Assembly: GCA_965204205.1 (NCBI GenBank)
Contig: OZ241976.1
Span: forward strand, 2,922,322-2,986,321
Length of the DNA stretch: 64,000 nt
Reading direction: 5' to 3'
From: an uncultured Candidatus Binatia bacterium
Lineage (GTDB): Bacteria; Desulfobacterota; Binatia; UBA9968; JAJDTQ01
Both the position numbers and the translations under genes were made by a program. Positions 1 to 64,000 of the stretch are shown piece by piece. Each line of letters begins with the position of its first letter. Positions within the stretch are counted from its first letter, which is position 1. A model generated the notes under the pieces. The model worked only from the letters and a program-made list of their open reading frames with translations, did not search any database and was not told where the DNA came from.

Positions 1-109
1 ATCGTGGAGCGAGCCGTCGAGGCGCTTGGCGGGGAACGCGAGCTGCTCGCGCACCTCCACGGGAGCGGTCCGGTGGTTCAGGCCGACCACCAGTATCTGC
101 CGACCCACC

Positions 110-931
110 TCACTCAAAGCGGCCTCCGTGGCGGCTCAGGAACAACGCGTCCCCCCAGAGAAAGTAGCCCAGGACGATCAGGAAACCCGCGATGGTCCAA
201 ACGGCCGCCTTCCTGCCGCGCCAGCCCGCGGTGAGGCGGCCGTGCAGAAGGATTCCGTACAGGAGCCAGGTCAGCCCGGAAGTGATCTGCCGCGGATCCC
301 ACGACCAGTAGGTGCCCCACTGCGCGTGCGCCCACACGCTGCCCGTGAGGATGCCCAGGGTCATGAACGGAAAGCCCCAGACCAGGAAGATCTTGTTCAG
401 GCGGTCCAGCGTCTCGAGGGCCGGCAACGAGCGGCTCAGGCCGGTCATGCGCTTGTTCTTGAGCTGGCGCCGGAGCAGCAGGTAGATCACGCTCACGGCG
501 AACGCCAGCGCGAAGACCGCGTTGCCCAGCAACGCCAGGGTCACGTGCAGCGGCAGCCAGTAGGTCAGCAACGCCGGCGGCGTCTCCAGGCCGGGATCCC
601 CCAGGGCGATGGAGCGCAGCGACATCAGGAAGGCCAGCGGCGCCACGAAGCCGCCCAGGATGGGCAGCCGGTACCGGAGCTGCACCGTCAGGTACACGCC
701 CACCATCAGCCAGCCGTAGAAGGACAGCGTGGCATGGGTCTGGGCCAGCGCGGGGAAGCCGGCCTCATGGAACAGCAGCGTGAACTTGGCCGCGTGGCCT
801 ATGAAGCCGGCCAGCAGCAGGCCCTGCCCGGCGCGCGAGAAGGATTCCCGCGGGGAGAACAGGTACAGGATGAAGGCGCCCGTCGCCAGAAGGTAGAACC
901 CGGCCGTGGCCTGGAGAAGGCTCTGGTACAT
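110..931 (-). CDS. ccsA: cytochrome c-type biogenesis protein CcsA/ResC (heme export/handling)
   Basis: 273-aa multi-TM ORF with Trp-rich WWD-type motif WGTYWSWDPRQ characteristic of CcsA/CcmC/ResC family. Confidence 0.8.
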   Translation of the reverse strand: MYQSLLQATAGFYLLATGAFILYLFSPRESFSRAGQGLLLAGFIGHAAKFTLLFHEAGFPALAQTHATLSFYGWLMVGVYLTVQLRYRLPILGGFVAPLAFLMSLRSIALGDPGLETPPALLTYWLPLHVTLALLGNAVFALAFAVSVIYLLLRRQLKNKRMTGLSRSLPALETLDRLNKIFLVWGFPFMTLGILTGSVWAHAQWGTYWSWDPRQITSGLTWLLYGILLHGRLTAGWRGRKAAVWTIAGFLIVLGYFLWGDALFLSRHGGRFE

Positions 932-1014
932 ATGCTCCGGCCATTATATCGCATTGGCCGTGCGAGCCCTAGCAGGTTGTTGAGAGCTCAGTCTAAGTCG
1001 AAGGGCGCCGACGG

Positions 1015-2649
1015 TCAGGACTGGGTGCCGGGAATTCTGAGGCGCTGGCCGGCCCGGATCCGGTGTTTGTTGCGAATCGCATTGGCGCGCTGGATCGCGG
1101 CCGGGGACACCCGGTAGCGGTCGGCGATGGTGGAAAGGGTCTCGCCCCGGCGCACGAGGTGATAGATCCGCTGTCTCTTCACTACCCTCTTCTTCGCACG
1201 GCTCGCGAACGACCTGTCCGGGATCGCCAGCCGCTGGCCCACCTGCAGACGCCGGACACTCACCAGATCGTTCACCGCCTGGATGGCCCGCGCCGATATG
1301 CCGTAGTTCCTGGCAATGTCCCACAGCGTGTCGCCGCGGCTGACTACGTGGTACGAATCCCTGCCCGGACGCGGGCGCTCCACGACCCTGGCCGGCCGCC
1401 GATTGGCCGGCGCGGCGGCGGACCGATCGGCCAACGACTTGCCCGGGATCTCGAGCCGCTGCCCCACGCGCAGCCGGTGGGCGCTCCTCAAGCCGTTGAC
1501 GGACTGTAGCGCGTGGGTCGATGTCCCGTAGATCTTGGCAAGCTCGGAGAGCGTATCGCCGCGGCTGACCACGTGGTAGGGAAACGTCGGCGTCGGACCC
1601 ATGTTCGACAACGCGGTACGAAACCGGTGACCCTGCTCCTTCGGCGCCTTCAACCGGTAGCCCTTGGGCAGCCACGCGGCGTGCCGGCTCAGCGCCGGGT
1701 TCCACCGGAGCAACTGTGCCCGGGAGACCCGGCTGCGACGGAGCAGCGAAGCCACCGACACGCGCTGGTGGAGGCTGATCTCATCGAAATGCACGAGCCG
1801 ATCGAAACGGACGTGGGGCAGGTGCCGCTCGACCTCGCGCATGACATGCACCGCCGCCAGAAACTCCGCGTAGAAGTTCTTGGACGCGAACTTGAAGGTA
1901 CGACTGCGATAGCGGCGGATAATGGTGACGATGTCCCGGGTCCCCACCTGGCGCACCGCCCGCTTCATGCCGGCGCGCCCGTGGTTGTAGGCAGTGACCG
2001 CGAGCGGCCAGGTCTTGAGCTCCCGGTAGTTTTCCTGCAGCAGACGGGCGGCGGCGCGGGTCGCCTCCATCGGATCCCTGCGCTCGTCCAGGAGCCGCGT
2101 CACCCGCATGTACCTCCGCCCGGTGTAAGGCATGAACTGCCACATGCCCACGGCGCCGCGGAACGAGCGCGCGTCGTTCCTGAACGAGGACTCCACCAAC
2201 GGCAGGTAGGCCAGCTCCACCGGGAGACCGCGGGCGGAGAAGATCTTCCGCATGTGCTCCATGTAGCGCCCGGACCGCCTCACGCCCGCCGCGAAACGCT
2301 CGCTGATCCCCCGCTGGACCTTGATGCGGTGCGACGGGATTCCGCGCCGCACGAGTTGCGCGCGCACGGAGCGGATCACCCGCCGTGTGCGCGCCCGGGA
2401 ACCCTCCTTGACCTCCACCACCCGATGTATCTTCGACATCTCCCTGGGATCGAAGAACACCAGCTCGTTCGAGTCGTAATCGAGAAAGATCGCCTTCCAG
2501 AACTCGACGGCGGGCTTGAGCCCTCTGGGGATGGGGAAGGGGTCCTCGGCCGCCGGAACGGTGCCGCGTGCGAGTGCGGCCGGGGTGTACGTCAAGCCGC
2601 TTAAAAGGAGAAAAAGAAGACTGGCGACGACGACGAAGCAGCGTGTCAT
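1015..2649 (-). CDS. mltD: membrane-bound lytic murein transglycosylase D-like protein with three C-terminal LysM domains
   Basis: Signal peptide MTRCFVVVASLLFLLLSGL at the internal ATG (rc cat 2647-2649). SLT core with catalytic ES motif (LPLVESSFRNDARS, AYNHG). Three repeats of YH(V/L)V(S/R)RG(D/E)TL...GQRL.IP typical of LysM. The ORF-track N-terminal extension was rejected. Confidence 0.8.
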   Translation of the reverse strand: MTRCFVVVASLLFLLLSGLTYTPAALARGTVPAAEDPFPIPRGLKPAVEFWKAIFLDYDSNELVFFDPREMSKIHRVVEVKEGSRARTRRVIRSVRAQLVRRGIPSHRIKVQRGISERFAAGVRRSGRYMEHMRKIFSARGLPVELAYLPLVESSFRNDARSFRGAVGMWQFMPYTGRRYMRVTRLLDERRDPMEATRAAARLLQENYRELKTWPLAVTAYNHGRAGMKRAVRQVGTRDIVTIIRRYRSRTFKFASKNFYAEFLAAVHVMREVERHLPHVRFDRLVHFDEISLHQRVSVASLLRRSRVSRAQLLRWNPALSRHAAWLPKGYRLKAPKEQGHRFRTALSNMGPTPTFPYHVVSRGDTLSELAKIYGTSTHALQSVNGLRSAHRLRVGQRLEIPGKSLADRSAAAPANRRPARVVERPRPGRDSYHVVSRGDTLWDIARNYGISARAIQAVNDLVSVRRLQVGQRLAIPDRSFASRAKKRVVKRQRIYHLVRRGETLSTIADRYRVSPAAIQRANAIRNKHRIRAGQRLRIPGTQS

Positions 2650-2819
2650 GCAGAACTCCTTTAAAAGCATCGGCTTAGGGTACCCGGTGTAAAGCTCTTT
2701 GTCAACTATGCCGTATACCTTTCGGAAAAGACGTCCTGCAGGGGTCACACTCGACGTAACCACCATGGGAGGGGAGAACAGCCTTCGGACAGGAGCGGGG
2801 CTCCAACGCCCGGGGGAAC

Positions 2820-3455
2820 CTAATCGAACTCGTAGGGTATCTGCTCGGGCCCGTACCCTTGCCAGTACTTGCAGGTCCGCGGGTCGTATCGGCCCTGGAG
2901 GAAGCCGCCGGGCTTCTCGGCGCGCACGATGATGGCGACCGTGCGCTCCGTGCCGCTCTCCTCCGCGTGGATCTGCCAGGGACCCACGAGGTCGATCTTG
3001 CCCGGCTCCACCTGGGCGTTCTCGATCTTTCGGATTTCCGCGTAGTCCGGCTTCGAACCGTCGTCCAGCCGTTCATAACGCTCGATGGTCTCACGGCCGT
3101 CCAGTACTCCGTACAGCGTCCAGTTGTGCGCGTGGTCATGGATGCTGGTGCGGGTTCCCGGCGCCTTGACCAGGCCGTTGATCACGAATCCGTGGTCCGG
3201 GTCCTCGTAGAGGAGCAGGTTCTGCGCCCGTTGGCCGCCCTCGGCCACGGTCAGCCCGCCCTGGTCGCAGTCGGGCCATTTCCCGGCCTGCGCCTTCACG
3301 TCGGGGTCCGTCAGCAACTCTGCCAGAAGGGGCCCCATCTTCTGCCAGCGCTTGTCGGCGTCCGGCTCGTCTTCATGAAGTTGCCGGGCGGCCGCGATGA
3401 ACCGCTTGGCGGCCGACGGCTCCGTTTCGCGGGCCGGCATGGGACGTGCGCTCAT
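2820..3455 (-). CDS. cupin-fold protein, 3-His (cysteine-dioxygenase-like) metal site
   Basis: ORF with IHDHAHNW ... GPWQIHAEES spacing reminiscent of 3-His cupin dioxygenases. Start chosen at MSARPMP. Family assignment is tentative. Confidence 0.45.
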   Translation of the reverse strand: MSARPMPARETEPSAAKRFIAAARQLHEDEPDADKRWQKMGPLLAELLTDPDVKAQAGKWPDCDQGGLTVAEGGQRAQNLLLYEDPDHGFVINGLVKAPGTRTSIHDHAHNWTLYGVLDGRETIERYERLDDGSKPDYAEIRKIENAQVEPGKIDLVGPWQIHAEESGTERTVAIIVRAEKPGGFLQGRYDPRTCKYWQGYGPEQIPYEFD

Positions 3456-3539
3456 GGTGTTTCCTCCCTTGGCTCCTTGGTGGCTTGCGTGGACGGGGTC
3501 GCCCAACTCGTGGAAAGTATCCGAGGAAACGACGCCCTG

Positions 3540-4466
3540 TCAACCGGATACGACACCCTTGACCAGCCGCACCCGGCTGGTGTCGCGCAGCTTGTCGAAG
3601 CGCTCCCGCTCCACCTCGAAGTAGTGGGGCAGCGCCGAGCTCTTGAGGATATAGTGATCGCCTTCTTTCGGGGACACCACCGTGTACGTGACCGCGGACC
3701 CCGCCTTCGTCTCGATGACGTACTCGAGGATGGGCCTTCCGGCGTCGAAACGGGCCTTGCCGTCCTTGGACAGCACATCGTTGAAACCGACTCCGGCCAC
3801 GCGCTCCACCAATTCCTTCACGGGCCCGGCGTCGGTTTCCTCGTTCTCCCGCAACCCTTCGACCTGGAACCCGCCGTCCCCGGCCGTGAGCGCATAGGAC
3901 CCCAGGTCGATGCGGGCGATGTCCTCCACCGCCGTCTTCAGGACCTCCGTGTCGTACCACGAGTCTGCATCCGACGGAGCGTCGAAGGCGTTGAAATCGA
4001 TGGCGTAGGTGTGCTCGTCGCCGTCGAGGCGGGCGTGCACCTTGCGAAAGCCGGGCGATGAGCCGAGGAAAACGTCGCCGAGGACGTCCTTCCCCTTGAG
4101 GAACCGCACCCGCCGCTCGAAGTCCACCTCGGTGACCCTCAACTGCCGGGCCGCCACCAGGGTCTTTCCCACCGGCCAGGAGCGCTTGGCGCCGAGCAGC
4201 TTGCCGGTGAACTCCTCGAACTTCGTCGACGAGACCGGAAAGTCGCCCTTGCCGGGCAGAACCCAGCCGCCGTCCCTGCGCGCCAGCCGCAACGCCGCTT
4301 TCCGCATGCCCTCGATGGTCACGGCGTCGGCGCTGTCCAGTTCCACGGCCAGCAAAGGGGTATCCGCCTCGAAGGCGCCGGGGTCGTCTCCCTGGAAGTT
4401 GACCCAGGCCACCAGTCCCGCCTGCAGCACCAACACCAGCAACAAGAGCTTGATCGATCGACTCAC
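3540..4466 (-). CDS. DUF4340-family protein, the usual partner of GldG-type ABC transporter auxiliary proteins
   Basis: N-terminal TM/signal (MSRSIKLLLLVLVLQAGLVAW). Position immediately downstream of the fused permease/GldG gene matches the conserved GldA-GldF-GldG-DUF4340 gene order. Confidence 0.6.
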   Translation of the reverse strand: MSRSIKLLLLVLVLQAGLVAWVNFQGDDPGAFEADTPLLAVELDSADAVTIEGMRKAALRLARRDGGWVLPGKGDFPVSSTKFEEFTGKLLGAKRSWPVGKTLVAARQLRVTEVDFERRVRFLKGKDVLGDVFLGSSPGFRKVHARLDGDEHTYAIDFNAFDAPSDADSWYDTEVLKTAVEDIARIDLGSYALTAGDGGFQVEGLRENEETDAGPVKELVERVAGVGFNDVLSKDGKARFDAGRPILEYVIETKAGSAVTYTVVSPKEGDHYILKSSALPHYFEVERERFDKLRDTSRVRLVKGVVSG

Positions 4467-4536
4467 GCGGAAAACCTCTTCGTTCCGGAAGCCCTGTCCG
4501 CTTCCCGCCGCTCTCTCAAGGGAGAGGCGCCAGGCG

Positions 4537-7440
4537 TCAGGCCGCCAGCATCCCGTGGTAACGGTCCCGGAGGCGGCGCAGATGAAAACGGTGGACGCCG
4601 TAGATCAACGCCAGGCCCACCAGGACGATGCCGTAGTTCAGATACTCCCAGGAGGCCTTCTGCTCGCGCGTCATGGGCGCCAGCGTCCGGGCGAAGTGGG
4701 CGCGGCTCCGGATGGACAGCAGCGCGCGGTCCTCCAGCGCCCAGTCCACGACGTTCTCCAGGAACTGCAGGGAGTTGACGAACCGGTCGTTGTTGGCCGC
4801 ACGGGACAACTGCAGCGTCTGGTCGGTGAACGCTTCATTGGAGCCGACGAGAATGATGCGGGCCGATTCCGGCGACTTCTCGATCATGCCCGCCACCACC
4901 GGCTCCTCTTTCTCTTCCGTCTTCTCCGCCGCCTCGCCACCTTCCGGCGGGTCCGGTTTCTCTTCGCCTCCGTCCTTGGCCAGCAACGGCGAATCCTTGC
5001 CCGCGTAGTAGGAACGGAACGTCCCTTCCACCACCGCCGCCAGCACGTGCCCCTTCGGTTGGCCCTCCTTCTCGAACCCCAGCTTGGGATCGACCTTGAA
5101 GTCGGGATGAACCTTGAGGGAGCTCGACAGCCACGACGCCTCCGAGCTCGTGAGCAGCGGCGTGGTCCGGGTGCCGCCGGCTTCGTCCTCGGGAAGCGCG
5201 AGCGGCGAAGTCCAGCTCACGGTCAACTGGGGCAGCCTGGCGGTCATGGGATTGTCCTGATTGAGGCCCTCGCCCCGGATGTCGACGAAGTAGGGGTACG
5301 GCACCAACTGCAGCTCCCGGACGGTGAAGGCGCCGGCCTTCCGGTTCACGAACACCGGGAAAGGCTCGTTCCGGGGATCCAGCACCAGGGTCTTGCGGAC
5401 CGTGACGCCGTAGTGCTCCAGCAACGGCTCGAGACCGGAGGTATGCCGGGCGGCGGTCAGGCCCGCGGGGGTGCGCGACACGGTATAGGGCGAGGTCAGC
5501 AGGGCCGCGGAGCCGCCCTTCATGAGAAACTGGTCCACGGCGAAGCGCTGCTTCGGCGTCAGCTCCTTCGGAGCCGCCAGCAACAGCAGGTCCACGTTCT
5601 CCGGCACCAGACCCGACTCGAGGTCCACCTCCGCGATGCGATAGTTCTGCCCCAGCTTCTGCCGCACGAACCGGAACTGCCGGGGCGGCGGCCGGAAACG
5701 CGCTCCCGGTTGCCGCGGCTCCGGCGGCGGGGTGTGGAAACCGACGGTCTTGATGAATCCCGGGGCGAACCTGCGGAGCGCCGATTCCACGCTCCGCCTG
5801 GCGGATTCCTGGTTCAGCTTGCCGGGCAGGGGCACCTGCACGGTGCTGCCGTTGTTCTTCATGACCATGTAGAAAAAGAAACGTTTCGGATCGAAGGGAC
5901 CCGCCGCCATGGGGCGGAAGCCGTACCGGTCGGCGAGCTGCTTGGCCACTGCGGCGCCCTCGGCCTCGGGATCGATGATCTCGTACTTGAACTTCCCCTC
6001 CGACTCCTTGCGGAGCTCCCTCAGCGTCACCAGCAACTGCCGCCGGAACGGCGCGATGGACTTCGGCAGCTTCTCTTTCGGCGAGACGTACGCCAGGAAC
6101 TCCACGGGCTGATCGATGCCGGCGAACAGCGCGCCGATGTCCTGGAATCCATAGAGCACCTTCTTGATGCCGCGGGCGAGGTCGTACTCGAGGTTCCGCA
6201 GCCGGATGTTGGTCCCCGTACGACCGCTCTTGACCTCGATCAGATCCGTGAAGCGCAGCACCTCGTGCTTGTCGCCGTACTGGAGCAGCAGGTCGAAGTA
6301 CGAGTTGACCAGCGAGGTCTGGTAACGGTCTTCGGTGCGGAAGGGGATCGGACGGATGCCGTAGCGCTGGTTGGCTTCCTCCTCGAGACCGGGCTCCTCC
6401 CGGGGATCCACGAACTCCGCGCGCACGCGGCCGCCGCTGGTGGATTCGATTTCGCGAATGGTGTCGCGGATCCGGGGAACCAGCGGGGCCAGCAACGGAT
6501 GGGTGCGGGCGCTGAAGTAGCCGCGGATGAGCAGCGGCTCCTGCAACTGGGCGACGAGGTCGCGGGTCGCCTGGGAAAGGGTGTAGTCCCTGCCCTCGGT
6601 GAGGTCCGCGCGCACGTTGAGTCCGCGGTGGAGCCAGAAGTTGGCCAGCACGAAATTGAGCACCACCAGCGCGGTCACCGCCCGCCAGACGCGGTGGCGC
6701 GTCTTCTGCCCCTCCCGCGACCACCGCAGCCGTTCGAGGGAGTAGACGTTCAAGGCCAGAAAGACGCCGACCACGCTGACGTAGTAGTAGATGTCCCGAA
6801 GGTCCAACACGCCCCGGGTAATGGACTCGAAGCGCACACCGGTGGCCGCCAGCCCCAGGTATTCGGCCCACTGGACGCCCACCAGGAACCCGAACGTCAG
6901 GGAGCCCAGCAGGTAGAACACGAAGCCGATGACGGTGGTGAGGATGAGGCTCGCGATCTGGCTCTCGTTCCGCGAGCTGACGTAGAGGCCGATGGAGCAG
7001 TAGGCCGCCGCCAGCAGCAGGGACGCGGTGTAGGCGCCCAGCACCGGGCCCCAGTCGAGGCCGCCCATGAACGAGACCGTAACCGGGATCCCCACCGTCA
7101 GCAGCAGCGCCACCGCCACCAGGCCCAGACACGCCAGGAACTTGCCCAGCACCAGGTGGAGCGTCCTGACCGGCATGGTGAAGAGAAACTCGAGGGTCTC
7201 CATGCGCCGTTCTTCGCTCCACATCTTCATGGTCAGGGCCGCGCTCAGGAAGATGAGAAGGATCGGCATCCACTCGAACAACGGCCTCACGTCGACGATA
7301 TTGCGCGCGAAGAACTGCTCGACCCAAAAGAAGATGAACAGGCACACGGCCGAAAACGTCCCCAGGAAGATGAACGCCACCGGCGACGAGAAGTAGGTGG
7401 AGAACTCCTTTTTCGTGATGCTCCAGATGCTACCCGGCAT
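4537..7440 (-). CDS. fused ABC-2 family permease (GldF-like) and GldG-like ABC transporter auxiliary component, 967 aa
   Basis: N-terminal ~250 aa are a 6-TM ABC-2 permease. The remainder is a large extracytoplasmic GldG-type domain with a terminal TM anchor. The gene overlaps the upstream ATPase gene by 11 nt. Confidence 0.75.
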   Translation of the reverse strand: MPGSIWSITKKEFSTYFSSPVAFIFLGTFSAVCLFIFFWVEQFFARNIVDVRPLFEWMPILLIFLSAALTMKMWSEERRMETLEFLFTMPVRTLHLVLGKFLACLGLVAVALLLTVGIPVTVSFMGGLDWGPVLGAYTASLLLAAAYCSIGLYVSSRNESQIASLILTTVIGFVFYLLGSLTFGFLVGVQWAEYLGLAATGVRFESITRGVLDLRDIYYYVSVVGVFLALNVYSLERLRWSREGQKTRHRVWRAVTALVVLNFVLANFWLHRGLNVRADLTEGRDYTLSQATRDLVAQLQEPLLIRGYFSARTHPLLAPLVPRIRDTIREIESTSGGRVRAEFVDPREEPGLEEEANQRYGIRPIPFRTEDRYQTSLVNSYFDLLLQYGDKHEVLRFTDLIEVKSGRTGTNIRLRNLEYDLARGIKKVLYGFQDIGALFAGIDQPVEFLAYVSPKEKLPKSIAPFRRQLLVTLRELRKESEGKFKYEIIDPEAEGAAVAKQLADRYGFRPMAAGPFDPKRFFFYMVMKNNGSTVQVPLPGKLNQESARRSVESALRRFAPGFIKTVGFHTPPPEPRQPGARFRPPPRQFRFVRQKLGQNYRIAEVDLESGLVPENVDLLLLAAPKELTPKQRFAVDQFLMKGGSAALLTSPYTVSRTPAGLTAARHTSGLEPLLEHYGVTVRKTLVLDPRNEPFPVFVNRKAGAFTVRELQLVPYPYFVDIRGEGLNQDNPMTARLPQLTVSWTSPLALPEDEAGGTRTTPLLTSSEASWLSSSLKVHPDFKVDPKLGFEKEGQPKGHVLAAVVEGTFRSYYAGKDSPLLAKDGGEEKPDPPEGGEAAEKTEEKEEPVVAGMIEKSPESARIILVGSNEAFTDQTLQLSRAANNDRFVNSLQFLENVVDWALEDRALLSIRSRAHFARTLAPMTREQKASWEYLNYGIVLVGLALIYGVHRFHLRRLRDRYHGMLAA

Positions 7441-8362
7441 GGCCGCCTCTCTCCCCCACCTCGCGGAACACGGTCTCGAGGGTACGCGCCTCCTCGTTCA
7501 TGCGATAGAGGTCCCAGCCGCGTTCCACCGCCTCCCTGGCTACGCCGGGCGCCACCTCGTCCATGGGGGCGGAGAGCTCGAGGCCGTAGCTCTCCCCGCG
7601 CGGCCCCTCCGCCGGCACCACCCCGGCCACCCCCGGGACCTCCCGCAGCCGTTCGGGCGCGTCGTCAGAGGGATTTCCGAGCCCCACCACCAGCCGGTGG
7701 GACTGTTGCAGCTCGCTCAGCCGCGCATCCACCGCGATGCGTCCCTGCACCATGATGATCACCCGTTCGCAGACCGCCTCCACCTCCTGCAGGATATGCG
7801 TGGACACGATGATGGTGGCGTTTTCGCTCAGGCCTCTCACCAGCGAGCGCATCTGGAAGATCTGCGTCGGGTCCAGGCCGTTGGTAGGCTCGTCGAGGAT
7901 CAGGATCTCCGGCTCGTGCACGATGGCCTGGGCCACTCCCAGCCGCTGCTTGTAGCCCTTCGACAGCGTCGCGACAGGATCCAGCGCCCGGTCCAGCAGC
8001 CACGTCCGCTCCAGCGCCCGCCTGAGCACGGCCACGCGGCCGGCACGCGGAACCCCCCGCAGGTCGGCGACGTACTCGAGGTAGCGCACCACCGACATGT
8101 CCGGATAGAGCGGAGCGTTTTCCGACAGATAGCCTATCTTGCGCTGGATGCTGAGCCGCGCTTCGGCGAGCGGCATGCCGTCGATGACCACCGTCCCCTC
8201 GGTGGGCTCGATGTAGCCGGTGAGCATCCGCATGACAGTGGTCTTGCCGGCGCCGTTATGCCCCAGCAGACCGACCACCTCCCCTTTCCCGATGGAAAAG
8301 GAGACGTCATCCACCGCCACCAGATCACCATACTTTCGGGTAAGACCCTCGACCTCGATCAA
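7430..8362 (-). CDS. ABC transporter ATP-binding protein (GldA-like)
   Basis: Walker A GHNGAGKT, signature LSKGYKQRL, Walker B ILILDEP. Start assigned to TTG (rc caa 8360-8362), giving the canonical LIEVEGLTRKYGD N-terminus with GGAGGA 7 nt upstream. The ORF-track upstream extension was rejected. Confidence 0.85.
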   Translation of the reverse strand: MIEVEGLTRKYGDLVAVDDVSFSIGKGEVVGLLGHNGAGKTTVMRMLTGYIEPTEGTVVIDGMPLAEARLSIQRKIGYLSENAPLYPDMSVVRYLEYVADLRGVPRAGRVAVLRRALERTWLLDRALDPVATLSKGYKQRLGVAQAIVHEPEILILDEPTNGLDPTQIFQMRSLVRGLSENATIIVSTHILQEVEAVCERVIIMVQGRIAVDARLSELQQSHRLVVGLGNPSDDAPERLREVPGVAGVVPAEGPRGESYGLELSAPMDEVAPGVAREAVERGWDLYRMNEEARTLETVFREVGERGGHAG

Positions 8363-8499
8363 CCTGTATCCTCCCGGCGGGTACTGTTCGCGGGTTTCGG
8401 AGCGAGATAGAAATTTGTAACAGATCGGGCCGCGGGGTGCGAGTCGGGGACTCGGCGGGTGCCGATCCGACGGCTGTCTCAATGGCAGAAACGTCTTGC

Positions 8500-8521
8500 A
8501 TACCAGACAAAAGTCTGGTAT
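8500..8521. promoter_or_regulatory. candidate LexA operator: perfect palindrome ATACCAGAC-AAAA-GTCTGGTAT
   Basis: 22-bp perfect dyad ending 11 nt upstream of the lexA ATG (8532), in the divergent lexA / ABC-operon intergenic region. It occurs only once in the window. Confidence 0.45.
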
Positions 8522-8531
8522 ACGCATCTCC

Positions 8532-9134
8532 ATGACACCCTTCACTCCACCGGGAGAGACCCGGGAAAAGGTTTACCGGTTCGTGCGCAGGCGGATCCTG
8601 GAGGAGCTTCCGCCGACGGTGCGGGAGGTCCAGGAGGCGTTCCGGTTCAAGGCGGTGCAGACGGCACGGCAGCACCTCGAGCGCCTGGTGGCGGAGGGGC
8701 GGCTGGTCAAGGCGCACGGGAAATCCAGGGGTTATCGCCTTCCCCGGGAGCCCGGGACGCTGTTCGTGCCGCTGCTGGGGCGGGTGCAGGCGGGCGGGCT
8801 GCGGGCGGCCATCGAGGAGTGCGAGGGCCATCTCCCGGTGCAGTCGCGGAGATCGGAGGAGATGTTCGGGCTCCGGGTCCAGGGAGAGAGCATGACCGGG
8901 GCGGGCATCCTTCCGGGCGACATCGTCGTCGTAAGACAGCAGGGGGAGGCCGCCTCTGGAGACATCGTCGTGGCCCTGGTGGGCGACGAAGCCACCATCA
9001 AGAGGCTCCGCCTGCGCCGGAACCGGATCGAGCTGCATCCGGAGAACCCGGCTTTCACGCCGATCGTTCCCCGGGCCGACGAATGCACCATCCTGGGCAA
9101 GGTGGTGGAGGTGAGACGCTATCTCGAAGGGTGA
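8532..9134 (+). CDS. lexA: LexA repressor
   Basis: N-terminal wHTH, Ala-Gly cleavage region, and S24 peptidase motifs (GESM...KRL). It is the first gene of the imuA-imuB-dnaE2 cassette. Confidence 0.9.
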   Translation: MTPFTPPGETREKVYRFVRRRILEELPPTVREVQEAFRFKAVQTARQHLERLVAEGRLVKAHGKSRGYRLPREPGTLFVPLLGRVQAGGLRAAIEECEGHLPVQSRRSEEMFGLRVQGESMTGAGILPGDIVVVRQQGEAASGDIVVALVGDEATIKRLRLRRNRIELHPENPAFTPIVPRADECTILGKVVEVRRYLEG

Positions 9135-9155
9135 CTCGGGATACCGAGAGCTTTC

Positions 9156-9803
9156 ATGGACGTTTCCGCCGAAAAGACCCACGACGCCTTGCCGGTCCCG
9201 GCCGCCGCCCCCGCGGCGCCGCGGAGCCGGCCTGCCCGCGGCGCCTCCAGGGCCTGGAGCTTGTCCTCCCTGGCCGGGCGCCTCACCGAAGTGTCCGACT
9301 CGGGGGCGGCCCCTGCCCTCACGGCCGCGGCCTCCCTGATCCTCCAGGCCCAGCAGCGCGGAGAGCCCGTGGCGTGGGTCGGCTTCGGCAACTCGATCTT
9401 CTTTCCGCCGGATTTGGTCGAGTGGGGCATCGACCTCGACGCCTTGCCGGTGGTGCGCGTCCCCGACGCCCTCGCCGCGTCCCGTGCCGCGGACCAACTG
9501 CTTCGCTCCGGCGCGTTCGGACTGGTGGTGCTGGACCTGAAGGCCGAGGCGCGGATGCACATGGCGGTGCAGAGCCGTCTGGCGGCGCTGGCCCGGAAGC
9601 ACCACGCGGCGCTCCTTTGCCTCACCCGCAAGAAACGGGGAGCGCCCTCGCTGGGGCCGCTGGTGTCGCTACATGGCGAGGGCCGCATCACGAGGACCGC
9701 CTTCAGCCGCTTCGACTGGGAAATCCGCATGGTCAAGGACAAGCGCGGCGCACCGGGATGGAGCTACACGGAGTCGTGTCGTGGAACGGATGGCCTGTGT
9801 TGA
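9156..9803 (+). CDS. imuA: ImuA (SulA/RecA-fold) component of the error-prone polymerase cassette
   Basis: 215-aa ORF with a degenerate RecA-like core (VAWVGFGNSIFFPP ... GLVVLDL). Its position between lexA and imuB is canonical. Confidence 0.75.
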   Translation: MDVSAEKTHDALPVPAAAPAAPRSRPARGASRAWSLSSLAGRLTEVSDSGAAPALTAAASLILQAQQRGEPVAWVGFGNSIFFPPDLVEWGIDLDALPVVRVPDALAASRAADQLLRSGAFGLVVLDLKAEARMHMAVQSRLAALARKHHAALLCLTRKKRGAPSLGPLVSLHGEGRITRTAFSRFDWEIRMVKDKRGAPGWSYTESCRGTDGLC

Positions 9804-11250
9804 CGTTGCCGCCTTTCCCCTGCAACTGCTGCTCCGGGACCATCCCGACTGGAAGGACCTTCCCGCCGCGGTGGTGGACCAGGACAAGGCCCAGGGGACC
9901 GTCCTGTGGGTGAACTCACGGGCGCGGGACACGGGCATCCTGCCGGGCATGCGCTACGGCGCGGGGCTCGCGCTCTCGCGGCATCTCCGGGCGGGCGTCA
10001 TCTCCCGTGCGACGATCGAAGAGGCCATGGCCGGCCTGTTGCCGCGACTGCGGCGCTTTGCCGCGGAGGTGGAGCCCTCCCGCGACGAGCCCGGGGTGTT
10101 CTGGCTCGGGGCCTCGGGCCTTTCCCTGCTTTATCCTCGCCTGGAGGAATGGGCCGGGCTTATCCATAGCGACCTCGTCGGCGCCGGCCTCCACAACACC
10201 GTGGCCGTGGGCTTCTCCCGCTTCGGCAGCTATGCCGCGGCCAAGGCCTGCGACCGTATCACGGTCTTCCAGACGGCCCGGGAAGAGCACGACCATGTCC
10301 GCGGCGTTCGGATCGAACGTCTCGACTTTTCCCCCAAGGTCCGCGACCTGCTGGCCCGGCTCGGCATCCACACCCTGGGCGGCTTCCTGGATCTGCCCGC
10401 GTCCCAGGTGCGCTCCCGTCTCGGCCGGGAAGCCCACCGGCTCCACCGGCTGGCCGCGGGTGACCTCTGGAGCCCGCTTCACCCCGAGACCCCGTCGGAG
10501 CCCACCGTCGCGGGGCTCTTCCTCGACTACCCGGAGAGCGACCACCGGCGGCTGGCGGTTCTCATGGAGGAGCTGCTGGAGCCGTTGCTCGGCGCGCTGG
10601 AGCAGCGCCACGAGGTGATGACCGCCCTCCTGCTCCACCTCCGCCTGGACGACAGGTCGGAGAGGGCCGAGACCCTGCGGCCCGCCAAACCCACCCTGGA
10701 GCGGGCACAGGTCCTGGACCTGCTGCGGCTCCGCCTGGAGGCCACGGCGCTGACGGCCGGGGTAACTGAAATCGTCATGGAGCTCCTGGGGACCTCACCC
10801 GACGTCCGGCAGGGGGAGCTTTTCCACGGCGCCTCCGCCCGCGACCACGACGCCGCCAACCGCGCCCTGGCGCGGCTGCGGGCGCGCTTCGGCGACGGCG
10901 CGCTCCTGCGGGCGCGCCCGCGTGCCGGGCATCTTCCCGAAGCACGCTTCACTTGGGAGCCCATGGAAGCGGTTCCCCCGCCACAACCGCGCCGGGTCCG
11001 GCTGCGCCCGCTGGTGCGGCGCTTCTTCCCGAAACCCGTCCGGCTCAGGGAACCCGCACCGCCGACGACCGGCGCCGAGCCCATGGTTGCCGATCGCGCC
11101 GGCCCCTACATCATCTCCGGGGGATGGTGGGGTTCCGGCACGGGCGTGCACCGCGAGTACCACTTCGTGCGCACCGGCGAGGGCCCGTGGCTATGGGTCT
11201 ACTATGACTCCAGGCGGCACGGCTGGTTCCTGCACGGAAAAGTGGAGTAG
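9790..11250 (+). CDS. imuB: ImuB, catalytically inactive Y-family polymerase homolog
   Basis: Y-family polymerase N-terminal fold (MACVDVAAFPLQLLLRD...). ATG at 9790 overlaps the imuA end. It is followed directly by dnaE2. Confidence 0.8.
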   Translation: MACVDVAAFPLQLLLRDHPDWKDLPAAVVDQDKAQGTVLWVNSRARDTGILPGMRYGAGLALSRHLRAGVISRATIEEAMAGLLPRLRRFAAEVEPSRDEPGVFWLGASGLSLLYPRLEEWAGLIHSDLVGAGLHNTVAVGFSRFGSYAAAKACDRITVFQTAREEHDHVRGVRIERLDFSPKVRDLLARLGIHTLGGFLDLPASQVRSRLGREAHRLHRLAAGDLWSPLHPETPSEPTVAGLFLDYPESDHRRLAVLMEELLEPLLGALEQRHEVMTALLLHLRLDDRSERAETLRPAKPTLERAQVLDLLRLRLEATALTAGVTEIVMELLGTSPDVRQGELFHGASARDHDAANRALARLRARFGDGALLRARPRAGHLPEARFTWEPMEAVPPPQPRRVRLRPLVRRFFPKPVRLREPAPPTTGAEPMVADRAGPYIISGGWWGSGTGVHREYHFVRTGEGPWLWVYYDSRRHGWFLHGKVE

Positions 11251-14412
<3,162 letters not shown>

Positions 14413-14502
14413 GGGGCGACGCCTGGAACGACGGGAAGGGGCAGGCGCGGGTGAAGACAGAATTTGTTGACAAAAGGCACACGTCATGGAAGGATTCTAG
14501 AC

Positions 14503-14772
14503 GTGCCGGAGTTCGACTGGGACGATAAAAAGAATGAGCTTCTCGAGAAGACACGGGGCGTAAGTTTCGAAGATGTCGTCTTCCACATCGAGAATGGCGA
14601 TATTCTCGACATCATCAGGCATCCCAATGCATCCCGGTATCCGAATCAGAGGATCATCGTCCTGAAAATGGAAGGGTACGTGTACTTGGTCCCATACGTG
14701 GAACGGGGAAGAACACGCTTTCTCAAAACCATCATCCCCAGCCGGAAAGCGACAAGGGAGTACCTCGAATGA
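14503..14772 (+). CDS. brnT: BrnT-family (DUF497) type II toxin
   Basis: About 89 aa from the GTG at 14503 (VPEFDWDDKKNELLEKTRGVSFEDV...), the typical BrnT N-terminus. The stop overlaps the brnA ATG (ATGA). A TTGACA hexamer at 14467-14472 lies upstream. The region is clearly AT-richer than its surroundings. Confidence 0.7.
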   Translation: MPEFDWDDKKNELLEKTRGVSFEDVVFHIENGDILDIIRHPNASRYPNQRIIVLKMEGYVYLVPYVERGRTRFLKTIIPSRKATREYLE

Positions 14773-15050
14773 AAAATCCTCTCGAATTGGACGAGGAAGA
14801 AGTAAAGATTCTCCGGGATTTTGAACGCGGGGAATTTACGAGCATCACCAAGTTCAAAGAAGCCAAGCGGAAGTTGGAAGAAGCTGCAGCCGAGTTCCTT
14901 CAAAAGGACAAGCGCATCAACATTCGGATCTCGTCCCGAGATTTGGAAGCCCTCAAAAAAAGGGCAAGCAAGGAAGGAATGCCCTATCAGACCCTCATCT
15001 CCAGCACGCTCCACAAATTCGTGGCGGGGAAATTGAAGAGCGTGGAGTGA
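14769..15050 (+). CDS. brnA: BrnA antitoxin (ribbon-helix-helix, CopG-like)
   Basis: 93 aa. C-terminal RISSRDLEALKKRASKEGMPYQTLISSTLHKF RHH segment typical of BrnA. Translationally coupled to brnT. Confidence 0.7.
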   Translation: MKNPLELDEEEVKILRDFERGEFTSITKFKEAKRKLEEAAAEFLQKDKRINIRISSRDLEALKKRASKEGMPYQTLISSTLHKFVAGKLKSVE

Positions 15051-15058
15051 CGTGTGGG

Positions 15059-15547
15059 TTAGTTCTTGGGGAAGTCGAACAGCACCTCATCGCCTCTGGC
15101 ATACCCCACGGCAGACCATGTGTCCGTATCGAACCCGAGATGGAGTACGCCGCACGTCGGCAGGTTCGGGATCGGACGTGGGCCCAGGTGATTGGCGAGT
15201 TCGGTCAGCCCGGGGTTGTGGCCGAACAGCATCAAGGTGACCAGCGAATCGTCCGCGTCGCGAATCACGTCGAGCAATTCGACAATACCCGCGCCGTAAA
15301 GGCGGTCTTTCAGCACGATATCCTTGCGCGGATAGCCGAGCTTCCTGGCGATGATCCGCGCCGTCTCCAGCGCCCGCACCGCCGGACTCGAAACGATCAG
15401 ATCCGGCCTCTCCTTCCGCTGCGCAAGCCGGGTGCCCATTTCGGGCGCGTCCCGTTCGCCCCGCTTGTTGAGAGGTCTTTCACGATCGTCGAGGCTGGGA
15501 TCCTTCCAGCTCGACTTGGCGTGCCGTACGATGATGAGCTCTTTCAC
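15059..15547 (-). CDS. sixA: phosphohistidine phosphatase SixA (histidine phosphatase superfamily)
   Basis: RHAKS catalytic motif near the N-terminus and a downstream conserved H (FGHNPG). About 162 aa. GTG start. Confidence 0.7.
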   Translation of the reverse strand: MKELIIVRHAKSSWKDPSLDDRERPLNKRGERDAPEMGTRLAQRKERPDLIVSSPAVRALETARIIARKLGYPRKDIVLKDRLYGAGIVELLDVIRDADDSLVTLMLFGHNPGLTELANHLGPRPIPNLPTCGVLHLGFDTDTWSAVGYARGDEVLFDFPKN

Positions 15548-15571
15548 CGGCGACTCGATCGAGGCGGTCCG

Positions 15572-16435
15572 TCACGCCACCGAGCGGCGGCCCGGCTCCG
15601 GCTGTGCCGGCTGGCTGAAGGGACGGTCGTGCCGCAGGCTGGGAACGCGTTTGCGCACGCTGGCGACGCTAGCCATATCCACGGTGGCGACGATGGCGGC
15701 GGGTTCGTCGCCGCCCTCGGCAAGGATCTCACCCCAAGGCGAGACGATGAGAGAGTGGCCGTAGACGGCGCCGCCGCCGGGCACGGGGCCGACGGAACAG
15801 GGGGCCACCACTACGGCGCCGTTCTCGATGGCCCGGGCGCGGTTCAGCACGTGCCAGTGGGCTTGGCCCGTTTTCTTGGTGAAAGCGGCGGGCACCGCCA
15901 GGATCTCGGCGCCGGCTTGGGCCAGCGCGCGATAGAGGTGTGGGAAGCGCAGGTCGTAGCAGGTAGTCATGCCGAGGCGTCCCCAAGGGGTGTCCGCCAC
16001 CACAGCCTGCTTGCCGGGACTGACCACCGCGGACTCGCGGTAGCGCTCGGTTTCGGACAGGTCCACGTCGAACAGGTGGATCTTGTCGTAGCGGGCGCGG
16101 ACCTCGCCTTTGTCGTCCACCAGGAAGCCGCGGTTGATGAGCCGGTCTCCCGGGCCGTCCACGGCCACCGAGCCGATGAGCATCCATGTTCCGGCATCGC
16201 GGGTGAAGGCGCGTAGCGCCTCCAGCACGGGATGGCTCGCCTCGGGCGCGGCCGGGGGCTTGAGCACGCCGTTCTCGGTGGCGAGGCCGCCGCAGAACTC
16301 CGGGAGGCACACGAGCTCGGCGCCGTCCGCCACGGCTTCGCCCGCCAGGCGGAGTGCGGCTTCGATGGCCTCGCCGAAGGTCGCCAGGGCCGGCGTCTGG
16401 ACGCAGCCGATGCGGACTTCGCGTGTGGTGGTCAT
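15572..16435 (-). CDS. carbon-nitrogen hydrolase (nitrilase/omega-amidase family)
   Basis: Glu-Lys-Cys triad contexts: LVCLPEF, RYDKIHLFD, TCYDLRFP. Confidence 0.8.
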   Translation of the reverse strand: MTTTREVRIGCVQTPALATFGEAIEAALRLAGEAVADGAELVCLPEFCGGLATENGVLKPPAAPEASHPVLEALRAFTRDAGTWMLIGSVAVDGPGDRLINRGFLVDDKGEVRARYDKIHLFDVDLSETERYRESAVVSPGKQAVVADTPWGRLGMTTCYDLRFPHLYRALAQAGAEILAVPAAFTKKTGQAHWHVLNRARAIENGAVVVAPCSVGPVPGGGAVYGHSLIVSPWGEILAEGGDEPAAIVATVDMASVASVRKRVPSLRHDRPFSQPAQPEPGRRSVA

Positions 16436-16570
16436 GATTCCCTCCCCGCGGGTTCAACTTCGTCGTCCTGCTCTCGTGGAGTTTACCGCGTTGTCGGGAA
16501 ATTACGAAGGCATTTCGCCCTGGATTCCCGTTTCGCGGGAATAACGGAATGAGACCGCCGGTGAGGCATC

Positions 16571-17071
16571 CTACGTGCGGGTTAGCCGGTCGATGATTTC
16601 GCGGTGCTGCGGGTAGCGCCGGATCAAGTCGTCCCTCCCGGGCATCTCGAAATCGGCGAAGTCGAAGCCGGGGACGCAGGTGCAGCCCACCAGGGCGTAT
16701 CCCCGGTTGCCGTCCACGGAGGCGCCGAACAGCGAGCCGCCGGGAACCAACGCCTGCAGGCACTCGCCCGCCTGCGGATCGGGGCCCATGCTGATGGGCG
16801 AGTAACGGCCCGCGGTGTCGATGACGTGTACGGTGAGGGTCGAGCCCGCGTAGAAGTGCCACAACTCGTCCTGCTTGATGCGGTGGAGGGCGGAGAACTC
16901 TTCGTCCTGCAGCAGGAAATAGATGGAGGTGCCGAGGCTGCGGGGGCCATCGTAGCCGGGCAGCAGCCCGCCCGGGACGGTGACCCGGGAGCGGTAGATC
17001 TCCTTGAAGTGGCCGCCTTCGGGATGGGGATCGAGACCGAGGATTTCTATCCAATAGGCGGCGTCATGCAT
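16571..17071 (-). CDS. DUF985 cupin-domain protein
   Basis: Start at MHDAAYWIEILGL (rc cat 17069-17071). Cupin beta-barrel core. Confidence 0.65.
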   Translation of the reverse strand: MHDAAYWIEILGLDPHPEGGHFKEIYRSRVTVPGGLLPGYDGPRSLGTSIYFLLQDEEFSALHRIKQDELWHFYAGSTLTVHVIDTAGRYSPISMGPDPQAGECLQALVPGGSLFGASVDGNRGYALVGCTCVPGFDFADFEMPGRDDLIRRYPQHREIIDRLTRT

Positions 17072-17121
17072 GAAGCGTTCTCCTGGCGGCATCGCTCCCA
17101 GGATGGCACCCTTCGGATGGG

Positions 17122-17246
17122 GCCGTTCGACTTCGCTTCGCGAAGCCTGTCCTGAGCTTGACGAAGGGCTCAGGGCGAACGGTTAGGTTGAGCGGTCGGA
17201 TCTACCCCGTTCGCCCTGAGCGAAGCGAAGCGAAGTCGAAGGGCGC
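17122..17246. repeat. nested inverted-repeat intergenic element, copy A
   Basis: Outer arms TTCGACTTCGCTTCGC / GCGAAGCGAAGTCGAAGG. Inner arms CTCAGGGCGAACGG / CCGTTCGCCCTGAG. Same architecture as copies at 26341-26452 and 39408-39546. Confidence 0.6.
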
Positions 17247-17293
17247 CATCTCAACGGATCCGAGTCTTCCTAAGCAACTTGTGACAACCGACA

Positions 17294-18451
17294 CTAGTCT
17301 GGATCGCGCAAAGTCGGCCGCCATAGCGCGAGATCACCCCCGCCCTCGAAGTGGTAGCGCTCGATGGCTTCCGAGTCCAGGGTGACGCCGAGGCCGGGAC
17401 CGCCGGGCGGGCGCATGAAGCCGTTGACCGGCTCCAGCGGCTCCTGGAGAAGGCCGCTACGCAGCGGGTTCTCGTTGTAGTCGAACTCCATGACCGCACT
17501 GTTCTCCAGGGCGGCGGCCAGATGAAGGCTGGCGGCGAGGGCGACGCCGTCACCGTAGGTGTGGAGCGAGATCGGAAGACCGCGCTCCGCGGCGTCGGCG
17601 GCGATGTTGCGCACCTCGCTGATGCCGCCGGCGCGGGCGACGTCGGGCTGCAGGATGTCCACCGCGTCCCGGGCCATGAACGATTCGAACGCGAAACGGG
17701 TGTGCAGGTTCTCGCCGACGGCCACGGGGACGCCGGAGCGGGCCTTGAGCCGCGCGTGGCCGGCCACGTCTTCCACAAAAAACGGCTCCTCCAGCCAGCC
17801 GATGCCGAGCTTCTCGAACTCCTTTGCCGCGGCCAGCGCCACCTCCAACCCGTAGCCCATGTTGGCGTCGGTCATGAGCCGGAAGTCGGGTCCCAGCGCC
17901 GACCGCACCGCGCCCACGATCTCGACGTCCTGGGCGAGGTCGAAGCCCACCTTGATCTTGATGCCGTGGAAGCCCCGTTCCGCCAGCTTCTCGGCCTTCT
18001 CCACCGCGGCCCGGGTCTCCTCGGGATAGAGCGCGGTGGCGTAGACCTCGACCCGGTCCCGGCGCTTGCCGCCCAGCAACTCGTAGACCGGTACGCCCTT
18101 CACCTTGCCGGCAATGTCCCACAGCGCGATGTCGACGCCGCTGAGGGCTACTACACCGACGCCTCTGGAGCCGAAGGCGCGCACGCCGGCGCGGAAGTAG
18201 GCCGTGTCCCAGATCTCTTCGATGGCAAGGGGGTCCATGCCGACGAGCAGCGGCCTGAGCACGTGGGCGACGACCGCTTCCAGAAGCAGTCCGTTGCCGG
18301 AGCAGGACCCGATGCCGGTGATTCCGTCGTCGGTATGGACCTCGACGAGACATGCATGACGATGGCTTCGCACGCCCGTGCGGCTCTCCACCCGGCCCTC
18401 CGCGCCGAGGGAGGCACGCAACCGCCGGGTCGCAATGTCCGTGATCTTCAT
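17294..18451 (-). CDS. enolase-superfamily enzyme (mandelate racemase / muconate lactonizing enzyme family, acid-sugar dehydratase-like)
   Basis: MR/MLE N- and C-terminal domains with metal-binding D/E residues (KIKVG ... DANMGY ... WLEEP). Start at MKITDIATRRL (rc cat 18449-18451). Confidence 0.8.
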   Translation of the reverse strand: MKITDIATRRLRASLGAEGRVESRTGVRSHRHACLVEVHTDDGITGIGSCSGNGLLLEAVVAHVLRPLLVGMDPLAIEEIWDTAYFRAGVRAFGSRGVGVVALSGVDIALWDIAGKVKGVPVYELLGGKRRDRVEVYATALYPEETRAAVEKAEKLAERGFHGIKIKVGFDLAQDVEIVGAVRSALGPDFRLMTDANMGYGLEVALAAAKEFEKLGIGWLEEPFFVEDVAGHARLKARSGVPVAVGENLHTRFAFESFMARDAVDILQPDVARAGGISEVRNIAADAAERGLPISLHTYGDGVALAASLHLAAALENSAVMEFDYNENPLRSGLLQEPLEPVNGFMRPPGGPGLGVTLDSEAIERYHFEGGGDLALWRPTLRDPD

Positions 18452-18483
18452 TCGAAATACCCGCCTCTCCAAGAGCTCGGGTC

Positions 18484-18513
18484 CACCGCGCCTTGACACC
18501 CTTTGCCCGGCGG
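18484..18513 (+). promoter_or_regulatory. candidate sigma70-type promoter for the 2-hydroxyacid dehydrogenase gene
   Basis: TTGACA (18484-18489), 18-nt spacer, TAGATA (18508-18513), about 135 nt upstream of the ATG at 18648 in a divergent intergenic region. Confidence 0.3.
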
Positions 18514-18647
18514 AAGTAGATAGATTCCCAGCCGGACGCCGCCTCGAAGGGTCCTGGTTGGGCAGGCCAACCGTAATCCATGCCGGCGGGCGCGTGCAAG
18601 AGAAGTATCACTCGGCGCCTGCCGTCAAACGTTCTTCGGAGTAAACC

Positions 18648-19673
18648 ATGCAAGGCAACAAGGTCTGTATCCCGGCGCCGCACAAGCTGTCGGTGGGGCG
18701 GGACGTGCTGGAGGAGGCGGGGTGCGAGCTCGTGCTGGGGAAGGACCAGGACGAGTTCCCCAAGCACCGCTACTCCGACGACGAGCTGGTGGCGCTGATC
18801 GGCGACAGCGACGCCGTCTGGGCGGCGCAGCGGGACTTCATCAGCGGTGCGGTGCTGGCCCGCTGCCCCAAGCTTAGAGCGGTGATCAAGGCCGCCATCG
18901 GCTACGAGACCATCGACGTGGACGCAGCCACCGAGCTGGGCATCCTGGTGTGCAACAGCCCGGCGCGGGAGAACTTCACCGGCGTGGCCGAGGCCACGGT
19001 CGGGCTCATGTCCATGCTGTTCAAGCGGCTGGTGCACAACCAGCAGCTCCTGCGCGACGGCGGCTGGAAGCGCAACGAGCACCGCGGCAACCTGATGGTG
19101 GGCCGCACCGTCGGTATCGTCGGCGTCGGACGGGTGGGCAAGGAGGTGGCCAAGCGCCTCGGCCCCTGGGAGATGCGGCTCATCGGCTGCGACCCCTACA
19201 TCACGCAGGAGTCGGTGGAGCACCTGGGGGTGGAACTGGTGCCGCTGGACACGGTGCTCCGGGAATCCGACCTCGTGACCCTGCACACGCCCCTCACCGC
19301 GGAGACGCGCGGGCTCGTCACCCTGACCGAGCTGAAACAGATGAAGCCCACCGCCTACCTGGTGAACACGTGCCGCGGCGGCGTGGTCAAGCAGGAGGAC
19401 CTGGTGCAGGCCCTGAACGAGGGCATCATCGCCGGCGCGGCCGTGGACGTGTTCGAGGAAGAGCCGCTGCCCATGTCGGACCCCATCCGCGACGTGGACC
19501 CCGAGCGGCTGATCATGACGCCGCACATCATCGGCACCAACCCGCAGTCCCAGGTGTCCGGCGAGCGCATGGCCGCTCAGAGCATTCTCACGGTGCTGGC
19601 GGGCGAGGCGCCGGAGACCGTGGTGAACCCCGAGTGCGTAGACGCCTGGCGTGAACGGTTCGGCGCCCGTTGA
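18648..19673 (+). CDS. D-isomer-specific 2-hydroxyacid dehydrogenase (PGDH/GyaR-like)
   Basis: NAD-binding GxGxxG (VGIVGVGRVG) and catalytic R/E/H region (NTCRGGVV, MTPHIIG). Confidence 0.85.
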   Translation: MQGNKVCIPAPHKLSVGRDVLEEAGCELVLGKDQDEFPKHRYSDDELVALIGDSDAVWAAQRDFISGAVLARCPKLRAVIKAAIGYETIDVDAATELGILVCNSPARENFTGVAEATVGLMSMLFKRLVHNQQLLRDGGWKRNEHRGNLMVGRTVGIVGVGRVGKEVAKRLGPWEMRLIGCDPYITQESVEHLGVELVPLDTVLRESDLVTLHTPLTAETRGLVTLTELKQMKPTAYLVNTCRGGVVKQEDLVQALNEGIIAGAAVDVFEEEPLPMSDPIRDVDPERLIMTPHIIGTNPQSQVSGERMAAQSILTVLAGEAPETVVNPECVDAWRERFGAR

Positions 19674-19736
19674 CGGCCGGCCGGAACCTTGGGCACGGGG
19701 CTCCGGAGGGAAACCGTCTCTCCGGGGAACTAACGG

Positions 19737-19760
19737 TAGGGGCGACCGGCGGTCGCCCCT
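19737..19760. repeat. REP-like GC palindrome (AGGGGCGACC-GGC-GGTCGCCCCT)
   Basis: 10-bp perfect stem. Same motif occurs at 23149, 23211, 29403 and 37103. It lies 20 nt upstream of the crotonase start. Confidence 0.5.
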
Positions 19761-19780
19761 GAACGGATTGGAGGAAACCC

Positions 19781-20599
19781 GTGGCGGAAAAGGAATGCAT
19801 CATCGAGGACATCGACGAAGAAACCGGCATCGCCTGGATCACCCTCAACCGCCCGGAGCGAAAGAACGCGCTCAGCCGGAAGCTCCTTGCGGAGCTGGTG
19901 GACAGCCTCAAGGCCCTGTCGGTGAACGACAACATCCGCTGCATCGTCACCACCGGCGCCGGAGACGCCTACAGCTCGGGGCTGGACCTGTACGACCTGC
20001 GGGCGTCGTGGCAAGGCAAGCGCCGGCTCTACGAGGGCGGCTCGGCGCGGGAGATCGTCACGCTGCTGCGCCAGGCGCCCCAGGTCACCGTGGCCGCGGT
20101 CAACGGCTGGGCCCTGGGAGGCGGGCTGGTGCTGGTGAACGGCCATGACCTGGCCATCGCCGCGGACACGGCGCAGTTCGGCATGCCGGAGATCATCCGC
20201 GGGAGCTACGGCGCCACCGCCACGCCTACCCTCTTCCGGAGCGGCATTCCCTTCAAGAAGGCGTTCTACATCCAGCTCACCGGCGAGAACATCGCCGGGC
20301 CCGAAGCCGAGCGCCTGGGGCTGGTTTCCAAGACCGTGCCGGCGAAGGAGCTGATGCCGTTCGTCCGGGAGTTCGCCGCCACCATCGCCAGCCGCCACCC
20401 GGTGACCCTGGAACACGCCAAGATCGCCGCCTACACGTCCATGGACCTGGACAACAGCCGCGGGCTGCTGGTGGACGAGGTCATCTCCCACCGCATGCGC
20501 GTCTACATGAACCCGCTGAACGACGTCGAGGGATACCTCCAGTCGCAGAAGGGCGGCGGCAACGTCAAATACGAGAAGCCCGACGCCAAGAAGTCGTAG
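19781..20599 (+). CDS. enoyl-CoA hydratase/isomerase (crotonase) family protein
   Basis: Crotonase fold motifs: TGAGDAYSSGLDL, oxyanion-hole region NGWALGGG. Confidence 0.85.
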   Translation: MAEKECIIEDIDEETGIAWITLNRPERKNALSRKLLAELVDSLKALSVNDNIRCIVTTGAGDAYSSGLDLYDLRASWQGKRRLYEGGSAREIVTLLRQAPQVTVAAVNGWALGGGLVLVNGHDLAIAADTAQFGMPEIIRGSYGATATPTLFRSGIPFKKAFYIQLTGENIAGPEAERLGLVSKTVPAKELMPFVREFAATIASRHPVTLEHAKIAAYTSMDLDNSRGLLVDEVISHRMRVYMNPLNDVEGYLQSQKGGGNVKYEKPDAKKS

Positions 20600-20672
20600 G
20601 GGCGGGGTCCCAATCCCGCCCGAGTTCGCGTCGCGCTAACGGTCGATACAGGCCACGAGCGCCGGAGCCCTC

Positions 20673-23096
20673 ATGACCAAAGACGAACCGCAACGCCCCG
20701 ACGGCGCACCTCGACTCCTCGAGGGATACCGGGCCCTGGACCTCACCGACCGCAAGGGCCAACTGTGCGGCCGCTTCCTGGCCGACCTGGGCGTGGAGGT
20801 CGTCAAGATAGAGCCGCCCGGCGGCGACCCGATGCGGAGGGTTCCTCCCCTTGCCGGCGGCACCAGCCTCGTGTTCGCCCATCTCAACGCCAACAAGCGC
20901 ACGCTGGAGCTGGATCTTCAGCTTCAGGACCACCGCCACCGGTTGAAGGCGCTGGCCGGCGAGGCCGACATCCTCATCGAGAGCGGCGCGCCCGGATGGA
21001 TGGCCGCGATGGAATTGGACTACGACCGCCTCAGCGAGAACAACCCCGGTCTGATCATGGCGTCCATCACCGGCTTCGGCCAGTGGGGTCCCCACAGCGG
21101 CTTCGCCTACAACGACCTGGTGGTGTTCGCCATGTGCGGCCTGATGTCCATCTCCGGCGACCCGGACAGGCCGCCGTGCGCGCCGCCCGAGACCCAGGCA
21201 TACTACTTTGGGAGCCTGGTTGCCGCCCTCGGCATCGTGGCGGCGCTCCACCGCCGCGAGCGCACCGGCGCCGGCGACTGGATCGACGTCTCCATGCAGG
21301 AAGCGCTGGCCACCCAGGAGCACATGGTGCGGCTCTACGCCAACGAGCAGGAGATCCACACCCGCGCCGGCAGCCAGCACCAGCACGTGGCGCCCGCCAG
21401 GATCTTCCCCTGCCGGGACGGCTACGCCTACATGTACGTCAGCCGCCAGCACTGGAAGAAGTTCCTCGAGATCTGGCCCGACCACCCGAAGGAGTTCGAG
21501 GCGCCGGAGTACATGAACAACCTCTTCCGGCGCTCCCATGCCGACGTCATCAACCCGGCCGTGAGCGCCTTCACCCGGCGGCACACGGTGGAGGAGCTGA
21601 CCCGTCACCTGCAGTCCAACCACATCCCGTGCCTGCCGGTGAACCGGCCGCTGGGCTATCTCCGGGACCCGCACGTGGAGGGCCGGCATTTCGTCCAGGA
21701 GGTGACCTACCCGGACGGCGCCTCGCTGACCCAGCCGGCTCTTCCCTGCATCCTGAGCGGCACCAGGCCCCGGGTCACCGCTCCCGAAGCGGTTCCTCAA
21801 GGCTCTGGAGAGGTCTGGTCGTCGACAAGGAATCCCGGGCCGTCCGGCAACGGGGAACCGGCCGCTTCCGTCGAAGCCGGCGGGCAGGGGCTGCCGCTCC
21901 AGGGCATGCGGGTCCTGAGCTTCGACCACGTGCTGGCCGGTCCCTTCGGCATGATGATGCTGGCGGACCTGGGCGCGGAGGTCGTCAAGGTGGAATCGAG
22001 CAAGGGAGGCCTCGATCCCTTCCGTTTCTTCGGCACCGGCGACGATCCCAACGCGTCACCGCGCTTCCTGGAGTTCAACCGGAACAAGCGCTCCATCACG
22101 GTGAATCTCAAGCATCCCGAGGGGCCCGGCCTGATCCGGGAACTGGCTCAACACTGCGACCTGGTGCTGGACAACTTCGCGGTGCGGGTCATGCCGAAAC
22201 TGGGGCTCGACTATGACAGCCTGGTGGAGCACAAGCCGGACATCGTGACCATGCGGATGCCCGGACTGGGCACCACCGGCCCCAAGAAGGACTCCCTGAC
22301 CCTGGGCACCATCATCACCGCGTTCACCGGCTTCACCTCCCTGTGGAACGAATCCGCCGAGGTGGACCCGCCGGTGGGGTCGGGCACCGTGCTGCCGGAC
22401 TACGTGTCCGGGGTCATGGGCGCGATCCTGTCGGTGGCGGCCGCGCTCTACCGCCGGCGCACCGGCAAGGGGCTGGCCATGGACCTGGCCCAGGCGGAGG
22501 CGGCCGCCTTCCTCATCGGCGCCAGCATGATCCAGGCCGCCAGTACCGACACCGAGCCCGTTCCCGTGGGCAACCGCTCCCCGTACCACGCTCCCTGGGG
22601 CATTTACGCCTGCAAGGGCGACGACCGCTGGTGCGTCGTCGCCACCGAGGACGAGACTCAGTGGCGCAGCCTGGCGGCGGCCATCGAGCGGCCGGATCTG
22701 GTCGACGACGCGCGGTTCCGCGGTAGCGCGGACCGGCTCCGCAACCGCGAAGCGCTGGACGCCGTCCTAGAAGAATGGACGTGTGTCCATGACAACCATG
22801 AGGTCATGAGGCGGCTCCAGGAGGAAGGGGTCCCCTGCGGCGCGGTCCAGAACGGCGCCGATCTCGTGACCAACGACCCGCACCTCCAGACCCGGGGCTT
22901 TCTCGGCACCCACGACAACCCGCGCTTCGGGCGCATCACCCTGCCCTGCCTTCCCATCCGGTTCACGCGTTCCCCCGTGGAACAGGACTGGGCGTTCCCC
23001 GAGCTCGGACGGGACACGGACCGGACCCTGCGCGACATGCTCGGTTATGACGACGCGCGTATCCGGCGGCTGCGCGAGGACGGAGTGCTGGAGTAG
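20673..23096 (+). CDS. tandem-fused family III CoA-transferase (two CaiB/BaiF domains in one 807-aa polypeptide)
   Basis: Domain 1 begins RALDLTDRKGQLCGRFLADLGVEVVKIEPPGGDP. Domain 2 begins MRVLSFDHVLAGPFGMMMLADLGAEVVKVES. Both carry the family III N-terminal Rossmann-like signature, joined by a Gly/Ser/Pro-rich linker. Confidence 0.8.
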   Translation: MTKDEPQRPDGAPRLLEGYRALDLTDRKGQLCGRFLADLGVEVVKIEPPGGDPMRRVPPLAGGTSLVFAHLNANKRTLELDLQLQDHRHRLKALAGEADILIESGAPGWMAAMELDYDRLSENNPGLIMASITGFGQWGPHSGFAYNDLVVFAMCGLMSISGDPDRPPCAPPETQAYYFGSLVAALGIVAALHRRERTGAGDWIDVSMQEALATQEHMVRLYANEQEIHTRAGSQHQHVAPARIFPCRDGYAYMYVSRQHWKKFLEIWPDHPKEFEAPEYMNNLFRRSHADVINPAVSAFTRRHTVEELTRHLQSNHIPCLPVNRPLGYLRDPHVEGRHFVQEVTYPDGASLTQPALPCILSGTRPRVTAPEAVPQGSGEVWSSTRNPGPSGNGEPAASVEAGGQGLPLQGMRVLSFDHVLAGPFGMMMLADLGAEVVKVESSKGGLDPFRFFGTGDDPNASPRFLEFNRNKRSITVNLKHPEGPGLIRELAQHCDLVLDNFAVRVMPKLGLDYDSLVEHKPDIVTMRMPGLGTTGPKKDSLTLGTIITAFTGFTSLWNESAEVDPPVGSGTVLPDYVSGVMGAILSVAAALYRRRTGKGLAMDLAQAEAAAFLIGASMIQAASTDTEPVPVGNRSPYHAPWGIYACKGDDRWCVVATEDETQWRSLAAAIERPDLVDDARFRGSADRLRNREALDAVLEEWTCVHDNHEVMRRLQEEGVPCGAVQNGADLVTNDPHLQTRGFLGTHDNPRFGRITLPCLPIRFTRSPVEQDWAFPELGRDTDRTLRDMLGYDDARIRRLREDGVLE

Positions 23097-23148
23097 CGCG
23101 GCCCGCATCGCGAACTCGTCCTGTTCCGGAACTGTCTCGCAGTGAGGT

Positions 23149-23230
23149 TAGGGGCGACCGGCGGGTCGCCCCTACGGGATCACACCGCCGCGTAGCGGCA
23201 ACCGTAGAGGTGGCCGGCGGTCGCCCCTAC
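23149..23230. repeat. REP-like palindrome (full copy 23149-23175 plus half copy 23211-23230)
   Basis: TAGGGGCGACCGGCGGGTCGCCCCTAC is a perfect 27-bp palindrome. It sits between convergent genes and could act as a bidirectional terminator. Confidence 0.5.
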
Positions 23231-23248
23231 ACCGCAGCTCTTGGCGCT

Positions 23249-24025
23249 TCAGGGCTCGTAGGACAGGTTGGAACGGACCAGGTTGCTGATGCGCCGGTGC
23301 ATGGGGTTCTTGAGCTCTTCGCCGATGTGGGCCATGGCGCCCAGGGTGCGGCCGATGAGGGCGAAGGCCTTGGCCATCTGCCACTGGAGCCCCATGTCCG
23401 AAGCGATGGCGGCGATGGCGCCGGTGACGTTGATGGGCAGGCCCCGGTTGTAACGCGCCTCCGCGGCCTTCTTGATCTCTTCCAGGAGCTCGCAGTAGCG
23501 CCCGCGCACGCCGGTCTCGGCGGCGATCTCGTACAGCCGGTCGGCGCGGGGGTCGCCCTCGGAATGGGTGGCGTGGCCGATGCCGGCGATGCGCTGCTTG
23601 CGGGCGGCGTGGTCTTCCACCACCCCCTGGGCGGTGGCGGCCAGATCGGCGCCGTCGCTCTCCAGCGGCAGCGCGTCCTGCAGCATCTTGGCGCAGTACT
23701 CCGACGAGCCCAGGTGGACGCTGCCGGCCCCCAGCAGGGCGGCGGCCACCGCCCCCTGAATGGCCTCCGGCGCCGTCGACACCGTGAAGCGGGCGGCGAT
23801 GATGTTGCCCACCATGCCGTGCTCCACCAGCACGTTGAGCATGGCGTCGGTCATGCGCCCCTCGTCCTCGCTGGGAATCCGCCCCACCAGCATGAGGAAG
23901 GCCATCTGTCCGAAGCTGAGCTTGCCCAGGATGTCCTGGGTCAGGTCGATGTTGCGGACCAGCACCCGGTGCAGCTCGGCCTTGCCCAATCCGGTTACGA
24001 TCTTGGTCTTGTCTTCGCTCATCAA
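23249..24025 (-). CDS. citrate-synthase-fold protein, citryl-CoA lyase-like (short form)
   Basis: 258 aa. The IAGIGHATHSEGDPRA motif corresponds to the catalytic His/Asp segment (GHxVxxxxDPRA) of the citrate synthase / ATP-citrate lyase C-terminal domain. It lacks the large N-terminal part of true citrate synthases. Confidence 0.6.
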   Translation of the reverse strand: MMSEDKTKIVTGLGKAELHRVLVRNIDLTQDILGKLSFGQMAFLMLVGRIPSEDEGRMTDAMLNVLVEHGMVGNIIAARFTVSTAPEAIQGAVAAALLGAGSVHLGSSEYCAKMLQDALPLESDGADLAATAQGVVEDHAARKQRIAGIGHATHSEGDPRADRLYEIAAETGVRGRYCELLEEIKKAAEARYNRGLPINVTGAIAAIASDMGLQWQMAKAFALIGRTLGAMAHIGEELKNPMHRRISNLVRSNLSYEP

Positions 24026-24106
24026 GGTCTCCTTGCGGCCTGGCGTCAGGCCCTTGTCGGATTACGCTTCACTGATCCGACGTACACTTTTCTCCGGAAG
24101 CCGCGC

Positions 24107-26332
24107 TCACACGTCGATGCGGGTGTCCCAGAGGATCGGATCGCCGCCCATGGGCGGGCAGAACAGATCCACTTGCAACTGCACCTGGCAGCCCGGACAA
24201 CTGTACTCATGGTACTCGCCGATGTAGGGCTCGCCAGACGGCAACGCGTCCTCCATGTAGTCGTTCAGGTCCAGGATGCGGCGCAGCGCGTAGTTCTTGT
24301 AGTTCTCCTCGGCGCCGCAGTAGAGGTGGCCGCATTGGACGCAGCGGATGGCGTGTTGACCGTTTCGGCGGGCGATCTCGAGGCTCGCGTGGAAGCGCAG
24401 CACCGATTCGTACTCCCCCGCCTGCGCCGGGTCCAGCGCCGAGGTCTTCCCCGAGGGCGGCTCCCCGAGTTGTTTGCGCCCGGCGCGGATGCGCTCCCGC
24501 AGGCTCTGAGTGGCGGCCTCGTCCACGGAACGGCCGTCCCGGGCCAGCACCACGCCGTACACCTCCTCGCCGATCTTGGGGGTGAGCCAGCCGCGGCCGA
24601 AATCCCGCAACACCAGCGCGGGGTCACGTTCCAGCGGGTCCCCGAAACCGCCGCCCCCGGCCACGTAATCGATGAGGAGGCTCCCTTCCGGCAGCGCCAC
24701 GCGTTCCGGAACCCCGTCGGGATGGACCACCCGGCCCCAGGTGCCGTCGCGCATGCCGGCGCCGTCCGGGTACTCGCCCTGCCGGACCCGGTCCAGCAAC
24801 TCCATGCCCGCGTCCACCATGTAGCGCAGCACGCTCTTGCCGGTGGGGTAGCCGCCGCACAGGCCGTAACCGCCCTGGGCCACGCCGCCGTAGGGCTTGT
24901 AGTCCACGCTGCAGTCCTGGGAGCCGTAGATCCAGTAGACGCGGTAGCTGCCGAGGCCGCCGCGGTACTGGCCGAAGCCGCTGCCGTCGGGGTTGTGGCC
25001 ACGGGTGAAGTAGAGGAACGGGTACTGCATCTCGATGCGCTCGATGTCGCTGATGCCGGCGGAGGGAATGTTCATGTGGCCGCCGGTGTTGACGCCGTCC
25101 CGCAAGGGGGCGCCGCCCATGCCGGCGCCGTGGATGTCGTAGAGTCCCTGGGCCACGCGGATGCCGTCCCGGGTGTGGCCGCCGTAGAAGTAGCCGGGTC
25201 CGCCGGCGTAGGCCAGGTTGCCGGTGGTGGAGGCGTTGACGTCCTCGGCCCGTCCCGCCGCGTAGAGCATCTTGGAGACGCACTCGCAGATGGTGGAGAC
25301 CAGCACGTTGCCCACCCGCGGCGCGGCGCCGCAGGCCGCCGGGAAAGTGCAGTTCAGGATGGTGCCCTCGGGTATCTTGAGGGTCACCGGCTTCATCTTG
25401 CCGTCACTCCAGGGCACGTCCCAGAAGAGCGCGTTGGTGAGCGCCAGGGTGATGTGCGCGGCGGTGCTGGGAAAGGTGGAGTTGTGGTCGGTGTCGGTCT
25501 GCGGGCTGGTCCCCTCCAGGTCGAACTCCAGCTCGTCGCCCTTCTTGGTCATGGTGCAGTAGAGCTGCTGGGCCACGGCCTTGCGCGACTTGCGGTCCAG
25601 GGTAGTGACGTACTCCCGGGACACCCAGGTGCCGTCGGGCAGCGAGCGCAGCTTGGCGCGGGCCTTGGCCTCCGAGTCCTCGATCATGCGCCGGCCGGCA
25701 GCCTCGACGAACTCCGGACCGAACTTCTCCACCAGCCCGAGGTAGCGGTCGGCGCAGACGTTGTTGCCGGCGATCATGGCCTTCATGTCCAGGCCCACGT
25801 ACTGCGGGTCCCGGCACATGCCGGTGAGGGTGCGGAAAACGTCCTCGCGGAACTCGCCCTTCTCCACGATCTTGAGGCCGCTGATGCAGATGCCCTCGTG
25901 GAAGATCTCCAGCGCGCCTCCGCGCAACACCCCGCCGGTGTCGGCGGTGTGGGTGCTGGTGGCGGTCCAGGCGATCAGCTCGCCGTCGTAGAAGATGGGC
26001 TTGATGACCATCATGTCGTAGGTATGGGAGCCCGCCACGTAGGGGTCGTTGAAGAAGAACTGGTCGCCGTCGTAGAAGCCGGGCGACTCCTTGAAGTACT
26101 CCATCATGTTCTTGATGGCCTGGGAAGTGGCCGCGGCGAACCGCAGGTGGCCGGAGCACGCCAGCACCATGACGCCCTCGGTGTCGTAGAACGAGCTCAT
26201 GCACTCGCCGCCCTGGGCGACGATGGGAGAGGCGGTGACGCGCTGCAGCGTCATGCGGCCCTCTTCGCCGATCGCCCAGAGCCGGTGGAAGTACATTTCG
26301 TATTTTATAGGATCAACCGCTGTCGGTTCCAT
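24107..26332 (-). CDS. hydantoinase B / oxoprolinase family protein (acetone-carboxylase alpha-like), C-terminal Cys4 motif
   Basis: 741 aa HyuB-fold. The C-terminal CVQCGHLYC ... CPGCQ pair of CxxC motifs resembles the Zn site of acetone/acetophenone carboxylase alpha subunits. Confidence 0.8.
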   Translation of the reverse strand: MEPTAVDPIKYEMYFHRLWAIGEEGRMTLQRVTASPIVAQGGECMSSFYDTEGVMVLACSGHLRFAAATSQAIKNMMEYFKESPGFYDGDQFFFNDPYVAGSHTYDMMVIKPIFYDGELIAWTATSTHTADTGGVLRGGALEIFHEGICISGLKIVEKGEFREDVFRTLTGMCRDPQYVGLDMKAMIAGNNVCADRYLGLVEKFGPEFVEAAGRRMIEDSEAKARAKLRSLPDGTWVSREYVTTLDRKSRKAVAQQLYCTMTKKGDELEFDLEGTSPQTDTDHNSTFPSTAAHITLALTNALFWDVPWSDGKMKPVTLKIPEGTILNCTFPAACGAAPRVGNVLVSTICECVSKMLYAAGRAEDVNASTTGNLAYAGGPGYFYGGHTRDGIRVAQGLYDIHGAGMGGAPLRDGVNTGGHMNIPSAGISDIERIEMQYPFLYFTRGHNPDGSGFGQYRGGLGSYRVYWIYGSQDCSVDYKPYGGVAQGGYGLCGGYPTGKSVLRYMVDAGMELLDRVRQGEYPDGAGMRDGTWGRVVHPDGVPERVALPEGSLLIDYVAGGGGFGDPLERDPALVLRDFGRGWLTPKIGEEVYGVVLARDGRSVDEAATQSLRERIRAGRKQLGEPPSGKTSALDPAQAGEYESVLRFHASLEIARRNGQHAIRCVQCGHLYCGAEENYKNYALRRILDLNDYMEDALPSGEPYIGEYHEYSCPGCQVQLQVDLFCPPMGGDPILWDTRIDV

Positions 26333-26340
26333 CGAAGTCT

Positions 26341-26452
26341 CCTGAAATGCCGTCCTTCGACTTCGCTCGGCTTCGCCTCGCTACGCTCGGGACGAACGGT
26401 TGTGAATCCCATTTCCGCTCGTCCCGAGCGTAGCGAGGTCTGCCGAGCGAAG
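26341..26452. repeat. nested inverted-repeat intergenic element, copy B (inside the hyuA-hyuB operon spacer)
   Basis: Outer arms GTCCTTCGACTTCGC / GCGAAGTCGAAGGAC. Inner arms CGCTACGCTCGGGACGAACGG / CCGCTCGTCCCGAGCGTAGCG. Confidence 0.6.
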
Positions 26453-26481
26453 TCGAAGGACGCTTCAATTGATCTTGACTC

Positions 26482-28590
26482 CTAGATCTCCATCACCAGG
26501 TTCAGGTACTGGTCCACGGTCACCTTGGCGCCCGGCGGCACCGGAATGGTGGTGAAGGGCAGCTCCAGGACGGCCGGACCCGCTACCTCGTTGCCGGCGT
26601 TCAGCAGCGAGTTGTCGTACACCGGGGTCTCGATGAAGCCGCGCTCCGGCCTCGTGAAGTAGACGTTACGTTTGCCCTTGACGGCCTGGGAACCGTCCCC
26701 CTTCTCAATGAGCTGCGGCTTCAGCTCCGGCTTGGTGACCAGGCCCACGGCATCCACCCGGATGGCGCTGATCTCCATGCCGGCCTTGGTGTAGCCCGCG
26801 CCTACGCCGTAGAGCTCCTCGTACTTCTTCTCGAACATTTCCTGCAGTTCCCGCAGCCGCTCTTCGGTCATGCGGTCCCACGGCAGCGGGATCTCCACGC
26901 CGGCGGTCTGCCGGCGGTAGCGCATGGTGAAGAAACGGCGGTACTCCACCTGGTCGGCCTTGAAGCCCTCGCCGGTCATGATCTCCACCAGCTCGTTCTC
27001 GATGGTGTCCAGACGCTCGTTGGGTCCCTCGGGCTGGGCCGGGAAGATGTACTGGCAGGTCATGACACGGGTGTGGATGACGTCCGCCGCGGCCACGCCG
27101 AATGCGGAGAACACCGGCGAGGTAGGGAAGATATAGATCTTGTTGATGCCCAGCTCGGCGGAGAAGCCGGCGGAGTGCACCGGCCCGGCGCCGCCGAAGG
27201 CGTAGATGACGAACTCCTCGGGCAGGTGCCCGGTGCGCACCACCTGCTGGCGGATCAGGTCCGACATCTTGCTGTTGACGATGTCGTAGACTCCGGCCGC
27301 GGCCTCGACGTTGCTCAGCCCGAGCGGCTTGGCGATCTTCTCCTCCACCGCCTTCTCGGCCTTTTCCTTGTTGAGCGACTTGCGCCCGCCCAGGAAGTAG
27401 TCGGGATCGATGATGCCCAGCACCAGGTCGGCATCCGTGACCGTCACCTCCTCGCCGCCGGCGTCGTAGCAGACCGGCCCGGGGCTCGCGCCCGCGCTCT
27501 GGGGTCCCACCAGCAGACGCCCGGTCTCCTCGTCGACCCGCGCGATGGTGCCGCCGCCGGCGCCGATGGACTGGATGTCGATGATAGGCTGCAGCATGCG
27601 GAAACGCTCGACGATGGGCTCCGCCGCGTAACGCCAATAGCCCTCCGTGATGAGGCCCACGTCGAAGCTGGTGCCGCCCATGTCCGCGGTGATGACGTTG
27701 GGGTGGCCCAGCAGACCGGCCACGTAGGCGGACGCGATGGCGCCGCCGGCGGGCCCGGACTGGAGGTTGGACACCGGCGTGGCGTGGGCGCGGTGGGCCA
27801 CGCCGCCGTTTCCCTGCATGATCAGGAACGGCCCCTCCAGCCCGCCCTCCTCGAGCTTGGTCTGGAGCCCGCCGAGGTAGCGGTCCACGGTAGGGCCGAG
27901 GAAGCTGTTGATGATGGCGGTGTTGGCGCGGGCGTACTCACCGGCCACCTGGGCCAGCTCGCTGCCGAAGGACCAGAATACCGTGTTCGACGGGTCAGCC
28001 TCCCGGGCCAGGGCGCGCACGTCGTCTTCGTGCTTGGCGTTGGCCCAGGCGTGGAGCAGGCTCACCGCGATGGCCTCGCACCCTTCCTCGTCCACGAGCT
28101 TGCGGATCGCCTCCATCACGTCCTGCCGGGACAACGGCACCACCACCTCGCCGCGGTAGTCGATGCGCTCACGCACGCCCAGCACCCGCTCGCGGGGCAC
28201 CAGCGGCTCGGGCTTGGTGACCCAGGTGGCGTGGCGGATCTCCTCCTCGGAGAGGCCGTCCACCCGCCCGATGGCTCGCATGATCTCGGTGGTGTCCTCG
28301 AATCCGCGGGTGGTGATGAAACCCACCTTCACGCCCGTGCGGGTAATCAAGGCGTTGGTGGCCACGGTGCTGCCGTGCTTGAAGAGCACGGCCTGCTTCA
28401 GCAGATCGGCGCGGTCCACGTCCAGCACCAGGGCGGCTTCGGTGAGGGCGTCCATCACGCCCCGGGAGAACTCGTCCGGCGTCGTCGACGCCTTGGCGGT
28501 CCACACCTCCCCGCTGGGGGACATGACCACCACGTCCGTGAACGTCCCGCCTGTGTCGATACCGATGATGTAGTCCTTCGCTTCGGCCAT
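26482..28590 (-). CDS. hydantoinase A / oxoprolinase family ATP-dependent subunit (acetone-carboxylase beta-like)
   Basis: Start at MAEAKDYIIGIDTGGTFTDVV (ASKHA-type ATP-binding N-terminus). About 702 aa. Confidence 0.85.
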   Translation of the reverse strand: MAEAKDYIIGIDTGGTFTDVVVMSPSGEVWTAKASTTPDEFSRGVMDALTEAALVLDVDRADLLKQAVLFKHGSTVATNALITRTGVKVGFITTRGFEDTTEIMRAIGRVDGLSEEEIRHATWVTKPEPLVPRERVLGVRERIDYRGEVVVPLSRQDVMEAIRKLVDEEGCEAIAVSLLHAWANAKHEDDVRALAREADPSNTVFWSFGSELAQVAGEYARANTAIINSFLGPTVDRYLGGLQTKLEEGGLEGPFLIMQGNGGVAHRAHATPVSNLQSGPAGGAIASAYVAGLLGHPNVITADMGGTSFDVGLITEGYWRYAAEPIVERFRMLQPIIDIQSIGAGGGTIARVDEETGRLLVGPQSAGASPGPVCYDAGGEEVTVTDADLVLGIIDPDYFLGGRKSLNKEKAEKAVEEKIAKPLGLSNVEAAAGVYDIVNSKMSDLIRQQVVRTGHLPEEFVIYAFGGAGPVHSAGFSAELGINKIYIFPTSPVFSAFGVAAADVIHTRVMTCQYIFPAQPEGPNERLDTIENELVEIMTGEGFKADQVEYRRFFTMRYRRQTAGVEIPLPWDRMTEERLRELQEMFEKKYEELYGVGAGYTKAGMEISAIRVDAVGLVTKPELKPQLIEKGDGSQAVKGKRNVYFTRPERGFIETPVYDNSLLNAGNEVAGPAVLELPFTTIPVPPGAKVTVDQYLNLVMEI

Positions 28591-28627
28591 GTCTGTTCTT
28601 CCTCGTGATTCGTCCATCGCGTCCCGT

Positions 28628-29368
28628 TCAATTCATTACCAGGCCGCCATTGACGTTGAGCGTGTAGCCGGTGATGTAGGTGTTCTCGGGGCTCACGAGG
28701 AAGTAGAAGCCCTCGGCGATGTCTTCGGGCCGGCCGGTGCGCCCCATGGGGATGAGCGGCTTCCAGGCCTCTCGGGATCCGGGGGCGGCGTGGGCCAGCA
28801 CCCGCGGCGTGTCGGTGGGGCCGGGGGCCACGACGTTCACCAAGACTCCGTGGGGCGCCAGCTCCTGGGCCAGGGACTTGGTGAATCCGAGGATCCCGGC
28901 CTTGGCCGCCGAATAGGGCGTGCGCAGGGCGCAGCCGGTGAGCCCGTAGTTGGACGCGGTGTTGACGATGCGGCCGCTCCCCTGCTCCATCATCACCGGG
29001 GCTACCTCGCGGCAGAAGAGAAAGGTCCCCTTGAGGTTGACGTCCAGCACCTCCCGCCACTCGGCCCAGGACAGTTCCTCCACGGCCTTGGTGTGGATGG
29101 TGCCGCCGGCGAGGTTGCAGAGGATGTCCACGGAGGCGAAATCCTTGCGGACCCGCGCCACGACGTCCTTGATGTCGGCGGCCCGGGTGACGTCGACACC
29201 GTAGGCGCGCGCGTGCGCACCCTCGGCGGTCAGCTCGTTCACCACCTGTTCGGCGCCCTCCCGGTCCGCGTCGGCAATGGCGAGGGCGATGCCGGCGCGG
29301 GCGAAACGGAACGCGACGCAACGGCCGATGCCGTTGGCGCCGCCTGAAATGATGGCCACGTCGCTCAA
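28628..29368 (-). CDS. short-chain dehydrogenase/reductase (SDR)
   Basis: SGGANGIG cofactor-binding motif and YSAAK catalytic motif. Confidence 0.85.
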   Translation of the reverse strand: MSDVAIISGGANGIGRCVAFRFARAGIALAIADADREGAEQVVNELTAEGAHARAYGVDVTRAADIKDVVARVRKDFASVDILCNLAGGTIHTKAVEELSWAEWREVLDVNLKGTFLFCREVAPVMMEQGSGRIVNTASNYGLTGCALRTPYSAAKAGILGFTKSLAQELAPHGVLVNVVAPGPTDTPRVLAHAAPGSREAWKPLIPMGRTGRPEDIAEGFYFLVSPENTYITGYTLNVNGGLVMN

Positions 29369-29402
29369 CTCGGGCTCCTTCCTTGGCTTGCGGTGACCTG
29401 AA

Positions 29403-29426
29403 AGGGCGACCGCCGGTCGCCCCTAC
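29403..29426. repeat. REP-like palindrome copy
   Basis: AGGGCGACCGCCGGTCGCCCCTAC between the SDR start and the UbiD stop. Confidence 0.5.
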
Positions 29427-29470
29427 CGGGCTCCGCCTCGATCCAGTTCCAAATGACGCCGGTCAGGCTC

Positions 29471-30855
29471 CTAGAGGAAATCCTCCAGTCGCACCCGGCC
29501 CGCGCCCATGGGCTGCAGGCGCTCGAACTCGAACCGTCGCGCCGGGTCGCACTCCGGCGGCTTGGTGGCGTCGATCATCACCTTGCCGCCGAGGCGGTGC
29601 CAGCCCGGCGCCCCGGGAGCCCCCACCTCCGTGCACGACGGGTCCATGGCGTGGATCTTGGCGCCGGGAATGGTGATGATGTCCTCGGCCGGGTTGACGC
29701 GCGTGGAAACGGCCCAGAGCACGTCGGCGTAGTTGAAGATGTCCACGTCCTCGTCCACGGCGATGGCCACCTTGGGATGCTGGTACTCGCTGGACAACGC
29801 GGCCATGAGCACGTTCCGGGCCTCGCCGTAGTAGCGGGGGTTCATCTGCACCACGAGGCCGAAGATGCCCGGCAGCACCAGCACGTTCTTCACCTGGGCG
29901 CCGCCGCCGACGCTCCGTACCCGCCGGAGGATCTGCGCCGACATCGGCACCTTGTGGTAGACGCAGCCCTCCACCTCGGCGCCGTTCTGGATGTTCTTGA
30001 AGATGGCATCGCCGCGCATGGTGACGGCGTTGACCTGGAACACGGGGTTCTGCCCGGCTCCCGCCAGGTAGTAGTCCTGGAACTCGCTGAAGGGGCCCTC
30101 CTCCTCGCGCACGTGGGGCAGGATCTCGCCTTCCAGCACCACCTCCGCCTGGGCCGGCACCTCCATGTCGATGGTCTCGCACTTCACCATCTCCACCTCT
30201 TCCTGCAGCAGCCCCGAGGCGATGGTCAGCTCGTCCCGGCCGTAGTCCGTGGTGGTGGCGGCGGCGAAGTAATACATGGGATGGTGGCCGATCATGAAGG
30301 CCACCGGCATGCCCTCGCCCTTGGACTCGTGTTTCTGGTAGTTGGCCCAGCCGTGGCGCGGGTAGAGCAGGATGCCGGTCTTGCGGGGTCCCTTCATCTG
30401 CAGGCGGTGGAAGCTCAGGTTGCGGTTGCCGGTGTCCGGGTCCTTGGAGATCATGAGCCCCGCGGAGATGAAGGGGCCGCCGTCGCGGATGCCGCACTGG
30501 TGGATCGGCAGCTTCGTGATGTCCACCTCGTCTTCCTTGAGCACGCGCTCCTTGACGGGGCCGGAAGACACGATGCGGGTGGTGCCGGCGGTCTGGGTGC
30601 GCCGCACGAACTCCGGCACCATCTCGTTGCGGTCAACGCCGAAGGCCAGCGGCGCCAAGCGCACGTCGCCGGGCGCCTGGCCGAGGCAGCGCCAGCCCGG
30701 GAAGCCGTCGAGGTTCTCGAACAAGAGCGCCCGCTCCCGGGACTGCCACAACAGCGCCCCCATCTGCGTCCGCGGGTCCACCGGCTTGGAGATGGTGTCA
30801 AGCACACCGGCGCCCCGCAACTGGTCGATCCAGGTGCGTATATCCTTTTTCATTT
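29471..30855 (-). CDS. UbiD-family (prFMN-dependent) reversible decarboxylase
   Basis: Start at MKKDIRTWIDQLRGAGVLDTISKPVDP (rc cat 30853-30855). UbiD N-terminal and central domains. No ubiX-like gene in the window. Confidence 0.8.
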
Positions 30856-30926
30856 GCCGTTTCGCCGTTCGGAGGTCATCGCCGCCCGGCGCGTGGAGAA
30901 CGCCGGGCGGCAACGGGGTTGGACTG

Positions 30927-32027
30927 CTATTTCTTGCGGGCCAGCAGCGCGGGGATGTACTCGTTCTTGAGGTAGTCCCATCCCGGCGAAGGCTTGAGCA
31001 TGCCCTCGGTGATCTTGTCCGCATCGGGACCCTTGATGTAGTCGAGCTTCAGCCCGAAGATCCTCTCCCACTCCTTCACGTAGGCGGGATCGGAGTACAT
31101 CTTGTCGAAGGCCGCCCGGATGGTTGCCACGCGGTCCGCCGGCGTTCCCGGAGGCACCACCAGGGTACGGTTGAGGGTCCGCATCGTGGGACCGGTAAGC
31201 CTGTACGCCTCCCACGCCGGACCCGAGGGGGCCTTGCCCTTCACCTTTTTGTAGACCTCCTCGAAGGTGGGTATGTCCGTACCCGGGGAACGGATGACCT
31301 TTCCCTCGGGGGTCAACACGCCGCCCTGCCAGATGACGATGGCCACACCCTCCTGGATAGGCCCGTAGTAACGTCCGCTGGTCCCGAGCACGTGATGCAG
31401 CCCGGTGCCGCCGACGTAGGAGACCTCACCCGACAGGAAAGCCAAAGCCATCTGGGCGGTTCCGGGGTACCCCACCGCGAAGCCGTAGCCCTTGATGCCC
31501 AGCAGGTCGAGGCCGATCACGTCGTTGAGGAAAGACGGTCCGTTGATGGAGCGTCCGGAAACCGCGATCTTCGTGGGATCGATCTTGGTCAGTTCGACGC
31601 CGGTCTTGACCTTGAGGAAGTCCCGGACGATGGCCGCGGAGGCGCCGCTGGTAGAGAAAATCGCCGGCATCTTCGCCAGGTCGAAGTTGGGCTTGGGTTC
31701 TTTCATCACCTGGTTACCCAGGTGGGACGAGCCCATAATGGACCAGGTAAGGCCGTCCTTGCTGGCCTTATGGTGGGTGTAGGCGCCGTGAATCAGGCCG
31801 GCCGCCCCGGGCATGTTGATCTTGACCACCTTCGACGGCTTGCCGGGAAGGTACTTGCCGATCCACCGGCCGATGAGCCGGCCTTCGGTATCGTGCCCGC
31901 CGCCGGGTGAATAGCCCGACAGGATCTGGATTCTCTTGCCTTCGGTGAAGGCGTGCGCCGAGCCCAAGGCGAGAATCCCCAGTAACGCACAGCCCACGAA
32001 CAACAACGACACTCTGCGTATGGTCAT
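30927..32027 (-). CDS. tctC: tripartite tricarboxylate transporter substrate-binding protein (TctC/Bug family)
   Basis: Signal peptide MTIRRVSLLFVGCALLGILALGSAHA. Bug-family fold motifs (PGGGHD, NMPGAAG). Confidence 0.8.
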   Translation of the reverse strand: MTIRRVSLLFVGCALLGILALGSAHAFTEGKRIQILSGYSPGGGHDTEGRLIGRWIGKYLPGKPSKVVKINMPGAAGLIHGAYTHHKASKDGLTWSIMGSSHLGNQVMKEPKPNFDLAKMPAIFSTSGASAAIVRDFLKVKTGVELTKIDPTKIAVSGRSINGPSFLNDVIGLDLLGIKGYGFAVGYPGTAQMALAFLSGEVSYVGGTGLHHVLGTSGRYYGPIQEGVAIVIWQGGVLTPEGKVIRSPGTDIPTFEEVYKKVKGKAPSGPAWEAYRLTGPTMRTLNRTLVVPPGTPADRVATIRAAFDKMYSDPAYVKEWERIFGLKLDYIKGPDADKITEGMLKPSPGWDYLKNEYIPALLARKK

Positions 32028-32079
32028 GAGACTTCTCCCTTCCGGGACGGGGCGTGATGCCCCGCCCCCTGCCCGAATG

Positions 32080-33162
32080 CTACTTGGTGCCGACGAACTT
32101 GCGGAGATGGGCCTGCCACTCGGCGGGCGCCATGGTCTCGTCGCGAATCTTGGTGGCAGCCTCCGGCGACACAAGCACTGGAGCGAGCTTCTGGCCGAAG
32201 ACCCTCTCCCAGTCCTTGATGAACCCCGGGTCCTTGGCCATCTTCCCGATCGCCTCGCGCAACTCCCCGACCTTGGCCCCGGCGATGCCCGGCGGCAAGA
32301 CCAAGGTACGTGTCAGATTCGAAATGCCGAGCCCGATGGCGCGCCACGCCTCCCAATCGGGCCCCGAAGGCTCCTTCTTGTGGACGGCCTTGTACACCTC
32401 GTACAGCGTGGGGACGTCCCCCTTTACCGTGGCGGACCGCGCGATGGAACCATCGCCCTTCAGGATGCCGCTCTGGTACATCGGGAACACCAGGCCCCGC
32501 TTGTGCAGGTCCACAAAGGCGCCGCCGCCCACCAGATGGGCGTCGCTGGCCACGAAGTAGCTCACCTCGCTCCGTTCCATTGCGGCCCTGATGGGCGACG
32601 TTCCCCCATAAGCGCAAACCGCCGTGTACTTCTGGATGCCCAGGAGGCGCAGCGCCAACTGTCCGCGCAGGCACGAGGAGCCCTGCTTGGAGCGCCCGGC
32701 AACGACGATCTTCGAGCGGTCGACCTTGGTCAGGAGATCATTGGCGTTTTTCGCCCCCAGGAAGTCCCTTGTCAAATGGACCTGGATGCCGGCAACGGAC
32801 CAGATGATCGGCATCTTCAGAAGGTCGTACTTGACCATCTCCGGCGGCGCCAGCACTGCCTGCATTCCATGGCTGCTGCCGAAAAGGCCGATGGTGTTCC
32901 CGTCCGGCTTGGCTCGGTTGTAGACGTAGGACGACATGATCATGCCGCCGGCTCCGGGCATATTCTGGACAAGGACCTTCGGGTTCCCGGCCAGGTACTT
33001 GCCGAGGTACCGCCCCATGACGCGCGCCTCGATATCATGGCCTCCGCCGGGCGGATAGCCGATCAGAATAGTCACGTTCTTGGCCGCCGCCGTCGTCGCC
33101 AAAACGGTGAACAGCAGCAGGAAAAACAGGGTGCACCAACTCGCCGCTCGCGATCGCTTCAT
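32080..33162 (-). CDS. tctC: second TctC/Bug-family periplasmic substrate-binding protein
   Basis: Signal peptide MKRSRAASWCTLFFLLLFTVLATTAAA. Same conserved motifs (PPGGGHD, NMPGAGG). Paralog of the adjacent tctC. Confidence 0.8.
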   Translation of the reverse strand: MKRSRAASWCTLFFLLLFTVLATTAAAKNVTILIGYPPGGGHDIEARVMGRYLGKYLAGNPKVLVQNMPGAGGMIMSSYVYNRAKPDGNTIGLFGSSHGMQAVLAPPEMVKYDLLKMPIIWSVAGIQVHLTRDFLGAKNANDLLTKVDRSKIVVAGRSKQGSSCLRGQLALRLLGIQKYTAVCAYGGTSPIRAAMERSEVSYFVASDAHLVGGGAFVDLHKRGLVFPMYQSGILKGDGSIARSATVKGDVPTLYEVYKAVHKKEPSGPDWEAWRAIGLGISNLTRTLVLPPGIAGAKVGELREAIGKMAKDPGFIKDWERVFGQKLAPVLVSPEAATKIRDETMAPAEWQAHLRKFVGTK

Positions 33163-33363
33163 TATCCGTTTACCTCCTGTGCAATGGCGACGTGCCATTG
33201 GACGAAACCCTCGGGCACACAAAGCCCTGGAACGCAAACGGGCCGAGGACTCAGTACACCGAGATCCTCAGCCCGTCTGTGGTTGACGGCCGCTCCTTGC
33301 GGAACCGACCTACGTCGGAAGCGTCGCCGGGGCGAACCCAGCGGCGCTCCTTCCGCACGAAAC

Positions 33364-33762
33364 CTATTTCTTCTTCGGCGCGGGTATGGTCAGCTTCGCC
33401 TTTGCCAGCGTGTTGCCATCCCCGTCCACCAGCATGACCTCGTGGTCGCCGGGCTTCAGCAGGCGCTTGATGGTCCGTCCCCGGATACCCCAGGTGGTGG
33501 AGACCATGCCCTTGTCGTCCGCCTTCTCGACGGCAGGCTTCGCGAGGAAGCTCACGTCCGACAGGACGCCGCCCATCATGGTCCGGATGCCCACCTCTTG
33601 GCCGGCCTTCAGCCCTTCCGCTGAGATCTTGACCTGCAGCCGGCCCTTCTTCGTTCCGCCCACGTCCACCATGAGCTTGGGACCCATAGCCATCGCGATG
33701 GACGACATCAGGAACAACGCTCCCAGGGCCGCTGCCAAACCGATTAGACTTTTCCTTGCCAT
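33364..33762 (-). CDS. small secreted protein of unknown function embedded in the tct locus
   Basis: 132 aa with cleavable signal peptide (MARKSLIGLAAALGALFLMSSIAMA), a beta-rich body, and a Lys-rich tail. No family recognised. Confidence 0.4.
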   Translation of the reverse strand: MARKSLIGLAAALGALFLMSSIAMAMGPKLMVDVGGTKKGRLQVKISAEGLKAGQEVGIRTMMGGVLSDVSFLAKPAVEKADDKGMVSTTWGIRGRTIKRLLKPGDHEVMLVDGDGNTLAKAKLTIPAPKKK

Positions 33763-33870
33763 ACGTTACCTCCCTTGTGGTTATTGTTCCGCCGATCCAG
33801 ACGGCTCCCTTTATACGTAAGCCTTGCGGCAAATGTCAAGGGGCCTGTCGACCGAAATTTTACCCCGCCA

Positions 33871-34407
33871 TCAAATGGGGACGAGGCTCGACAAGTACCA
33901 TTCCACCAGTCCCAGAATGAACTCCTGCGGCCCGTTGATCAAGCCCGGAGGCCACGGGATGTGCAGCACCATCTCGAACACCCCGATCATGAATATCATC
34001 ATGACCACCATGTAGGTCACCGCGACCTTCCACGTCTCGCCCGCCTGCAGGCCCAGGTAAAGGAGCAGGAAGAGCGGCACGCTCAGGATGAAGCCGATGA
34101 TCCAGATGGACAGGTAGAGGCCGAAGATCCACGCGAAGATATTGATGGCGCGCTGGATCACCACGGCCACCGGAACGCTGCGGTCCACCGGCAGGTCCAT
34201 CATGCCGGCGACGTCCTCGTCGCTGTCCTTCGCGCGGAACAGGTCCAGCCCCAACTGCAGGAAGCACAGCACCATGGTGGGGATCCCGATGGTCCAGGGA
34301 AACAGCCGCGCCTGGTATTGCCACTGCTTTGCCGTCGCCACCAGCCCGATCATCAGCAGCAGCACGAAAACGGTGAACAGTGCACCGGGGTTGGCCTTAA
34401 GCTTCAT
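33871..34407 (-). CDS. tctB: tripartite tricarboxylate transporter small membrane subunit TctB
   Basis: 178 aa, 4-5 TM helices, immediately upstream of and overlapping tctA. Confidence 0.65.
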   Translation of the reverse strand: MKLKANPGALFTVFVLLLMIGLVATAKQWQYQARLFPWTIGIPTMVLCFLQLGLDLFRAKDSDEDVAGMMDLPVDRSVPVAVVIQRAINIFAWIFGLYLSIWIIGFILSVPLFLLLYLGLQAGETWKVAVTYMVVMMIFMIGVFEMVLHIPWPPGLINGPQEFILGLVEWYLSSLVPI

Positions 34408-35929
34408 CCACGCCCTCGCTTTGTTCGCGCTCGATCCGGGTGTCGCGCATCTGCTGCAGCTCCTGCTGCTTGCGGGCGTTGCGAATGCCGTAGTACAGGC
34501 TGGCGACGATGAGCACCATCACGATCATGACGATGGGACGCAGCATCCACGTGGCGCCGTAGCGGCTGATGGAGATGAAGAGGTAGTTCTCGATGATGCC
34601 GCTCAGCACCAGCCCCAGGATCAGCGGCGGCCGCGGCCAACTGAACCGCTTCATGAACCAGCCGAGCACCGAGAAGAACAGCAGCGACCACAGGTCCCCG
34701 TAGTGCCGCGTGGCCTGGAACGAGGCCAGGAAGACGATGACCACCACCAGCGGCGTCAGCAGGTTGATCCGCACCATGGCGATCTTGGCCAGGGTGTTGG
34801 TCAGCAGCATGCACATGACGGTGCCGAAGATGTTGGCGATGGCCAGGCTCCAGATCATCGTGTAGGTGACCGCGAGGTCCTTGGTGAGCATGGCCGAGCC
34901 GGGGGTCAGCCCCTGGATGGTCATGGCCCCGAGCAGCAACGCCATGGAGGCGCTTCCCGGCACGCCGAAGGCGATGGTGGGGATGAGGGCGCCACCCTCC
35001 TTGGCGTTGTTGGCCGCTTCGGGTGCCAGCACCCCACGCACGTCGCCGGTGCCGAAGGTCTCGTTGGCCCCCTTCTCGGTCTGAATGGCGTGACCGTAGG
35101 CGAACCAGTCCACCACCGAGGCGCCGAGCCCGGGGATGGCGCCCACGAAGACGCCGACGACGCCGCAGCGCAGCACCAGGAACCAGTTGCGGAAGGTGTC
35201 CCGGATCCCCACCATCACCCCCCGCAGCCTTTCCTTGGGCACGTCCGCGATACGCGTTCCGCGGATGGTCAGGTCGACGATCTCGGGGATGGCGAAGATG
35301 CCCAGCGCCACCGGGACCAGGGGAACGCCGTCCCAGAGGTAAAGCTGGCCGAACACCCAGCGGAGCACGCCTGTCTGGGGGTCCATGCCCACCATGCCCA
35401 CGCACAGGCCGATAGCCCCGGCGATGAGCCCCTTCACCGGCGCGTTGCCGCTCAGGACGGCGACCATGGAGATGCCCAGGAGCCCCAGCATGAAGAACTC
35501 GGGGGAGCCGAACGCGAGCACGATGGGACGCAGCACCGGGATCGAAAGCGCGAGAATCAGCGACCCGAACACGCCCCCCAGGAGCGAGGCCATGTAGGCG
35601 CCGCCGAAGGCCCTTCCGGCCTCGCCCTTCTTGGCCATGGGATGGCCGTCGAGAATGGTGGCCTGGGACGCGGAGGTGCCGGGAACGCCGAAGAGAACCG
35701 AGGGAATCGTGTCCGAGGTGCTCGTCACCGAGATCAGCCCGATCATGATGGCGAACGCCTCGAAGGAGTCCATGTCGAAGGTGAAGGGCAGCAGGATGGC
35801 AAGACCGACGAGGCCCCCCAGGCCGGGTATCGCGCCCAGGGCCAGCCCCATGAACACGCCGATGAACAGGTACAACAGCCGGGTCGGAACCAGGAGGTTC
35901 TCAATCGCCAGGGTGGCGGCTTCCAGCAT
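34397..35929 (-). CDS. tctA: tripartite tricarboxylate transporter large permease TctA
   Basis: About 510 aa polytopic membrane protein with TctA-family repeats. Start at MLEAATLAIENLL (rc cat 35927-35929). Confidence 0.85.
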   Translation of the reverse strand: MLEAATLAIENLLVPTRLLYLFIGVFMGLALGAIPGLGGLVGLAILLPFTFDMDSFEAFAIMIGLISVTSTSDTIPSVLFGVPGTSASQATILDGHPMAKKGEAGRAFGGAYMASLLGGVFGSLILALSIPVLRPIVLAFGSPEFFMLGLLGISMVAVLSGNAPVKGLIAGAIGLCVGMVGMDPQTGVLRWVFGQLYLWDGVPLVPVALGIFAIPEIVDLTIRGTRIADVPKERLRGVMVGIRDTFRNWFLVLRCGVVGVFVGAIPGLGASVVDWFAYGHAIQTEKGANETFGTGDVRGVLAPEAANNAKEGGALIPTIAFGVPGSASMALLLGAMTIQGLTPGSAMLTKDLAVTYTMIWSLAIANIFGTVMCMLLTNTLAKIAMVRINLLTPLVVVIVFLASFQATRHYGDLWSLLFFSVLGWFMKRFSWPRPPLILGLVLSGIIENYLFISISRYGATWMLRPIVMIVMVLIVASLYYGIRNARKQQELQQMRDTRIEREQSEGVDEA

Positions 35930-36159
35930 ACGGACTCCCTTCTGCCCCCTTCGGAAAATCCACAGGGATATATCGAGGTCTGTGAAGACTGTCAAGGCAA
36001 CGCGTTCCGGCGGAGGCGCGCTCGCGGAACCGGCTCCCGTTGCGGGTTACGAGGAAAAGGACTAGTACGACGATATCGTGTGTCGCGAGCTCGGGTAAAC
36101 CGCCCGCGCGGACGGGTTCGCGAGGGCGAACCTCTCACCTCCCGGAAAGGACCGTCACC

Positions 36160-37068
36160 ATGGGAAATCTCGGCATCTGCTTCGTCAATCCGGCCCCGCA
36201 CATCGAACCGGGTTACGTCACGGACATGGCGCGGAAGTGCGACCAGGCCGGCTTGCACTCGTTCTGGACCATCGATCGCATCGCCTATGACAACCTGGAA
36301 GCGCTGACCGTGCTGGCGGCCGCGGCTGCCGCCACCGAGCGCATCCGGCTGGGAACGTCGGTGCTGCTGTCGGCGCTGCGCCACCCCGCGCTGCTGGCCA
36401 AGACCGTGGCCACCATCGACTTCCTGTCCAACGGCAGGATGACCCTGGGCATCGGCTTCGGCAGCCGGGAGAGCGACTTCACCTCCGTGGAGGTGCCCTG
36501 GGAGCACCGCGGGAGCCGCGCCGAGGAGTCTCTGGCGCTCATGAAGCGGCTCTGGACCGAGGAGGAAGTGGAGCACCACGGCCGGTTCTTCGACCTCCAC
36601 AGCACCCGCTTCGGGCCGGCGACCGTGCAGTCGCCCCACCCTCCCATCTGGATGGGCGGCGGCGCCGAACCCGTCCTGAAGCGCGTGGGGCGGTACGCCG
36701 ACGGCTACATCTGCGGCAGCAACGCGGTGCACGACTTCGATGCGGTGTGGGAGAAGATCAGCGGCCATGCCCGGGCCGCGGGCAGGAATCCGGACGACAT
36801 CGAGAAGGCCGGGCTCACGTTCATCGCCATCGACGACGACAAGGGCAAGGCGGTGGAGGCGTGCGAGAACTACCTCATCCGCTACTACGGCAAGGTCCGC
36901 ATGGACGTGGAAAAGTACATGCTGGTGGGCAGCGCCGACGCGTGCGCCGACGGCATCAACCGGATCTTCTCGGGCGGACTGCAGACGCTGATCATTGGCC
37001 TGGCCATCTCCGACCTGGCGCAACTGGATACGTTCGCGGAGAAGGTGCTGCCGCAGGTGCAGGGGTAG
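36160..37068 (+). CDS. LLM-class (luciferase-like) flavin/F420-dependent oxidoreductase
   Basis: TIM-barrel LLM motifs (HSFWTIDRIAYDNLE, MTLGIGFGS). Start at MGNLGICF (atg 36160). Confidence 0.8.
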   Translation: MGNLGICFVNPAPHIEPGYVTDMARKCDQAGLHSFWTIDRIAYDNLEALTVLAAAAAATERIRLGTSVLLSALRHPALLAKTVATIDFLSNGRMTLGIGFGSRESDFTSVEVPWEHRGSRAEESLALMKRLWTEEEVEHHGRFFDLHSTRFGPATVQSPHPPIWMGGGAEPVLKRVGRYADGYICGSNAVHDFDAVWEKISGHARAAGRNPDDIEKAGLTFIAIDDDKGKAVEACENYLIRYYGKVRMDVEKYMLVGSADACADGINRIFSGGLQTLIIGLAISDLAQLDTFAEKVLPQVQG

Positions 37069-37102
37069 GGGTAGGGCGCCTGCGTGATGGTGTAACGCCG
37101 CT

Positions 37103-37133
37103 GGGCGACCGGCGACCGGCGGGTCGCCCCTAC
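37103..37133. repeat. REP-like palindrome copy (with internal GCGACCG duplication)
   Basis: GGGCGACCGGCGACCGGCGGGTCGCCCCTAC between the convergent LLM gene and leuD. Confidence 0.5.
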
Positions 37134-37162
37134 AAAATACCGCCAGCGATTGGGCAGAAAGC

Positions 37163-37783
37163 CTACAACGGCGCGGGGTCCTCGAAGTTCTTGGTGTAGG
37201 GCAGCTTGCCCGCGGTCTTGTCGACCTCGGACATGTTGCCCAGGAGCAGCGCGGTGGAGTCCCACGAGCCCGTGGTCAGGGCGTTGCGGTGGCCGTCGCT
37301 GATGTCGAGGTCCATTTCGCTGCCGTCGGGCAGGCGGATCTTCCTGGCGTCGAGATCCACCGTGAGCTCCACCTGCGGATCGGATTCCGCCAGCGTCATC
37401 AGCGTCCCGATATCCTCGGACGAGACCATCACGGTGGGCATGCCCAGCAGCACGCTGCTACCGGCGAAGATGGGGCCGAAGGACTCGCCGATGATGACCC
37501 GGATGCCCCAGCGGTAGAGGGCCTGCGGGGCGTGCTCCCGCGACGAGCCGCAGCCGAAGTTGCGGTTCACCAGCAGCACCTCGGCGCCCTGGAAGCGGGC
37601 CTCGTTGAAGGGATGGTCCACGGGCTTGCCGCCGGAATCATAGCGTTCGTCGATGAACGGATACTCGCCCATGCGGCTGAAGGTGATCTCCTTGAGATAA
37701 CGGGCGGGAACGATCCGATCGGTGTCGATATCGTGTCCCCGCACGACCACGGCCCTGCCGCTTACCTGCCTGATCTCGCTCAT
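37163..37783 (-). CDS. leuD: 3-isopropylmalate dehydratase small subunit
   Basis: LeuD swivel domain. Start MSEIRQVSGRAVVV (rc cat 37781-37783) with GAGG 8 nt upstream. Confidence 0.9.
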   Translation of the reverse strand: MSEIRQVSGRAVVVRGHDIDTDRIVPARYLKEITFSRMGEYPFIDERYDSGGKPVDHPFNEARFQGAEVLLVNRNFGCGSSREHAPQALYRWGIRVIIGESFGPIFAGSSVLLGMPTVMVSSEDIGTLMTLAESDPQVELTVDLDARKIRLPDGSEMDLDISDGHRNALTTGSWDSTALLLGNMSEVDKTAGKLPYTKNFEDPAPL

Positions 37784-37798
37784 TCCGACCTCGTTGAG

Positions 37799-37955
37799 TG
37801 TTGCGTTCCACGAATACGTCGACGAATCTGCTGGTCCTTCTCGCCGTCGGCCGCGTTGCTCCTCCTCGCGTGGTACCGGCCACTGCTCGTCGTCGCGCCT
37901 TGCCGACGACAAGAAGTCCTGCGCATCTTCATCAACGTATTCGTGGAACGCAACA
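37799..37955. mobile_element. 157-bp MITE-like element, copy 1 (termini TGT...ACA, flanks TGAG / CTAG)
   Basis: Terminal inverted repeats TGTTGCGTTCCACGAATACGT / ACGTATTCGTGGAACGCAACA. Conserved about 90-bp core shared with copies at 45712-45868 (inverted) and 62881-63037. It fills the leuC-leuD spacer. Confidence 0.7.
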
Positions 37956-39353
37956 CTAGTTGTAATCCCGCACGTCCACGACCTTGCCGTTGAGCGCGGC
38001 CGCGGCCACCATGGCCGGACTCATCAGCAGCGTCCGCCCCTCCGGGCTCCCCTGGCGGCCGATGAAGTTCCGGTTCGACGATGAAGCGCACACCTCCCGG
38101 CCCTGGAGCTTGTCGGGGTTCATGGCCAGACACATGGAGCAGCCTGCCTCCCGCCACTGAAAGCCGGCCTCGGTGAAGACCCGGTCGAGCCCAGCCGCCT
38201 CCGCCTGCTTCTTCACTTCGACGGACCCGGGGACCACCAGGGCCCGCACGCCGGAGGACACCTGCCGCCCCTTGGCGACGCGCGCCGCGGCCACCAGGTC
38301 CGAAAACCGCGAGTTGGTGCAGGAACCGATGAATGCCACGTCGATGGGAGTGCCGAGGATCGGCGCCCCCGGCGTCCAGCCCATGTGCTGGTAGGCCTTC
38401 TCCACGGTCTGGGGATCCTTCAGGTCCTCGGGGCGGGGCATGTTCTCCAGCACGCCCAACGCCTGGCCGGGATTGATGCCCCAGGTGACCGTGGGCTCGA
38501 TGGCCGAGCCGTCGATGTCCACGACATCGTCATAGCCGGCGTCCGGATCCGACGCCATCGAGCGCCAGTACGCCGCCGCGCGGTCGAAGGCCTCGCCCTT
38601 GGGCGCGAACGGCCGTCCCAACAGGTACTCGAAGGTGGTGTCGTCGGGGTTGACGTAACCCACCAGGGCGCCGCCCTCGATGCTCATGTTGCAGACGGTC
38701 ATGCGCTCGTCCATGTTCATGGCATCCAGCACCGCGCCGCCGTATTCGTAGGCGAACCCCTTGCCGCCACCGACCCCGAGAGTCCGGATGATGGTCAGGA
38801 TCACGTCCTTGGCGTGCACCCCGAGGGGGAGGCTGCCGTTGACGTTGATGCGCCGCACGTCGAGCCGGTCCATGGACAGCGTCTGGGTCGCCAGCACGTC
38901 ACGCACCTGGCTGGTGCCGATGCCGAAGGCCAGCGTCCCGAAAGCTCCGTGGGTGCTCGTGTGGCTGTCGCCGCAGGCCAGGGTCATTCCCGGCTGGGTC
39001 AGGCCGAGCTGCGGGCCGATGACGTGCACGATGCCCTGGCGGTCGCTTCCCAGGCCGTAGAACTCGATGTCGAAGTCACGGACGTTCTTCTCCAGCGCCG
39101 CCATCATCGCCTCGGCCTGCTCGTCGGCGAAGGGCCGCACCTGGGTATCGGTGGGGATGATGTGATCGGCGGTGGCGAAGGTCCGCTGCGGATAGGCGAT
39201 GGAGAGCCCGCGCTCCCGCATCATGTCGAATGCCTGCGGGGTCGTGACCTCGTGGACCAGGTGCAATCCGATGAAGAGCTGGGTCTGGCCGGTGGGCAAC
39301 GTCGTCACCGCGTGGCTGTCCCAGACCTTGTCATAGAGCGTACGTTCGGACAT
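37956..39353 (-). CDS. leuC: 3-isopropylmalate dehydratase large subunit
   Basis: Aconitase-family Fe-S cluster Cys motifs. 465 aa. TAG stop codon lies inside the CTAG flank of MITE copy 1. Confidence 0.9.
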
Positions 39354-39407
39354 GGATACGTTCTCTCCTTGGCCGGAAGTTATAGCCAGCGACCTGCGCT
39401 AATTCAA

Positions 39408-39546
39408 GCGTCCTTCGACTTCGCTCCGCTACGCTCAGGACGAACGGTGGTGGAACCCGTAGCTCCGGGCGAGTGGCTCGTGTAAGACCACGACTCCGTT
39501 CGTCCTGAGCGTAGCGCCGCGTTAGCGGCGCGAAGTCGAAGGACGC
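39408..39546. repeat. nested inverted-repeat intergenic element, copy C
   Basis: Outer arms GCGTCCTTCGACTTCGC / GCGAAGTCGAAGGACGC. Inner arms CTACGCTCAGGACGAACGG / CCGTTCGTCCTGAGCGTAGCG. Longer central loop than the other copies. It lies between truA and leuC. Confidence 0.6.
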
Positions 39547-39574
39547 CATCCAGCGGGCCGGCTCACCGCGGAGG

Positions 39575-40315
39575 CTATTCGTAGCGCACTTCCACCAGGA
39601 ACAGCCCCCGCGCCGGCGCGGTGGGACCGGCCAGCGTGCGGTCGCGGCCGTCTATCAGCGCCGAAAGGTCGCCGGCATCGCGTTCGCCCAGCCCTACCTC
39701 CACCAGCGTGCCGACGATGTTCCGCACCATGTGCCGGAGGTACCCGGTGGCCTCGATGCGATACACCCAGTGTTCCTCCCACCGGTACAGCTCGTTGTGG
39801 TAGACCCTCCGCACCGCTGTGGCCGCGCCACAGCCCGCGGCGCGGAAGCACGAGAAGTCGTGCTCCCCTTCCAGCGCGGCCAACGCCTCGCGCATGGCGT
39901 CGACGCGCAACGGCCTCGCCACGTGCCACGAGTAGCGATCGTTGAAGACCGACCGCCAGGGGTGGTTCCAGAGCCGGTACTCGTAGACGCGCCGGCGCGC
40001 GTCCCTCCTGGCGTCGAACGAGGGAAGCGCGGCCTCCGCCGCCTTCACCGTGATGTCGTCCGGGGTGAGGGCGTTGAGGCTGCGCTGAAGCCGCGCGAGG
40101 TCCCGGCCCTCGGGACACGCGAAATCGGCCACTTGTCCCAACGCATGGACGCCCGCGTCGGTCCGTCCCGACCCATGGACGCGCACCCGCTGCTTCAGCA
40201 GCACGGCCAGAGCCTCCTCCAGGACGCCCTGGACCGTCGGCCCGCCGGACTGGACCTGCCAGCCCCGGTATTCGGTGCCGTCGTACTCGATGGTCAGTCG
40301 GACGTTCATGAACAC
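39575..40315 (-). CDS. truA: tRNA pseudouridine(38-40) synthase
   Basis: N-terminal LTIEYDGTEYRGWQVQ and catalytic Asp context, 246 aa. Confidence 0.85.
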   Translation of the reverse strand: MFMNVRLTIEYDGTEYRGWQVQSGGPTVQGVLEEALAVLLKQRVRVHGSGRTDAGVHALGQVADFACPEGRDLARLQRSLNALTPDDITVKAAEAALPSFDARRDARRRVYEYRLWNHPWRSVFNDRYSWHVARPLRVDAMREALAALEGEHDFSCFRAAGCGAATAVRRVYHNELYRWEEHWVYRIEATGYLRHMVRNIVGTLVEVGLGERDAGDLSALIDGRDRTLAGPTAPARGLFLVEVRYE

Positions 40316-40457
40316 GTGTATCGATCGACGGGCGCCCCGCGGACGCAGGCGAGTTCGGAAACCCGCCTCGTCCTAGCGTCGTGTCCGAGTAATCGGAATC
40401 TGATGCAGGGGCGGGTTCAAAAACCCGCCCGCGCCATGGCGCAATCCGGCGGGCTTG

Positions 40458-41489
40458 TCAGTGGTAGTCCCGGATCAGGATCTCGGCAATCTGCACCGCG
40501 TTGAGGGCCGCTCCCTTGCGCAGGTTGTCGGCCACGACCCACAGGTTGATGCCGTTCTCCACGGAATCGTCCTCGCGGACGCGCCCGACGTAGGTGGCGT
40601 CCTTTCCCGCCGCCTCGGTGGCCAGCGGGTAGTCGTTGCTGTTGGGGTCGTCCCGCAGCAATATGCCGGGAGCCTCCCGGAGGATGGCGCGGACGTCCGC
40701 CGCCGACAGCTTGCTCCGGGTCTCGACGTTGATGGACTCGGAGTGGCTGCAGAAGACCGGCACGCGCACGGTGGTGGCGGTGATGCGGATCTCCGGGTCA
40801 TCCAGGATCTTGCGCGTCTCCTGCACCATCTTCATCTCTTCCTTGGTGTAGCCGTTGGGAAGGAACGTATCGATGTGCGGGATGCAGTTGAACGCGATCT
40901 GGTGCGGGAACTGCTCGCATTCCACCTCATTGCTGTTGAACAGCGCGGCGGTCTGCCTGCCGAGCTCTTCCATGGCCCGCCGGCCGGCGCCGGAGACCGA
41001 CTGATAGGTGGACACCACGATGCGGCTTATGCCGGCGGCGTCGTACAGGGGCTTCAAGGCCACCACCATCTGGATGGTGGAGCAGTTGGGGTTGGCGATG
41101 ATGCCGCGCTGGACATGTTCGGCGATCCGGTCCGCGTTGACCTCGGGGACCACCAGCGGAACGTCGTCGTCCATGCGGAACCGGCTGGTGTTGTCGATGA
41201 CCACGGCGCCGGCGTCCACCGCCGCCTGGGCGTATTCGGCGCTTACCGATCCGCCCGCCGAAAACAGCGCGATATCCATGTCCTCGAAAGAGTCCTCGTC
41301 CAGCACCTCCACCAGGATCTGCTTGCCGCGGAACTCGAGGCGCTGGCCGGCCGACCGCTCCGAGGCCAGCAACCGGAGGGTGTCCACCGGGAACAGCCGT
41401 TCCTCGAGGATCTTCCGCAGCTCCTCGCCCACCGCCCCCGTGGCCCCCACCACGGCCACGTTGTATTTCTCTTTGCCGATCATCTTCAC
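40458..41489 (-). CDS. asd: aspartate-semialdehyde dehydrogenase
   Basis: NADP-binding [11 protein letters not shown] and catalytic Cys region, 343 aa. Confidence 0.9.
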
Positions 41490-41490
41490 G

Positions 41491-42585
41491 TCACGCCGCG
41501 CGGCTCGCCGCGATCTCCCGGCGCACCAGCGCGCCCATTTCCTTGCAACCCACCACCGGGCCCTCCCCTTCCGCGATGTCGGGGGTGCGATGGCCGGCGT
41601 CCAGAACCCGTTCCACGGCCTGCTCGATGCAGTCCGCCGCGGCGCCCTGGTCGAAGGAGTGCCGCAGCATGAGCGCCACCGTCAGGATGGTGGCCAGCGG
41701 GTTGGCCTTGTCCTGCCCGGTGATGTCCGGGGCGCTCCCGTGCACCGGCTCGTACATGCCCACCTTGCCTCCCAGGCTGGCCGACGGCAGCATGCCGATG
41801 GAGCCGGTGAGCATGGCGGCCTCGTCGCTCAGGATGTCCCCGAACATGTTGGTGGTCACGATGACGTCGAACTGCCTGGGGTCGCGAATGAGCTGCATGG
41901 CGCAGTTGTCCACCAGCACGTGGTCGAGCTCGACGTCGCCGTAGCCTTCCTCGTCGCGTACCCGTGTCACCACCTTGCGCCAGAGCTCGGTGGATTCCAG
42001 CACGTTGGCCTTGTCCACCGAGGTTACCCGGTTCCGCCTCCTGCGGGCGGCTTCGAACGCCACCCGGGCGATCCGCTCGATCTCCGGAGTGGTGTAGACC
42101 AGGGTGTTGACGCCCCGCTCGGTGCCGTCGGCCTCGGTGGTGACGCCCTTGGGCTGGCCGAAGTAGATGCCGCCCGTCAGCTCGCGCACGACGATGAGAT
42201 CGGTGCCTTCCACGACCTCGGGTTTGAGAGTCGAAGCCTGCGCCAACGGCGCGAACAGCTTGACCGGGCGCAGGTTGGCGAACAGCCCCAGCTCCTGGCG
42301 CAACGCCAGCAAGGCCCGTTCCGGACGGATGGAGTAGTCCAGCCCGTCCCACTTGGGTCCGCCCATGGCTCCCAGCACCACCGCGTCGCTGGACTTGGCC
42401 ATGGCCAGGACCTGGTCGGTCAGGGGTTTTCCATGGGCGTCGATGGATGCGCCGCCCACCAGCCCCTCCTCCACGTCGATGGCGAAGCCGAACATGTCGC
42501 CCGCCTGGCTCAGCACCGCCATGGCCTCCGCCACCACTTCCGGGCCGATGCCGTCGCCCGGAAGGACCGTTACCTTGTGACTCAT
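41491..42585 (-). CDS. leuB: 3-isopropylmalate dehydrogenase
   Basis: Start [17 protein letters not shown] (rc cat 42583-42585). IDH/IMDH signature. Its start overlaps the leuA stop by 4 nt. Confidence 0.9.
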
Positions 42586-44138
42586 GGACCCCCCTCTACC
42601 GAAGCCTGACGGTGACGCTTGCGATACTCCAGCCGGTTGAGAGCGTTCACGTACGCCAGCGCGCTCGCCATGATGATATCCGTGTGGGAACCTTTCCCGG
42701 AGATGTTGACGTCCTTTTCCTGGAGCATGCACGACACCTCGCCCTGGGCGTCGGTGCCGGCGGTGACGCTGGAAACCGAGTAGCGCCGCAGCTTCGCGCG
42801 GCTGCCGGAGATCTTGGCGATGGCTTTATAACACGCATCCACCACCCCGTCACCCGTATCGTGGGCCATCTTCTCCTCGCCGTCCACGCGCATGCGCACG
42901 GTGGCCGACGGCACCGCCGACGAGCTCGACGCGATGTTCATGTACACCAGCTCGTAGCGGTCCGGCTGGCTCGGTATCCTCAGCACTTCGTCCGCCACCA
43001 GCGCCTCGATGTCCTCGTCGAACACCTCCTTCTTCTTGTCGGCGAGCTCCTTGAAGCGCTCGAAGGCGCGGTTGACCTCGTCCTTGCCGAGCGAGAAGCC
43101 GAGATCCTTCAGTCTCTCGCCGAAGGCATGCCGCCCGGAGTGCTTGCCCATGACCAGCCGGTTGCCGGTGATGCCGACGGTCTCGGGCTTCATGATCTCG
43201 TAGGTGAGCTTCTGCTTGAGCACGCCGTCCTGGTGAATGCCGGCCTCGTGGGCGAAGGCGTTGTCGCCGACGATGGGCTTGTTGAGCGGCACCGTGATGC
43301 CGGTGACCTGGGACAGCAGCCGCGAAGTGGGATAGATCTGCTCGGTACGGATGCGCGTGTCGAGATTGAACACCGGCTGCCGCGTCTTCAAGGCCATCAC
43401 CACCTCTTCCAGCGAAGTGTTGCCGGCGCGCTCGCCGATGCCGTTCACCGTACACTCCACCTGCCGCGCCCCGTTGGCCACCGCCGCCAGGGAGTTGGCC
43501 ACGGCCAGCCCCAGGTCGTTGTGGCAGTGGGCGCTCCAGGTGACCTTCTCCGAGCCCTCGGTGTTCTCGATCAGGTACCGCACCAGCTCACCGAACTCCG
43601 ACGGGATGGCGTAGCCGGTGGTGTCCGGAATGTTGAGGGTCCTGGCTCCGGCCCGGATGGCCTCGCTGAACACCTCCACCAGAAAATCCCGGTCGCTGCG
43701 CGAGGCGTCCTCGGCCGAGAACTCGACGTAGTCGAGATACCTTCTGGCGTAGACCACGGCGGTACCCACGGATTCCATCACCTCGTCCCGGGACATGCGG
43801 AGCTTGTGCTTCAAGTGGATGTCCGAGGTGGCGATGAACGTGTGAAGCCCAGGCTTGCGGGCTCCTTCCACTGCCTTGACGGCCTTGCGGATGTCCCCGT
43901 GCTGCGCCCTGGCCAGGCTCAGGACGATGGGGCGCTTGACCGCCTTGCACACCTGCACCACCGACTCGAAATCGCCGGGCGACGACGCCGCGAAGCCGGC
44001 CTCGATCACGTCCACCCCCAGCTTGTCGAGCTGGCGGGCGATGAGGACCTTCTCGTCGATATTCATGCTGGCCCCGGGCGACTGCTCGCCGTCCCTGAGA
44101 GTCGTATCGAAAATGTTCACAACGTTGTTTGAGCCCAT
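42582..44138 (-). CDS. leuA: 2-isopropylmalate synthase
   Basis: N-terminal DTTLRDGEQ and HxH metal motif (HCHNDLG). C-terminal LeuA dimerisation domain. 518 aa. GAGGAGGAAAG RBS. Confidence 0.9.
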
Positions 44139-44152
44139 GGTCTTTCCTCCTC

Positions 44153-44184
44153 AAAAAAAACTCCCGCTGGAGGTCCGGCGGGAG
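44153..44184 (-). terminator. intrinsic terminator downstream of pssA (hairpin CTCCCGCCGGACCTCCAGCGGGAG plus T8 on the minus strand)
   Basis: Minus-strand transcript reads the 8-bp-stem GC hairpin followed by UUUUUUUU, then immediately the leuA RBS GAGGAGGAAAG and ATG. Confidence 0.7.
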
Positions 44185-44215
44185 TTTCGGTCATGCAAGC
44201 TGAGGTTTGCTTTGA

Positions 44216-45061
44216 TCAGGCTTGTAGCAGCGCCTGCTCTTCCCTCCGTCGCTTCCGCACGGCGAGCAGCCATAACAGGGGACCCGATAGGGTGTACGTT
44301 AATAACGCGGAGAACAGCACGATCTGCCACATAGCAATGGTGAGTATAATGACTACCAGCGCGGAAAGCAACAACCAAATGGTGCTTCGCTTCTTGAAGT
44401 GATGCTGCTTGACGCTCAGATAGCGGAAATTGCTCACCATGAGACCCGCCAGCCCGCAGGCGATGACGATGAATACCACGGGCTTGCCGGCGGTGTTCTC
44501 CAGACCGAGCATGAAGTACATGAAGATGGTGGCGGCGATCATGGCCGCGGCCGCCGGGATCGGCAGCCCGGTGAAGTAGCTCTTCTCCGCGCCCAGCGTC
44601 TGGACGTTGAAGCGGGCCAGGCGCAACGCCCCGCACACCGCGAACAGCGCCGCCCCGAGGCCGCCCCATGTCCCCCATGGAGCCAGCGCGAAGACGTACA
44701 TCAGTACCGCCGGCGCCACTCCGAACGAAACCACGTCGGCCAGGGAGTCGAACTCGACTCCGAACTGGCTGGTGGTATGGGTGAGCCGCGCCACCACGCC
44801 GTCGACGCCGTCGAGCAGGTGGGCGACCAGGATCAACACCGCGGCTTGCCGGAACTCGCCGTTGAAGGCGAACAGAATCGCGAAGACTCCACAAAAAAGA
44901 TTGCCGGCCGTGAACAGGCTCGGCAGAAGAAAGATGCCCCGCCGCAGCCGATTGGCCGGACCCCGCCGCCGCAGGCGGTTTCGCTTGCCTTTTCCCCGCG
45001 GGATCAGCCGGACCTTCCGGAACGGAGTGTCCTTGGCCTCCTTGTTGTCGGGACGTTCCAC
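44216..45061 (-). CDS. pssA: CDP-diacylglycerol--serine O-phosphatidyltransferase
   Basis: CDP-alcohol phosphotransferase motif DGxxAR...G...D...D (DGVDGVVARLTHTTSQFGVEFDSLADVVSFG). Multi-TM. Confidence 0.85.
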   Translation of the reverse strand: MERPDNKEAKDTPFRKVRLIPRGKGKRNRLRRRGPANRLRRGIFLLPSLFTAGNLFCGVFAILFAFNGEFRQAAVLILVAHLLDGVDGVVARLTHTTSQFGVEFDSLADVVSFGVAPAVLMYVFALAPWGTWGGLGAALFAVCGALRLARFNVQTLGAEKSYFTGLPIPAAAAMIAATIFMYFMLGLENTAGKPVVFIVIACGLAGLMVSNFRYLSVKQHHFKKRSTIWLLLSALVVIILTIAMWQIVLFSALLTYTLSGPLLWLLAVRKRRREEQALLQA

Positions 45062-45062
45062 C

Positions 45063-45608
45063 TTACAACCTGGCTACGATGGTTTCCCCGCCGCGAACCC
45101 GCTGGCCAGGGACCACTTCGATCTCGGCATCTTCGGGCAGGTGCAGGTCCACCCGGGAGCCGAACATGATCATGCCGAAACGCTGGCCCTTCTGCAACGA
45201 GTCTCCCGGGCTGACGTAACAGACGATCCGGCGCGCGAGAAAGCCGGCGACCTGCACGATGCGAAGCGTCCTCCCCGCGTCGTCCACGAGCTCCACCGCG
45301 TTGCGCTCGTTCTCCTCCGACGCCTTGCCCTTGTAGGCGGCGAAGAAATGGCCCGCCTGGTAGTTGACGTCGGATACCCGCCCCCGCATGGGCGCCCGGT
45401 TGATGTGTACGTCCAGGGGCGAAAGAAAAATGCTCAACCGGCGCCCGCCGCCGGAGGGCTCGCCCACCTCCACGACCTTGCCGTCCGCCGGCGACACCAC
45501 CACTCCGTCGGCGTCCGGGGGCACCCGCTCCGGGTCGCGGAAAAACCCCGCCACGGCTACGGCCAGCGCCAGCAGCACCGCTCCGGCCACGGCCCAGCCC
45601 ACGGCCAT
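45063..45608 (-). CDS. psd: phosphatidylserine decarboxylase proenzyme (short, archaeal-type)
   Basis: FGS self-cleavage motif (IMFGSRVD). 181 aa. Immediately downstream of pssA. Confidence 0.75.
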   Translation of the reverse strand: MAVGWAVAGAVLLALAVAVAGFFRDPERVPPDADGVVVSPADGKVVEVGEPSGGGRRLSIFLSPLDVHINRAPMRGRVSDVNYQAGHFFAAYKGKASEENERNAVELVDDAGRTLRIVQVAGFLARRIVCYVSPGDSLQKGQRFGMIMFGSRVDLHLPEDAEIEVVPGQRVRGGETIVARL

Positions 45609-45685
45609 GGCCGCGGCGGCCAGCCCCAGCGCGGCGAAAAGGAACCGGTGGCCTTCCTTTGCGATCCTGATGGGAGTGCTCCTGT

Positions 45686-45711
45686 ACTAGTGTCGCGGGA
45701 CGCGACACTAG
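45686..45711. mobile_element. 17-bp fused-termini footprint (TGTCGCGGGACGCGACA) flanked by CTAG on both sides
   Basis: Its two halves equal the left (TGTCGCG) and right (GGGACGCGACA) ends of MITE copy 3 with the whole interior missing. It shares its right CTAG with MITE copy 2. Confidence 0.4.
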
Positions 45712-45868
45712 TGTGGTGTCTGGTTCATTCGCAGCATAATAGGCGGAGGATTTTTCGTCGTCGGCAAGGCGCGATGACGAGCAGTGGCGGGTACCACGCG
45801 AGGAAGAGCAACGCGGCCGACGGCGAAAAAGACCCGCAGATTATGCTGCGAATTAACCAGACACCACA
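45712..45868. mobile_element. 157-bp MITE-like element, copy 2 (core inverted relative to copies 1 and 3), flanked by CTAG / CTAG
   Basis: TIRs TGTGGTGTCTGGTTCATTCGCAGCATAAT / ATTATGCTGCGAATTAACCAGACACCACA. Core is the reverse complement of the copy 1 core. The right CTAG contains the ilvC TAG stop codon. Confidence 0.7.
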
Positions 45869-46885
45869 CTAGTTCTTGCTCTTGTCCACCAGCCGGTTCT
45901 CCGCCAGCCACGGCATCATCGAGCGGAGCTGCTCGCCCACCTGCTCGATGGGATGGCTGCGCGAAGCCTGGCGCAGCCCGTTGAAGTTGGGCGACCCGGA
46001 GCGGTGCTCGTTCATCCACTCGTCCGCGAACTTGCCCGACTGGATGTCCGACAGGATTTCCTTCATGACCTTCCGCGTATCGTCGTTGACGATGCGCCTC
46101 CCGCGGGTCAAGTCGCCGTACTCCGCGGTGTTGCTGACCGAGTAGCGCATGTTGGCCAGGCCGCCCTCGTAGATCAGGTCGACGATCAGCTTGACCTCGT
46201 GGCAGCACTCGAAATAGGCCATCTCCGGCGGGTAGCCTGCCTCCACCAGGGTCTCGTAGCCCGCCTGGATCAACGACGTGAGGCCGCCGCAGAGCACCGT
46301 CTGCTCGCCGAACAGATCGGTTTCGGTCTCGTCCTTGAAGGTGGTCTCGATGACCGCGGCGCGGGCGCCGCCGATGGCGGCGGCATAGGCCAGTCCCACG
46401 GGCTGGGTGTCCTTGGACGGGTCCTGATGGATAGCCAGCAGGCACGGCACCCCCCGGCCCCGTTCGAACTCGCTCCGCACCAGGTGTCCCGGGCCCTTGG
46501 GGGCCACCATGAAGACGTTGACGTCTTCCGGAGGCACCACGCGTTTGAAGTGGATGTTGAAGCCGTGTCCGAACGCCATGTAGTTTCCGGGCTTCAGGCC
46601 CGGCCGGATATCCTGCTGGTAGACCTCGCCCTGGAGCTCATCGGGCAACAGCACCATGACCACGTCCCCGGCTTCGACCGCCTCCGCCGTCTCCATGACC
46701 GTGAGGCCAGCGTCGGCCGCCTTGGCCCATGAAGCGCTGTCGCGGCGGAGTCCCACGACGACGTCCACGCCGGAGTCGCGCAGGTTGGTGGCGTGCGCGT
46801 GCCCCTGGCTGCCGTAACCGAGCACGGTGACCTTGCGGTCGCGAATACGGCTCAGATCCGCGTCCTGGTCATAGTAGACCTGCAT
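45869..46885 (-). CDS. ilvC: ketol-acid reductoisomerase
   Basis: Class I KARI. N-terminal Rossmann [10 protein letters not shown]. 338 aa. GGGAGG RBS. Confidence 0.9.
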
Positions 46886-46962
46886 GTTGAACCTCCCTGT
46901 TCTGTGCTAGTGGCGTCCCAACGCCTCTCCCTCCGGGCGAGGCGGCCGAGGGCCGGGTGTGA

Positions 46963-47021
46963 GCGCTACGCGGACTCGCGCGGCGCTACGCAGACTCGCA
47001 CGGGCTACGCGGACTCGCGCG
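46963..47021. repeat. three tandem copies of a 20-bp unit (GCGCTACGCGGACTCGCGCG) duplicating the ilvN stop-codon region
   Basis: Unit 3 encodes the last ilvN codons (RESA-stop). Units 1-2 are near-identical copies in the ilvN-ilvC spacer, each carrying a TAG in the same frame. Confidence 0.5.
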
Positions 47022-47484
47022 CAATGGCGATCCGGCCGGTGCGGACGATCTCCTTGATGCCCATGGGCTTCAGCAGACCGATCACCGCCTGGATCTTGGC
47101 GGAATCTCCCGACACCTCGAGGGTGTAGGTCTGCGGCGTCGAGTCGACGATGTTGGCGCGGAAGATCTGCGCGATGCGGATGGCCTCGTCCCGGTGCGAC
47201 TGCTTGGCCTGGATCTTGATGAGCGCCGTTTCCCGGTCGATGTGGTTCTCCTCGGTCAGGTCGACCACCTTGAGGACCTCGATGACCTTGTTGAGCTGCT
47301 TCATGATCTGCTCGATGATGAGCTCCTCGCCCGACGTCACGATGGTGATCATGGAAACGGTGGAATCCGGGGTGGGCGCCACCGAGAGGCTTTCGATGTT
47401 GTAGTTCCGGGCGCTGAACAGGCCGGCCACGCGCGCGAGCACACCCGCCTTGTTCTCAACCAGGACCGAGATGATGTGTTCCAT
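47005..47484 (-). CDS. ilvN: acetolactate synthase small (regulatory) subunit
   Basis: ACT domain (ISVLVENKAGVLARVAGLFSARNYNIESL). 159 aa. Confidence 0.9.
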   Translation of the reverse strand: MEHIISVLVENKAGVLARVAGLFSARNYNIESLSVAPTPDSTVSMITIVTSGEELIIEQIMKQLNKVIEVLKVVDLTEENHIDRETALIKIQAKQSHRDEAIRIAQIFRANIVDSTPQTYTLEVSGDSAKIQAVIGLLKPMGIKEIVRTGRIAIARESA

Positions 47485-47495
47485 CCGCCAAACCC

Positions 47496-49271
47496 TTACG
47501 CCGGCAGCACGGCGTCCGCATCCTCTCCCTTTTTCCGCGAGCCCTTGCGCGCGGTCTTCATGTGCGGCGGATCCTCCAGCACCATCTCATGATGCGCTCC
47601 ACCGGCCGGGATCATCGGATAGCAGTTCTCGAACCGGTCGATGGCGAAGTTCATCAACACCGGGCCCTTGTGCTTGAGCCCTTCCTTCAACACCGCTTCC
47701 ACGTCCGAGGGGCCGTCGGAATGGAGTCCGAGGATCCCGTAGGCCTCGGCCAGCTTGACGAAATCCGGAGTCGCGCCGAGGTCGCTGGAAGCGTAGCGCC
47801 CCTCGTAGAACAGGTCCTGCCACTGCCGCACCATGCCGTGGAACTGGTTGTTGAGCAGAATGATCTTGACCGGCAGCTTGTGGATCGCCGCCACCGCCAG
47901 CTCCTGCAGATTCATCTGGAAGCTGCCTTCGCTGGTGATGCAGAGCACGGTCTTGTTGGGGTACGCCTTCTGCGCGCCGATGGCCGCCGGAAACCCGAAC
48001 CCCATGGTGCCGAGCCCGCCCGAGGTAAGGAAGGTGCGCTGGGTGGCGCCCCTGAAGAACTGCGCCGCCCACATCTGGTGCTGGCCCACGTCGGTGACGA
48101 CGATGGCCTTGTGTTTCGTGAGCTCGTAGGCCTTCTCGATGACGTACTGCGGCTTGGTCTCCTTCTTTCCTTCCTGCTGGTAGGCCAGCGGATGCCGCGT
48201 GGCCCACTCGTTCACCTGCTTTTGCCACGGCTTCCGTTGCGCCTGGACGCTGGCCGGATTGCCGTCCAGGGAACTCAACACCCCCACCAGCTCCCGCAGC
48301 ACGGTCTTCACGTCGCCGACGATGGGGATGTGGGCATGGACGTTCTTCTTGATGGAAGTGGGGTCGATGTCGATGTGGATGACGCGGGCCCGGGGCGAGA
48401 ACTCCGACAGCTTGCCGGTCACGCGGTCGTCGAACCGCGCGCCCACGGCGATCAGCAGGTCGGCCTCGTGCATCGCCATGTTGGCGCAGTAGGTGCCGTG
48501 CATGCCCAGCATGCCCATGCACAGCGGATGGGTTCCGGGAAACGCGCCCAGCCCCATGACCGTCATGGTCAGCGGGATCTGTGTAAGCTCCGCGAATTCC
48601 CGGACCTCGTTGGCCGCGCCGGAGAAGATCGCGCCGCCGCCGACGTAAATGACGGGCCGCTTGGCCTTCAGGATCTCGCCAGCTGCCTGCTTGATCTGGT
48701 AGCGGTTGCCGGTCACGGTGGGGCGGTAACCCCGGATGTCGACCCTGTCGGGATAGCGGAACTCCGCGGACTCGGTGCTCACGTCCTTGGGGATGTCCAC
48801 CAGCACCGGGCCGGGACGGCCGGTGTTGGCGATGTAGAAGGCCTCCTTGATGGTGGCCGCGAGGTCGGCGACGTCCTTCACCAGGACATTGTGCTTGGTG
48901 CAGGGCCGGCTGATGCCGATGTTGTCGGCTTCCTGGAACGCGTCGTTGCCGATGAGGTTGGTCGGCACCTGCCCGGTGAATGCCACCAGCGGGACCGAGT
49001 CCATCATGGCGTCCTGGAGCCCGGTGACGATGTTGGTCATGCCGGGACCCGAGGTCACCAGCGCGACACCCGCCTTGCCGGTGGCCTTGCCATAGCCTTC
49101 GGCCATGTGGATCGCGCCTTGTTCGTGCCGGGTCAGGATAACCTCGACGTCTTTCTGCTGGTGCAGGACGTCAAACAGCTTGAGGACCACTCCGCCGGGA
49201 ATGCCGAAGATCGTCTTCACTCCCTCGCGCTTGAGCGACTCCACAAATATTTCCGACCCGGTCAACTTCAT
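47496..49271 (-). CDS. ilvB: acetolactate synthase large subunit (ThDP-dependent)
   Basis: ThDP motif GDG...N region, FAD-binding middle domain, 591 aa. Confidence 0.9.
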   Translation of the reverse strand: MKLTGSEIFVESLKREGVKTIFGIPGGVVLKLFDVLHQQKDVEVILTRHEQGAIHMAEGYGKATGKAGVALVTSGPGMTNIVTGLQDAMMDSVPLVAFTGQVPTNLIGNDAFQEADNIGISRPCTKHNVLVKDVADLAATIKEAFYIANTGRPGPVLVDIPKDVSTESAEFRYPDRVDIRGYRPTVTGNRYQIKQAAGEILKAKRPVIYVGGGAIFSGAANEVREFAELTQIPLTMTVMGLGAFPGTHPLCMGMLGMHGTYCANMAMHEADLLIAVGARFDDRVTGKLSEFSPRARVIHIDIDPTSIKKNVHAHIPIVGDVKTVLRELVGVLSSLDGNPASVQAQRKPWQKQVNEWATRHPLAYQQEGKKETKPQYVIEKAYELTKHKAIVVTDVGQHQMWAAQFFRGATQRTFLTSGGLGTMGFGFPAAIGAQKAYPNKTVLCITSEGSFQMNLQELAVAAIHKLPVKIILLNNQFHGMVRQWQDLFYEGRYASSDLGATPDFVKLAEAYGILGLHSDGPSDVEAVLKEGLKHKGPVLMNFAIDRFENCYPMIPAGGAHHEMVLEDPPHMKTARKGSRKKGEDADAVLPA

Positions 49272-49300
49272 GGTTTTCTCCTGGCTCTCCCCAGCCCGCC

Positions 49301-49528
49301 TCAGCTCGCCGACTTGTACTTGTCGAGAATCTGCATGATCTTGTCCTTGCCGACGAGCTTCAGCTTCTGGATGCGTTTCTTCTCCATTTCTTCTTCCGGC
49401 GACAAATAGCCTCTGTCGTGCAGGTCCACCAACCGCTTCTCGTATTCGAGGTGCTCTTCGTAGTATTTACGCAGTTCCGGGTCCTTATCCAAGACAGAGG
49501 CAATCATTCGTTCCTCTCTCTCCTCCAT
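49301..49528 (-). CDS. small YdcH/DUF465-family protein
   Basis: 75-aa coiled-coil protein with EHLEYEKRLVDL motif. Confidence 0.55.
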   Translation of the reverse strand: MEEREERMIASVLDKDPELRKYYEEHLEYEKRLVDLHDRGYLSPEEEMEKKRIQKLKLVGKDKIMQILDKYKSAS

Positions 49529-49591
49529 TGGACGACCTCCTGATCAATGGTTTGGGCAAGCGGTAGAATTTATCCAACGGCCGGATTTTTG

Positions 49592-50356
49592 TCAATGCGC
49601 GGGGCGGCGTCCGGAGCCCGGCAGCCCCTTGGCCACCGCGTCCGGAGGGCGTATGTAATGAGGGCTCAGCGGTTCGCCCGCCGTCTCCGGCGCCGTGCGG
49701 TACTTCTCTTCGGCGATGCGGGCGACGGCGAAGGCAACGCTCGGCAAATCGGTTCCCGCGCTCACCCGAGCGCGGCCGCCGGCGCACCGTTCGATGACGT
49801 CGGCGTAAGCCTGCGCGCCGGCGCCGACGAAAACGCACGGGCCGTCCGCCTCTGCGTCCGCCCGCCGGACCATGGACTCCGGGGCCGCCAGGCAATCCTC
49901 GATCAGGCACTCGAACGCCGTCGCCGTGCGGCGGTAGAGGGCGCCGTAGACCTCGCCCTTGCGGGCGTCCAGCATCGGGCATACGAGGGTCGCACCGTCC
50001 ACCACCGGCACCCGATATGCGGCGGCTGCCAGGGTGCGCACCCCGACCACCGGCGTATCCGAACCGTAGACCAGGCCCTTGGCCGTGCTGATGCCGATCC
50101 TCAAGCCGGTGAAGGACCCGGGTCCAACAGCGACCCCCACCAGGGAGAGGCCCGAAAAGTCGGCGCCGGCGCGTTGAAGCACCTCGTCGATGAGCGGGAT
50201 CAATCCCTCGGCGTGGTTCGACCGGCCCGGCCGGCGGTCTCCCGCCTGCATCGACTCCCGGACGCATTCGGCCGCGAGCCTGCCGTCGTCCACGACCGCG
50301 GCGCTCAGCAACGCGGTCGACGTGTCGAGTCCGAGCACCCTCATTTGCCGGGTCAA
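49592..50356 (-). CDS. tsaB: tRNA threonylcarbamoyladenosine biosynthesis protein TsaB
   Basis: MRVLGLDTSTALLSAAVV N-terminus typical of YeaZ/TsaB. Start overlaps the rseP stop. Confidence 0.8.
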   Translation of the reverse strand: MTRQMRVLGLDTSTALLSAAVVDDGRLAAECVRESMQAGDRRPGRSNHAEGLIPLIDEVLQRAGADFSGLSLVGVAVGPGSFTGLRIGISTAKGLVYGSDTPVVGVRTLAAAAYRVPVVDGATLVCPMLDARKGEVYGALYRRTATAFECLIEDCLAAPESMVRRADAEADGPCVFVGAGAQAYADVIERCAGGRARVSAGTDLPSVAFAVARIAEEKYRTAPETAGEPLSPHYIRPPDAVAKGLPGSGRRPAH

Positions 50357-51429
50357 CTTCCGAAGATCCGCGCCAGATCGTTGTAGAACGCGTAGACCAT
50401 GACGAAGAGCAGCAACACCAGGCCCATCTGCTGCGCCCGCTCGCGCTGTCGCACGTCGAGAGGCTTCCCGCGCAGGGCTTCGATGAGGAAGAACAGCAGG
50501 TGTCCGCCGTCCAGCATCGGGATCGGCAGCAGGTTCAGGACGCCGAGATTGATGCTCAGCAGCGCCACCAGGAACAAGTAGTCGGCCAGTCCCCTTTGGG
50601 CCTGTTGTCCAGCCAGCTGGGCTATCATCAGGGGACCGCCGAGATTCGCCGAATCCACGCGTCCCACCACCATCTTGACCAGCACTTCCACAGTCAGGAG
50701 CGACATCTCCACCGTCCGGGAGACCGCCAGCCAGCCCGCCGTCAAGGGATTCCCCCTCTCCACCCCCACGGTTCCGGCGCTCTGAATACCGATCAGCCAG
50801 GTCTCCTCGGACTCGCCCAAAAGATTCCGCGTCTCTCCCCTGGCGGGGCTCAGCGTGACCACGAACTCCCGGTCGCCGCGGACGACGCCCAGATCCAGGG
50901 GGCGGCCCTGGCTCGCCCGGACCTCGCCGGACAGCTCATCCCAGGAACGGATGGGCCGGTCGCCCACCATGACGACCCGGTCTCCCACTTCGAGACCGGC
51001 GCCGGCGGCCGGTGAGCCGGGCTGTACGCCGCCGATCTCCGCGGTACGGTAGGGAATGCCGAAGACCAGGAAGACGCAGAGAAACACCGCCATGGCAAGC
51101 AGGAAATTCGCCACCGGCCCGGCCGCCACGATGGCCGTGCGGGTGGCCAGGCTCCGCTGCGCGAAGGACCGGTGGCTGTCCGTGGAGTCGACCTCCTCGC
51201 CGGGATCCTCGCCCACCATCTTGACGTAGCCTCCCAGCGGGAAGGCGCTGACGCAGTATTCCGTTTCGCCGCGGCGGCGGATCCATACCTTCGGGCCGAA
51301 GCCGATGGAAAAGGTCAAGACCCCCACGCCGGCCTTCTTGGCAACGAGGAAATGCCCCAACTCGTGGAGGAACACCAGCACGCCGAACGCGACGATCGCG
51401 GCGGCGATCATGTAGACGACGTCGATCAC
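50353..51429 (-). CDS. rseP: RIP zinc metalloprotease RseP (site-2 protease)
   Basis: HELGHFLVAK HExxH motif, PDZ domain, LDG motif in the C-terminal TM. Confidence 0.85.
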   Translation of the reverse strand: MIDVVYMIAAAIVAFGVLVFLHELGHFLVAKKAGVGVLTFSIGFGPKVWIRRRGETEYCVSAFPLGGYVKMVGEDPGEEVDSTDSHRSFAQRSLATRTAIVAAGPVANFLLAMAVFLCVFLVFGIPYRTAEIGGVQPGSPAAGAGLEVGDRVVMVGDRPIRSWDELSGEVRASQGRPLDLGVVRGDREFVVTLSPARGETRNLLGESEETWLIGIQSAGTVGVERGNPLTAGWLAVSRTVEMSLLTVEVLVKMVVGRVDSANLGGPLMIAQLAGQQAQRGLADYLFLVALLSINLGVLNLLPIPMLDGGHLLFFLIEALRGKPLDVRQRERAQQMGLVLLLFVMVYAFYNDLARIFGS

Positions 51430-52592
51430 CTTGCCGATCCGTTGTGCTGAACGAGCTCCCCGGCGAACGTCCGCGCCCAGCGGTCGACCTCGAGGACCTG
51501 CTTCAGGGTTCTCGGCTTGACGGCCGCGTGGGCGTCGATGGTCTTCCGGCTGATCTCATGGATGTCGCGGAAACCGATGCGGCCGTCGAGGAAGGCGGCC
51601 ACCGCCACCTCGTTGGCGGCATTGAGAACGGGCGGCACCGTCCCGCCCTGGTCGAGGGCGCCGTAGGCGATGTCCAGCGCCGGATAACGCCGGCCCTCCA
51701 CCTTCTGGAAGGTGAGCTCGCCCTCCTTGGGCAAATTCAGCGGCGCCAGCCCGGTGTCGAGCCGCTCGGGATAGGAGAGCGCGTAGGCGATGGGAATGCG
51801 CATGTCGGGTACGCCGAGCTGCGCCATGACCGCGCCGTCGCGATAACGCACCATGGAGTGGACGATGCTCTGGGGATGAATCATCACCTCCACTCTCTCG
51901 GAGGGCACGCCGAACAGCCACCGGGCCTCGATCACCTCCAGGCCCTTGTTCATCATGGTGGCCGAATCGATGGTGATTTTCGGCCCCATTTTCCAGGTGG
52001 GGTGCCGTAGCGCCTGGTGGATGGTCACGCGGCGAAGCTCCCGGAGCGGGGTCCGCAGGAACGGCCCGCCGGACGCCGTCAGGATGATCTTGTCGACGTC
52101 CCCGGCGCGGTTCCCCTCGAGGCATTGGAACACCGCGCTGTGCTCGCTGTCCACCGGCAGGAGTTGCACCCTCCGTTTCCTGGCCTCGCGCACGAAGAGC
52201 TCGCCGGACATGACCAGGGCTTCCTTGTTGGCGAGCCCCACGTCCTTGCCCGCCTGCACCGCGGCGAAGGTCGGCACGAGTCCCGCGCCGCCGACGATGG
52301 CCGCCAGCACGAAGTCCGCCGTGGGCTCGGTGGCCGTGGCCACCGCTCCTTCCTCGCCGTGGACGAGCTCGACCCTGCGGCGGCCGATGAGCTTGCGCAG
52401 GGCATCGACGTCTTCCCGGTCCTTGACGCTGACGATACGCGGAGCGAACTCGACGATCTGGCGCGCCAGGAGTTCCAGGTTGCGCCCGGCCACCAGCCCG
52501 CTGACCTTGAAACGCCGCCTGAAGGTCCGGATGACGTCCAGGGCATTGACCCCGATGGTTCCGGTGGATCCGAGAATGACGATGGTTTTCAT
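51426..52592 (-). CDS. dxr: 1-deoxy-D-xylulose 5-phosphate reductoisomerase
   Basis: ILGSTGSIG-type N-terminus (ILGSTGTIG), 388 aa. Confidence 0.9.
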   Translation of the reverse strand: MKTIVILGSTGTIGVNALDVIRTFRRRFKVSGLVAGRNLELLARQIVEFAPRIVSVKDREDVDALRKLIGRRRVELVHGEEGAVATATEPTADFVLAAIVGGAGLVPTFAAVQAGKDVGLANKEALVMSGELFVREARKRRVQLLPVDSEHSAVFQCLEGNRAGDVDKIILTASGGPFLRTPLRELRRVTIHQALRHPTWKMGPKITIDSATMMNKGLEVIEARWLFGVPSERVEVMIHPQSIVHSMVRYRDGAVMAQLGVPDMRIPIAYALSYPERLDTGLAPLNLPKEGELTFQKVEGRRYPALDIAYGALDQGGTVPPVLNAANEVAVAAFLDGRIGFRDIHEISRKTIDAHAAVKPRTLKQVLEVDRWARTFAGELVQHNGSAR

Positions 52593-53365
52593 GATGACAA
52601 GAACGGCAGGCAGTAGGTGCTCAGCACGCCCGGAAAGATAAGGCTGTCAAGCCGGTCCATCAGGCCGCCGTGGCCGGGAAGGATACCGCCCGAGTCCTTG
52701 GCCGCGAAGCCCCGCTTGATCAACGATTCGAACAGGTCGCCAACTTGAGCGAAAAGGACGATGGCCAAGGAAAACCCCAACACCCGGCCCAGCGGCAAGC
52801 CCAGCAGCCACCAGCCCGACAGCGTTCCTGCCGCCACGCCCGCCACGGTGGCCGCCACCGCCCCTTCGACGGTCTTCCCCGGGCTGACTGAAGGATACAA
52901 CTTTCTTCGGCCCACGGCCACACCGGCAAAGTAGCCGGCGCTGTCGGCCGAGAAGACGACCAACAGCAACCACAGCACCCACGGGTACCCGCTGCGGTAG
53001 AGCAGCGCGAAATGCGGGAACAGGTAGCCCAGGTAGACGGCGCCCACCAACGCCAGGCCGAGACGCCGATAGCGTTCCTCGGCGGCGCCGCCGGCAAAGA
53101 CGAACACCATGAACAAGCCCGCCACGATGAGCGGGGGGTAGCCCGACAGTTCCGGCACCACGAGCGTCAGGGACAGCAGCATGCCGGCCGCGATGCCGGT
53201 CGCACGCGCCCCGCCATGGTCCGGAAAGGCCATGCGGAAGTATTCGTGCAGCGCGACGAGGGCAACGATCTCGATGAACGCCGAGAACAGCCAGACGCTG
53301 TCCACGACGATGATCCCGACGACGAGGGGGATCCCGACCAGCGCGGTCAGTACCCGGGTGCGCAT
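52589..53365 (-). CDS. cdsA: phosphatidate cytidylyltransferase
   Basis: CTP-transferase signature (GDLFESLIKRGFAAKDSGGILPGHGGLMDRLDS). Start MRTRVLTALVGIPL (rc cat 53363-53365). The ORF-track N-terminal extension was rejected. Confidence 0.8.
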   Translation of the reverse strand: MRTRVLTALVGIPLVVGIIVVDSVWLFSAFIEIVALVALHEYFRMAFPDHGGARATGIAAGMLLSLTLVVPELSGYPPLIVAGLFMVFVFAGGAAEERYRRLGLALVGAVYLGYLFPHFALLYRSGYPWVLWLLLVVFSADSAGYFAGVAVGRRKLYPSVSPGKTVEGAVAATVAGVAAGTLSGWWLLGLPLGRVLGFSLAIVLFAQVGDLFESLIKRGFAAKDSGGILPGHGGLMDRLDSLIFPGVLSTYCLPFLSS

Positions 53366-53379
53366 CTGGAGACCTGCCC

Positions 53380-54120
53380 TCAACCCTGCAACTGCTCGTC
53401 CGTTTTGCCGAACCGGCGCTTCCGCCGCTGAAACTCCAGCAGCGCCTTGACGTACTGCTGCTCGGAGAAGTCCGGCCACAGCGTGGGCGTGATGTACAAC
53501 TCGGTATAAGGTATCTGCCAAAGGAAGAAGTTGCTGATGCGCATCTCCCCGCTGGTGCGGATCAACAGGTCGGGATCCGGAATCGGTCCGGTCTCGGTGC
53601 TGGCGGCGATCATGGACTCGTCGATGTCGGCGAGCTTGCACTGCCCGGCTTTCACCTTCCGGGCGATGTCCCGGACGGTCTTGACGATGTCGGCGCGGCC
53701 GCTGTAGCTGAGCGCCAGAATCACCGTAAGGGCGGTGTTGTTGCGGGTAAGGCGGATGCTTCGGTCGAGAACGCGGCGTACGGAAGCCGGCAGGCGTTTG
53801 CGGTCTCCGATGGCCGTCAGGCGAACCCCTTCGCGCATCATGCGCTCCTGCTCGACCTCCAGGTAGTTCTCCAGAAGGCCCATCAGCCCCTCGACCTCGT
53901 CGTGCGGCCGATTCCAGTTCTCGGACGAGAACGCGTAGAGCGACAGGTAGCGAATCCCGAGGTTGCGGCTCAACTCCACCGTGGCCCGGACCGACGCCGT
54001 GCCTTCGCGGTGACCCTCGATGCGACTCTTGCCCCGAAGCCTGGCCCAGCGTCCGTTGCCGTCCATGATGATCGCGACATGGGTGGGCAACCGACTCTTT
54101 TCTAGCCCGTAGGACTCCAT
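53380..54120 (-). CDS. uppS: isoprenyl transferase (undecaprenyl diphosphate synthase)
   Basis: HVAIIMDGNGRWA and ERMMREGVRLT motifs. Confidence 0.9.
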   Translation of the reverse strand: MESYGLEKSRLPTHVAIIMDGNGRWARLRGKSRIEGHREGTASVRATVELSRNLGIRYLSLYAFSSENWNRPHDEVEGLMGLLENYLEVEQERMMREGVRLTAIGDRKRLPASVRRVLDRSIRLTRNNTALTVILALSYSGRADIVKTVRDIARKVKAGQCKLADIDESMIAASTETGPIPDPDLLIRTSGEMRISNFFLWQIPYTELYITPTLWPDFSEQQYVKALLEFQRRKRRFGKTDEQLQG

Positions 54121-54145
54121 TCCGGAAAGATTGAAAGGCAGGCCA

Positions 54146-54703
54146 CTAAACCTCCATGATCTCCTCTTCCTTGGCCTTGAGGAAGCCGTCCACCTTGGCG
54201 ACGAAATCGGCGGTAATCTTCTGGACGCGATCCTGCCCCTGTTTCACGTCGTCCTCGGTGATCTCCCTGCCCTTCTGCATCTCCTTCAATTCGTCGATGG
54301 CGGCGCGCCGGTGGTTCCGCACCGAGACACGGTATTCTTCCGCGGTCTTGCGTACCTGTTTCACCAGCTCCTTGCGGCGCTCGCCGCTGAGCTCCGGTAT
54401 CGGCACTCGGATCAATTTGCCGTCGTTCGAAGGGGTGAGGCCAAGGTCGGCCTTCAGGATCGATTTCTCGACGTTGGCGATGGCGCTTGGATCGTACGCC
54501 TGAATCGTCACCAGCCGGGGCTCCGGGACGGCGATGGTGGCGATCTGGTTAAGCGGTGTCGGGGTGCCGTAGTATTCGACCGTCACCCCGTCGAACAGGG
54601 AGGCCGAAGCCCGGCCGGTACGTACGCGTCCCAGTTCCCGGCGCATGGCCGCCAGGGTTTTCTGCAACTCTTCCTCGAAATCGCTGTAGAAGACGTCGTC
54701 CAT
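54146..54703 (-). CDS. frr: ribosome recycling factor
   Basis: 185 aa, typical RRF sequence. Confidence 0.9.
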   Translation of the reverse strand: MDDVFYSDFEEELQKTLAAMRRELGRVRTGRASASLFDGVTVEYYGTPTPLNQIATIAVPEPRLVTIQAYDPSAIANVEKSILKADLGLTPSNDGKLIRVPIPELSGERRKELVKQVRKTAEEYRVSVRNHRRAAIDELKEMQKGREITEDDVKQGQDRVQKITADFVAKVDGFLKAKEEEIMEV

Positions 54704-54723
54704 CTCTCACCTATGGGCCAGTG

Positions 54724-55455
54724 TCATCGGTCGCCGATGCCCACCAGGGTACCGATGGGCTGACCGCTCACCACCTTGCGTATGTTGCCCCGCTCCATGA
54801 CGTTGAATACGATGATGGGGAGCTTGTTGTCCATGCAAAGCGAAATGGCCGTGGCGTCCATCACCTTGAGCTCCCTGCTCAGCACCTCCATATGGGTCAG
54901 CTCCCGGAAGAGCTTGGCGCCGTGGTTCTTCAGCGGGTCCGTGTCGTAGACGCCGCGAACCTTGGTGGCCTTCAGGATGACCTCGGCGCCCACTTCCATG
55001 GCCCGCAGGCTGGCCGTGGTGTCGGTGGTGAAGTAGGGGTTGCCGGTTCCGCCCGCGAAGATGACCACGCGGCCCTTCTCCAGGTGCCGCACCGCTCGCC
55101 GGCGTATGTAAAGCTCGGCCACCTGGCGCATCTCGATGGCCGACATGACCCGGGTCGATACGCCGATCTTTTCGAGTGCGTCCTGGAGGGCGATGCTGTT
55201 GATGACCGTGGCCAGCATGCCCATGTAGTCGGCGCTGGCCCGATCGATGCCGTGGTCGCTGGCCTCGGCGCCACGCAGGATGTTACCGCCGCCGATGACC
55301 AGGGCGATCTCACAGCCGAGCTCGTGGACCTCGCGGATCTCTTCCACGAAGCGCGCGACGGTGGCCGGATCGATGCCGTACTGGCGCTCTCCCGCGAGGA
55401 CCTCCCCTGTGATCTTCAGAATGACTCGCTTGTATCTGAGCTCCACGGCGGTCAT
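54724..55455 (-). CDS. pyrH: UMP kinase
   Basis: Start [18 protein letters not shown] (rc cat 55453-55455). Amino-acid kinase fold. Confidence 0.9.
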
Positions 55456-55466
55456 TCGGTGGGATC

Positions 55467-56072
55467 CTACTCCTTCATCCCCTCGCCGACGGTGTAACGA
55501 ACGAAGCGCCTGACCCGGATGTTCTCGCCCAGACGGGCGACGGCGTCCTGTATCAAGTCGCCGACGCGGCGGGTGGGCTCCTTGATGAAGGCCTGCTCCA
55601 TGAGGCAAGCCTCCTCGAAGAAACGTTCCACCTTGCCGTCGACGATCTTGGCGACCACGGGCTCGGGCTTGTTCAGCTCCGCGGCCTGTTGCCGGTAGAT
55701 CGCCTTCTCCCGCCCCAGCTCTTCTTCGTCGACCTCCTCGCGCCGCACGTAACGCGGGCTGGCGGCCGCGATCTGCATGGAAAGGTCCTTGACCAGAGCC
55801 TGGAATTCTTCGGTGCGGGCGACGAAGTCGGTCTCGCAGTTGACCTCCAGGAGCACGCCGATCTTGTTGCCGCCGTGGATATAAGCGCCCACCAGGCCTT
55901 CGCTGGCCTCACGCTCCGCCTTGCGCGCGGCGAGCGCGAGACCCTTGGCCCTGAGGTGATCCACGGACTTCTCGAAATCACCCTCGCACTCCACGAGGGC
56001 CTTCTTGCAGTCCATGAACCCCGCGCCCGTCTTGTCCCGCAACTGTTTGACTAGATTCGCATCGATGGCCAT
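55467..56072 (-). CDS. tsf: translation elongation factor Ts
   Basis: UBA-like N-terminus ([20 protein letters not shown]), 201 aa. Confidence 0.9.
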
Positions 56073-56078
56073 GCCAAC

Positions 56079-57065
56079 TCAACTCCCCGCCACGGTCGGC
56101 GCGTCCGTGGATTTCTCTGTTTCGGATTCTTCCTCACCGGACTCCGGCGCCTTGGCCGGTTCCGCCGTCGCGGCCGGTTCCGCTGCTGCTTCCGCTGCCG
56201 GCGCGGGCGCCGGTTCCGTTGCCTCTACCGGTTCCGGCGCGCCCTCGGCCGCCGATTCCGCTTCGGTCCCCGTGTCCGGCTCGGTGGCCGCCTCCGCCGC
56301 TTCCGAACCTTCCTCGGCCGGCTCTCCTTCCGAAACCGCCTCGGCCTGCGCGGCTTCAGCCTCCATCTTCACCTGGTCGCACAACGCCTTGCCTTCGTTG
56401 ACCGCTTCGGCCATGAGGCTGCAGAAAAGCCGGATGGCGCGAATCGCGTCGTCGTTGCCCGGGATCTTGTAGTCCACAAGGTCCGGGTCGCAATCGGTGT
56501 CGATGATGGCGATCACCTTGATGCCGAGCTTGCGCGCCTCGCGCACCGCGATGGCTTCCTGCCCGGGATCGATGATGAATACGGCGTCGGGCAGCTTCTT
56601 GATGTCCTTGATTCCCCCGAGGGCGCGCTCGAGCTTGGCCCGCTCGCGGCTGTGGGAAAGCATTTCCTTCTTGGTCAGCGCCTCGACGATCTTCGGGTCG
56701 TTGGCCATCTCCTCGAGCTTCTTGAGGCGGTCGATGCTCTGACGAACGGTCTGGAAGTTGGTCAGCGTGCCTCCCAGCCAACGATGATGGACATAGGACA
56801 TACCGCAGCGTTCCGCCTCTTCGCGGACCGAATCCTGCGCCTGCTTCTTGGTGCCCACGAACAGAACGTGGCCCCCGCCCATGATCAGATCCCGCACATG
56901 GGCGCAGACATCCTTTACCATCCTCACGGTCTGCTGCAGGTCGATGATGTGAATCCCGTTGCGCGCCCCGAAGATGTAGGGCTTCATCTTGGGATTCCAG
57001 CGACTGGTCTGGTGTCCGAAGTGGACCCCGGCCTCCAGAAGCTGCTTCATGGATACGTCCGTCAT
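56079..57065 (-). CDS. rpsB: 30S ribosomal protein S2 with about 90-aa acidic Ala/Glu/Pro-rich C-terminal tail
   Basis: Conserved S2 core through about residue 235, then a low-complexity tail ([30 protein letters not shown]...). Confidence 0.9.
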
Positions 57066-57223
57066 AACGCCAGAACCTCGAATTTTACGTAGTTCGCCAT
57101 CCTCTTGTCCTGTCTTACATACCTAGGGGTTCTTGCTCGTTGTGCGCTACCGGGAATGGAAGAAAGCAAGGGTGGGCTATTAGCAAAATTGGCACCGCCA
57201 CGCAAGGGAACTCCGACGGCTCC

Positions 57224-58588
57224 CTATGTGTTCATGGACTCCAGGAATTCCTTGTTGTTCTTGGTGCCGTGTAGCTTGTCGAGAAGGAACTCCATGGCCT
57301 CGACGACGCTGAGCTGCGACAGCACCTTGCGGAGGATCCAGATGCGGTTCAGATCCTCCTTGGGGATCAGCAACTCTTCCTTGCGGGTGCCCGACTTGTT
57401 GATGTCCACGGCGGGGAACACGCGTTTGTCCATCAGCCGACGATCCAGGTTGATCTCCATGTTGCCGGTTCCCTTGAATTCCTCGAAGATCACCTCGTCC
57501 ATGCGGCTCCCGGTGTCGATCAGCGCCGTGGCGATGATCGTGAGGCTGCCGCCGTCCTCGATGTTCCGCGCCGCGCCGAAGAATTTCTTGGGCTTGTGCA
57601 GCGCGTTGGAATCGACACCGCCGGACAGGATCTTGCCGCTCGGCGGCACCACCGTGTTGTAGGCCCGAGCCAGCCGGGTGATGCTGTCGAGCAGGATGAT
57701 GACGTCCTTGCCGTGCTCCACCAGCCGCTTGGCCTTCTCGATCACCATCTCGGCCACCTGGACGTGGCGGGTCGCGGGCTCGTCGAAGGTGGAGCTGACC
57801 ACCTCGCCGATTACCGAACGCTGCATGTCGGTGACCTCTTCCGGCCGCTCGTCGATGAGCAGGACAATCAGGACCGCGTCCGGGTGATTGTCGGCAATGG
57901 CCTTGGCGATGTTCTGCAACATCATGGTCTTGCCCGTCCGCGGCGCCGCCACCACCAGCCCCCGTTGCCCCATGCCGATGGGCGTCAACAGGTCGATGAA
58001 CCGCGTGGTGTATTCGTCCGCCTGGTGCTCCAGGCTGATTCGTTTGTCGGGATAGAGCGGGGTCAGGTTGTCGAAGAGGATCTTGTCCCGGACCTTGTCG
58101 GGGTCGCCGTTGTTGATGGTTTCGACCTTGAGGAGCGCGAAATACCGCTCGCCGTCCTTGGGGGGTCGGATCTGACCGGAAATGATGTCTCCGGTGCGCA
58201 ACCCGAAACGCCTGATCTGGCTGGGAGACACGTAGATGTCATCCGGGCCCGGCAAGTAATTGTAGTCCGGCGCCCTCAGAAAGCCGAAGCCGTCGGGCAG
58301 GGTCTCCAGCACGCCCTCTCCGTACACGTAGCCGTTTTTCTCGGTCTGCGCTTGCAGGATGGCGAATATCAGATCCTGCCGCCGCATGTTCGCCGCGCTC
58401 TCGATGCTGAAACCCTTGCCGATATTGGCCAATTCGGCGATCTTCTTGGCCTTGAGGGAGCTCAGGTTCAAGCCGTTCTGGTGCACGGGCTCGGCGGCCG
58501 CCGAAGCCGCCCGGCTCCTGCGATGGTTCGGAGCGGTCTCGCCCTTGGTCTCGCCTTCTCCCGCGGAGCGCGTTCGTACATTAGCCAT
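57224..58588 (-). CDS. rho: transcription termination factor Rho
   Basis: ATG at 58586-58588 with AAGGAAG RBS. N-terminal basic/disordered insertion, then OB fold and RecA-type ATPase (Walker A AAPRTGKT). Confidence 0.9.
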
Positions 58589-58728
58589 AAAACTTCCTTT
58601 CAATCACGCCGTCGGCCTGTCGAACTGGACAAGAAGCGACTGCGAAGCAGGAACCCGGATCGGTTGGTAGCAATGATTGATAAAACGGATTGGATCGAAA
58701 CGATTGGGTTACGGCACGTGGCCGGAAT

Positions 58729-59697
58729 CTAGATACTAGGTGATGCCGGCACCTTTGTCAAGCACGCCGCCGGGTTGTCGGCCACGTCACGCCTCAACAC
58801 CCGGCGGGCATGTACGATATCCTCCCCGATCTGCCGCACGAGTCCTTCCACCGACGGGAATTTCCGTTCCTCCCGAAGCCGTTCCACGAAGGATACCTGC
58901 AGCCGGCGACCGTAAAGGTCCTCGTCGAAGTCCAGTATGTAGGTCTCGATGGTTCTCGGGCCCGACCCGAAGGTGGGGTTCACGCCGACGCTGGTGACAC
59001 TGTGCAACCCGCGCCCGTCCAGTTGAACCCACGTCGCATAGATTCCGTTGGCCGGCACCACCTCGGTCCTGCTGTGTATGTTCGCCGTGGGAAAGCCGAG
59101 CTCGCGGCCCCGTCGATGACCCTCGACGACGGACCCCGAAACGAAATGGCAACGTCCGAGCTGCTGCCGCGCGGTATCCACCCTGCCCTCTTCCAGCAAC
59201 GCACGGATTCGGCTGCTGCTGACGGCGTGGTCCGCGTCCGCCACGACTTCGATGACCTCGACTTCCATTCCGGCGGCGGGTCCCCAGGCCATGAGGTCCT
59301 TGACCGTGCCAGCCCTGTCCTTGCCGAACCGGAAGTCTTCTCCCACCCATAGCCGCTCCACGCCCAGCGCGGCCAAGTACCGTGCGACGAAGTCACGCGG
59401 CGACAGCGCACAGAAGCTCGGCGTGAAGCGCTGTATCACGACACAGTCGACGCCGGCGCGGTCCAGGAGCGCCAGCTTGTCCTTGCGCGCGAGGATCAGG
59501 CGCGGCGCGAACTTCGGCGCGAGAATCTTCAGCGGATGGGGCTCGAAGGTCAGGACCACCGCGGATCCTTCACGCGACCGCGCATCTTCGATTACGCGGC
59601 GCAAGAGGTCCTGGTGCCCCAGATGCACGCCGTCGAAGTTTCCGATGGTCATGACGGAACGAACGAGAGGGCGCTTGAAGTGCCGCAGAATCTGCAT
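58729..59697 (-). CDS. ribF: bifunctional riboflavin kinase / FMN adenylyltransferase
   Basis: N-terminal nucleotidyltransferase motif GNFDGVHLGH and C-terminal flavokinase domain. Confidence 0.9.
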   Translation of the reverse strand: MQILRHFKRPLVRSVMTIGNFDGVHLGHQDLLRRVIEDARSREGSAVVLTFEPHPLKILAPKFAPRLILARKDKLALLDRAGVDCVVIQRFTPSFCALSPRDFVARYLAALGVERLWVGEDFRFGKDRAGTVKDLMAWGPAAGMEVEVIEVVADADHAVSSSRIRALLEEGRVDTARQQLGRCHFVSGSVVEGHRRGRELGFPTANIHSRTEVVPANGIYATWVQLDGRGLHSVTSVGVNPTFGSGPRTIETYILDFDEDLYGRRLQVSFVERLREERKFPSVEGLVRQIGEDIVHARRVLRRDVADNPAACLTKVPASPSI

Positions 59698-59786
59698 CGT
59701 GTTCTTGGAGGTGCCCGTGCGAGCTTGATCGGAGCGGGGCTCGAAACCCGTCCTTCACTCTCGCGCAAGAATTCACGTGGTCCGGA

Positions 59787-60680
59787 TCAGGTGTCCAGGG
59801 ATCGAATCTTGTCTCGCGCCTTTTCGGCTTCTTTGGATTGAGGGAACCGATTGATGACTTCCTGGAGAAAGAGGCGTGCATCGACACGGTCGTCCAGCTC
59901 GGCAAACGAGTAGCCTATCTTGAGCCAAGCCGCGGGGACCTTGTCGCTCTTGGGATAGTCCTTGAGTACCAGGCCGAATTCCACGATGGCCTGGTCGAAG
60001 TCCTTGAGCGCATAATAGCTTTCACCGATCCAGTACCGCGCATTGTCGGCCAGGCTGCTGCCCGGATGCGTTTCCAGGAACTTCTTGAACTGTTCGATGG
60101 CGCCGCCATAGTCGATGGCGCCGCGATCGTCCTTCTTGCGCAACCACTTCCACGCGTCTTCGTAGTCGCGCTGGGCCGTCGCCCCCGGGCCTTTGGGCGC
60201 TGTCGGCCTGGCGACGGCGGTTTGAGTGCCCGGTGTCGCCGGATCCTCGGTCGCGGTATCCGGTTGCGCCTCTCCGGTCTTCAGAACGGCGTCCCGCAGG
60301 AGCCGTAACTCATCCTCGCGCACCTTCAGCAAATCCCGCTGGCTCTGAACCTCCGTCTCGAGAGCCGCCAGCCTGCGCTGGAGCTGTTGCATGTTGCCGG
60401 TGCCGACGCCTGCACCCCCTCCGGTTCGTATCTCCTCCACCGCTCCCTCCGCCGCGTTCAAGCGGCCCCGCATGGCGTCGACCTCCGCGCGGGTATCCGC
60501 CAACTGCTTGCGGGTCTTGTCGAGCTCCGCCTTCAAGTCGTTCAGGACGGCCCACTCGCGCTCCGTCAACGGTGCCCGATCGTAGGGCACCGGCGCCGCA
60601 CGATATTCCACGGTGCAGCCCCAAGCTGAAACCAGCATGATGACGGCCAACACGGCCCGACCAATGATCGGCATCGACAT
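59787..60680 (-). CDS. cpoB: Tol-Pal system periplasmic TPR protein CpoB (YbgF)
   Basis: Signal peptide, coiled-coil region, and C-terminal TPR repeats (ARYWIGESYYALKDFDQAIVEF...). Confidence 0.75.
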   Translation of the reverse strand: MSMPIIGRAVLAVIMLVSAWGCTVEYRAAPVPYDRAPLTEREWAVLNDLKAELDKTRKQLADTRAEVDAMRGRLNAAEGAVEEIRTGGGAGVGTGNMQQLQRRLAALETEVQSQRDLLKVREDELRLLRDAVLKTGEAQPDTATEDPATPGTQTAVARPTAPKGPGATAQRDYEDAWKWLRKKDDRGAIDYGGAIEQFKKFLETHPGSSLADNARYWIGESYYALKDFDQAIVEFGLVLKDYPKSDKVPAAWLKIGYSFAELDDRVDARLFLQEVINRFPQSKEAEKARDKIRSLDT

Positions 60681-60772
60681 TCAGCCCTCCCGCGAACGGG
60701 GAACCGGCGAGCAAGTACGGCTAGCAGCCTGACGGTACAGGCCGGGTAGCCTGTCCGAGCGAGCAGAACTCT

Positions 60773-61363
60773 CTACGAGGACGGCTTTTGAGTCCGGACG
60801 ACGAAATGCGCACGCCGGTTCTTGCCCCAACACTCCTCCGAGTTCGTCCCACAGACCGGGAGTTCTTCACCGTAACTGATGGTGGAAAGGCGATCCGGAG
60901 CATTTCCCAGCGTAACGAGATAGTCCTTGACCGCCTGAGCCCTTCGGGCACCCAAGGCAAGATTGTACTCGTTGGTGCCCCTGTTGTCCGCATGACCTTC
61001 GATCTCTATCGAGACACCGGGGTTCTGCTTGATCCAGTCGGAGTTCCGCTGCAACACATCACGGGCTGCCTCTCCCAACTCGGAGCGGTCGAAGTCGAAG
61101 AAGATGTCGGCCAGCGCGCCCTCTTCGGGAAGGGTGCCTTCCTTGTGCGCGGTGAGGCTGTCCGTGCCCACCGTCTTGATGTCGCCCGGCTGGACGGATC
61201 CCTGCGACAGGGTGCCCTCGGTGATGTTGCCCTGATCGGCGGGGTTTCCCGCCGTGGCCGACGGGTCCGTCGCCTGCTCGCCCGGCTCGGGCGGCGGGAC
61301 ACAGGAGACAAGCAACAGAAGAGACAGGGAACAAGACAGCAGGACAAGCGCTTTTCTTATCAT
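60773..61363 (-). CDS. pal: peptidoglycan-associated lipoprotein Pal (OmpA-like)
   Basis: Lipobox LLVSC, OmpA-like peptidoglycan-binding domain (FDFDRSEL ... NRRAHF). Confidence 0.85.
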   Translation of the reverse strand: MIRKALVLLSCSLSLLLLVSCVPPPEPGEQATDPSATAGNPADQGNITEGTLSQGSVQPGDIKTVGTDSLTAHKEGTLPEEGALADIFFDFDRSELGEAARDVLQRNSDWIKQNPGVSIEIEGHADNRGTNEYNLALGARRAQAVKDYLVTLGNAPDRLSTISYGEELPVCGTNSEECWGKNRRAHFVVRTQKPSS

Positions 61364-61436
61364 CCGTTCACTTTCTTGCCTTCCCCGGGGCCGGGTTGGA
61401 ACGATTCGACAAGGATAGACTCAACCAGGAACAAGG

Positions 61437-61459
61437 AAATTGTGAAAACAAATTGTGAA
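61437..61459. promoter_or_regulatory. two direct copies of AAATTGTGAA in an AT-rich spacer upstream of pal
   Basis: Repeats at 61437-61446 and 61450-61459 in a locally AT-rich tolB-pal spacer, about 75 nt upstream of the pal ATG. Confidence 0.25.
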
Positions 61460-61465
61460 TCAAAC

Positions 61466-62824
61466 TCATTGTAGCCGGGGGGACCACGAAGGATGTGTAT
61501 CATTTGCCGTGGAGCCTGTCAAACGTCGCTGACTCTCGCCGTCCCGCCGCATCGTATAGATTCGACGGGATCCGGTGCGGTCCGAGGTAAAGGCGATGAA
61601 CCGGCCGTCCGGCGACCACGACGGATCTTCGTCGTTGTGGCGGTTCGCGGTGATCATGCGATGCTCGCTGCCGTCGGCGCGAATGGTGAATATGTTCATG
61701 ACGCCGTTGGCTCTTCCCGCGAAGGCGATCAGCTCCCCGCTGGGCGACCAGTCGGGCGACTGGTTGTAGTTCCCCTTGAACGTCAGCCGCCGGATCTCCC
61801 CGGTGGCGAGCTCGACGATGTAGATCTGGGGGGACCCATGCCGGTCGGACACGAACGCTATCCTTCGGCCGTCTGGCGACCAGGTGGGAGAGATATCGAT
61901 GCTCGCGTTCCGCGTCAGCCGCTCCACGATGTGGCCCTTGCGGTTCAACAGGTAGAGGTCCTGGTTGGCTTGCCGCTCCAGCGGCGTGGCAAGGTGTCGC
62001 CCGTCCGGTGACCACCGGCCGCGCAGGTTCAACCCGTCGCCGGTGGAGATCGGCGTCTCCCGGTTGGTGGTAAGGTCGAATCCCAGCACCTGTGGCTTGC
62101 CCGTCTTGAAGGAGAGATAGACGAGCCCCTTGCCGTCCGGGGTCCACGACGGAAACAGATTGATGGTGCGGTTGTTGGTGACCTTCTTCTTGTCCGTCCC
62201 GTCCAGATGCGACACGTAAATTTCCTTGAACCGGTCCTTGCCGGTGGACACATAGGCGATCCGGGTATCGAACGAACCTCGAACGCCGGTGAGCTTGAGG
62301 ATGATCTCGTCGACGAAACGATGGGCCATGCGCCGCGCGTCACGGATGTTGCCCCTGTACGTCTTTCCCAGGATAGGCGCCTGCCGGAATACGTCATGCA
62401 GCCAGAACTCGAACGCGACCCCTTCGCCGTCGACCCTGAAGCCGCCCTTGACGAGCCCTTCGGCTCCTATGGTCGCCCAGTCCCGATAGTCGAACTGGCC
62501 GCGCCGGATCCCGGTTCGCTGGGGATGCTCGATGTAGGCGGATCGGTCGATGATCCTGAACCAGCCGGAGCGGTCCAGGTCGTCCGCGATCACGTCGGCG
62601 ATGCGCTCGGAAAGGCGCTCGACGTCGTTGGGAATTCCAAGGTTCTTGAGCGGGGAGACCGCCATCCGGTAACGCTCGGCGCCGGGGCCGACGATCACAC
62701 CCCTGATCTGCGCCTGGACCGCCACCGGGAGCAGCCAGCACAGGATCAGCCCGGCGATGATCCACCGGGTCGCTAGAGGCCGTCCACCGCCCGATCCGCT
62801 GACACGACGCTCAAATGGCGGCAT
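61466..62824 (-). CDS. tolB: Tol-Pal system beta-propeller protein TolB
   Basis: N-terminal TolB domain and WD40-like propeller repeats. Start MPPFERRV (rc cat 62822-62824) with GGAGGA 6 nt upstream. The ORF-track extension into the MITE was rejected. Confidence 0.9.
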   Translation of the reverse strand: MPPFERRVSGSGGGRPLATRWIIAGLILCWLLPVAVQAQIRGVIVGPGAERYRMAVSPLKNLGIPNDVERLSERIADVIADDLDRSGWFRIIDRSAYIEHPQRTGIRRGQFDYRDWATIGAEGLVKGGFRVDGEGVAFEFWLHDVFRQAPILGKTYRGNIRDARRMAHRFVDEIILKLTGVRGSFDTRIAYVSTGKDRFKEIYVSHLDGTDKKKVTNNRTINLFPSWTPDGKGLVYLSFKTGKPQVLGFDLTTNRETPISTGDGLNLRGRWSPDGRHLATPLERQANQDLYLLNRKGHIVERLTRNASIDISPTWSPDGRRIAFVSDRHGSPQIYIVELATGEIRRLTFKGNYNQSPDWSPSGELIAFAGRANGVMNIFTIRADGSEHRMITANRHNDEDPSWSPDGRFIAFTSDRTGSRRIYTMRRDGESQRRLTGSTANDTHPSWSPRLQ

Positions 62825-62880
62825 GTTCCGTCCTCCCATGTTCCAGGAATCCTCTTCTTTCACGTCGAACACCCCACTAG

Positions 62881-63037
62881 TGTCGCGTCCCGCAAATAAG
62901 TGGCATAATTTGCTGGTCTTTTTCGCCGTCGGCTGCGTTGCTCTTCCTCGCGTGGTGCCCGCCACTGCTCGTCATCGCGCCTTGCCGACGACAAAAAATC
63001 CTGCGCAACTTATGCCACTTATTTGCGGGACGCGACA
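62881..63037. mobile_element. 157-bp MITE-like element, copy 3, flanked by CTAG / CTAG
   Basis: TIRs TGTCGCGTCCCGCAAATAAGTGGCATAA / TTATGCCACTTATTTGCGGGACGCGACA. Core collinear with copy 1. The right CTAG contains the TAG stop of the tolA-like gene. Confidence 0.7.
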
Positions 63038-64000
63038 CTAGCCATCCGAAGCGTCGGGCCGGAATTCGATCTCGACGTTCCCGAAGTCACGCGCATAGCG
63101 GGCCGGAGGCGGCGGCAAGCTGCTGGCGCGTACCGCCCGTACCACCGACTCGTCATAGGAAGGGTCCCCCGAGGACTTCAACAGCTTGAGACCGAAGATC
63201 TCCCCGTTGGCCCGAACCCCGAAACCGACGGTCACCTCGAGGTCCGTGCGTTTGCCGATCCAGGTCCAGCGTTCCTTGATCCGGCCGAGCATCTCGTTCC
63301 AATAGATCACGAACTCCCTGTCTCTGACGATGCCGCCGCCCGTGCCTCCGCCCGTGCCCGTACCCTTTGCGACCCGGGCCTCGCGCCGCAACCGGGCTCG
63401 CTCTCTGGCCGTGGCCAAGGCGTCGCCGATACGCCTGTCCTTCAGCCTTCGGACCAGCCGTGGGTCCTTCCCCGGATCGCGCTTGGGCTTCGGTTTCTTG
63501 GCGACCTTCTTGACGAGTTTCTTGGGAGTCTTGCGCGCGGGCTTCTTCCGCTTGACGACCTTCTTCGGCTTGGGTTTCTTGCGCTCGACGACCTTCTTCT
63601 TCGGTTTCTTGGGCTCCTTCTTGACCTTGGCCGGCGGCGCCTCTTTCTTCGGCTTCGGCGGTTCCGGCTTCCGCACGATCTTCTTGGGCGGAACCGGGAC
63701 CTTCTCCGGAGCCTCGACGGTTTCGGGCGGGTCCGGGACGGCGGGCTCGACGGCAACCTCGTCCAACGGATCTTCGTCGAGCGGCGGGAGCGGCTCGACA
63801 GGCAACGGTTCCGGCTCTTGCCGCTTGGGGCTTCGCGGTTCGGGCGGAGGCGCCGGCATGCTCCCCGCCACGAGGTCCACCGTGTACACGGGAATGGGAA
63901 GCTCCCGACGGGCGGTGCTCGACGGCACCACCAGCAACGTCAGGATCAGCACCAGATGAAGAGCGCCGGAAAAGCAGATCCACCATCTCAGCCGGTTGTC
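63038..64000 (-). CDS. TolA/TonB-like protein (partial, 5-prime end beyond the window)
   Basis: N-terminal TM segment, long Pro/Lys-rich periplasmic spacer (PKKPKK repeats), and a C-terminal TolA/TonB-type domain. The reading frame is open to the window edge. Confidence 0.6.
   Translation of the reverse strand, partial: DNRLRWWICFSGALHLVLILTLLVVPSSTARRELPIPVYTVDLVAGSMPAPPPEPRSPKRQEPEPLPVEPLPPLDEDPLDEVAVEPAVPDPPETVEAPEKVPVPPKKIVRKPEPPKPKKEAPPAKVKKEPKKPKKKVVERKKPKPKKVVKRKKPARKTPKKLVKKVAKKPKPKRDPGKDPRLVRRLKDRRIGDALATARERARLRREARVAKGTGTGGGTGGGIVRDREFVIYWNEMLGRIKERWTWIGKRTDLEVTVGFGVRANGEIFGLKLLKSSGDPSYDESVVRAVRASSLPPPPARYARDFGNVEIEFRPDASDG

Follow-up and report, generated by a model that had tools for sequence, protein, structure and literature searches.

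What are the three long palindromes that lie in the 64-kb window analyzed here (the window being the whole stretch of Candidatus Binatia DNA, 64,000 nucleotides), and do they act as RNA or as DNA? The initial annotation, made from the letters and a list of their reading frames, described them as a family of nested inverted repeats in short spacers between co-directional genes, and read the matching changes in their arms as selection for a structure (RNA hairpin or DNA cruciform), likening the elements to REP/BIME sequences that modulate mRNA decay and operon polarity. In this study, the description was kept, with corrections of detail, and the interpretation was supported in part.

Three head-to-head dimers in operon spacers

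All three copies are real (Table 1), the limits of copies A and B being shifted to those given in the table and those of copy C being unchanged. The nesting of the repeats was also confirmed, the inner arms being as first quoted and the six exact matches of the outer-arm 11-mer TTCGACTTCGC corresponding to the six arms, while a seventh match at 16656-16666, inside the DUF985 ORF, is due to chance. With up to one mismatch, this 11-mer has 12 matches in the 64-kb window for 1.64 expected, and the HMM of the arm returns only the six arms of copies A to C in the same 64 kb. The left outer arm of copy A is imperfect and degenerate (GGGCCGTTCGAC). Likewise, the loop, first described as variable, does differ in length, but its sequence is not random: a TTGTGGAAYCC-like sequence is common to many copies of the family.

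Each copy can fold, on either strand, into one long near-perfect hairpin of 40 to 50 bp. On the sense (minus) strand, copy A folds at -79.2 kcal/mol (z-score of -9.0), copy B at -98.5 kcal/mol (-15.4), and copy C at -100.4 kcal/mol (-11.5), and none of 200 shuffles was as stable. The copies also have features of their own. Copy A is of the GCCC/GGGC subtype, and the short-form insertion in its left arm is also present at four other loci of the family (L052, L066, L031, and L115). Copy B has an extra TCGGC/GCCGA stem segment and one uncompensated inner-arm position, which is A.C on the plus strand and G.U on the sense strand. The mini-hairpin architecture of copy C recurs in units of Xanthomonadales and Anaeromyxobacter and in the hairpins around the GIY-YIG gene of locus L210, which belongs to the nuclease genes considered below.

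Table 1. Positions in the window of the three elements, their modules, and the genes on either side
Feature	Position	Strand	Description or basis
Copy A	17116-17250	.	Head-to-head dimer; left arm 17120-17182, loop 17183-17206, right arm 17207-17247
Short-form module in left arm of copy A	17146-17168	+	23 nt, CCTGTCCTGAGCTTGACGAAGGG; pattern GTCCTGAGC-NNN-TCGAAGG; same superfamily
MR_MLE enolase-superfamily gene, upstream of copy A	17294-18499	-	Pfam
Cupin_5/DUF985 gene, downstream of copy A	16571-17092	-	Pfam
Copy B	26351-26462	.	Head-to-head dimer; left arm 26351-26399, loop 26400-26414 (TTGTGAATCCCATTT), right arm 26415-26462
Hydantoinase A gene, upstream of copy B	26482-28617	-	Pfam
Hydantoinase B gene, downstream of copy B	24107-26332	-	Pfam
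Copy C	39408-39546	.	Head-to-head dimer; left arm 39408-39447, 48-nt loop 39448-39495, right arm 39496-39546
Mini-hairpin GCCGC-GTTA-GCGGC	39516-39529	.	One arm only of copy C; variable P2 position of the unit
truA, upstream of copy C	39575-40315	-	TruA similarity
leuC, downstream of copy C	37956-39353	-	Pfam

The identity of the flanking genes proposed at first was borne out (Table 1), as was the placement of every copy between co-directional minus-strand genes and thus in polycistronic mRNA. The hairpin of copy B ends 17 nt from the ATG of the hydantoinase B gene, with AGGAG right after the stem. Between copy C and the leuC ATG, an SD is found together with a conserved block, TTGAAT-17 nt-TATGAT/TATAAC; this promoter-like block was found by hand and was not called by the consensus promoter scan, because the window has TATAAC.

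A modular unit shared by several phyla and turned over at orthologous spacers

Beyond the window, a search with the pattern TTCGACTTCGC-N4-34-CTCRGGRCGAACGG, retaining one genome per species, gave at least 118 loci in several phyla. As 25 bases are fixed in this pattern and are conserved by construction, only the remaining positions are informative. The loci listed belong to Binatia, to MAGs of Thermodesulfobacteriota/Deltaproteobacteria, to Anaeromyxobacter and Kofleriaceae (Myxococcota), and to Nitrospirales (Nitrospirota), as well as to Sphingomonadales, Xanthomonadales, and the Betaproteobacteria Sideroxydans and Uliginosibacterium. The canonical full element consists of GGCGTCCTTCGACTTCGCTTCGCTACGCTCAGGACGAACGG, a loop of ~15 nt, and then the reverse complement. 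The building block, however, is a unit of ~42 nt and not the palindrome, because just 94 of the at least 265 arms found by the HMM in 1.1 Mb form inverted pairs (47 pairs among the matches listed).

This basic unit (GGCGTCCTTCGACTTCGC..GCTACGCTCAGGACGAACGG) is made of a 6-bp stem CGTCCT/AGGACG, conserved loop ends TTCGAC...GCTCA, a variable middle, and a GAACGG tail, and the middle varies by the copy number of a TTCGC pentamer or by a GC-rich mini-hairpin. Besides occurring singly, units are found (i) head-to-head, their GAACGG tails pointing inward, like the window copies, (ii) tail-to-tail, as in Sphingomonads, (iii) in tandem arrays (L060, L106, L109, and L113), and (iv) in mosaics with the short-form unit and other modules. 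The family is therefore REP/BIME-like in kind, as had been suggested, with singletons, head-to-head and tail-to-tail dimers, clusters, and mosaics. Literature searches by hairpin DNA strings or by repeat-encoded peptide strings found no publication on it. The 13-mer GCTCAGGACGAAC, which is identical to the 5' end of many 16S rRNAs, retrieved only papers on 16S primers, and we treated this identity as a coincidence because it extends no further. As a side observation, repeats of the CCGTTCGYCC-loop-GGRCGAACGG superfamily are frequent in spurious short ORFs of environmental bacteria with a high GC content.

Intergenic elements of 110 to 140 bp with long inverted arms and presence/absence polymorphism could be MITEs, i.e., deletion derivatives of an IS with a DDE transposase, the arms being its terminal inverted repeats. 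An IS-derived MITE with terminal duplications had been envisaged by the initial annotation, which had also noted that no target-site duplication was seen in the window. We consider this origin extremely unlikely. Among the matches listed, 0 of 43 full elements has a flanking direct repeat with k≥3, and the 2 of 43 with a repeat of 2 nt correspond to chance; most copies are single arms (171 of the 265 listed); and the genes between inverted units are, in the matches listed, housekeeping genes (DctP, L25) or a GIY-YIG gene, never a transposase gene. Moreover, we saw no IS bounded by these arms and encoding a DDE transposase. The family is also virtually absent from the plasmid and phage collections, where we found two weak matches in Sphingomonad megaplasmids and one degenerate unit in 'Virus Rctr41k', and for this reason no vector for its spread was identified. 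A composite transposon was considered for the inverted units that lie 0.9 to 3 kb apart and was rejected, because the genes enclosed are ordinary (DctP and L25 by Pfam, otherwise large ordinary-looking ORFs).

The presence of the elements was then compared at orthologous spacers, using eight syntenic loci from relatives with 80 to 89% TruA identity; the TruA relatives are labelled Deltaproteobacteria or Candidatus Binatia. In the truA-leuC spacer, an element stands at the same position in the window (copy C) and in one relative (L121). These two copies differ by a compensated arm change (GACTTCGC/GCGAAGTC versus GACTCCGC/GCGGAGTC) and by a 29-nt insertion in the loop of copy C, and their arms are ~95% identical for 74 to 80% in the flanks, which reflects constraint or concerted evolution, at either the RNA or the DNA level. 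The same site is empty in L123, L125, and L126, and is occupied by unrelated palindromes, including a CGTC-type dimer, in L119/L120, L122, and L124. In the asd-truA spacer, the canonical element was found in L119 only among the syntenic loci compared. Both spacers are hot spots for several hairpin families, and individual copies are dispensable.

Such hot spots could suggest that the elements are factor-independent or hairpin-only terminators, or generic spacer hairpins, for which any strong stem is useful and the sequence is shared via recombination among copies. Indeed, most relatives have some strong hairpin in the truA-leuC and asd-truA spacers, belonging to at least four unrelated families, and copy C ends right at the promoter-like block of leuC. 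Nevertheless, the spacers are empty in several relatives, no T-run follows any of the copies (0 intrinsic terminator sites, defined as a GC-rich stem plus a T-run, at the three window loci), and termination would be harmful at copy B because this copy lies between two subunit genes of one enzyme. As this explanation would also leave aside the conservation of loop and tail across phyla and the link with a nuclease gene, we regard it as very unlikely.

Compensatory changes and the level of the constraint

Covariation in the long hairpin was measured on the 15 distinct arm pairs among the matches listed, using the arms only, joined by a dummy loop. In these 15 pairs of arms, 96.9% of the cells are paired and 26 of the 39 base pairs are invariant. 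Five of the 39 change on both sides, a number reached by 14 of 500 shuffles, and 10 cells are changed on both sides compared to 3.1 in shuffles (0/500). The compensation between arms reported by the initial annotation is thus genuine, but it is sparse: few positions carry it, and copy B has its one uncompensated position.

Covariation is also found inside the unit. Among the matches listed, columns 6 and 35 of the unit are T-A in 109 cases, C-G in 54, C.A in 18, and T.G in 2 (Fisher, 4.5e-28), and the unpaired units listed give the same covariation by themselves (Fisher, 3e-15). This covariation delimits the 6-bp stem CGTCCT/AGGACG of each unit. The T-A and C-G types occur side by side within each taxon group of the matches listed, e.g., 10 T-A, 21 C-G, and 0 discordant in Xanthomonadales. 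Among the full elements listed, four keep the within-unit pairs with the between-arm pairs broken and three show the reverse; therefore, either both folds are constrained or the dimers are built from independent units. In the Sphingomonad elements, each half has its own 5-bp stem, for which six different versions, all fully Watson-Crick, were found; the two halves of one element differ in their stem, and the loops (TTCGACTTCGCTCA / TGAGC..TCGAA) are conserved. The Sphingomonad stems are the strongest evidence that local hairpins matter, beyond the long palindrome.

These results bear directly on the possibility that the elements are cis-acting RNA hairpins under selection, which would stop 3'-5' exonucleases or serve as substrates of RNase III and would set the relative expression of cistrons, in a REP/BIME-, ERIC-, or Correia-like manner. 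The extremely stable stems, the compensated arm changes, the location of all three copies between co-directional genes and hence in mRNA, the G.U on the sense strand as sole inner mismatch of copy B, and the abundance of full elements in tandem spacers (32/42 among the matches listed) are all consistent with it. For the last point, however, the tandem share is that of the background. On the gene calls of our codon-usage finder, trained on those of L119/L121, the elements listed are intergenic, the seeming intragenic cases being over-extended ORF starts; the spacers of the full elements listed are 32 tandem, 5 convergent, and 5 divergent, for 417, 88, and 82, respectively, among the 587 background spacers of the matches listed, and those of the single units listed are 39, 17, and 5.

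Moreover, among the matches listed, neither the single units in tandem spacers (22 versus 17) nor the full elements oriented by their loop (5 versus 9, counted by hand) show an orientation bias relative to transcription. Arm transitions in the co-directional spacers of the matches listed place G.U on the sense strand in 12 cases and A.C in 14, i.e., no preference, and the arm differences there also include 22 transversion mismatches. The loop and tail sequences are conserved and not the stems alone. The similarity to Rfam families that the initial annotation had proposed to look for was not found: at the gathering score there are 0 matches in the window, and below this threshold only generic miRNA-precursor hairpins match at the elements. 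Finally, because close relatives have the spacer empty or filled by unrelated hairpins, no copy is needed locally.

The Correia (CREE/NEMIS) and ERIC elements have 100 to 150 bp and long inverted arms, and are co-transcribed into long mRNA hairpins that can be cut by RNases; a TA duplication and an IHF site are typical of the Correia elements, which are known from a single genus. Unlike the latter, the family described here has no target-site duplication, is modular, and spans phyla. Altogether, dedicated RNA hairpins seem unlikely to us, and the reading of the compensation as selection for an RNA hairpin in mRNA decay or polarity finds no support. The constraint better fits a symmetric one at the DNA level (single-strand hairpin) than one at the RNA level, because there is no orientation bias, no G.U preference, and the same covariation in single units. 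The elements are most likely DNA sites of a nuclease and not a dedicated regulatory RNA, effects of the hairpins on mRNA being possible as by-products.

A GIY-YIG nuclease gene bracketed by the hairpins

The nuclease gene was found by listing inverted units 250 to 3,000 nt apart, which gave three gamma MAG loci with a common spacing of ~320 nt, whose alignment revealed a common 97-aa ORF. These ORFs of 96 to 98 aa have PF01541 (GIY-YIG) as their sole domain (E values from 2e-18 to 3.5e-17). Units lie on both sides of the GIY-YIG ORF at four of the at least 118 loci, i.e., L018, L039, and L045 (gamma MAGs) and L058 (Binatia). The L058 protein has 66% identity to that of L039, and each flank of its gene is a head-to-head dimer. 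In addition to these four pattern-selected loci, the gene is bracketed by these hairpins in two closed Binatia chromosomes. In one of them (OZ244869.1), which is rich in window-type copies (L028, L035, L052, and L066), the gene (P0135) lies between two window-type head-to-head elements, GCCGC..GCGGC mini-hairpin included.

The association was examined in 80 metagenome loci picked by protein similarity alone. An arm-HMM match (E≤1) is present within 150 nt of the ORF at 73 of the 80 loci, and on both sides at 33. Of 78 cases, 47 have the motif C[CT]GAG-N3-9-TCGA[AG] in the 150 nt upstream, the median distance to the start codon being 36 nt, and 19 of 78 have the complementary motif downstream, both motifs being present in 15 of 76 of these protein-selected loci; the background per 150 nt is 0.022 for the upstream motif and 0.014 for the downstream one. 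The hairpin most often seen beside GIY-YIG genes is the short form, CCGTTCGTCC-TGAGCTTGTCGAA-GGAYGAACGG. The basal stems of the hairpins next to GIY-YIG genes vary, as at L132, L136, L138, and L160. The long-loop form of the window stands beside the gene at L129, L131, L195, L058, L210, and L211, the last with a tail-to-tail form around the gene. Nuclease sequence and hairpin loop type co-vary weakly (mean identity of 0.653 within types versus 0.618 between types).

The nuclease has 3,724 homologues at E≤1e-10, mostly of 93 to 110 aa, and its nearest relatives in the PDB are 1ZG2 (E value of 8e-20) and 1YWL. Its GIY..YIG tyrosine spacing is 10 residues, and its identity to the cd10448-like ORF of L004, itself flanked by CGTC-type hairpins, is 28%. 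On these comparisons, it would be a UPF0213/YhbQ-like protein of a subfamily apparently different from that of the cd10448 SsnA. To our knowledge, no function has been established for the UPF0213/YhbQ-like GIY-YIG proteins, a large family of which structures have been solved (1ZG2 and 1YWL). In the openly accessible papers searched, we found no publication linking UPF0213-type proteins with this hairpin. No GIY-YIG gene was detected by tblastn in the 64-kb window, and since the gene is carried by four of the at least 118 hairpin loci, most copies are far from it. This distance is as in REP/RAYT and NTS/ssnA, but would likewise be seen with a gene that simply tends to land beside such hairpins.

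The association with a GIY-YIG gene was not visible to the earlier reader of the window; it places the elements beside Ssn/SRM (PMC11893778) rather than beside classical REP/RAYT. SsnA (CAX49033.1 in N. meningitidis), a GIY-YIG protein of 94 aa (CDD cd10448, Y6/Y17), acts on the hairpin repeat beside its gene (NTS; generally SRM), binding and cutting it as ssDNA only and in one orientation. The NTS-ssnA-NTS arrangement resembles an insertion sequence, and transformation in Neisseria is modulated by the Ssn system (Chenal et al., Nat Commun 2025, PMC11893778). As in Ssn/SRM, a single-domain GIY-YIG gene of ~95 aa is bracketed by hairpins that are dispersed in many copies, oriented, provided with conserved non-palindromic flanks, common to several phyla, and rarely inside genes. 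The frequencies of association are 60% upstream and 20% on both sides here, for 71% of ssn genes with an SRM nearby and 42% with one on both sides (PMC11893778). In the Ssn/SRM system, 81% of the repeat-rich genomes encode the nuclease. The hairpin itself is different: the stem is of 10 bp (or 6 bp when truncated) around a conserved loop of 13 to 30 nt, compared to 8 to 9 bp and 3 to 5 nt in SRM, and the pattern HGTCWY N0-2 YYVSBRH N0-5 WNVSBRG N0-2 RNCYNB, which matches the NTS positive control, has no match in copies A to C, the canonical unit, the short form, or the window. The spacing of 10 residues between the tyrosines also differs from the 11 of SsnA (Y6/Y17; PMC11893778).

The same organization invites comparison with the classical REP/REPIN sequences, which would owe their mobility to a RAYT, an IS200/IS605-type Y1 HUH transposase whose gene would lie elsewhere in the genome. 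As in REP/REPIN/BIME (Nunvar 2010, PMC2817692; Bertels & Rainey 2011, PMC3116915), intergenic singletons, inverted doublets, and mosaic clusters are found, the units far outnumber the one nuclease-type gene that they flank, and there is no target-site duplication. In addition, gamma-type units have GTAG beside the mini-hairpin on the complementary strand, recalling the GTAG-tagged REPs (PMC3733652). However, this GTAG lies within the loop and not at the end of the palindrome, in a unit of ~42 nt with a 22-nt loop, for REPs that are imperfect palindromes of 20 to 40 nt with a terminal GTAG (or CGTC) tag, and no tblastn match to the E. coli RayT was obtained in the 1.1 Mb of hairpin loci and the window, where the gene flanked by units is instead, four times among the matches listed, that of the GIY-YIG protein. 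The longer unit, with its large conserved loop, is common to several phyla, unlike the REP/RAYT pairs, which are reported to be lineage-specific and mostly vertically inherited (bioRxiv 10.1101/2021.07.10.451892 and 10.1101/2022.05.22.493013). A RAYT-driven spread is, in our opinion, quite improbable.

Palindromic families common to distant phyla, with HH/TT dimers, are known from the GTAG and CGTC REP superfamilies, catalogued across 8 phyla, the CGTC REPs being without a known transposase (Di Nocera et al. 2013, PMC3733652). The unit described here begins with (G)CGTCC and resembles them in these respects. The CGTC REPs are of the NTS/SRM type, and their 8- to 9-bp stems starting with AT, 4- to 5-nt loops, and CCA tail have no counterpart in our unit. 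The unit may equal one of the 28 families of that catalogue (PMC3733652). What appears to be new here is the physical link of this hairpin family to a UPF0213-like nuclease gene, with a hairpin and apparently a subfamily different from those of Ssn.

We therefore propose that the window elements are probably copies, devoid of the gene, of the hairpin repeat that is cognate to a UPF0213-like GIY-YIG nuclease, in an Ssn-like system. Each window copy consists of two head-to-head units and, because these face each other, can be extruded whole as a long hairpin. The hairpins would act as DNA, by analogy with Ssn/SRM (PMC11893778): (i) a single-stranded state would arise in replication, repair, or DNA uptake, (ii) the folded unit would be recognized by the nuclease through its sequence and shape, with a nick nearby, and (iii) the nuclease activity or the ensuing repair would result in the multiplication and turnover of the repeats at gene ends. 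It is from this analogy that we infer both the role of the nuclease in the spread of the repeats and the recognition and cleavage of the latter as ssDNA. Their position in operon spacers also means that the hairpins are transcribed, and their very stable mRNA stems could have effects through RNase III or exonucleases, which would be a side effect and not the selected function.

For annotators of these organisms, the repeats are of practical concern as they create false ORFs, and stems of -80 to -100 kcal/mol inside operons, e.g., between hydantoinase subunits, concern the measurement of expression. Beyond the window, we tentatively suggest that the UPF0213/YhbQ-like proteins could be a second Ssn-like family, i.e., hairpin-specific ssDNA nucleases with a more elaborate cognate repeat. 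If so, a role would be provided for this widespread family of small nucleases, the one-year-old Ssn paradigm would be extended beyond cd10448 and the NTS-type hairpin, and a new sequence and structure specificity would be added to the proposed toolbox of ssDNA-cutting enzymes. A small nuclease may then go with each of the other cross-phylum GC-rich hairpins of the same spacers, such as those of the CGTC/NTS type and the GGGCGGGTTTGAAACCCGCCC type, giving a testable function to the very common 'junk' intergenic hairpins of soil, groundwater, and sponge-associated bacteria, and the copies in the window would be sites at which such a system is, or was until recently, live in Binatia.

A second repeat family with paired arms

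Beside the main family of ~42-nt hairpin units, the window holds three copies of a second repeat family that is unrelated to it and has no match in Rfam. In each, inverted arms of 35-40 nt enclose a conserved core of ~90 nt (containing GGTCTTTTTCGCCGTCGGCCGCGTTGCTCTTCCTCGCGTGGTACCCGCCACTGCTCGTC). The arms start with ACTAGTGT and end with ACACTAGT, the remainder of their sequence differing from copy to copy, and within every copy one arm is complementary to the other. This amounts to wholesale covariation of the stem around a fixed core. Copy 1 occupies a leuC-leuD spacer that, in the syntenic relative L121, is empty and only 15 nt long.

Features by location (coordinates in the window unless a locus is named)
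Feature	Location	Strand	Context
Second family, copy 1	37797-37959	+	leuC-leuD spacer
Second family, copy	45707-45873	-	
Second family, copy	62876-63041	+	
leuC upstream block	39354-39407		orthologous positions in L119-L126
GGGCGGGTTCAAAAACCCGCCC-type hairpins	40316-40457		asd-truA spacer
AGGGGCGACCGGCGGTCGCCCCT hairpins	19732-19760, 23200-23228, 29396-29424		gene ends
Degenerate single main-family unit, CCGTCCTTCGACTGCGCTTCGCTCCGCTCAGGAC	L127 (KX853513.1, "Virus Rctr41k") 1500-1540		intergenic
Small GIY-YIG ORF of a different type	L004 (Sphingobium) 3331-3546	-	inverted CGTCGCCCCGGGCTTGACCCGGGGCC hairpins on flanks
Tandem-duplication examples	L210 1770-1890; L060 6047-6130; L106 500-1420; L113, L109, L045		

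Spacer occupants and the block upstream of leuC

Upstream of leuC, cTTGAAT-17 nt-TATGAT together with GGAGA is kept in each of the eight relatives, regardless of what the spacer holds; in the window, TATAAC replaces TATGAT. This conserved block is probably a leuC promoter and Shine-Dalgarno sequence, and was not called by a consensus promoter scan of the window. The asd-truA spacer of the relatives is either empty or filled by a canonical main-family element (L119) or by an NTS/CGTC-type dimer, GTCATTCCCGCGAAAGCGGGAATCC (L123). Its occupants in the window belong to a further GC-rich hairpin type, also present within a loop in L035, a locus with the main-family pattern. The small GC-rich AGGGGCGACCGGCGGTCGCCCCT hairpins, whose three window copies are 83-100% alike, look REP- or terminator-like.

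Variation and neighbors of the main family

The main family has a single phage match, the L127 unit; its contig is phage-like and was obtained from a methane-oxidising enrichment. In L004, the ORF has tyrosines 11 apart and a C-terminal KRWRRAWKFDLIE..NPEW; together with its flanking hairpins, it looks like a bona fide pair of the published Ssn/SRM nuclease-hairpin system, adjoining the main hairpin family.

The inner arms of main-family elements (e.g., window 39432-39445) contain a 14-mer, GCTCAGGACGAACG, with which many 16S rRNAs begin (27F primer region); this is probably a coincidence, since the identity stops at the 14-mer on both sides.

Short tandem duplications have their hot spots in the element loops and at the GAACGG boundaries: GGGTTTTTGTYGCGGAGRGATAAC is repeated 4-5 times in the Binatia chromosome locus L210, and whole elements stand four times in tandem in L106 (Rhodanobacter). 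Hairpins adjoining GIY-YIG ORFs in five metagenome loci (L132, L136, L138, L152, and L160) add 10-16 bp of basal stem to the conserved core. These extra stems, copy specific in sequence yet perfectly complementary (e.g., gcttgctatctttact...agtaaagatagcaagc), suggest that the copies went into palindromes already present or, alternatively, that flanking DNA is copied in inverted orientation when a new copy forms.

Follow-up and report, generated by a model that had tools for sequence, protein, structure and literature searches.

Does the 18-kb block of genes that adjoins the leucine operon in a Candidatus Binatia chromosome encode one catabolic pathway, or is it an assembly of units with separate histories? 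The original prediction, drawn from a 64,000-nucleotide stretch of this chromosome (the window), read the block as an accessory island whose 15 genes serve a single pathway. The block is real: GC3-based gene calling combined with Pfam and NCBIfam scans recovered every gene on the predicted list in its place, and the window UbiD is 97-98% identical to those of Binatia MAG chromosomes. As predicted, the block encodes no regulator (DNA-binding domain matches in 0 of 15 proteins) and no detectable ubiX-like gene, and its gene set corresponds to no described pathway, with 0 proteins reaching the NCBIfam equivalog cut-off for a named enzyme. The island itself left no compositional sign, as base composition is flat across the window (GC 0.62-0.69 within the block, 0.62-0.68 in the flanks) and gene and domain annotation of the window found no mobility genes. 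To the left lie lexA-imuA-imuB-dnaE2 and to the right leuA, leuB, asd, truA, leuC, and leuD; leuC and leuD score above the isopropylmalate isomerase equivalog cut-offs and are a housekeeping leucine pair. Our reading is that the block is a mosaic of gene modules, gained and lost independently around one stable carboxylate-uptake and decarboxylase operon, rather than a single new pathway.

Synteny of the Block in Related Binatia Genomes

We compared 28 loci with a UbiD of at least 90% identity, each spanning 10 kb on either side of that gene, and counted modules in the 25 with enough sequence. TctA-TctB-small protein-SBP1-SBP2-UbiD is present and uninterrupted in every locus, and is the sole such unit in the block. 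An SDR follows 3′ of UbiD in 24 of 25 relatives, being replaced only in L014. The HyuA and HyuB-gamma pair occurs in 16 of 25 loci and a gene for a citryl-CoA-lyase-like (CCL-like) protein in 18 of 25, counts in which a cassette scored absent could sit elsewhere in that genome. Breakpoints in relatives fall only between units. L009 has lost HyuAB cleanly, with the SDR stop now abutting the CCL leader, and an independent deletion in L011 left about the first 25 codons of HyuA behind. The L011 scar is a mark of loss and not of a recent gain; both HyuAB and CCL seem to be ancestral in the clade, and may therefore have cooperated with the core in the past. In 9 of 11 genomes examined, SDR and HyuA are separated by insertions of 0.3-4.2 kb. 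Six relatives (L006, L009, L011, L013, L024, and L026) carry a 3-kb segment encoding an ABC binding protein and permease between CCL and the CoA-transferase, and in L023 and L026 LLM is set apart from TctA by about 4.8 kb of inserted DNA. The plus-strand genes also part company, as L019 keeps the 2-hydroxyacid dehydrogenase and lacks the crotonase and CoA-transferase.

Units of the block have thus been gained, lost or separated independently across the 25 related Binatia genomes, which does not support a single island or pathway for all 15 genes. The original prediction had set against itself the case of separate, individually known operons with independent promoters; we did find separate units and a conserved promoter upstream of TctA, but the units are not individually known. 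The full arrangement nonetheless recurs in several relatives (e.g., L007, L012, L021, and L027-L029), and TctA through CCL, a single run of ten block genes, lies on one strand in the window and 15 relatives. Because the gaps between these genes measure 10-200 nt and a search for intrinsic terminators from TctA to CCL gave no convincing candidate, read-through co-transcription of the run is possible in the window genome.

A Stable Transporter and Decarboxylase Operon

The conserved unit, its promoter, and the adjacent SDR and LLM genes are as follows:

36160..37068, plus strand: LLM-class oxidoreductase, divergent from TctA (PF00296)
35968..35995, minus strand: sigma-70-type promoter for the TctA operon (TTGACA and TATAT, about 17 nt apart)
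34397..35929, minus strand: TctA, large membrane subunit of the tripartite tricarboxylate transporter (TTT; PF01970, 426 bits)
33871..34407, minus strand: TctB, small membrane subunit (PF07331, 35 bits, above the 29.1 cut-off)
33364..33762, minus strand: small secreted all-beta protein of 132 aa with a signal peptide, between TctB and SBP1
32080..33162, minus strand: SBP1, divergent TctC/Bug-type periplasmic binding protein (profile and fold searches)
30927..32027, minus strand: SBP2, paralogue of SBP1 (39% identity)
29471..30853, minus strand: UbiD-family (prFMN-type) decarboxylase of the HmfF cluster (UbiD_N, UbiD, and UbiD_C domains)
28628..29368, minus strand: classical SDR oxidoreductase (adh_short matches)

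Open reading frames of TctA, HyuA, UbiD, LLM, and leuD were over-extended at their 5′ ends. The TTG at 35995, the apparent TctA start, belongs to the -35 box of the promoter, and TctA in fact begins with the ATG at 35929, fixed by a ribosome-binding site and ATG that are conserved in relatives. In an alignment of the LLM/TctA intergenic region from 25 relatives and the window, the promoter was conserved in 26 of 26 sequences; apart from the ribosome-binding site and start codon, no other block reached 90% conservation. TctB and TctA overlap by 11 nt. The divergent LLM oxidoreductase scores 187.5 bits against TIGR03619, an F420-dependent LLM subfamily (cut-off 166.9).

Both binding proteins had been called TctC proteins, yet neither reaches the Pfam TctC threshold of 27 bits (SBP1 scores 18 bits and SBP2 has no match). 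They do belong to the TTT binding-protein family, an assignment established only by profile search of the PDB and by fold: an alignment profile matched only Bug/TctC chains (E about 1e-15), and the top 17 Foldseek matches to the SBP1 AF2 model (pLDDT 90) are all TctC-family proteins, namely MatC, the terephthalate-binding proteins TBP/TphC, BugD, BugE, Bug27, and AdpC. SBP2 is conserved in all relatives at 80-91% identity. The proposal that a TTT transporter points to a carboxylate substrate is supported. The small secreted protein is found in 28 of 28 clade loci, always between TctB and SBP1, at 61-96% identity. Pfam offers nothing credible for it (the best match, at E 0.0011, falls well short of the family cut-off), NCBIfam gives no match, and its AF2 model (8 strands, pLDDT 65) gave no convincing fold match.

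UbiD scores 283 bits against TIGR00148, above the cut-off, and its nearest structure is PtHmfF (6H6V; 263 bits, 40% identity over 438 columns), with VdcC next (159 bits); Fdc-type acrylic-acid decarboxylases score 118 bits and phthaloyl-CoA decarboxylase (Pcd) 94 bits. The EGPFxE motif and N/H/R residues show no variation among 18 homologues. Most homologues of 75-79% identity stand alone in unrelated contexts, such that the link to a TTT transporter is not universal. The link does recur independently in distant anaerobe MAGs (L072, GC 43%, and L076), in which a UbiD orthologue of 60-63% identity lies beside TctA and TctC, in a neighborhood that also holds aldehyde:ferredoxin oxidoreductases, Fe-ADH, and Amidohydro_2. 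In a second Binatia clade (78% UbiD identity), leuCD, UbiD, and CCL are adjacent; there, the UbiD-CCL adjacency could mirror function rather than inherited gene order.

Variable Cassettes

The remaining genes form cassettes on both strands:

26482..28590, minus strand: HyuA, ATP-binding subunit of acetone/acetophenone-carboxylase or lactamase type (Hydant_A_N, Hydantoinase_A, Hydant_A_C)
24107..26332, minus strand: HyuB fused to an acetone-carboxylase gamma-like Cys4 domain (PF02538 and PF08882)
23249..24025, minus strand: citrate-synthase-fold protein resembling citryl-CoA lyase, CCL (NF004868, 282 bits, above the 193 cut-off)
20673..23096, plus strand: tandem-fused family III CoA-transferase (two CoA_transf_3 stretches)
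19781..20599, plus strand: crotonase-fold protein that, like HCHL, has one catalytic Glu (ECH_1)
18648..19673, plus strand: D-isomer-specific 2-hydroxyacid dehydrogenase (PF02826 and PF00389)

HyuA, whose start was corrected from relatives to 28590 (the other start being 28617), and the 2-hydroxyacid dehydrogenase each fall below all equivalog cut-offs. An acetone-carboxylase gamma subunit had been reported missing; the domain is in fact there, as a C-terminal fusion to HyuB (PF08882, residues 650-741, E 1.2e-6, with Cys at 664/667 and 712/715). The best PDB matches of HyuB, acetophenone carboxylase delta and acetone carboxylase alpha, extend over residues 5-625, whereas lactamases align only up to about residue 465. 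The HyuA/HyuB-gamma architecture resembles acetone and acetophenone carboxylases more than lactamases. Against the Apc equivalogs the scores fall far short of the cut-offs (231 and 463, each against 1500). The HyuB-gamma fusion is widespread, and the pair occurs as a two-gene unit in three unrelated contexts.

The CCL-like protein aligns with 6HXP at 134 bits. At the position of NVDG in 6HXP and of NVE/NVD in two aligned citrate synthases it carries NVTG, and in 23 of 23 orthologues the motif is NVTG, with Thr replacing the catalytic Asp. Because the canonical Asp base cannot be used, the protein is probably not a citryl-CoA lyase. The halves of the CoA-transferase match benzylsuccinate CoA-transferase subunits A and B, and aligning them against each other places Ala in the N-terminal half opposite the catalytic Asp retained in the C-terminal half; its sequence identifies it as a BbsEF-like fusion with one half predicted to be active. 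Fusions of about 800 aa are common. The crotonase has as its best NCBIfam match p-hydroxycinnamoyl-CoA hydratase/lyase (163 bits, below the 276 cut-off) and reads GGGLV in place of the GGGLE of a canonical hydratase (GGGFS in HCHL), one of two catalytic Glu being missing. The substitutions in the lyase-like protein and the crotonase weaken the proposal that transferase, hydratase, and lyase act in series, as does the 3 kb of ABC-transporter genes that parts the lyase-like gene from the transferase in six relatives.

Palindromic Repeats

Palindromic elements lie in several of the gaps between these genes:

19739..19759, no strand: REP-like palindrome, copy 1, 2-hydroxyacid dehydrogenase/crotonase gap
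23151..23227, no strand: REP-like palindrome, copies 2 and 3, convergent CoA-transferase/CCL gap
26343..26470, no strand: near-perfect palindromic repeat of about 125 nt, between HyuA and HyuB-gamma
29403..29423, no strand: REP-like palindrome, copy 4, UbiD/SDR gap

The REP-like palindrome, GGGGCGACC-GGC-GGTCGCCCC, occurs at 19739, 23151 (a variant with a 4-nt loop), 23207, and 29403 (five both-strand matches against 0.1 expected by chance). It is found nowhere else in the window, in line with its predicted confinement to the block, but it is one of three palindromic families in the window. For the convergent gap, folding gives z of about -3 whichever strand is taken, and the element between HyuA and HyuB-gamma folds at -102.6 kcal/mol (z = -13.9), with related copies at 17109-17257 and 39401-39458.

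Weighing Alternative Functions

A single undescribed di- or tricarboxylate pathway of all 15 genes, running from uptake through decarboxylation, ATP-dependent carboxylation or ring opening, CoA activation, and hydration to C-C cleavage, would account for contiguous genes with short gaps, ten of them in one same-strand run, for a gene set without known counterpart, and for relatives that keep the full arrangement. We consider it unlikely given the independent loss and separation of units, the lack of an island signature in composition or mobility genes, a HyuAB pair that is portable alone, and a 'lyase' without its catalytic Asp, a 'hydratase' without one Glu, and a transferase half of which appears inactive. 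Somewhat less probable again is a route like the lower pathway of ethylbenzene degradation, paralleling Ped, Apc, and Bal in Aromatoleum, in which the UbiD product would become a secondary alcohol, SDR would form a ketone, HyuA/HyuB-gamma a beta-keto acid, and the CoA-transferase would prepare it for cleavage. The gap of only about 37 nt between SDR and HyuA in the window and L007, the HyuB alignments and gamma-like Zn domain, and the affinity of the crotonase to hydroxycinnamoyl-CoA hydratase/lyase are consistent with such a route; however, SDR stays with UbiD where HyuAB is deleted (L009, L011, and seven other loci), insertions part SDR from HyuA in most relatives examined, the Apc scores are low, and there is no hydratase to convert the decarboxylation product to an alcohol.

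Acrylic-type acids are substrates of UbiD enzymes, and aconitase-type dehydratases are partners of UbiD in the mevalonate route of archaea. In a tricarboxylate route, TctABC could import citrate or aconitate, UbiD convert an aconitate-like acid, perhaps supplied by the adjacent LeuCD-like dehydratase, to an itaconate-like product, and the CoA-transferase, hydratase, and lyase degrade it. The TTT family name, the CCL-like annotation, and the leuCD-UbiD-CCL adjacency of the second clade fit this scheme, but we regard it as very improbable: leuCD pass the isopropylmalate isomerase cut-offs within a leuA-leuB-asd-truA-leuCD cluster, UbiD groups with the heteroaromatic HmfF cluster (263 bits) rather than the Fdc type (118 bits), the CCL-like protein lacks its catalytic Asp, and the binding proteins are far from canonical TctC. 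More doubtful still is an anaerobic phthalate-type system, part of the original prediction, in which a family III CoA-transferase would make an aryl-dicarboxyl-CoA for UbiD to decarboxylate. Both families are present, as are TTT proteins related to terephthalate binders, and the fused transferase is similar to BbsEF and other heteromeric dicarboxylate CoA-transferases. Yet UbiD is far closer to HmfF than to phthaloyl-CoA decarboxylase (263 against 94 bits), no ubiX-like gene was found in the block, and the transferase lies in a different transcription unit, on the opposite strand and up to six genes away, and is absent from L019, which keeps UbiD.

A Model for the Block

We think it probable that the block combines one stable operon with a zone of interchangeable cassettes, beside the leucine operon of a Candidatus Binatia chromosome. 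The operon, with its own promoter, comprises TctA-TctB, the small periplasmic beta protein, two TctC-type proteins, an HmfF-clade UbiD, and almost always the SDR. We hypothesize that SBP1 and SBP2 bind one carboxylate, or two related ones, in the periplasm for import by TctAB; the prFMN-dependent UbiD, supplied with cofactor by a UbiX encoded elsewhere, would then remove a ring-attached or conjugated carboxyl group, and the SDR would carry out a subsequent redox step. The substrate of HmfF is furandicarboxylate, and the TTT proteins TphC/TBP bind terephthalate. Because of this family precedent, the substrate class is most likely an aromatic or heteroaromatic di- or mono-carboxylate.

The variable zone would consist of the portable two-gene ATP-dependent enzyme (HyuA and the HyuB-gamma fusion), the citrate-synthase-fold protein without the canonical Asp base, and, on the other strand, the 2-hydroxyacid dehydrogenase, the one-Glu HCHL-like crotonase, and the BbsEF-like fused CoA-transferase. 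These cassettes share a neighborhood and, in the window genome, a strand, and are not obligatorily coupled to the transporter and decarboxylase or to each other.

Gene Content and Genomic Setting

Genes in the 15-gene block at 18648–37068 were chosen by third-position GC, because the window has a GC content of ~66%, and were then checked against Pfam and NCBIfam, which recovered every family listed in the original prediction between these positions. Plus-strand genes for a D-2-hydroxyacid dehydrogenase, a crotonase, and an 807-aa tandem family III CoA-transferase converge on a minus-strand run of ten genes encoding TctA and TctB of a tripartite tricarboxylate transporter (TTT), a 132-aa secreted protein, two binding proteins (SBP1 and SBP2), UbiD, an SDR, HyuA, HyuB, and a 258-aa citrate-synthase-fold protein (CCL-like, for its resemblance to citryl-CoA lyase). 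A gene for an LLM oxidoreductase diverges from TctA. Features cited by position are:

8496–14412, left flank, lexA-imuA-imuB-dnaE2 cassette
20673–21875, plus strand, N-terminal half of the CoA-transferase
23249–24025, minus strand, CCL-like protein
36160–37068, divergent from TctA, LLM oxidoreductase

Several open reading frames had been called too long at the 5′ end, and what looks like a TTG start codon of TctA belongs to the TctA promoter, as its −35 box. The block has no regulator, as predicted: none of its 15 proteins carries a DNA-binding domain. Nor does a riboswitch take a regulator's place, because an Rfam scan of the entire window returned zero matches.

On the right, the block is flanked by leuD, leuC, truA, asd, leuB, and leuA, then pssA/psd and, farther away, frr, tsf, uppS, and ribF; leuC and leuD score above the NCBIfam isopropylmalate-isomerase cut-offs. 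The left flank holds an enolase-superfamily gene, a cupin, a nitrilase-family gene, and the SOS mutagenesis cassette, whose members are LexA, a protein without a Pfam match, an IMS-family protein, and a second DNA polymerase III alpha. The window UbiD is 97–98% identical to genes on complete Candidatus Binatia MAG chromosomes. Complete Binatia chromosomes encountered in the analysis include OY761465, OZ220712, OY762897, OZ243984, and OZ219754. GC content is unchanged across the block and no integrase or transposase was found among the window genes scanned, so the block is not recognisable as an island by composition or mechanism. Furthermore, the core of the minus-strand run is present in all 28 related loci and adjoins leuCD in all but two, which carry insertions; patchiness is limited to sub-cassettes. 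Judged by composition, mobility genes, and presence in relatives, the block is therefore not the genomic island that had been proposed.

A Conserved Core Beside a Variable Zone

We compared 28 loci in which UbiD is at least 90% identical to that of the window; in 25 of them the sequence continues for 6.8 kb or more past UbiD on its downstream side. Only 10 kb on either side of UbiD was inspected, and absence at a locus thus does not prove absence from the genome. TctA, TctB, the small secreted protein, SBP1, SBP2, and UbiD are present and co-linear at every one of the 25 loci, and the SDR gene comes next after UbiD at 24. The HyuA and HyuB genes are found at 16 of the 25 and the CCL-like gene at 18. 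In nucleotide alignments all breakpoints lie between units; none interrupts the six-gene core or splits HyuA from HyuB, and the region has evolved in modules. The relatives therefore do not support the claim that 15 genes form a single pathway, and leave only six or seven genes that belong together.

The rearrangements themselves are varied. In one relative (L009) the SDR stop codon is fused directly to the CCL leader, and in another (L011) an independent HyuAB deletion has spared approximately the first 25 HyuA codons. The gap between SDR and HyuA carries an insertion of 0.3–4.2 kb in nine of the 11 HyuAB-containing relatives examined, a 3-kb segment encoding an ABC binding protein and permease lies between CCL and CoA-transferase in six relatives, and unrelated transporter genes follow SDR at seven loci. 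At L014 (11475–15759) the SDR gene is replaced by a SLOG/LOG-like gene, a UbiD paralogue (29% identical), a LytB-family gene, and an AAA/DUF4143 ATPase, and at L019 CCL is followed by the 2-hydroxyacid dehydrogenase without CoA-transferase and crotonase, with lexA directly beyond. Two loci (L023 and L026) have ~4.8 kb inserted between LLM and TctA. A move of the TctA-to-CCL run as a unit was considered for both and rejected; L026 is an insertion rather than a translocation because an LLM fragment is kept there. Separately, the 4-kb SDR–HyuA insertion of L001 (12446–15914) holds three genes, one with a weak BrxC/BrxD match, and may be defence-related; the corresponding insertion in L023 is similar in size.

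The only strongly conserved non-coding element is the TctA promoter, TTGACA-N17-TATAT with a downstream RBS, which is present in all 26 aligned sequences. It was found by comparative alignment alone; a consensus terminator and promoter scan gave no signal over shuffled background.

Repeat Families

The REP-like palindrome that had been noted in the block is real, with four copies, all in its intergenic gaps, and relatives carry one or two copies at other positions. It carries no U-tract and resembles REP-type elements rather than an intrinsic terminator. Two more palindromic families occur in the window, one of which includes the hairpin at 26343–26470. Repeats cited by position are:

17109–17257, second palindromic family, core GCGAAGCGAAGTCGAAGG
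26343–26470, second palindromic family, same core; a near-perfect hairpin of ~125 nt (−102.6 kcal/mol, z = −13.9)
39401–39458, second palindromic family, same core
37797–37959, MITE-like element
45708–45873, MITE-like element
62876–63041, MITE-like element

The hairpin at 26343–26470 lies between the genes for HyuA and HyuB, two subunits of one enzyme. The MITE-like elements are ~163 nt long with terminal inverted repeats of 35–40 nt, and their copies are 82–89% identical. The copy between leuC and leuD is absent from that junction in two relatives (L007 and L009), and further copies are found in the variable zone of two others (L017 and L020).

The Transporter and Its Binding Proteins

TctA (PF01970, 426 bits) and TctB (PF07331, 35 bits) both score over the cut-offs, and their genes overlap by 11 nt. 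The assignment of two TctC binding proteins stands at the level of family, by profile and fold, although the Pfam TctC model does not recognise them (one gives no match, and the other reaches 18 bits where 27 are required). Many of their homologues carry a Bug/TctC annotation, and a profile made from these homologues matches only Bug/TctC chains in the PDB (E ~1e-15). The best 17 structural matches of the SBP1 AF2 model (pLDDT 90) are all TctC-family proteins, among them MatC, the terephthalate binders TBP and TphC, BugD, BugE, Bug27, and AdpC.

TTT systems for the uptake of aromatic dicarboxylates (TphC/TBP with TpiAB, in Comamonas and Ideonella) and of other acids (BugD, BugE, MatC, and AdpC) offer the closest comparison: the window has TctA and TctB, and the binding-protein fold is shared (TM ~0.76–0.80, normalised to the target). 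However, the window binding proteins are only 17–22% identical to these proteins and ~30–60 residues longer than the crystallised ones, and the operon adds a second SBP paralogue and a small periplasmic beta protein. A single-sequence AF2 model of this small secreted protein (pLDDT 65) returned weak beta-sandwich matches only (RhoGDI and FN3 among them, E >1e-3).

UbiD and Its Relatives

The window UbiD has the UbiD_N, UbiD, and UbiD_C architecture in Pfam and scores 283 bits against the 245-bit cut-off of TIGR00148. Its best solved relative by far is the 2,5-furandicarboxylate decarboxylase PtHmfF (6H6V), with which it aligns end to end and co-linearly (263 bits, 40% identity), compared with 159 bits for VdcC, 152 for AroY, 139 for UbiD, 118 for Fdc1, and 94 for phthaloyl-CoA decarboxylase. 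Across 18 UbiD homologues neither the EGPFxE motif nor the N..H-R residues upstream of it vary, and both align with PtHmfF; the Glu/Arg/Glu network residues presumably have the catalytic role that they play in Fdc1 and UbiD. Besides the three-domain architecture and the EGPFxE motif common to both enzymes, JGI automatic annotation calls many homologues of the window protein HmfF. Unlike HmfF, the window enzyme is accompanied neither by HmfG/UbiX nor by the hmfABCDE furoyl-CoA genes, and residues ~293–305 diverge (EVEGCVYHKVPM versus REHLLLGGIAR).

No Flavoprotein-family gene was found among the 46 window genes scanned, and a tblastn probe for UbiX found no match in the window or the fetched loci, those with several UbiD genes included, which is a weak negative given an approximate E. 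coli query and no positive control; ubiX may lie elsewhere in the genome. The resemblance to a phthalate-type system (Pcd, SptAB, UbiX) did not survive comparison: phthaloyl-CoA decarboxylase scores 94 bits against 263 for HmfF, the CoA-transferase gene lies on the other strand and L019 does without it, and UbiX was not found.

Most UbiD homologues at 75–79% identity stand alone, in contexts that vary. Their neighbours are unrelated, as in Tectomicrobia, Zixibacteria, and Rhodospirillales, and so give no hint of function. Loci in this identity range (L035–L071, L086, and L087) also come from MAGs labelled Binatia, Eisenbacteria, and Chloroflexota, again in unrelated contexts, which suggests strong constraint, frequent transfer, or both. 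One Binatia clade has the gene order leuC-leuD-UbiD-CCL-like-Amidohydro_2, which looks like the window backbone minus the transporter and SDR/HyuAB segments. This adjacency raised the idea that a LeuCD-like dehydratase might supply UbiD with its substrate, by analogy with the archaeal mevalonate route. We rejected it because leuC and leuD pass the equivalog cut-offs and sit in a leuA-leuB-asd-truA-leuCD cluster.

UbiD orthologues at 60–63% identity in two low-GC anaerobe MAGs (L072, GC 43%, and L076, Syntrophales) adjoin TctA and TctC; the pairing of this UbiD clade with a TTT thus recurs independently, and no other evidence speaks as strongly for a functional link between the two. Their further neighbours are aldehyde:ferredoxin oxidoreductases, an iron alcohol dehydrogenase, Amidohydro_2, and UbiD paralogues, and the locus looks like an acid-to-aldehyde-to-alcohol module for aromatic acids. 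At both loci (L072, 1301–20281; L076, 1842–14380) UbiD lies among two TTT systems and two or three aldehyde:ferredoxin oxidoreductases of the tungsten type.

The HyuA/HyuB Pair

The acetone-carboxylase gamma subunit that had been reported missing is present as a fusion to the C-terminus of HyuB (741 aa), where an Acetone_carb_G domain (PF08882, residues 650–741, E 1.2e-6) carries CxxC...CxxC cysteines (hereafter HyuB-gamma). HyuA matches PF01968, PF05378, and PF19278, and HyuB also matches PF02538. Acetophenone carboxylase delta and acetone carboxylase alpha can be aligned with HyuB over ~620 residues, whereas its alignments with lactamase B subunits stop near residue 465. The latter are 560–590 aa long and have no gamma module (PMC8453981), which sets caprolactamase, hydantoinase, and 5-oxoprolinase apart from the window's 741-aa B subunit with its gamma domain.

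Like acetone carboxylase (Acx alpha-beta-gamma) and acetophenone carboxylase (Apc), the pair combines HyuA-type and HyuB-type subunits with a Cys-rich gamma module. It differs in that gamma is fused to HyuB rather than encoded by a separate gene, that there is no epsilon subunit or second alpha subunit as in Apc, and that scores fall far under the equivalog cut-offs (ApcD 231 vs 1500, ApcC 463 vs 1500, ApcA 308 vs 1250). HyuA even scores slightly higher against caprolactamase alpha (524 vs 463 bits), and the lactamase equivalogs are missed as well (CapA 524 vs 1000, CapB 167 vs 1000). A ketone-type carboxylase is more likely than a lactamase. HyuA and HyuB-gamma form a common, self-contained two-gene unit (~75% identity) in Binatia, Eisenbacteria, and Pseudolabrys, whose neighbours in three contigs are unrelated (NMT1-type binding proteins, LLM, Amidohydro_2, and a thiolase/DUF35 pair). 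The fusion family has hundreds of uncharacterised members, an annotation issue wider than the window.

Active-Site Substitutions in the CoA-Linked Enzymes

The CCL-like protein matches PF00285 and scores 282 bits against the 193-bit cut-off of NF004868. It shares with Hydrogenobacter citryl-CoA lyase (6HXP) and the lyase domain of ATP-citrate lyase a truncated citrate-synthase fold of ~260 aa, and it keeps the His residues of VEHG and GIGH and the Arg residues of DPR and IGR. In citrate synthase the catalytic Asp (Asp375 in pig) acts on the acetyl methyl group. The same Asp has been named as the catalytic residue elsewhere (bioRxiv 10.1101/2024.11.06.622199). Where 6HXP reads NVDG and citrate synthases NVD or NVE, the window protein reads NVTG, and Thr occupies the Asp position in all 23 CCL-like orthologues, including those at 62–69% identity. 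The canonical general base for Claisen/retro-Claisen chemistry is therefore absent. By its sequence the protein is probably not a citryl-CoA lyase and the name attached to NF004868 is probably wrong, a problem that extends beyond the window since Thr replaces the catalytic Asp in all members examined.

Aligned with 5ZAI and hydroxycinnamoyl-CoA hydratase-lyase (HCHL, 6L3O), the crotonase has Val for the first catalytic Glu (GGGLV vs GGGLE) and keeps the second (MPEI), so that the two Glu residues of a canonical enoyl-CoA hydratase (GGGxE ... PE) are not both present. HCHL is its best NCBIfam match and among its best PDB matches, and likewise has no first catalytic Glu; however, the score of 163 bits is under the 276-bit cut-off. 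Family III CoA-transferases are expected to have a catalytic Asp in both protomers of their interlocked dimer. In the window enzyme the N-terminal half resembles subunit A and the C-terminal half subunit B of benzylsuccinate CoA-transferase BbsEF (9FN0) and other heteromeric family III enzymes, and the C-half Asp aligns with the Asp of SUGCT and BbsF. Unlike in BbsEF, both subunits share one 807-aa chain, identity is only moderate (top score 181 bits), and the N-half (20673–21875) has Ala at the catalytic position, opposite the C-half Asp. Because of this Ala we read the fusion as a pseudo-heterodimer, probably with one competent site per chain. Such ~800-aa fusions make up nearly all of the best 150 cluster representatives and are very common in metagenomes; by appearance only one half is active, which makes this too an annotation problem beyond the window. 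Together, the plus-strand trio looks like a CoA-activation module for a 2-hydroxyacid or dicarboxylate, with a crotonase of hydratase-lyase type. The LLM oxidoreductase scores over the cut-off of TIGR03619, an F420-dependent subfamily, which hints at F420 use in this Binatia lineage.

Functional Interpretation

The analysis leaves a TTT-plus-UbiD catabolic operon, conventional in kind though uncharacterised, beside a recombination-prone stretch of portable metabolic cassettes. The observations of the original prediction largely stand; its reading of them as one novel pathway or island lacks support. In the core operon, a carboxylate would be imported by the TTT with two binding proteins, possibly of two ligand specificities, and decarboxylated by a UbiD that uses prFMN and belongs to the (hetero)aromatic HmfF cluster, after which the SDR would act on the product. 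By analogy, the substrate we consider most likely is a mono- or dicarboxylate with an aromatic or heteroaromatic ring, because of the UbiD clade, the likeness between the binding proteins and those that bind terephthalate, and the aldehyde:ferredoxin oxidoreductase neighbours in anaerobes, enzymes whose usual role is the reduction of aromatic acids. The cassettes downstream are better regarded as units in their own right.

A wider alternative is that all the minus-strand genes, TctA through the CCL-like gene, serve one undescribed route in the window lineage and that the deletions in relatives are pathway decay. Following import and decarboxylation of an aromatic dicarboxylate by the TTT and the HmfF-clade UbiD, the SDR and the gamma-fused, ketone-carboxylase-type enzyme would re-functionalise the UbiD product, and the citrate-synthase-fold protein, with Thr in place of Asp, would carry out a novel reaction instead of citryl-CoA cleavage. 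The ten minus-strand genes could be co-transcribed in the window genome, HyuAB and CCL appear ancestral in the clade, and our survey of the literature on Binatia UbiD, UbiD with TTT, and citryl-CoA lyase with family III transferase returned no described pathway with the gene set of the block. Set against the breakpoints between units and the occurrence of HyuA/HyuB-gamma among unrelated neighbours, we consider this single route improbable and prefer the six- or seven-gene operon.

Adjacency in one genome had suggested a 15-gene pathway where relatives leave six or seven genes, which illustrates the limit of adjacency as a guide. The HmfF-clade enzymes also have practical relevance to the chemistry of furandicarboxylate and phthalates. 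For the Binatia, a widespread uncultivated lineage of soil and sediment, the TTT with two unusual binding proteins and an HmfF-clade UbiD is a candidate system for the uptake and decarboxylation of aromatic or heteroaromatic acids.

Follow-up and report, generated by a model that had tools for sequence, protein, structure and literature searches.

A TA-duplicating repeat element of an abundant family at the leuC-leuD junction of an uncultured Binatia bacterium: a probably tolerated insertion

The leuC-leuD spacer in the window (the whole 64-kb stretch of DNA that was analysed) was found to be filled almost completely by a short repeat with inverted ends. Taken together, the results make it very probable that a non-autonomous, TA-duplicating MITE of an abundant family entered the leuC stop codon, and that the insertion is tolerated, near-neutral and no regulatory device. 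In the proposed history, the ancestral site would have resembled AAC-TAA-CGAGG. The element would have inserted at the TA within the leuC stop codon, so that this TA and the first G of the element rebuilt a TAG stop codon, and the insertion would have kept LeuC at its full length and left the 11-nt ribosome-binding spacer of leuD untouched. leuC, the element and leuD would still form one mRNA, in which the element is expected to fold into a self-contained hairpin of ~160 nt. The foot of this hairpin would bring the leuC stop and the leuD Shine-Dalgarno to within ~10 nt of each other, and leuD would be translated from its own, still accessible, Shine-Dalgarno. By analogy with Correia elements, the perfect 30-bp stem could also serve as an RNase III substrate. 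Counting against this explanation, the leuCD copy has TCA in place of its second TA, and the nearest relatives have CTAA rather than CTAG at the empty site.

The element in the leuC-leuD spacer

Table 1. Positions of the leu genes, the parts of the leuC-leuD junction and the further copies of the element in the window.
Feature	Positions	Strand	Details
leuC, 3-isopropylmalate dehydratase large subunit	37956-39353	-	465 aa; NCBIfam NF004016 (LeuC), 705 bits
leuC stop codon TAG	37956-37958	-	TA (37957-37958), one of the two target-site duplication copies; G (37956), base 1 of the element
leuC-leuD spacer	37784-37955		172 bp
MITE body, GTGT...ACAC	37798-37956		159 bp; from inverted repeats, fold and alignment to the family
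Outer arm, leuC side	37923-37956		pairs with 37798-37831
Conserved asymmetric family core	37843-37910		~68 nt
Outer arm, leuD side	37798-37831		pairs with 37923-37956
Degenerate second TA duplication copy	37795-37797	-	TCA in mRNA sense; same variant in L008 and at the unrelated locus L106
Original leuC-leuD spacer ACGAGGTCGGA	37784-37794	-	11 nt; Shine-Dalgarno GAGG at 37792-37789
leuD, small subunit	37163-37783	-	206 aa; LeuD model 188 bits; ATG 37783-37781
Terminator-like hairpin and T-run	37140-37157	-	directly 3' of leuD; sole such site within 37000-39500
Second window copy	45711-45869		orientation opposite to the leuCD copy; between the ilvC stop (TAG 45871-45869) and psd
Third window copy	62880-63038		between the stop of a TolA/TonB_2-like gene (TAG 63040-63038) and tolB

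The positions of the leuC stop codon and the leuD start codon and the distance between them, as given by an earlier sequence-only reading of this DNA, were correct (Table 1). The same reading had put the element at 157 bp and its distance from the leuD ATG at 15 nt. The repeat itself was borne out, but its size according to 78 canonical family members is 159 bp, and the distance was found to be 14 nt, with the GAGG ribosome-binding site intact as described. One base is shared by the element body and the leuC stop codon. The 14 nt before the leuD ATG are made up of the 3-nt degenerate TA copy (TCA) and the 11 nt ACGAGGTCGGA, and these 11 nt are the entire leuC-leuD spacer of two relatives with an empty site (L001 and L121). 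Both LeuC and LeuD are full length despite the element between their genes: the LeuC length of 465 aa is equal in the window and the relatives, and the close LeuD homologues are all 206 aa long.

The hairpin-forming inverted repeats that had been claimed for the element are real. In the inverted-repeat analysis, the leuCD copy had arms of 35 nt with 89% complementarity, and its 22-mer terminus was present solely at the two element ends (expected number, 0). The RNA of the element was predicted to fold with an MFE of -108.7 kcal/mol (z = -12.4) and to contain a stem of 30 contiguous bp. The core motif (TCCTCGCGTGGT..) of this copy is on the + strand, whereas it is the - strand, the sense of the leu mRNA, that folds better. 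The 159-bp body is too short for a transposase gene. Against Rfam 15, nothing in the window reached gathering score, and positions 37700-38050 gave no match even at E <= 10. A peptide encoded by the core (e.g., MTSSGGHHARKSNAADGEKD..) was considered and rejected: its ATG is ACG in the leuCD copy and in 4 others, and its C-terminus would enter the hypervariable arm.

The sequence-only reading had held that leuC and leuD are usually adjacent or overlapping and had proposed a comparison with relatives without the insert; the related loci agree with it. Sixteen of the 17 related leuC-leuD loci read had no element, and their spacers were -4, 10, 11, 21 or 37 bp long. The empty site in L001 and L121 was AAC TAA CGAGG. 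In L008, a short contig from an independent assembly (SRR35429252), an element of the same sub-lineage abuts leuD with the same junction as in the window, and the sisters of L008, with 96-98% identity to L008, lack the element. Between the window and L008, identity was 97.5% for the element and 91.5% for leuD, and 6 of the 13 nt before the leuD ATG (the 11-nt spacer and part of the TCA) differed. Two recent insertions would explain why the element is better conserved than its flanks, and so would constraint on the element. Recent homologous transfer as the source of the element common to both was considered unlikely, since the flank diverges directly after the element. A metagenome scan for the leuC-stop/element junction gave 3 chance matches and 0 at leuC.

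The repeat family, its target and its arms

The classification of the insert as a MITE was strongly supported by its copies in related genomes, its terminal inverted repeats, its TA duplication and the presence of both filled and empty orthologous sites. The 29-mer of the family core gave at least 108 matches, each from a MAG carrying the label Binatia, Deltaproteobacteria, Thermodesulfobacteriota or Syntrophobacterales, and the core was absent in viral contigs. More than 15 MAGs carried the family, and 3 copies are located within the window. The family is abundant in Binatia-type genomes and apparently previously undescribed. Its repeats were also observed to break assemblies, with contigs including L008, L037 and L076 beginning or ending within a copy.

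The canonical ends of the element are TA-GTGT..ACAC-TA, and its strongly preferred target tetranucleotide is CTAG. In four comparisons of filled and empty orthologous sites (window versus L001, L038 versus L043 in both directions, and L042 versus L078), the net gain was the element plus 2 nt. The flank logo was C 81% / T 16%, followed by TA and G 93%, and the outer flanking bases varied in a target-like manner (CTAG, TTAG, TTAA, CTAC and GTAG). A 4-bp CTAG duplication of the IS5 type was rejected, because the outer bases differ between left and right in ~12 copies (TTAG..CTAG, CTAG..CTAC) and a TA duplication fits all copies. The idea that the core is a second element inserted into unrelated palindromes was rejected as well, as the arms can be aligned site by site across all subfamilies (GTGTnnnGT..AAT..CTGC).

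The family is unusual in combining a near-invariant 68-nt core, hypervariable complementary arms and a strand-asymmetric excess of wobble pairs. In 78 copies from more than 15 genomes, the mean pairwise identity of the core (~68 nt) was 97%. The arms were 65% identical between copies, yet 96.8% of their positions formed Watson-Crick pairs within copies, compared with 66% for shuffled partners. There were 64 distinct left arms among the 78 copies, sequence conservation at the tips was limited to GTGTnnnGT (~7-10 nt per end), and the arm pairs covaried (e.g., CG 46 / GC 25 / TA 7; GC 45 / AT 32). Among the non-Watson-Crick arm pairs on the + strand, 52 were A.C and 8 were G.T (p = 5e-9), that is, they are G.U wobbles on the other strand, and the minus strand folded better in 77 of the 78 copies. 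Neither gene orientation nor local GC skew accounted for this asymmetry, and a replication-strand mutation bias as its cause was unsupported (element orientation versus local GC skew, 54:37). For a plain double-stranded cut-and-paste element, neither arms that are hypervariable yet complementary nor strand-asymmetric wobbles are expected.

An autonomous partner was searched for in the window and ~125 loci (~0.9 Mb) by TIR regex pairs, generic inverted repeats 700-2500 bp apart, multi-copy ORFs and ORFs between paired copies, and none with matching ends was found. In the sampled loci, no multi-copy or transposase-like ORF was detected, and no Y1 transposase or RAYT was seen beside the sampled copies. 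The ORFs between paired copies had the look of ordinary host genes, judged from their composition and from residues 1-60 of each translation. Since no transposase with matching ends was found in the ~0.9 Mb, a DDE mechanism (IS630-type or IS5/IS427-type) is inferred from the TA/CTAG signature only, which we take to point to the IS630 superfamily or the IS427 group of IS5.

The features of the arms bear on another reading, in which the element is no DDE MITE and the hairpin is moved or selected as one single strand, either ssDNA (Y1/HUH, as for REPINs/RAYTs or IS200/IS605) or RNA, the apparent TA duplication being a target TA together with a TA of the element. This is possible, though unlikely. 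It would account for the pairing kept by so many different arms, for the wobble excess and its independence of gene orientation and GC skew, and for the better folding of the minus strand. The TCA end found at two loci (window/L008 and L106) would be expected if this end is the element's own, and in REPINs, likewise, compensatory changes keep the hairpin (PMC3116915). On the other hand, the outer flanking bases vary as those of a target do, a classical TA duplication would produce just the observed gain (the element and 2 nt), neither a Y1 transposase nor a RAYT was seen beside the sampled copies, and the orientation of the copies is untied to the sign of the GC skew, which is unlike IS200/IS605 insertions. 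With the same low expectation, the family may be, instead of an ordinary deletion derivative of an insertion sequence, a replicator or host-recruited module selected as one single strand, consisting of a ~160-nt hairpin with a freely evolving compensated stem and an invariant, asymmetric apical core of ~68 nt. If so, the core would be the functional part, and it could be a site recognised by a mobilisation machinery (ssDNA or RNA-guided) or a small structured RNA that has spread to the 3' ends of hundreds of Binatia genes. As the well-folding strand at leuCD is the mRNA strand, the leu transcript would then carry the core RNA.

Stop-codon insertions and expression across the junction

In 32 of 93 copies, the G of the upstream gene's TAG was supplied by the element, and only 6% of the non-coding TA dinucleotides were within stop codons. 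All 3 copies in the window supply this G, at leuC-leuD, ilvC-psd and tolA-like-tolB. The genome has a GC content of 66%, and CTAG is very rare in it, with much of it present as '..C TAG' at gene ends; therefore, the family lands repeatedly on stop codons. The window contained 23 CTAG sites, compared to 202 expected from base composition or 57 from a Markov model, and element junctions made up 6 of the 23. One and the same stop-codon site can hold elements of different arm subfamilies, depending on the genome (L045/L052 and L073/L086).

Sixty of 89 copies were located between co-directional genes, and their orientation was unbiased (35:25, p = 0.25). The layout of stop codon, element and SD-ATG was also observed in L034, L040, L045, L083, L087 and L114, and the copy in L106 fills a gene pair whose empty counterpart (L023) overlaps by ATGA. 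The leuCD arrangement had been presented as exceptional, and this did not hold: about one third of the family copies are on a stop codon, and several fill operon junctions likewise. The leuCD insertion is best regarded as typical tolerated behaviour of the family and not as a special regulatory device.

No sigma-70-like -35/-10 pair was found on either strand in positions 37000-39500, in a scan that covered the sigma-70 consensus only, the promoters of this phylum being uncharacterised. Neither strand contained a hairpin-plus-U terminator in or beside the element, the stem being followed by CUCAACGAGG. The Shine-Dalgarno region was predicted to be unpaired with a probability of 0.56 if the element is present and 0.38 if it is absent, the hairpin was predicted to fold by itself, and the native leuD GAGG is intact. 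With no sigma-70-like promoter or intrinsic terminator in the spacer, an undamaged Shine-Dalgarno and a hairpin predicted to fold alone, leuC, the hairpin and leuD are most likely co-transcribed, as far as can be judged from sequence. Two sources of leuD mRNA had been proposed, of which the leuC-element-leuD transcript remains the most likely one, while the promoter inside the element found no match in the sigma-70-like scan. The hairpin and T-run downstream of leuD is probably the end of the leu operon.

That the element was selected as a regulatory module of the leu operon, acting as an RNase III or stability site, as a barrier to 3'-exonucleases, like the REP of malE-malF, or as an attenuator setting LeuC:LeuD, is improbable. 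The very stable fold with its 30 contiguous bp, the higher identity of the element between the window and L008 than that of leuD or of the 13 nt before the leuD ATG, and the fact that the better-folding strand at leuCD is the mRNA sense are in agreement with such a role. However, the element is missing in all but one of the related loci, including the sisters of L008, the family is present at many unrelated loci in both orientations, the stem is not followed by a U-tract, and the core is conserved family-wide and not just at leuCD. In addition, LeuC and LeuD act as a 1:1 heterodimer, so unequal expression would bring no obvious benefit.

An outward promoter in the element, from which leuD would be transcribed independently of leuC, is very unlikely. 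Promoter elements have been reported in some MITEs, e.g., Correia (PMC2229807, PMC10969869), and CATAAT/GATAAT-like hexamers are present in the arms of many copies, but these AT-rich hexamers point inward, vary by subfamily (TACCGAT, GACAAAT) and have no -35 partner. The sigma-70-type scan described above and the lack of orientation bias relative to downstream genes also argue against it. A misjoining of the repeat into the leu locus during assembly would be conceivable for a family whose copies break contigs, and its probability is negligible: the insertion is no assembly artefact because L008, from another sample and assembled independently, carries the same element at the same leuD junction, and both junctions in the window are clean, with the expected geometry of TA and stop codon.

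Comparison with known elements and significance

MITEs within operons are already known (Chunjie, Correia). One copy of Chunjie, a MITE of Geobacter uraniireducens Rf4, lies within an operon whose structure is reportedly undisturbed (Chen et al. 2008, Genetics, cited in PMC10969869). Chunjie resembles the leuCD family in being small and non-autonomous, with inverted-repeat ends, dozens of copies and an operon insertion, but it has conserved TIRs and a length of 178-235 bp, whereas the family here has a fixed length of 159 bp, an invariant core and hypervariable arms, and the two have no sequence relationship. The Correia/NEMIS elements of Neisseria share the TA duplication, a size of ~100-155 bp and a long stem formed from both ends. 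They differ in their sequence-conserved 26-bp TIRs and in an IHF site and promoter elements, neither of which was noticed here (for promoters, in the sigma-70-type scan); they belong to another phylum and have no sequence similarity to the family. Correia elements are often co-transcribed with their neighbours, and RNase III cuts the resulting mRNAs where the TIRs pair (PMC2229807, PMC10969869); they are the best functional model for the possible fate of a leuC-hairpin-leuD mRNA. RUP of Streptococcus pneumoniae is a TA-inserting MITE, and its mobilisation by IS630-Spn1 was inferred from ends and target (PMC2229807); RUP has a known parent insertion sequence whose TIRs match, unlike the leuCD family, for which none was found in ~0.9 Mb.

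REPINs are also symmetric extragenic hairpin repeats of ~100-160 nt, and they are thought to act as ssDNA. Their compensated hairpin is shared by the family, but they have conserved ends, a variable spacer and a linked single-copy RAYT gene, and they show no target duplication and a fixed GTAG-type tetranucleotide at the hairpin foot that belongs to the element, in contrast to the target-like outer bases and the 2-nt gain observed here. The REP hairpin of malE-malF in E. coli (~35 nt) stabilises the upstream mRNA segment, which leads to unequal expression. Like the leuCD element, it is a stable extragenic palindrome located between two operon genes and transcribed with them, but its effect of unequal expression is not needed for 1:1 LeuCD.

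For the leu operon itself, the consequence of the insertion is small. It indicates that a translationally coupled junction, which in relatives is an ATGA overlap or a spacer of 10-11 nt, can accommodate a hairpin of 160 nt if the stop codon and the Shine-Dalgarno survive, and at such junctions the stop is preserved because the element targets CTAG, which in a GC-rich genome is mostly 'C TAG' at gene ends. As the family is a very abundant repeat of uncultured Binatia/Binatota, its assembly breaks and new TAG stops matter for MAG annotation. The invariant core, compensated arms and asymmetric wobbles are a testable hint that some 'MITEs' may persist via a single-stranded intermediate or as RNAs. 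In addition, the filled, empty and re-used sites provide a natural series for the study of CTAG-targeted insertion. In the related leu loci L117-L120, the 21- and 37-bp spacers are explained equally well as deletion remnants of the element or as a 10-bp tandem duplication of CAACTGA.

Palindrome between leuC and leuD

For the leuC-leuD junction, the gene models and the positions of the leuC TAG and the leuD ATG agree with the 172-bp separation reported by the sequence-only reading, and most of this gap is one long imperfect palindrome. The outer arms of the element are 35 nt long and 89% complementary, and its 22-nt terminus is present at its two ends only (0 expected from shuffles). No family match for the element was found in Rfam. 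As RNA, the region has a predicted fold of -108.7 kcal/mol versus -63 +/- 3.7 in shuffles (z = -12.4), and the foot of its stem is an uninterrupted run of 30 base pairs.

Features of the window and of related loci
Feature	Location	Strand	Details
leuC	37956-39353	-	465 aa; NCBIfam LeuC 705 bits; stop TAG 37958-37956
leuD	37163-37783	-	206 aa; LeuD 188 bits; start at 37783
leuC-leuD copy	37798-37956		core 37843-37910
Open frame	37780-38157	-	open across entire element; ends at TGA overlapping leuD ATG (ATGA)
Terminator-like site	37140-37157		after leuD
ilvC-psd copy	45711-45869		begins on TAG stop of ilvC (45869-46885); psd (45063-45608) next; conserved cluster
tolB copy	62880-63038		begins on TAG stop of TonB_2/TolA-like gene (63038-63952); tolB (61466-62965 ORF) next; conserved cluster
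Stump	45688-45710		19 nt
leuC-leuD spacer, -4 (ATGA overlap)	L002-L005		without element
leuC-leuD spacer, 10-11 bp	eleven loci		without element
leuC-leuD spacer, 21 bp	L120		without element
leuC-leuD spacer, 37 bp (tandem duplication)	L117-L119		without element
Core insert, 29 nt	L013, L014, L051, L070
Core insert, 53 nt	L042, L064
Core insert	L069
Tandem arrays of core-insert motif	L100 ~4600-6200; L085
Other palindromic repeats	L062 506-1374; L070 4037-5106; L096 1879-3514; L052 right after element
Unrelated hairpin element	L131 ~990-1230	-	another metagenome

The element was absent from all sixteen related leuC-leuD loci read, and their spacers of -4 to 37 bp bear out the expectation that leuC and leuD are normally adjacent or overlapping. 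The empty site (related loci L001/L121) reads GATTACAAC-TAA-CGAGGTCGGA-ATG and the filled site of the window reads GATTACAAC-TA[GTGT...ACAC]TCA-ACGAGGTCGGA-ATG; LeuC length is unchanged, its stop now reads TAG, and the insertion has spared the 11-nt GAGG-bearing spacer. The ATGA at the leuD start is, from comparison with L002/L003, the putative ancestral leuC/leuD overlap. The frame that stays open through the element is probably due to chance in GC-rich DNA.

The longer spacers of L117-L119 and L120 upstream of leuD may have arisen by tandem duplication at the 3' end of leuC, with ATTACAACTGAATACA present twice and CAACTGA-AT-GCAACTGA, or they may be element remnants, as GCAACTGAGCGAGG in these spacers is also similar to the element end plus flank (GCAACACTCAGCGAGG).

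Copies, target sites and recurrent insertion

BLAST of the leuC-leuD spacer against the window gave two further copies, and in the three copies a central block of ~95 nt is 90-93% identical while the arms differ. When the 29-nt core motif was scanned across one genome per species, at least 108 stretches were obtained, and among the matches listed every stretch was in Candidatus Binatia, Deltaproteobacteria, Thermodesulfobacteriota or Syntrophobacterales MAGs. The window was grouped with the same uncultured lineage by its LeuD and LeuC homologues, the nearest relatives having only 93% (LeuD) and 96% (LeuC) protein identity; a look-up of the window's LeuD gave no identical protein. The canonical copy is 159 bp long, starts with GTGT, ends with ACAC and has TA on either flank.

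In four filled/empty orthologous comparisons (window vs L001/L121, L038 vs L043 in both directions, and L042 vs L078), the gain at insertion was the element plus two bases, indicating that the family is mobile and duplicates TA at CTAG. Together, the repeat family, the TA duplication and the orthologous sites strongly support the earlier description of the spacer as a MITE. Among the matches listed, in the 70 copies with both TAs intact, the position preceding the left TA holds C (81%) or T (16%) and the one following the right TA holds G (93%). A 4-bp IS5-type duplication was rejected since the outer bases are often unlike on the two sides. Duplicating a TA within CTAG is characteristic of two kinds of transposase, the IS630 family and the IS427 group of IS5. 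RUP/IS630-Spn1 is a documented MITE with TA targets (PMC2229807). No autonomous partner element was found in ~0.9 Mb of sampled DNA, so the transposase of the family can only be inferred.

CTAG is strongly avoided in the window, with 23 occurrences in 64 kb versus 202 (base composition) or 57 (Markov model) expected, and element junctions account for 6 of the 23. Much of the available CTAG/CTAA consists of a C-ending sense codon plus TAG/TAA, and stop codons hold only 6% of the non-coding TA dinucleotides. Because CTAG is rare and often lies at gene-end stops, the G of the upstream gene's TAG stop is supplied by 32 of 93 copies among the matches listed, including all three in the window (leuC/leuD, ilvC/psd, and TolA/TonB_2-like gene/tolB). 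At two orthologous stop-codon sites, left flanks were 95.6% identical and arms 67% (L045 vs L052), and left flanks 80% and arms 53% (L073 vs L086); such different arm subfamilies at one stop site indicate that CTAG hot spots have been hit repeatedly and independently.

An assembly artefact at leuC-leuD was ruled out by L008, a 1.8-kb contig from an independent run, which begins inside an element of the same sub-lineage and adjoins leuD with an identical junction. Identity of L008 is 96-98% with loci L006/L007, which have no element, and ~92% with the window; between the window and L008, the element has 3/122 differences, leuD is 91.5% identical, and 6 of the 13 nt before the leuD ATG differ. 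Since re-use of hot spots was demonstrated in the family, separate insertions in the two lineages are no less likely than a single old insertion that was later lost from others. In the leuC-leuD copy the second TA is TCA, and since TCA is also present in L008 and in the copy at the unrelated locus L106, which has core variants in common with it, this end seems to characterise the sub-lineage rather than to have mutated locally.

Neighbouring genes were co-directional for 60 of 89 copies, with no preferred orientation between co-directional genes (35:25, p = 0.25), both among the matches listed. The stop, element, Shine-Dalgarno-ATG layout was also found at six loci (L034, L040, L045, L083, L087, L114), and the L106 copy lies inside a gene pair that is an ATGA overlap in its empty relative L023. 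An arrangement like that of leuC-leuD is what a CTAG-targeting element typically produces, and the insertion is most likely tolerated, not functional; this kind of event is already known, and the hairpin family is apparently undescribed.

Likely expression across the hairpin

A sequence scan, in which the sigma-70-type consensus may not be that of the host, detected no sigma-70-like promoter in or beside the element, which speaks against the promoter once proposed inside it. Nor did the scan detect a terminator of the hairpin-plus-U type within the element or next to it, its sole terminator-like site being downstream of leuD. The other proposal, translation of leuD from a leuC-MITE-leuD transcript, stands as the simplest reading, in which one transcript would carry leuC, hairpin and leuD and leuD would be initiated from its own Shine-Dalgarno sequence. 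When 375 nt of leu mRNA were folded, the element was predicted to form a closed, self-contained hairpin. With the element present, the Shine-Dalgarno region had a mean unpaired probability of 0.56, compared with 0.38 when the element was deleted in silico. Some leuC-leuD translational coupling may speculatively be retained, because the stem foot would return the stop of leuC to within ~10 nt of the leuD Shine-Dalgarno and the first stem turn would be opened by a ribosome terminating at the leuC TAG.

RNase III could plausibly cut the predicted perfect RNA duplex of 30 bp, by analogy with the Correia elements of Neisseria, for which RNase III cleavage was shown (PMC10969869, PMC2229807). Chunjie (Chen et al. 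2008), as cited in PMC10969869, is a MITE within an operon that it reportedly left undisrupted, a precedent to which the leuC-leuD element can be likened.

Arm compensation, strand asymmetry and other repeats

The conservation pattern of the family is noteworthy in its own right. In 78 canonical copies among the matches listed, the 68-nt core had a mean identity of 97% (96% outside the 29-mer used for detection), whereas the arms had a mean of 65% and a minimum of 40%, with 64 distinct left arms. Watson-Crick pairs made up 96.8% of arm pairs within a copy versus 66% with the arms of other copies, and covarying columns were many (e.g., CG 46 / GC 25 / TA 7; GC 45 / AT 32; TA 27 / GC 23 / AT 20). 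The few non-Watson-Crick pairs were strand-asymmetric, with 52 A.C versus 8 G.T on the TCCTCGCGTGGT strand (p = 5e-9), or 21 versus 8 as distinct column/type classes (p = 0.02). These A.C pairs are G.U/G.T wobbles on the opposite strand, which folds better in 77 of the 78 copies (-101.7 vs -89.0 kcal/mol), and the asymmetry showed no link to the orientation of genes or to GC skew nearby (54:37).

A double-stranded cut-and-paste element has no need to form a hairpin or to favour one strand. We therefore keep the proposal, which we consider rather doubtful, that it is in single-stranded form, as ssDNA or RNA, that the family spreads or is under selection, and that its invariant core is the part that functions. 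REPINs, compensated hairpins thought to move as ssDNA (PMC3116915), likewise keep the hairpin by compensatory changes; unlike the Binatia family, they lack target duplications and conserve their ends, not their centre. The target logo of the 70 copies is also slightly asymmetric (left C->T 16%, on the core-'plus' side, and right G->A only 3%), which may be a further trace of strand asymmetry.

Beside the ilvC-psd copy lies a stump, TA-GTGTCGCGGGACGCGACAC-TA, consisting only of the outermost 8 bp of each GTGTCGCG-subfamily arm, with its right TA common to the adjoining full copy. Similar stumps and tandem junctions occur at L014 (CTAGTGTCCTGACACTAG), L048, L062 and L081, and may be hairpin-deletion or excision remnants. 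In some copies the invariant core contains an extra insert (CTGAGCGTAGCGAAGCGGAGTCGAAGGAC or a longer form), whose motif also forms tandem arrays elsewhere in the same genomes; from its sequence, this is a putative repeat family in its own right, lying within the other one. Other short palindromic repeats in the same genomes are GTAGGGGCGGGTTTCAAACCCGCCC (REP-like, GTAG head) and CCCTCTCCCTCTGGGAGAGGGTTGGGGTGAGGG. In addition, the unrelated hairpin element of L131 (JGI Ga0307373_10148341) has like ends (CTAGTGTAGTGTTACTAACGG ... CGGTAACACTATACTAG), so TA/GTGT termini may mark a wider element group.

Follow-up and report, generated by a model that had tools for sequence, protein, structure and literature searches.

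Three repeats at the ends of leuC, ilvC and a tolA-like gene

The window, which is the whole stretch of 64,000 nucleotides analysed from an uncultured Candidatus Binatia bacterium, carries three short repeats (Table 1). They had been described in an initial annotation as elements of 157 bp each with TGT...ACA ends, and their number, length, termini and positions were confirmed. A 33-nt core pattern matched the window at exactly these three places, with 0 matches expected in shuffles. As had also been observed, each copy abuts a minus-strand ORF whose TAG stop coincides with the CTA on the right-hand side. Pfam assigned the three ORFs to leuC (Aconitase), ilvC (KARI), and a TonB_C/TolA-like protein; leuD and TolB then follow (Pfam), and the start of tolB lies approximately 40-55 nt past the other end of copy 3. 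Exact-sequence look-ups of the LeuC and IlvC proteins of the window returned no record.

Table 1. Coordinates of the repeats and the adjoining stop codons in the window.
Feature	Position	Strand	Remarks
MITE copy 1	37798..37956 (159 bp including terminal G and C); TGT...ACA body 37799-37955	+	nhmmer E 1e-40; termini TGTTGCGT as in the right end (IRR) of the L192/L193 IS variant
leuC stop codon TAG	37956..37958	-	Stop of ORF 37956..39353; TA 37957-37958, putative right copy of the TA duplication; G, terminal base of the element
Collapsed mini-copy, G-TGTCGCG GGA CGCGACA-C	45690..45708; 17-bp body 45691-45707	.	
MITE copy 2	45711..45869 (159 bp); body 45712-45868	-	Orientation opposite to that of copies 1 and 3; termini TGTGGTGT as in the right end (IRR) of the L189-L191 IS variant
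ilvC stop codon TAG	45869..45871	-	Stop of ORF 45869..46885; probably rebuilt from the target TA and the terminal base of the element
MITE copy 3	62880..63038 (159 bp); body 62881-63037	+	Element of the initial annotation
TAG stop of the TonB_C/TolA-like gene	63038..63040	-	Stop of ORF 63038..63952

The flanks are TGAG/CTAG for copy 1 and CTAG/CTAG for copies 2 and 3, in agreement with the earlier description. In copy 1, the left copy of the putative duplication has degenerated to GA (37796-37797). In the relative L171, a TGA stands at the position of the window's leuC stop. CTAG is indeed under-represented in the window (23 observed vs 57 expected), and the window is free of transposase genes, as had been reported: tblastn with the partner transposase described below gave 0 matches.

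The three copies share the conserved central core that had been noted (positions ~31-127, ~95% identity among the copies). The arms had been called completely different between copies and symmetric within each copy. The symmetry held, as the arms are 89-97% self-complementary over 35-40 nt. The word "completely" did not, as ~55-60% of positions are common between arms; TGT, G7-T8-C9, A16, A27-A28, and T31-G32-C33 are examples of fixed bases. Beside copy 2 lies a mini-copy with a 17-bp body, overlooked in the initial annotation. It keeps only 7 terminal bases per arm, belongs to the 'CGCG' subfamily, and has CTAG on both sides, one CTAG being common with copy 2. Similar mini-copies adjoin full copies in L006 and L056.

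A mobile family in Candidatus Binatia

The core gave more than 107 matches, all in Binatia assemblies (n = 19). In the fetched loci, 142 nhmmer hits were reduced to 99 de-duplicated full-length copies, 79 of which are exactly 157 bp. Longer variants (179-216 bp) carry optional hairpin modules at fixed points of the core. Filled and empty orthologous sites with a net difference of 161 bp were found in the pairs L030/L037 (in both directions), L104/L015, and L102/L055; the site of copy 1, which is empty in L171, provides a fifth pair with the same net difference. In place of copy 2, L171 has an unrelated intergenic stretch of 46 nt. Different subfamilies occupy the same orthologous site in L069/L082 and in L039/L046. 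A 3.1-kb insertion in L171, opposite positions 39410-39579 of the window, was considered as a further mobile element and rejected; it is a TRAP transporter.

The elements are short and multicopy, have terminal inverted repeats (arms of 28 bp or more), and carry no transposase gene. The three 157-bp repeats are genuine copies of a mobile, non-coding, non-autonomous MITE family. This reading of the initial annotation is supported by the copy number and by presence or absence at orthologous sites. The copies are probably young and are turning over in the genome.

Target site and stop codons

The base next to each end of the 157-bp body is invariant among the 99 copies (inner G 99/99, inner C 99/99). 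The outer bases vary independently on both sides, with C in 82% on the left (C81/T16/G1/A1) and G in 93% on the right (G92/C4/A2/T1). CTAG had been proposed as the target, and CTAG/CTAG flanks were found in 63 of the 99 copies. Mixed flank pairs were TTAG/CTAG (n = 8), TTAG/CTAA (n = 2), and TTAG/CTAC (n = 2), and the orthologous pair L068/L064 shows xTAG...CTAA. Neither TTAG/TTAG nor CTAA/CTAA, nor any other matching non-CTAG pair, occurred among the 99 copies. The invariant inner bases and the variable outer bases point to an element of 159 bp with a duplicated TA. The data fit an element GTGT...ACAC to which the G and C belong, with a 2-bp TA duplication inside C-TA-G. The direct duplication is deduced statistically from flank variation, as TA and CTAG are palindromic and a duplication reads the same as an extension of the inverted repeat. 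The target flanks are asymmetric (outer T on the left in 13/80, on the right in 2/80; p = 0.005), which counts against the TA reading.

Six orthologous sites without the element read CCAG, GTGA, TGAC, TGGG, TCAG, and TCAG. None contains TA, so these sites do not display the pre-insertion target directly and are uninformative on TA versus CTAG. Free CTAGs conserved between the window and L171 numbered 0 of 4; fast CTAG turnover is therefore likely, although the numbers are small.

Amber stops had been suggested as preferred targets. Thirty-four of 76 copies (45%) adjoin a stop (left side, 20; right side, 16), vs 60 of 146 unoccupied non-genic CTAGs (41%) that are stops. There is no enrichment, and the stop-codon association is a by-product of CTAG availability.

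An IS630-family element with the same termini

A search for an autonomous IS with the same ends had been recommended. Pairs of ends up to 6 kb apart and multicopy ORFs yielded only ABC-transporter paralogues; the partner was reached via orphan ends. It is a 1147-bp IS630-family element with CTAG/CTAG flanks (L042:6520-7666), and a second copy is present in L077 (assembly OZ220712.1). The first 18 nt of the copy 3 arm are identical to its IRR (18/18). Among the variant IRR termini, CGCG corresponds to copy 3, GGTG to copy 2, and TGCG to copy 1, and 1.15-kb IS copies in the same genomes bear the same terminal bases (GTGnnnnGTCCC...) as the MITE. The terminal repeat of the IS is imperfect and spans ~19 bp (15/20 matches in L042). 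CTAG was found on both sides in 8 of the 9 full IS copies read; the left junction in L188 is irregular. The same IS architecture occurs in relatives and in Ralstonia GMI1000.

The partner transposase (L042:6573-7667) has 365 aa, and its ORF ends with ...ICGTRH, followed by the TAG of the target as the stop. It scored 254.8 bits against NCBIfam NF033545 'IS630 family transposase' (cut-off 100), and Pfam detected PF13358 DDE_3 and HTH_23/28/29/32. The IS5-group affiliation given in the initial annotation is contradicted by this partner, and no IS5-type element with the ends of the MITE was encountered in ~0.9 Mb of Binatia loci. The shared termini are the one link between transposase and MITE. 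No significant similarity was found between the interior of the MITE and that of the IS. Derivation of the core from the 3' coding end of the IS was considered and rejected, since the apparent alignment was no better than shuffles once the arms were removed.

Hairpin structure and covariation

The family folds into a hairpin with 28 + 3 outer pairs, 12 inner pairs, and a near-invariant 50-nt centre. Stem cells are paired in 98.7%, and double-sided changes occur in 32 of 54 pairs, in agreement with the earlier remark that the arms stay symmetric within a copy while their sequence changes. The observed values were reached in 0 of 500 shuffles, and slid controls gave 31-50% pairing. The arms differ by ~40% between subfamilies, and the non-palindromic centre is nearly invariant. 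Arm complementarity (28-bp outer stem) extends well beyond the ~19-bp terminal repeat of the IS. A DDE transposase that binds double-stranded DNA needs no pairing beyond the terminal repeat; hence, the covariation and the centre are unexplained by the standard mechanism.

The initial annotation had raised the possibility that the core belongs to a known structured RNA family. Scanning the complete window against Rfam 15 at gathering thresholds produced no hit, and when the element was searched by E-value the sole match was a chance one to RRE (E 0.62), which leaves the MITE reading unrefuted. A promoter/terminator scan around copy 3 was negative. A relation to the replication strand was dropped, as orientation was unrelated to local GC skew in seven complete chromosomes (25/14 vs 14/13).

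Proposed mechanism

Judged from sequence comparison, the element is very probably a non-coding MITE that is moved by an IS630-family transposase into the TA of CTAG, with TAG rebuilt on each side. It would be mobilised in trans by the 365-aa transposase (HTH-HTH-DDE) encoded on the 1.15-kb ISs and would insert into the TA of C-TA-G or, less often, of T-TA-G, with duplication of TA. Because G is the first and C the last base of the element, CTAG, and hence a TAG on each strand, would be rebuilt at both junctions. The parent IS appears to use the same geometry, with an ORF running through the right end to a stop at the TAG of the target. A gene whose TAG or TAA stop receives an insertion in its TA would keep an intact TAG, so that insertions at stops would be tolerated and accumulate in either orientation. 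Each insertion would also create two new preferred targets, which would explain why copies, collapsed mini-copies, and full ISs abut and share CTAG. The family may thus serve as a natural illustration of how IS630/IS870-type ends (G...C around TA in CTAG) make stop-codon insertion neutral while each insertion seeds the next.

We infer that a lineage can remain mobile only if it retains the fold-back structure together with the centre. Two reasons seem most likely: at a length of 159 bp, the element may be able to join its ends only as an extruded hairpin or cruciform, or arm-to-arm template switching may keep the arms identical. The family would offer a manageable system in which to ask if very short Tc1/mariner-type elements depend on a fold-back structure to move or if replication-driven palindrome correction is enough.

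Alternative explanations

Two alternatives concern the mode of insertion. An IS5-group MITE drawn to amber stops, with a 4-bp CTAG (YTAR) duplication, would account for the frequent CTAG/CTAG flanks, and IS5-type MITEs that duplicate CTAG or YTAA exist, e.g., MITEPsy1 (PMC3189936). Under a 4-bp duplication, however, positions -4 and +1 should copy one base, yet they vary in 18/99 and 0/99 copies, and the same applies to -1 and +4 (0/99 and 7/99). Together with the independent outer bases, the lack of TTAG/TTAG and CTAA/CTAA pairs, termini that are those of an IS630-family IS, and stops that are hit in proportion to their availability, this leaves the IS5-group reading effectively refuted and its probability close to nil. 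It is also very improbable that the element is a single-strand hairpin transposon like REPIN/RAYT or IS200/IS605 elements, inserting 3' of YTAG without duplication and bringing a CTAG of its own at the opposite end. In favour are the folding of the entire element into one hairpin, the strand-specific pairing bias, and a left outer base that varies (T 16%) beside a nearly fixed right one, as if the left tetranucleotide alone were the target; against this stand the same termini and CTAG flanks in a bona fide IS630-family IS, the lack of relation between orientation and GC skew, and, as an incidental observation, the fact that no HUH or RAYT gene was encountered.

The other two concern the arms and the centre. 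The arms could be complementary without selection, through intramolecular template switching at quasi-palindromes during replication and the resulting concerted evolution. Quasi-palindrome correction is an established mutational process. Complementarity continues past the ~19-bp IS repeat and, in two copies, into the host-derived TA flanks (CTGG/CCAG); paired host-derived flanks are not heritable via transposition and hence favour template switching in place. In the orthologous pair L068/L064, a T.A pair of one copy corresponds to G.C in the other, a compensated change. We nevertheless consider this explanation doubtful, as it accounts neither for the near-invariant non-palindromic centre beside arms that differ by ~40% nor for inner-stem variants that track the arm subfamilies in a tree-like manner; uncompensated flank changes (~15) far outnumber compensated ones (2), and chimeric copies with unmatched arms persist (L099, L007). 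Less doubtful, yet still unlikely, is that the element, besides being a MITE, has a function as a structured RNA or single-stranded DNA hairpin, whose centre and stems are kept because one strand folds and acts; protection or processing of the upstream mRNA 3' end, regulation of the IS630 transposase, or service as the mobilised substrate would be possible roles. Covarying stems around a conserved loop usually mark a functional fold. Pairing is strand-biased (G.U-type cells 180 vs 15), the same strand folds better in 75 of 77 copies (-95.0 vs -82.5 kcal/mol), singleton changes in the centre have roughly half the frequency of those in the arms, and the longer variants add their hairpin modules at fixed core points. 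The Bacillus bcr1 repeats, which are transcribed and keep their structure by compensatory changes, offer a precedent (PMC3184786). Orientation relative to the upstream gene is random, however (20 vs 16), so that half of the read-through transcripts would contain the wrong strand; no promoter- or terminator-like site (copy 3 scan) and no Rfam match was found; the strand bias of arm mismatches is modest per independent event (28 vs 17) and only suggestive; and the rapid turnover of copies argues against a role for the host at individual loci. A further reading, rather improbable from the sequences, takes a single folded strand (RNA or single-stranded DNA) as the functional unit, on account of the invariant 50-nt centre and the strand-biased, heavily covarying hairpin; this strand would be either the mobilised form or a domesticated RNA module at operon junctions. 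If true, it would mean structure-dependent transposition of a Tc1/mariner-type MITE or an RNA module spread across a whole candidate phylum.

Comparison with known elements

This kind of element is already known; what is unusual is the combination of self-pairing, fast-changing arms with an unchanging centre. Correia/NEMIS, ERIC, and Nezha are bacterial MITEs that form hairpins and target TA. They resemble the Binatia element in size (~100-160 bp), TA duplication, intergenic or 3'-of-gene location, insertion in either orientation, and folding of the whole element into a hairpin. They differ in that their termini are conserved and their interior varies, whereas the Binatia element has an invariant centre and arms with compensated variation, and in their plain TA target, as opposed to CTAG. 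A general review is available (PMC2229807).

IS630 makes a 2-bp duplication in CTAG (PMC2577343, Table 1), and in IS870 the CTAG target supplies the stop codon (PMC13630536). The IS630 family, in its IS870-like arrangement, is the closest known system. The present elements share with such ISs the TA duplication with CTAG preference, an ORF closed by the TAG of the target, terminal repeats that begin with GTGTCC/GTGTCG, and a transposase of 362-365 aa that ends with ...GTxH. The closest cultured example among those read is an IS630-family element on the Ralstonia pseudosolanacearum GMI1000 megaplasmid, whose transposase is ~64% identical. Unlike these ISs, the window holds the 159-bp non-autonomous derivative alone, with an interior unrelated to the IS and arms that pair over 28 bp or more, against the imperfect ~19-bp repeat of the IS.

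The bcr1 repeat of the Bacillus cereus group is likewise a mobile repeat of ~155 bp whose fold is kept by compensatory changes (PMC3184786). It differs in its 5-bp direct repeats, its structure, its unrelated sequence and host, and its lack of an identified IS630 partner; transcription is documented for bcr1, whereas the Binatia element is known here from its sequence. The IS5-derived MITEPsy1 of Pseudomonas syringae lands on CTAG or YTAA (PMC3189936) but differs in its duplication of all four bases, its IS5 ends of the GGAAGGT type, and its length of 100 bp. Such a 4-bp duplication is excluded by the flank variation of the Binatia element.

Coding potential and genome annotation

In 78% of copies, both strands have an open frame whose GTG start overlaps the left TAG, and a 32-aa ATG ORF is open in 62 of 79. 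A coding function ('bridge ORF') was considered and rejected: a null model with independent sampling of paired columns likewise yields 78%, which gives no sign of selection for an ORF, and no synonymous-type variation was seen in the core. Binatia assemblies contain many of these 159-bp inserts at gene ends and inside operons, e.g., leuC-leuD and tolA-tolB, from which gene callers will give spurious ORFs of 32-53 aa.

The three MITE copies in the window

The positions proposed for three MITE copies in the initial annotation were correct, and each copy begins with TGT and ends with ACA. A degenerate 33-nt core pattern matched only these three sites within the 64 kb, against a chance expectation of none. 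The middle of the element is approximately 95% identical among the three copies; in the outer 38 nt, approximately 40% of positions differ. The two arms within each copy are almost perfect reverse complements. For all three copies, the CTA on the right belongs to a minus-strand ORF, of which it forms the TAG stop, as had been claimed. The ORFs were identified by Pfam as LeuC, IlvC, and a TonB_C/TolA-like protein; LeuD and TolB lie downstream. A collapsed copy (TGTCGCG-GGA-CGCGACA), unnoticed earlier, is bordered by CTAG and has one CTAG in common with copy 2.

At copy 1, a minus-strand frame starts from a GTG overlapping the leuC TAG (UAGUG), spans the element and its degenerated left flank, and ends at a TGA overlapping the leuD ATG (ATGA, 37783-37780). 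The frame could preserve leuC-leuD translational coupling. A family-wide test of MITE-spanning frames gave no evidence of selection on the frame.

Coordinates of the repeats, insertion sequences, and filled/empty locus pairs
Feature	Locus	Position	Length	Flanks	Remark
MITE copy 1	window	37799-37955	157 bp	TGAG/CTAG	
MITE copy 2	window	45712-45868	157 bp	CTAG/CTAG	inverted relative to copies 1 and 3
MITE copy 3	window	62881-63037	157 bp	CTAG/CTAG	
Collapsed copy	window	45691-45707	17 bp		
Frame across copy 1	window, minus strand	37780-37956	58 codons		
IS copy	L042	6520-7666	1147 bp	CTAG/CTAG	
IS copy with adjoining MITE	L042	6359-7670			
IS copy with adjoining MITE	L077	5581-6892			
Chimeric MITE copy	L099	467-623			
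Chimeric MITE copy	L007	7290-7446			
Second palindromic family	window	39408-39546			
Second palindromic family	window	26351-26462			
Second palindromic family	window	17109-17257			
Second palindromic family	L086	1650-1802			
GC-rich small hairpins	window	23149-23229			
TRAP-transporter segment	L171	14557-17698	3.1 kb		
Counterpart of TRAP segment	window	39410-39579			
Filled/empty pair	L030, L037				each with one copy absent from the other
Filled/empty pair	L104, L015				L104 filled, L015 empty
Filled/empty pair	L102, L055				L102 filled, L055 empty

Family size, spread, and turnover

An exact scan with a 27-nt core pattern, covering one genome per species, matched at least 107 stretches in 19 assemblies; among the matches listed, all assemblies were Candidatus Binatia, some under older names. 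A profile built from MITE copies gave 142 matches in the fetched loci. Removal of double-strand duplicates left 99 full-length copies, 79 of them exactly 157 bp; the minor length classes were 156-158, 179-181, 192, and 216 bp. Single copies were present or absent between related genomes, and the net length change was 161 bp. L171, a relative of the window with 84-89% DNA identity, was retrieved via LeuA. It lacks copy 1, where it has a simple empty site, and copy 2, where it carries 46 nt of unrelated intergenic sequence. The orthologous sites in the locus pairs L069/L082 and L039/L046 are occupied by differing arm subfamilies (classes defined by outer inverted-repeat sequence), which argues for repeated insertion at sites and for copy turnover. 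Multiple copies and presence/absence between relatives bear out the proposed MITE nature of the family. Judged from these sequence comparisons, it is a mobile element and not a fixed regulatory RNA gene.

Two chimeric copies (L099 and L007), each arrangement occurring once, carry arms from two subfamilies that make an outer stem impossible. Recombination between neighbouring copies, through their identical cores, is their probable origin. In L171, a separate segment encodes TRAP-transporter parts (DctM and an NMT1-like binding protein); its window counterpart contains a second-family palindromic repeat alone.

Element ends and target duplication

The base immediately outside TGT was G, and that outside ACA was C, in all 99 copies. 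The outer flank bases were variable (left, C81/T16/G1/A1; right, G92/C4/A2/T1). CTAG as the target was confirmed by the flank pair CTAG/CTAG in 63 of the 99 copies; the other pairs included TTAG/CTAG (8), TTAG/CTAA (2), TTAG/CTAC (2), and CTAG/CTAC (2). Matching non-CTAG pairs, such as TTAG/TTAG, were absent among the 99. The 4-bp CTAG duplication proposed earlier does not hold: it would make the bases at -4/+1, and those at -1/+4, copies of one base, but variation was 18 versus 0 and 0 versus 7, respectively. Read most simply, the element is 159 bp (GTGT...ACAC) and duplicates TA within x-TA-y, where x is mostly C and y mostly G. Because TA and CTAG are palindromes, we infer the direct TA duplication rather than read it. 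Window copy 1 agrees: in its flanks, T-GA-G ... C-TA-G, the outer T and G are those of the L171 empty site, T-CA-G.

Among the 99 copies, drawn from L001-L107 and the window, the target flanks were asymmetric relative to the core (outer T at left 13/80, at right 2/80, p=0.005). This was unexpected, as a palindromic target entered symmetrically should give no such difference. TA was found in none of six orthologous element-free sites (CCAG, GTGA, TGAC, TGGG, TCAG, and TCAG). None of four free CTAGs was conserved between the window and L171, versus 40-65% for other tetranucleotides, and CTAG/CCAG differences between relatives were recurrent (window versus L171; L030 versus L037). These small numbers, a caveat rather than a result, suggest that CTAG turns over fast in these genomes, in agreement with the under-representation of CTAG, which was upheld in the window (23 observed versus 57 expected from trinucleotide counts).

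A putative IS630-family partner

The putative autonomous partner was located by searching for element-like ends outside any MITE. The element in L042 has a second copy in L077 (99.8% identical) and contains a single ORF of 365 aa. The product is an IS630-family transposase by NCBIfam NF033545 (254.8 bits; cut-off 100), with the Pfam domain DDE_3 and several HTH domains. The IS5-group assignment was therefore wrong, since the MITE has its ends in common with this element; as far as sequence can tell, the correct family is IS630. A 2-bp duplication in CTAG is tabulated for IS630 in PMC2577343.

The transposase ORF crosses the right end of the IS (...TGC GGG ACG CGA CAC) and then takes the target TAG as its stop. 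IS870 has the same arrangement, its ORF being closed by the TAG of the target, as cited in PMC13630536. The stop codon was supplied by the target in all nine full IS copies read, and CTAG was on both sides in eight, including one on the Ralstonia GMI1000 megaplasmid; the copy in L188 has an irregular left junction. Read inwards, the right end (TGTCGCGTCCCGCAAATA) has an 18-nt identity to the arm of window copy 3. The right ends of IS relatives from other metagenome contigs start with TGTGGTGT and TGTTGCGT, which resemble the ends of window copies 2 and 1, respectively. The left and right ends of the IS match at 15 of 20 positions, with no similarity past approximately position 19. The interiors of the MITE and the IS have no significant similarity; the termini alone are in common.

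Both 1147-bp IS copies adjoin a MITE, with one CTAG in common. The two MITEs belong to different arm subfamilies; hence, the IS copies are separate insertions beside pre-existing elements.

Stop codons and clustering

Because the element starts with G and ends with C, insertion into TA would restore xTAG at the left and, on the opposite strand, TAG at the right, and a gene struck in a TAG or TAA stop would retain its stop codon at the same position. Of 76 canonical copies, 34 (45%) adjoin a stop codon that ends a long, high-GC3 ORF. This gene is on the left in 20 and on the right in 16, two copies flanked by genes at both ends being counted twice; there is thus no orientation preference. Unoccupied CTAGs in the same loci comprised 60 at stops, 68 inside ORFs, and 86 elsewhere, so that stops make up 41% of the free non-genic CTAGs. 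The location of the window copies at stops thus stands, but special targeting of stops does not. The association is as expected if the element is specific for CTAG and insertions that disrupt genes are lost, and three of three at stops is unremarkable, with a chance of approximately 9% at that rate.

The elements cluster because each insertion makes two new CTAGs. A full MITE with a common CTAG adjoins both IS copies, the collapsed window copy, and minis in L006 and L056.

Covariation of the arms around an invariant centre

For 79 aligned 157-bp copies, RNAalifold predicted one long hairpin with 28+3 outer pairs, 12 inner pairs, and a small central stem-loop. Standard pairs occupied 98.7% of 4158 cells. 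Both partners had changed in 32 of 54 pairs, and as many as four pair types occurred at a position. Not one of five measures was reached in 500 column shuffles, and pairing fell to 31-50% when partners were slid by 1-3 columns. Columns 55-104 were almost invariant over 19 species-level genomes. The inner-stem variants follow the arm subfamilies, which points to tree-like divergence that grades from free arms into a frozen centre. G.U-type cells numbered 180 on one strand versus 15 on the other, and the G.U-rich strand was the better folding strand in 75 of 77 copies; as independent arm events, the bias was only 28 versus 17. Apart from this arm covariation around an invariant centre, the element is of a known kind; the covariation is the feature that deserves experiment.

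Pairing of the arms reaches well past the approximately 19-bp terminal repeat of the IS, and positions 18-26, where variation is greatest, are for the most part outside that repeat; hence, one transposase binding both ends cannot account for the pairing. Individual copies look young, with different subfamilies at one site and few private changes, and the arm subfamilies are old, being common to several species. The conservation therefore most likely reflects the needs of the lineage for continued movement. The terminal bases, the pairing arms, and the centre are most likely what the lineage would require to stay mobile. One possible reason for the pairing is that the 159-bp element may unite its ends as an extruded hairpin.

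Passive homogenization of the arms, by quasi-palindrome correction through template switching, appears unlikely. It gains from compensated changes, one in the host-derived TA flanks (CTGG/CCAG) and one that distinguishes the orthologous copies in L068 and L064, but leaves the frozen centre without explanation. The other rival is a function of the element at the RNA level, for which the Bacillus bcr1 repeats (PMC3184786) are a precedent. Against it, orientation is random relative to the upstream gene, the search around copy 3 for promoter-like or terminator-like sites found none, and there was no Rfam match. Continued movement of the lineage remains the preferred explanation.

Other repeats and inserted hairpins

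The second palindromic repeat family has outer arms GCGTCCTTCGACTTCGCT.../...AGCGAAGTCGAAGGACGC and inner arms CGCTACGCTCAGGACGAACGG/CCGTTCGTCCTGAGCGTAGCG. In longer MITE variants, small hairpin modules occupy fixed core points, and some of them come from this family; its halves occur as 24-35-bp inserts in 181-216-bp variants (L005, L006, L035, L045, L064, and L065). GC-rich small hairpins in the window follow the pattern TAGGGGCGACC...GGTCGCCCCTA. Hairpins of this kind that differ in stem sequence lie at one fixed MITE-core position in variants from L009, L031, and L035.
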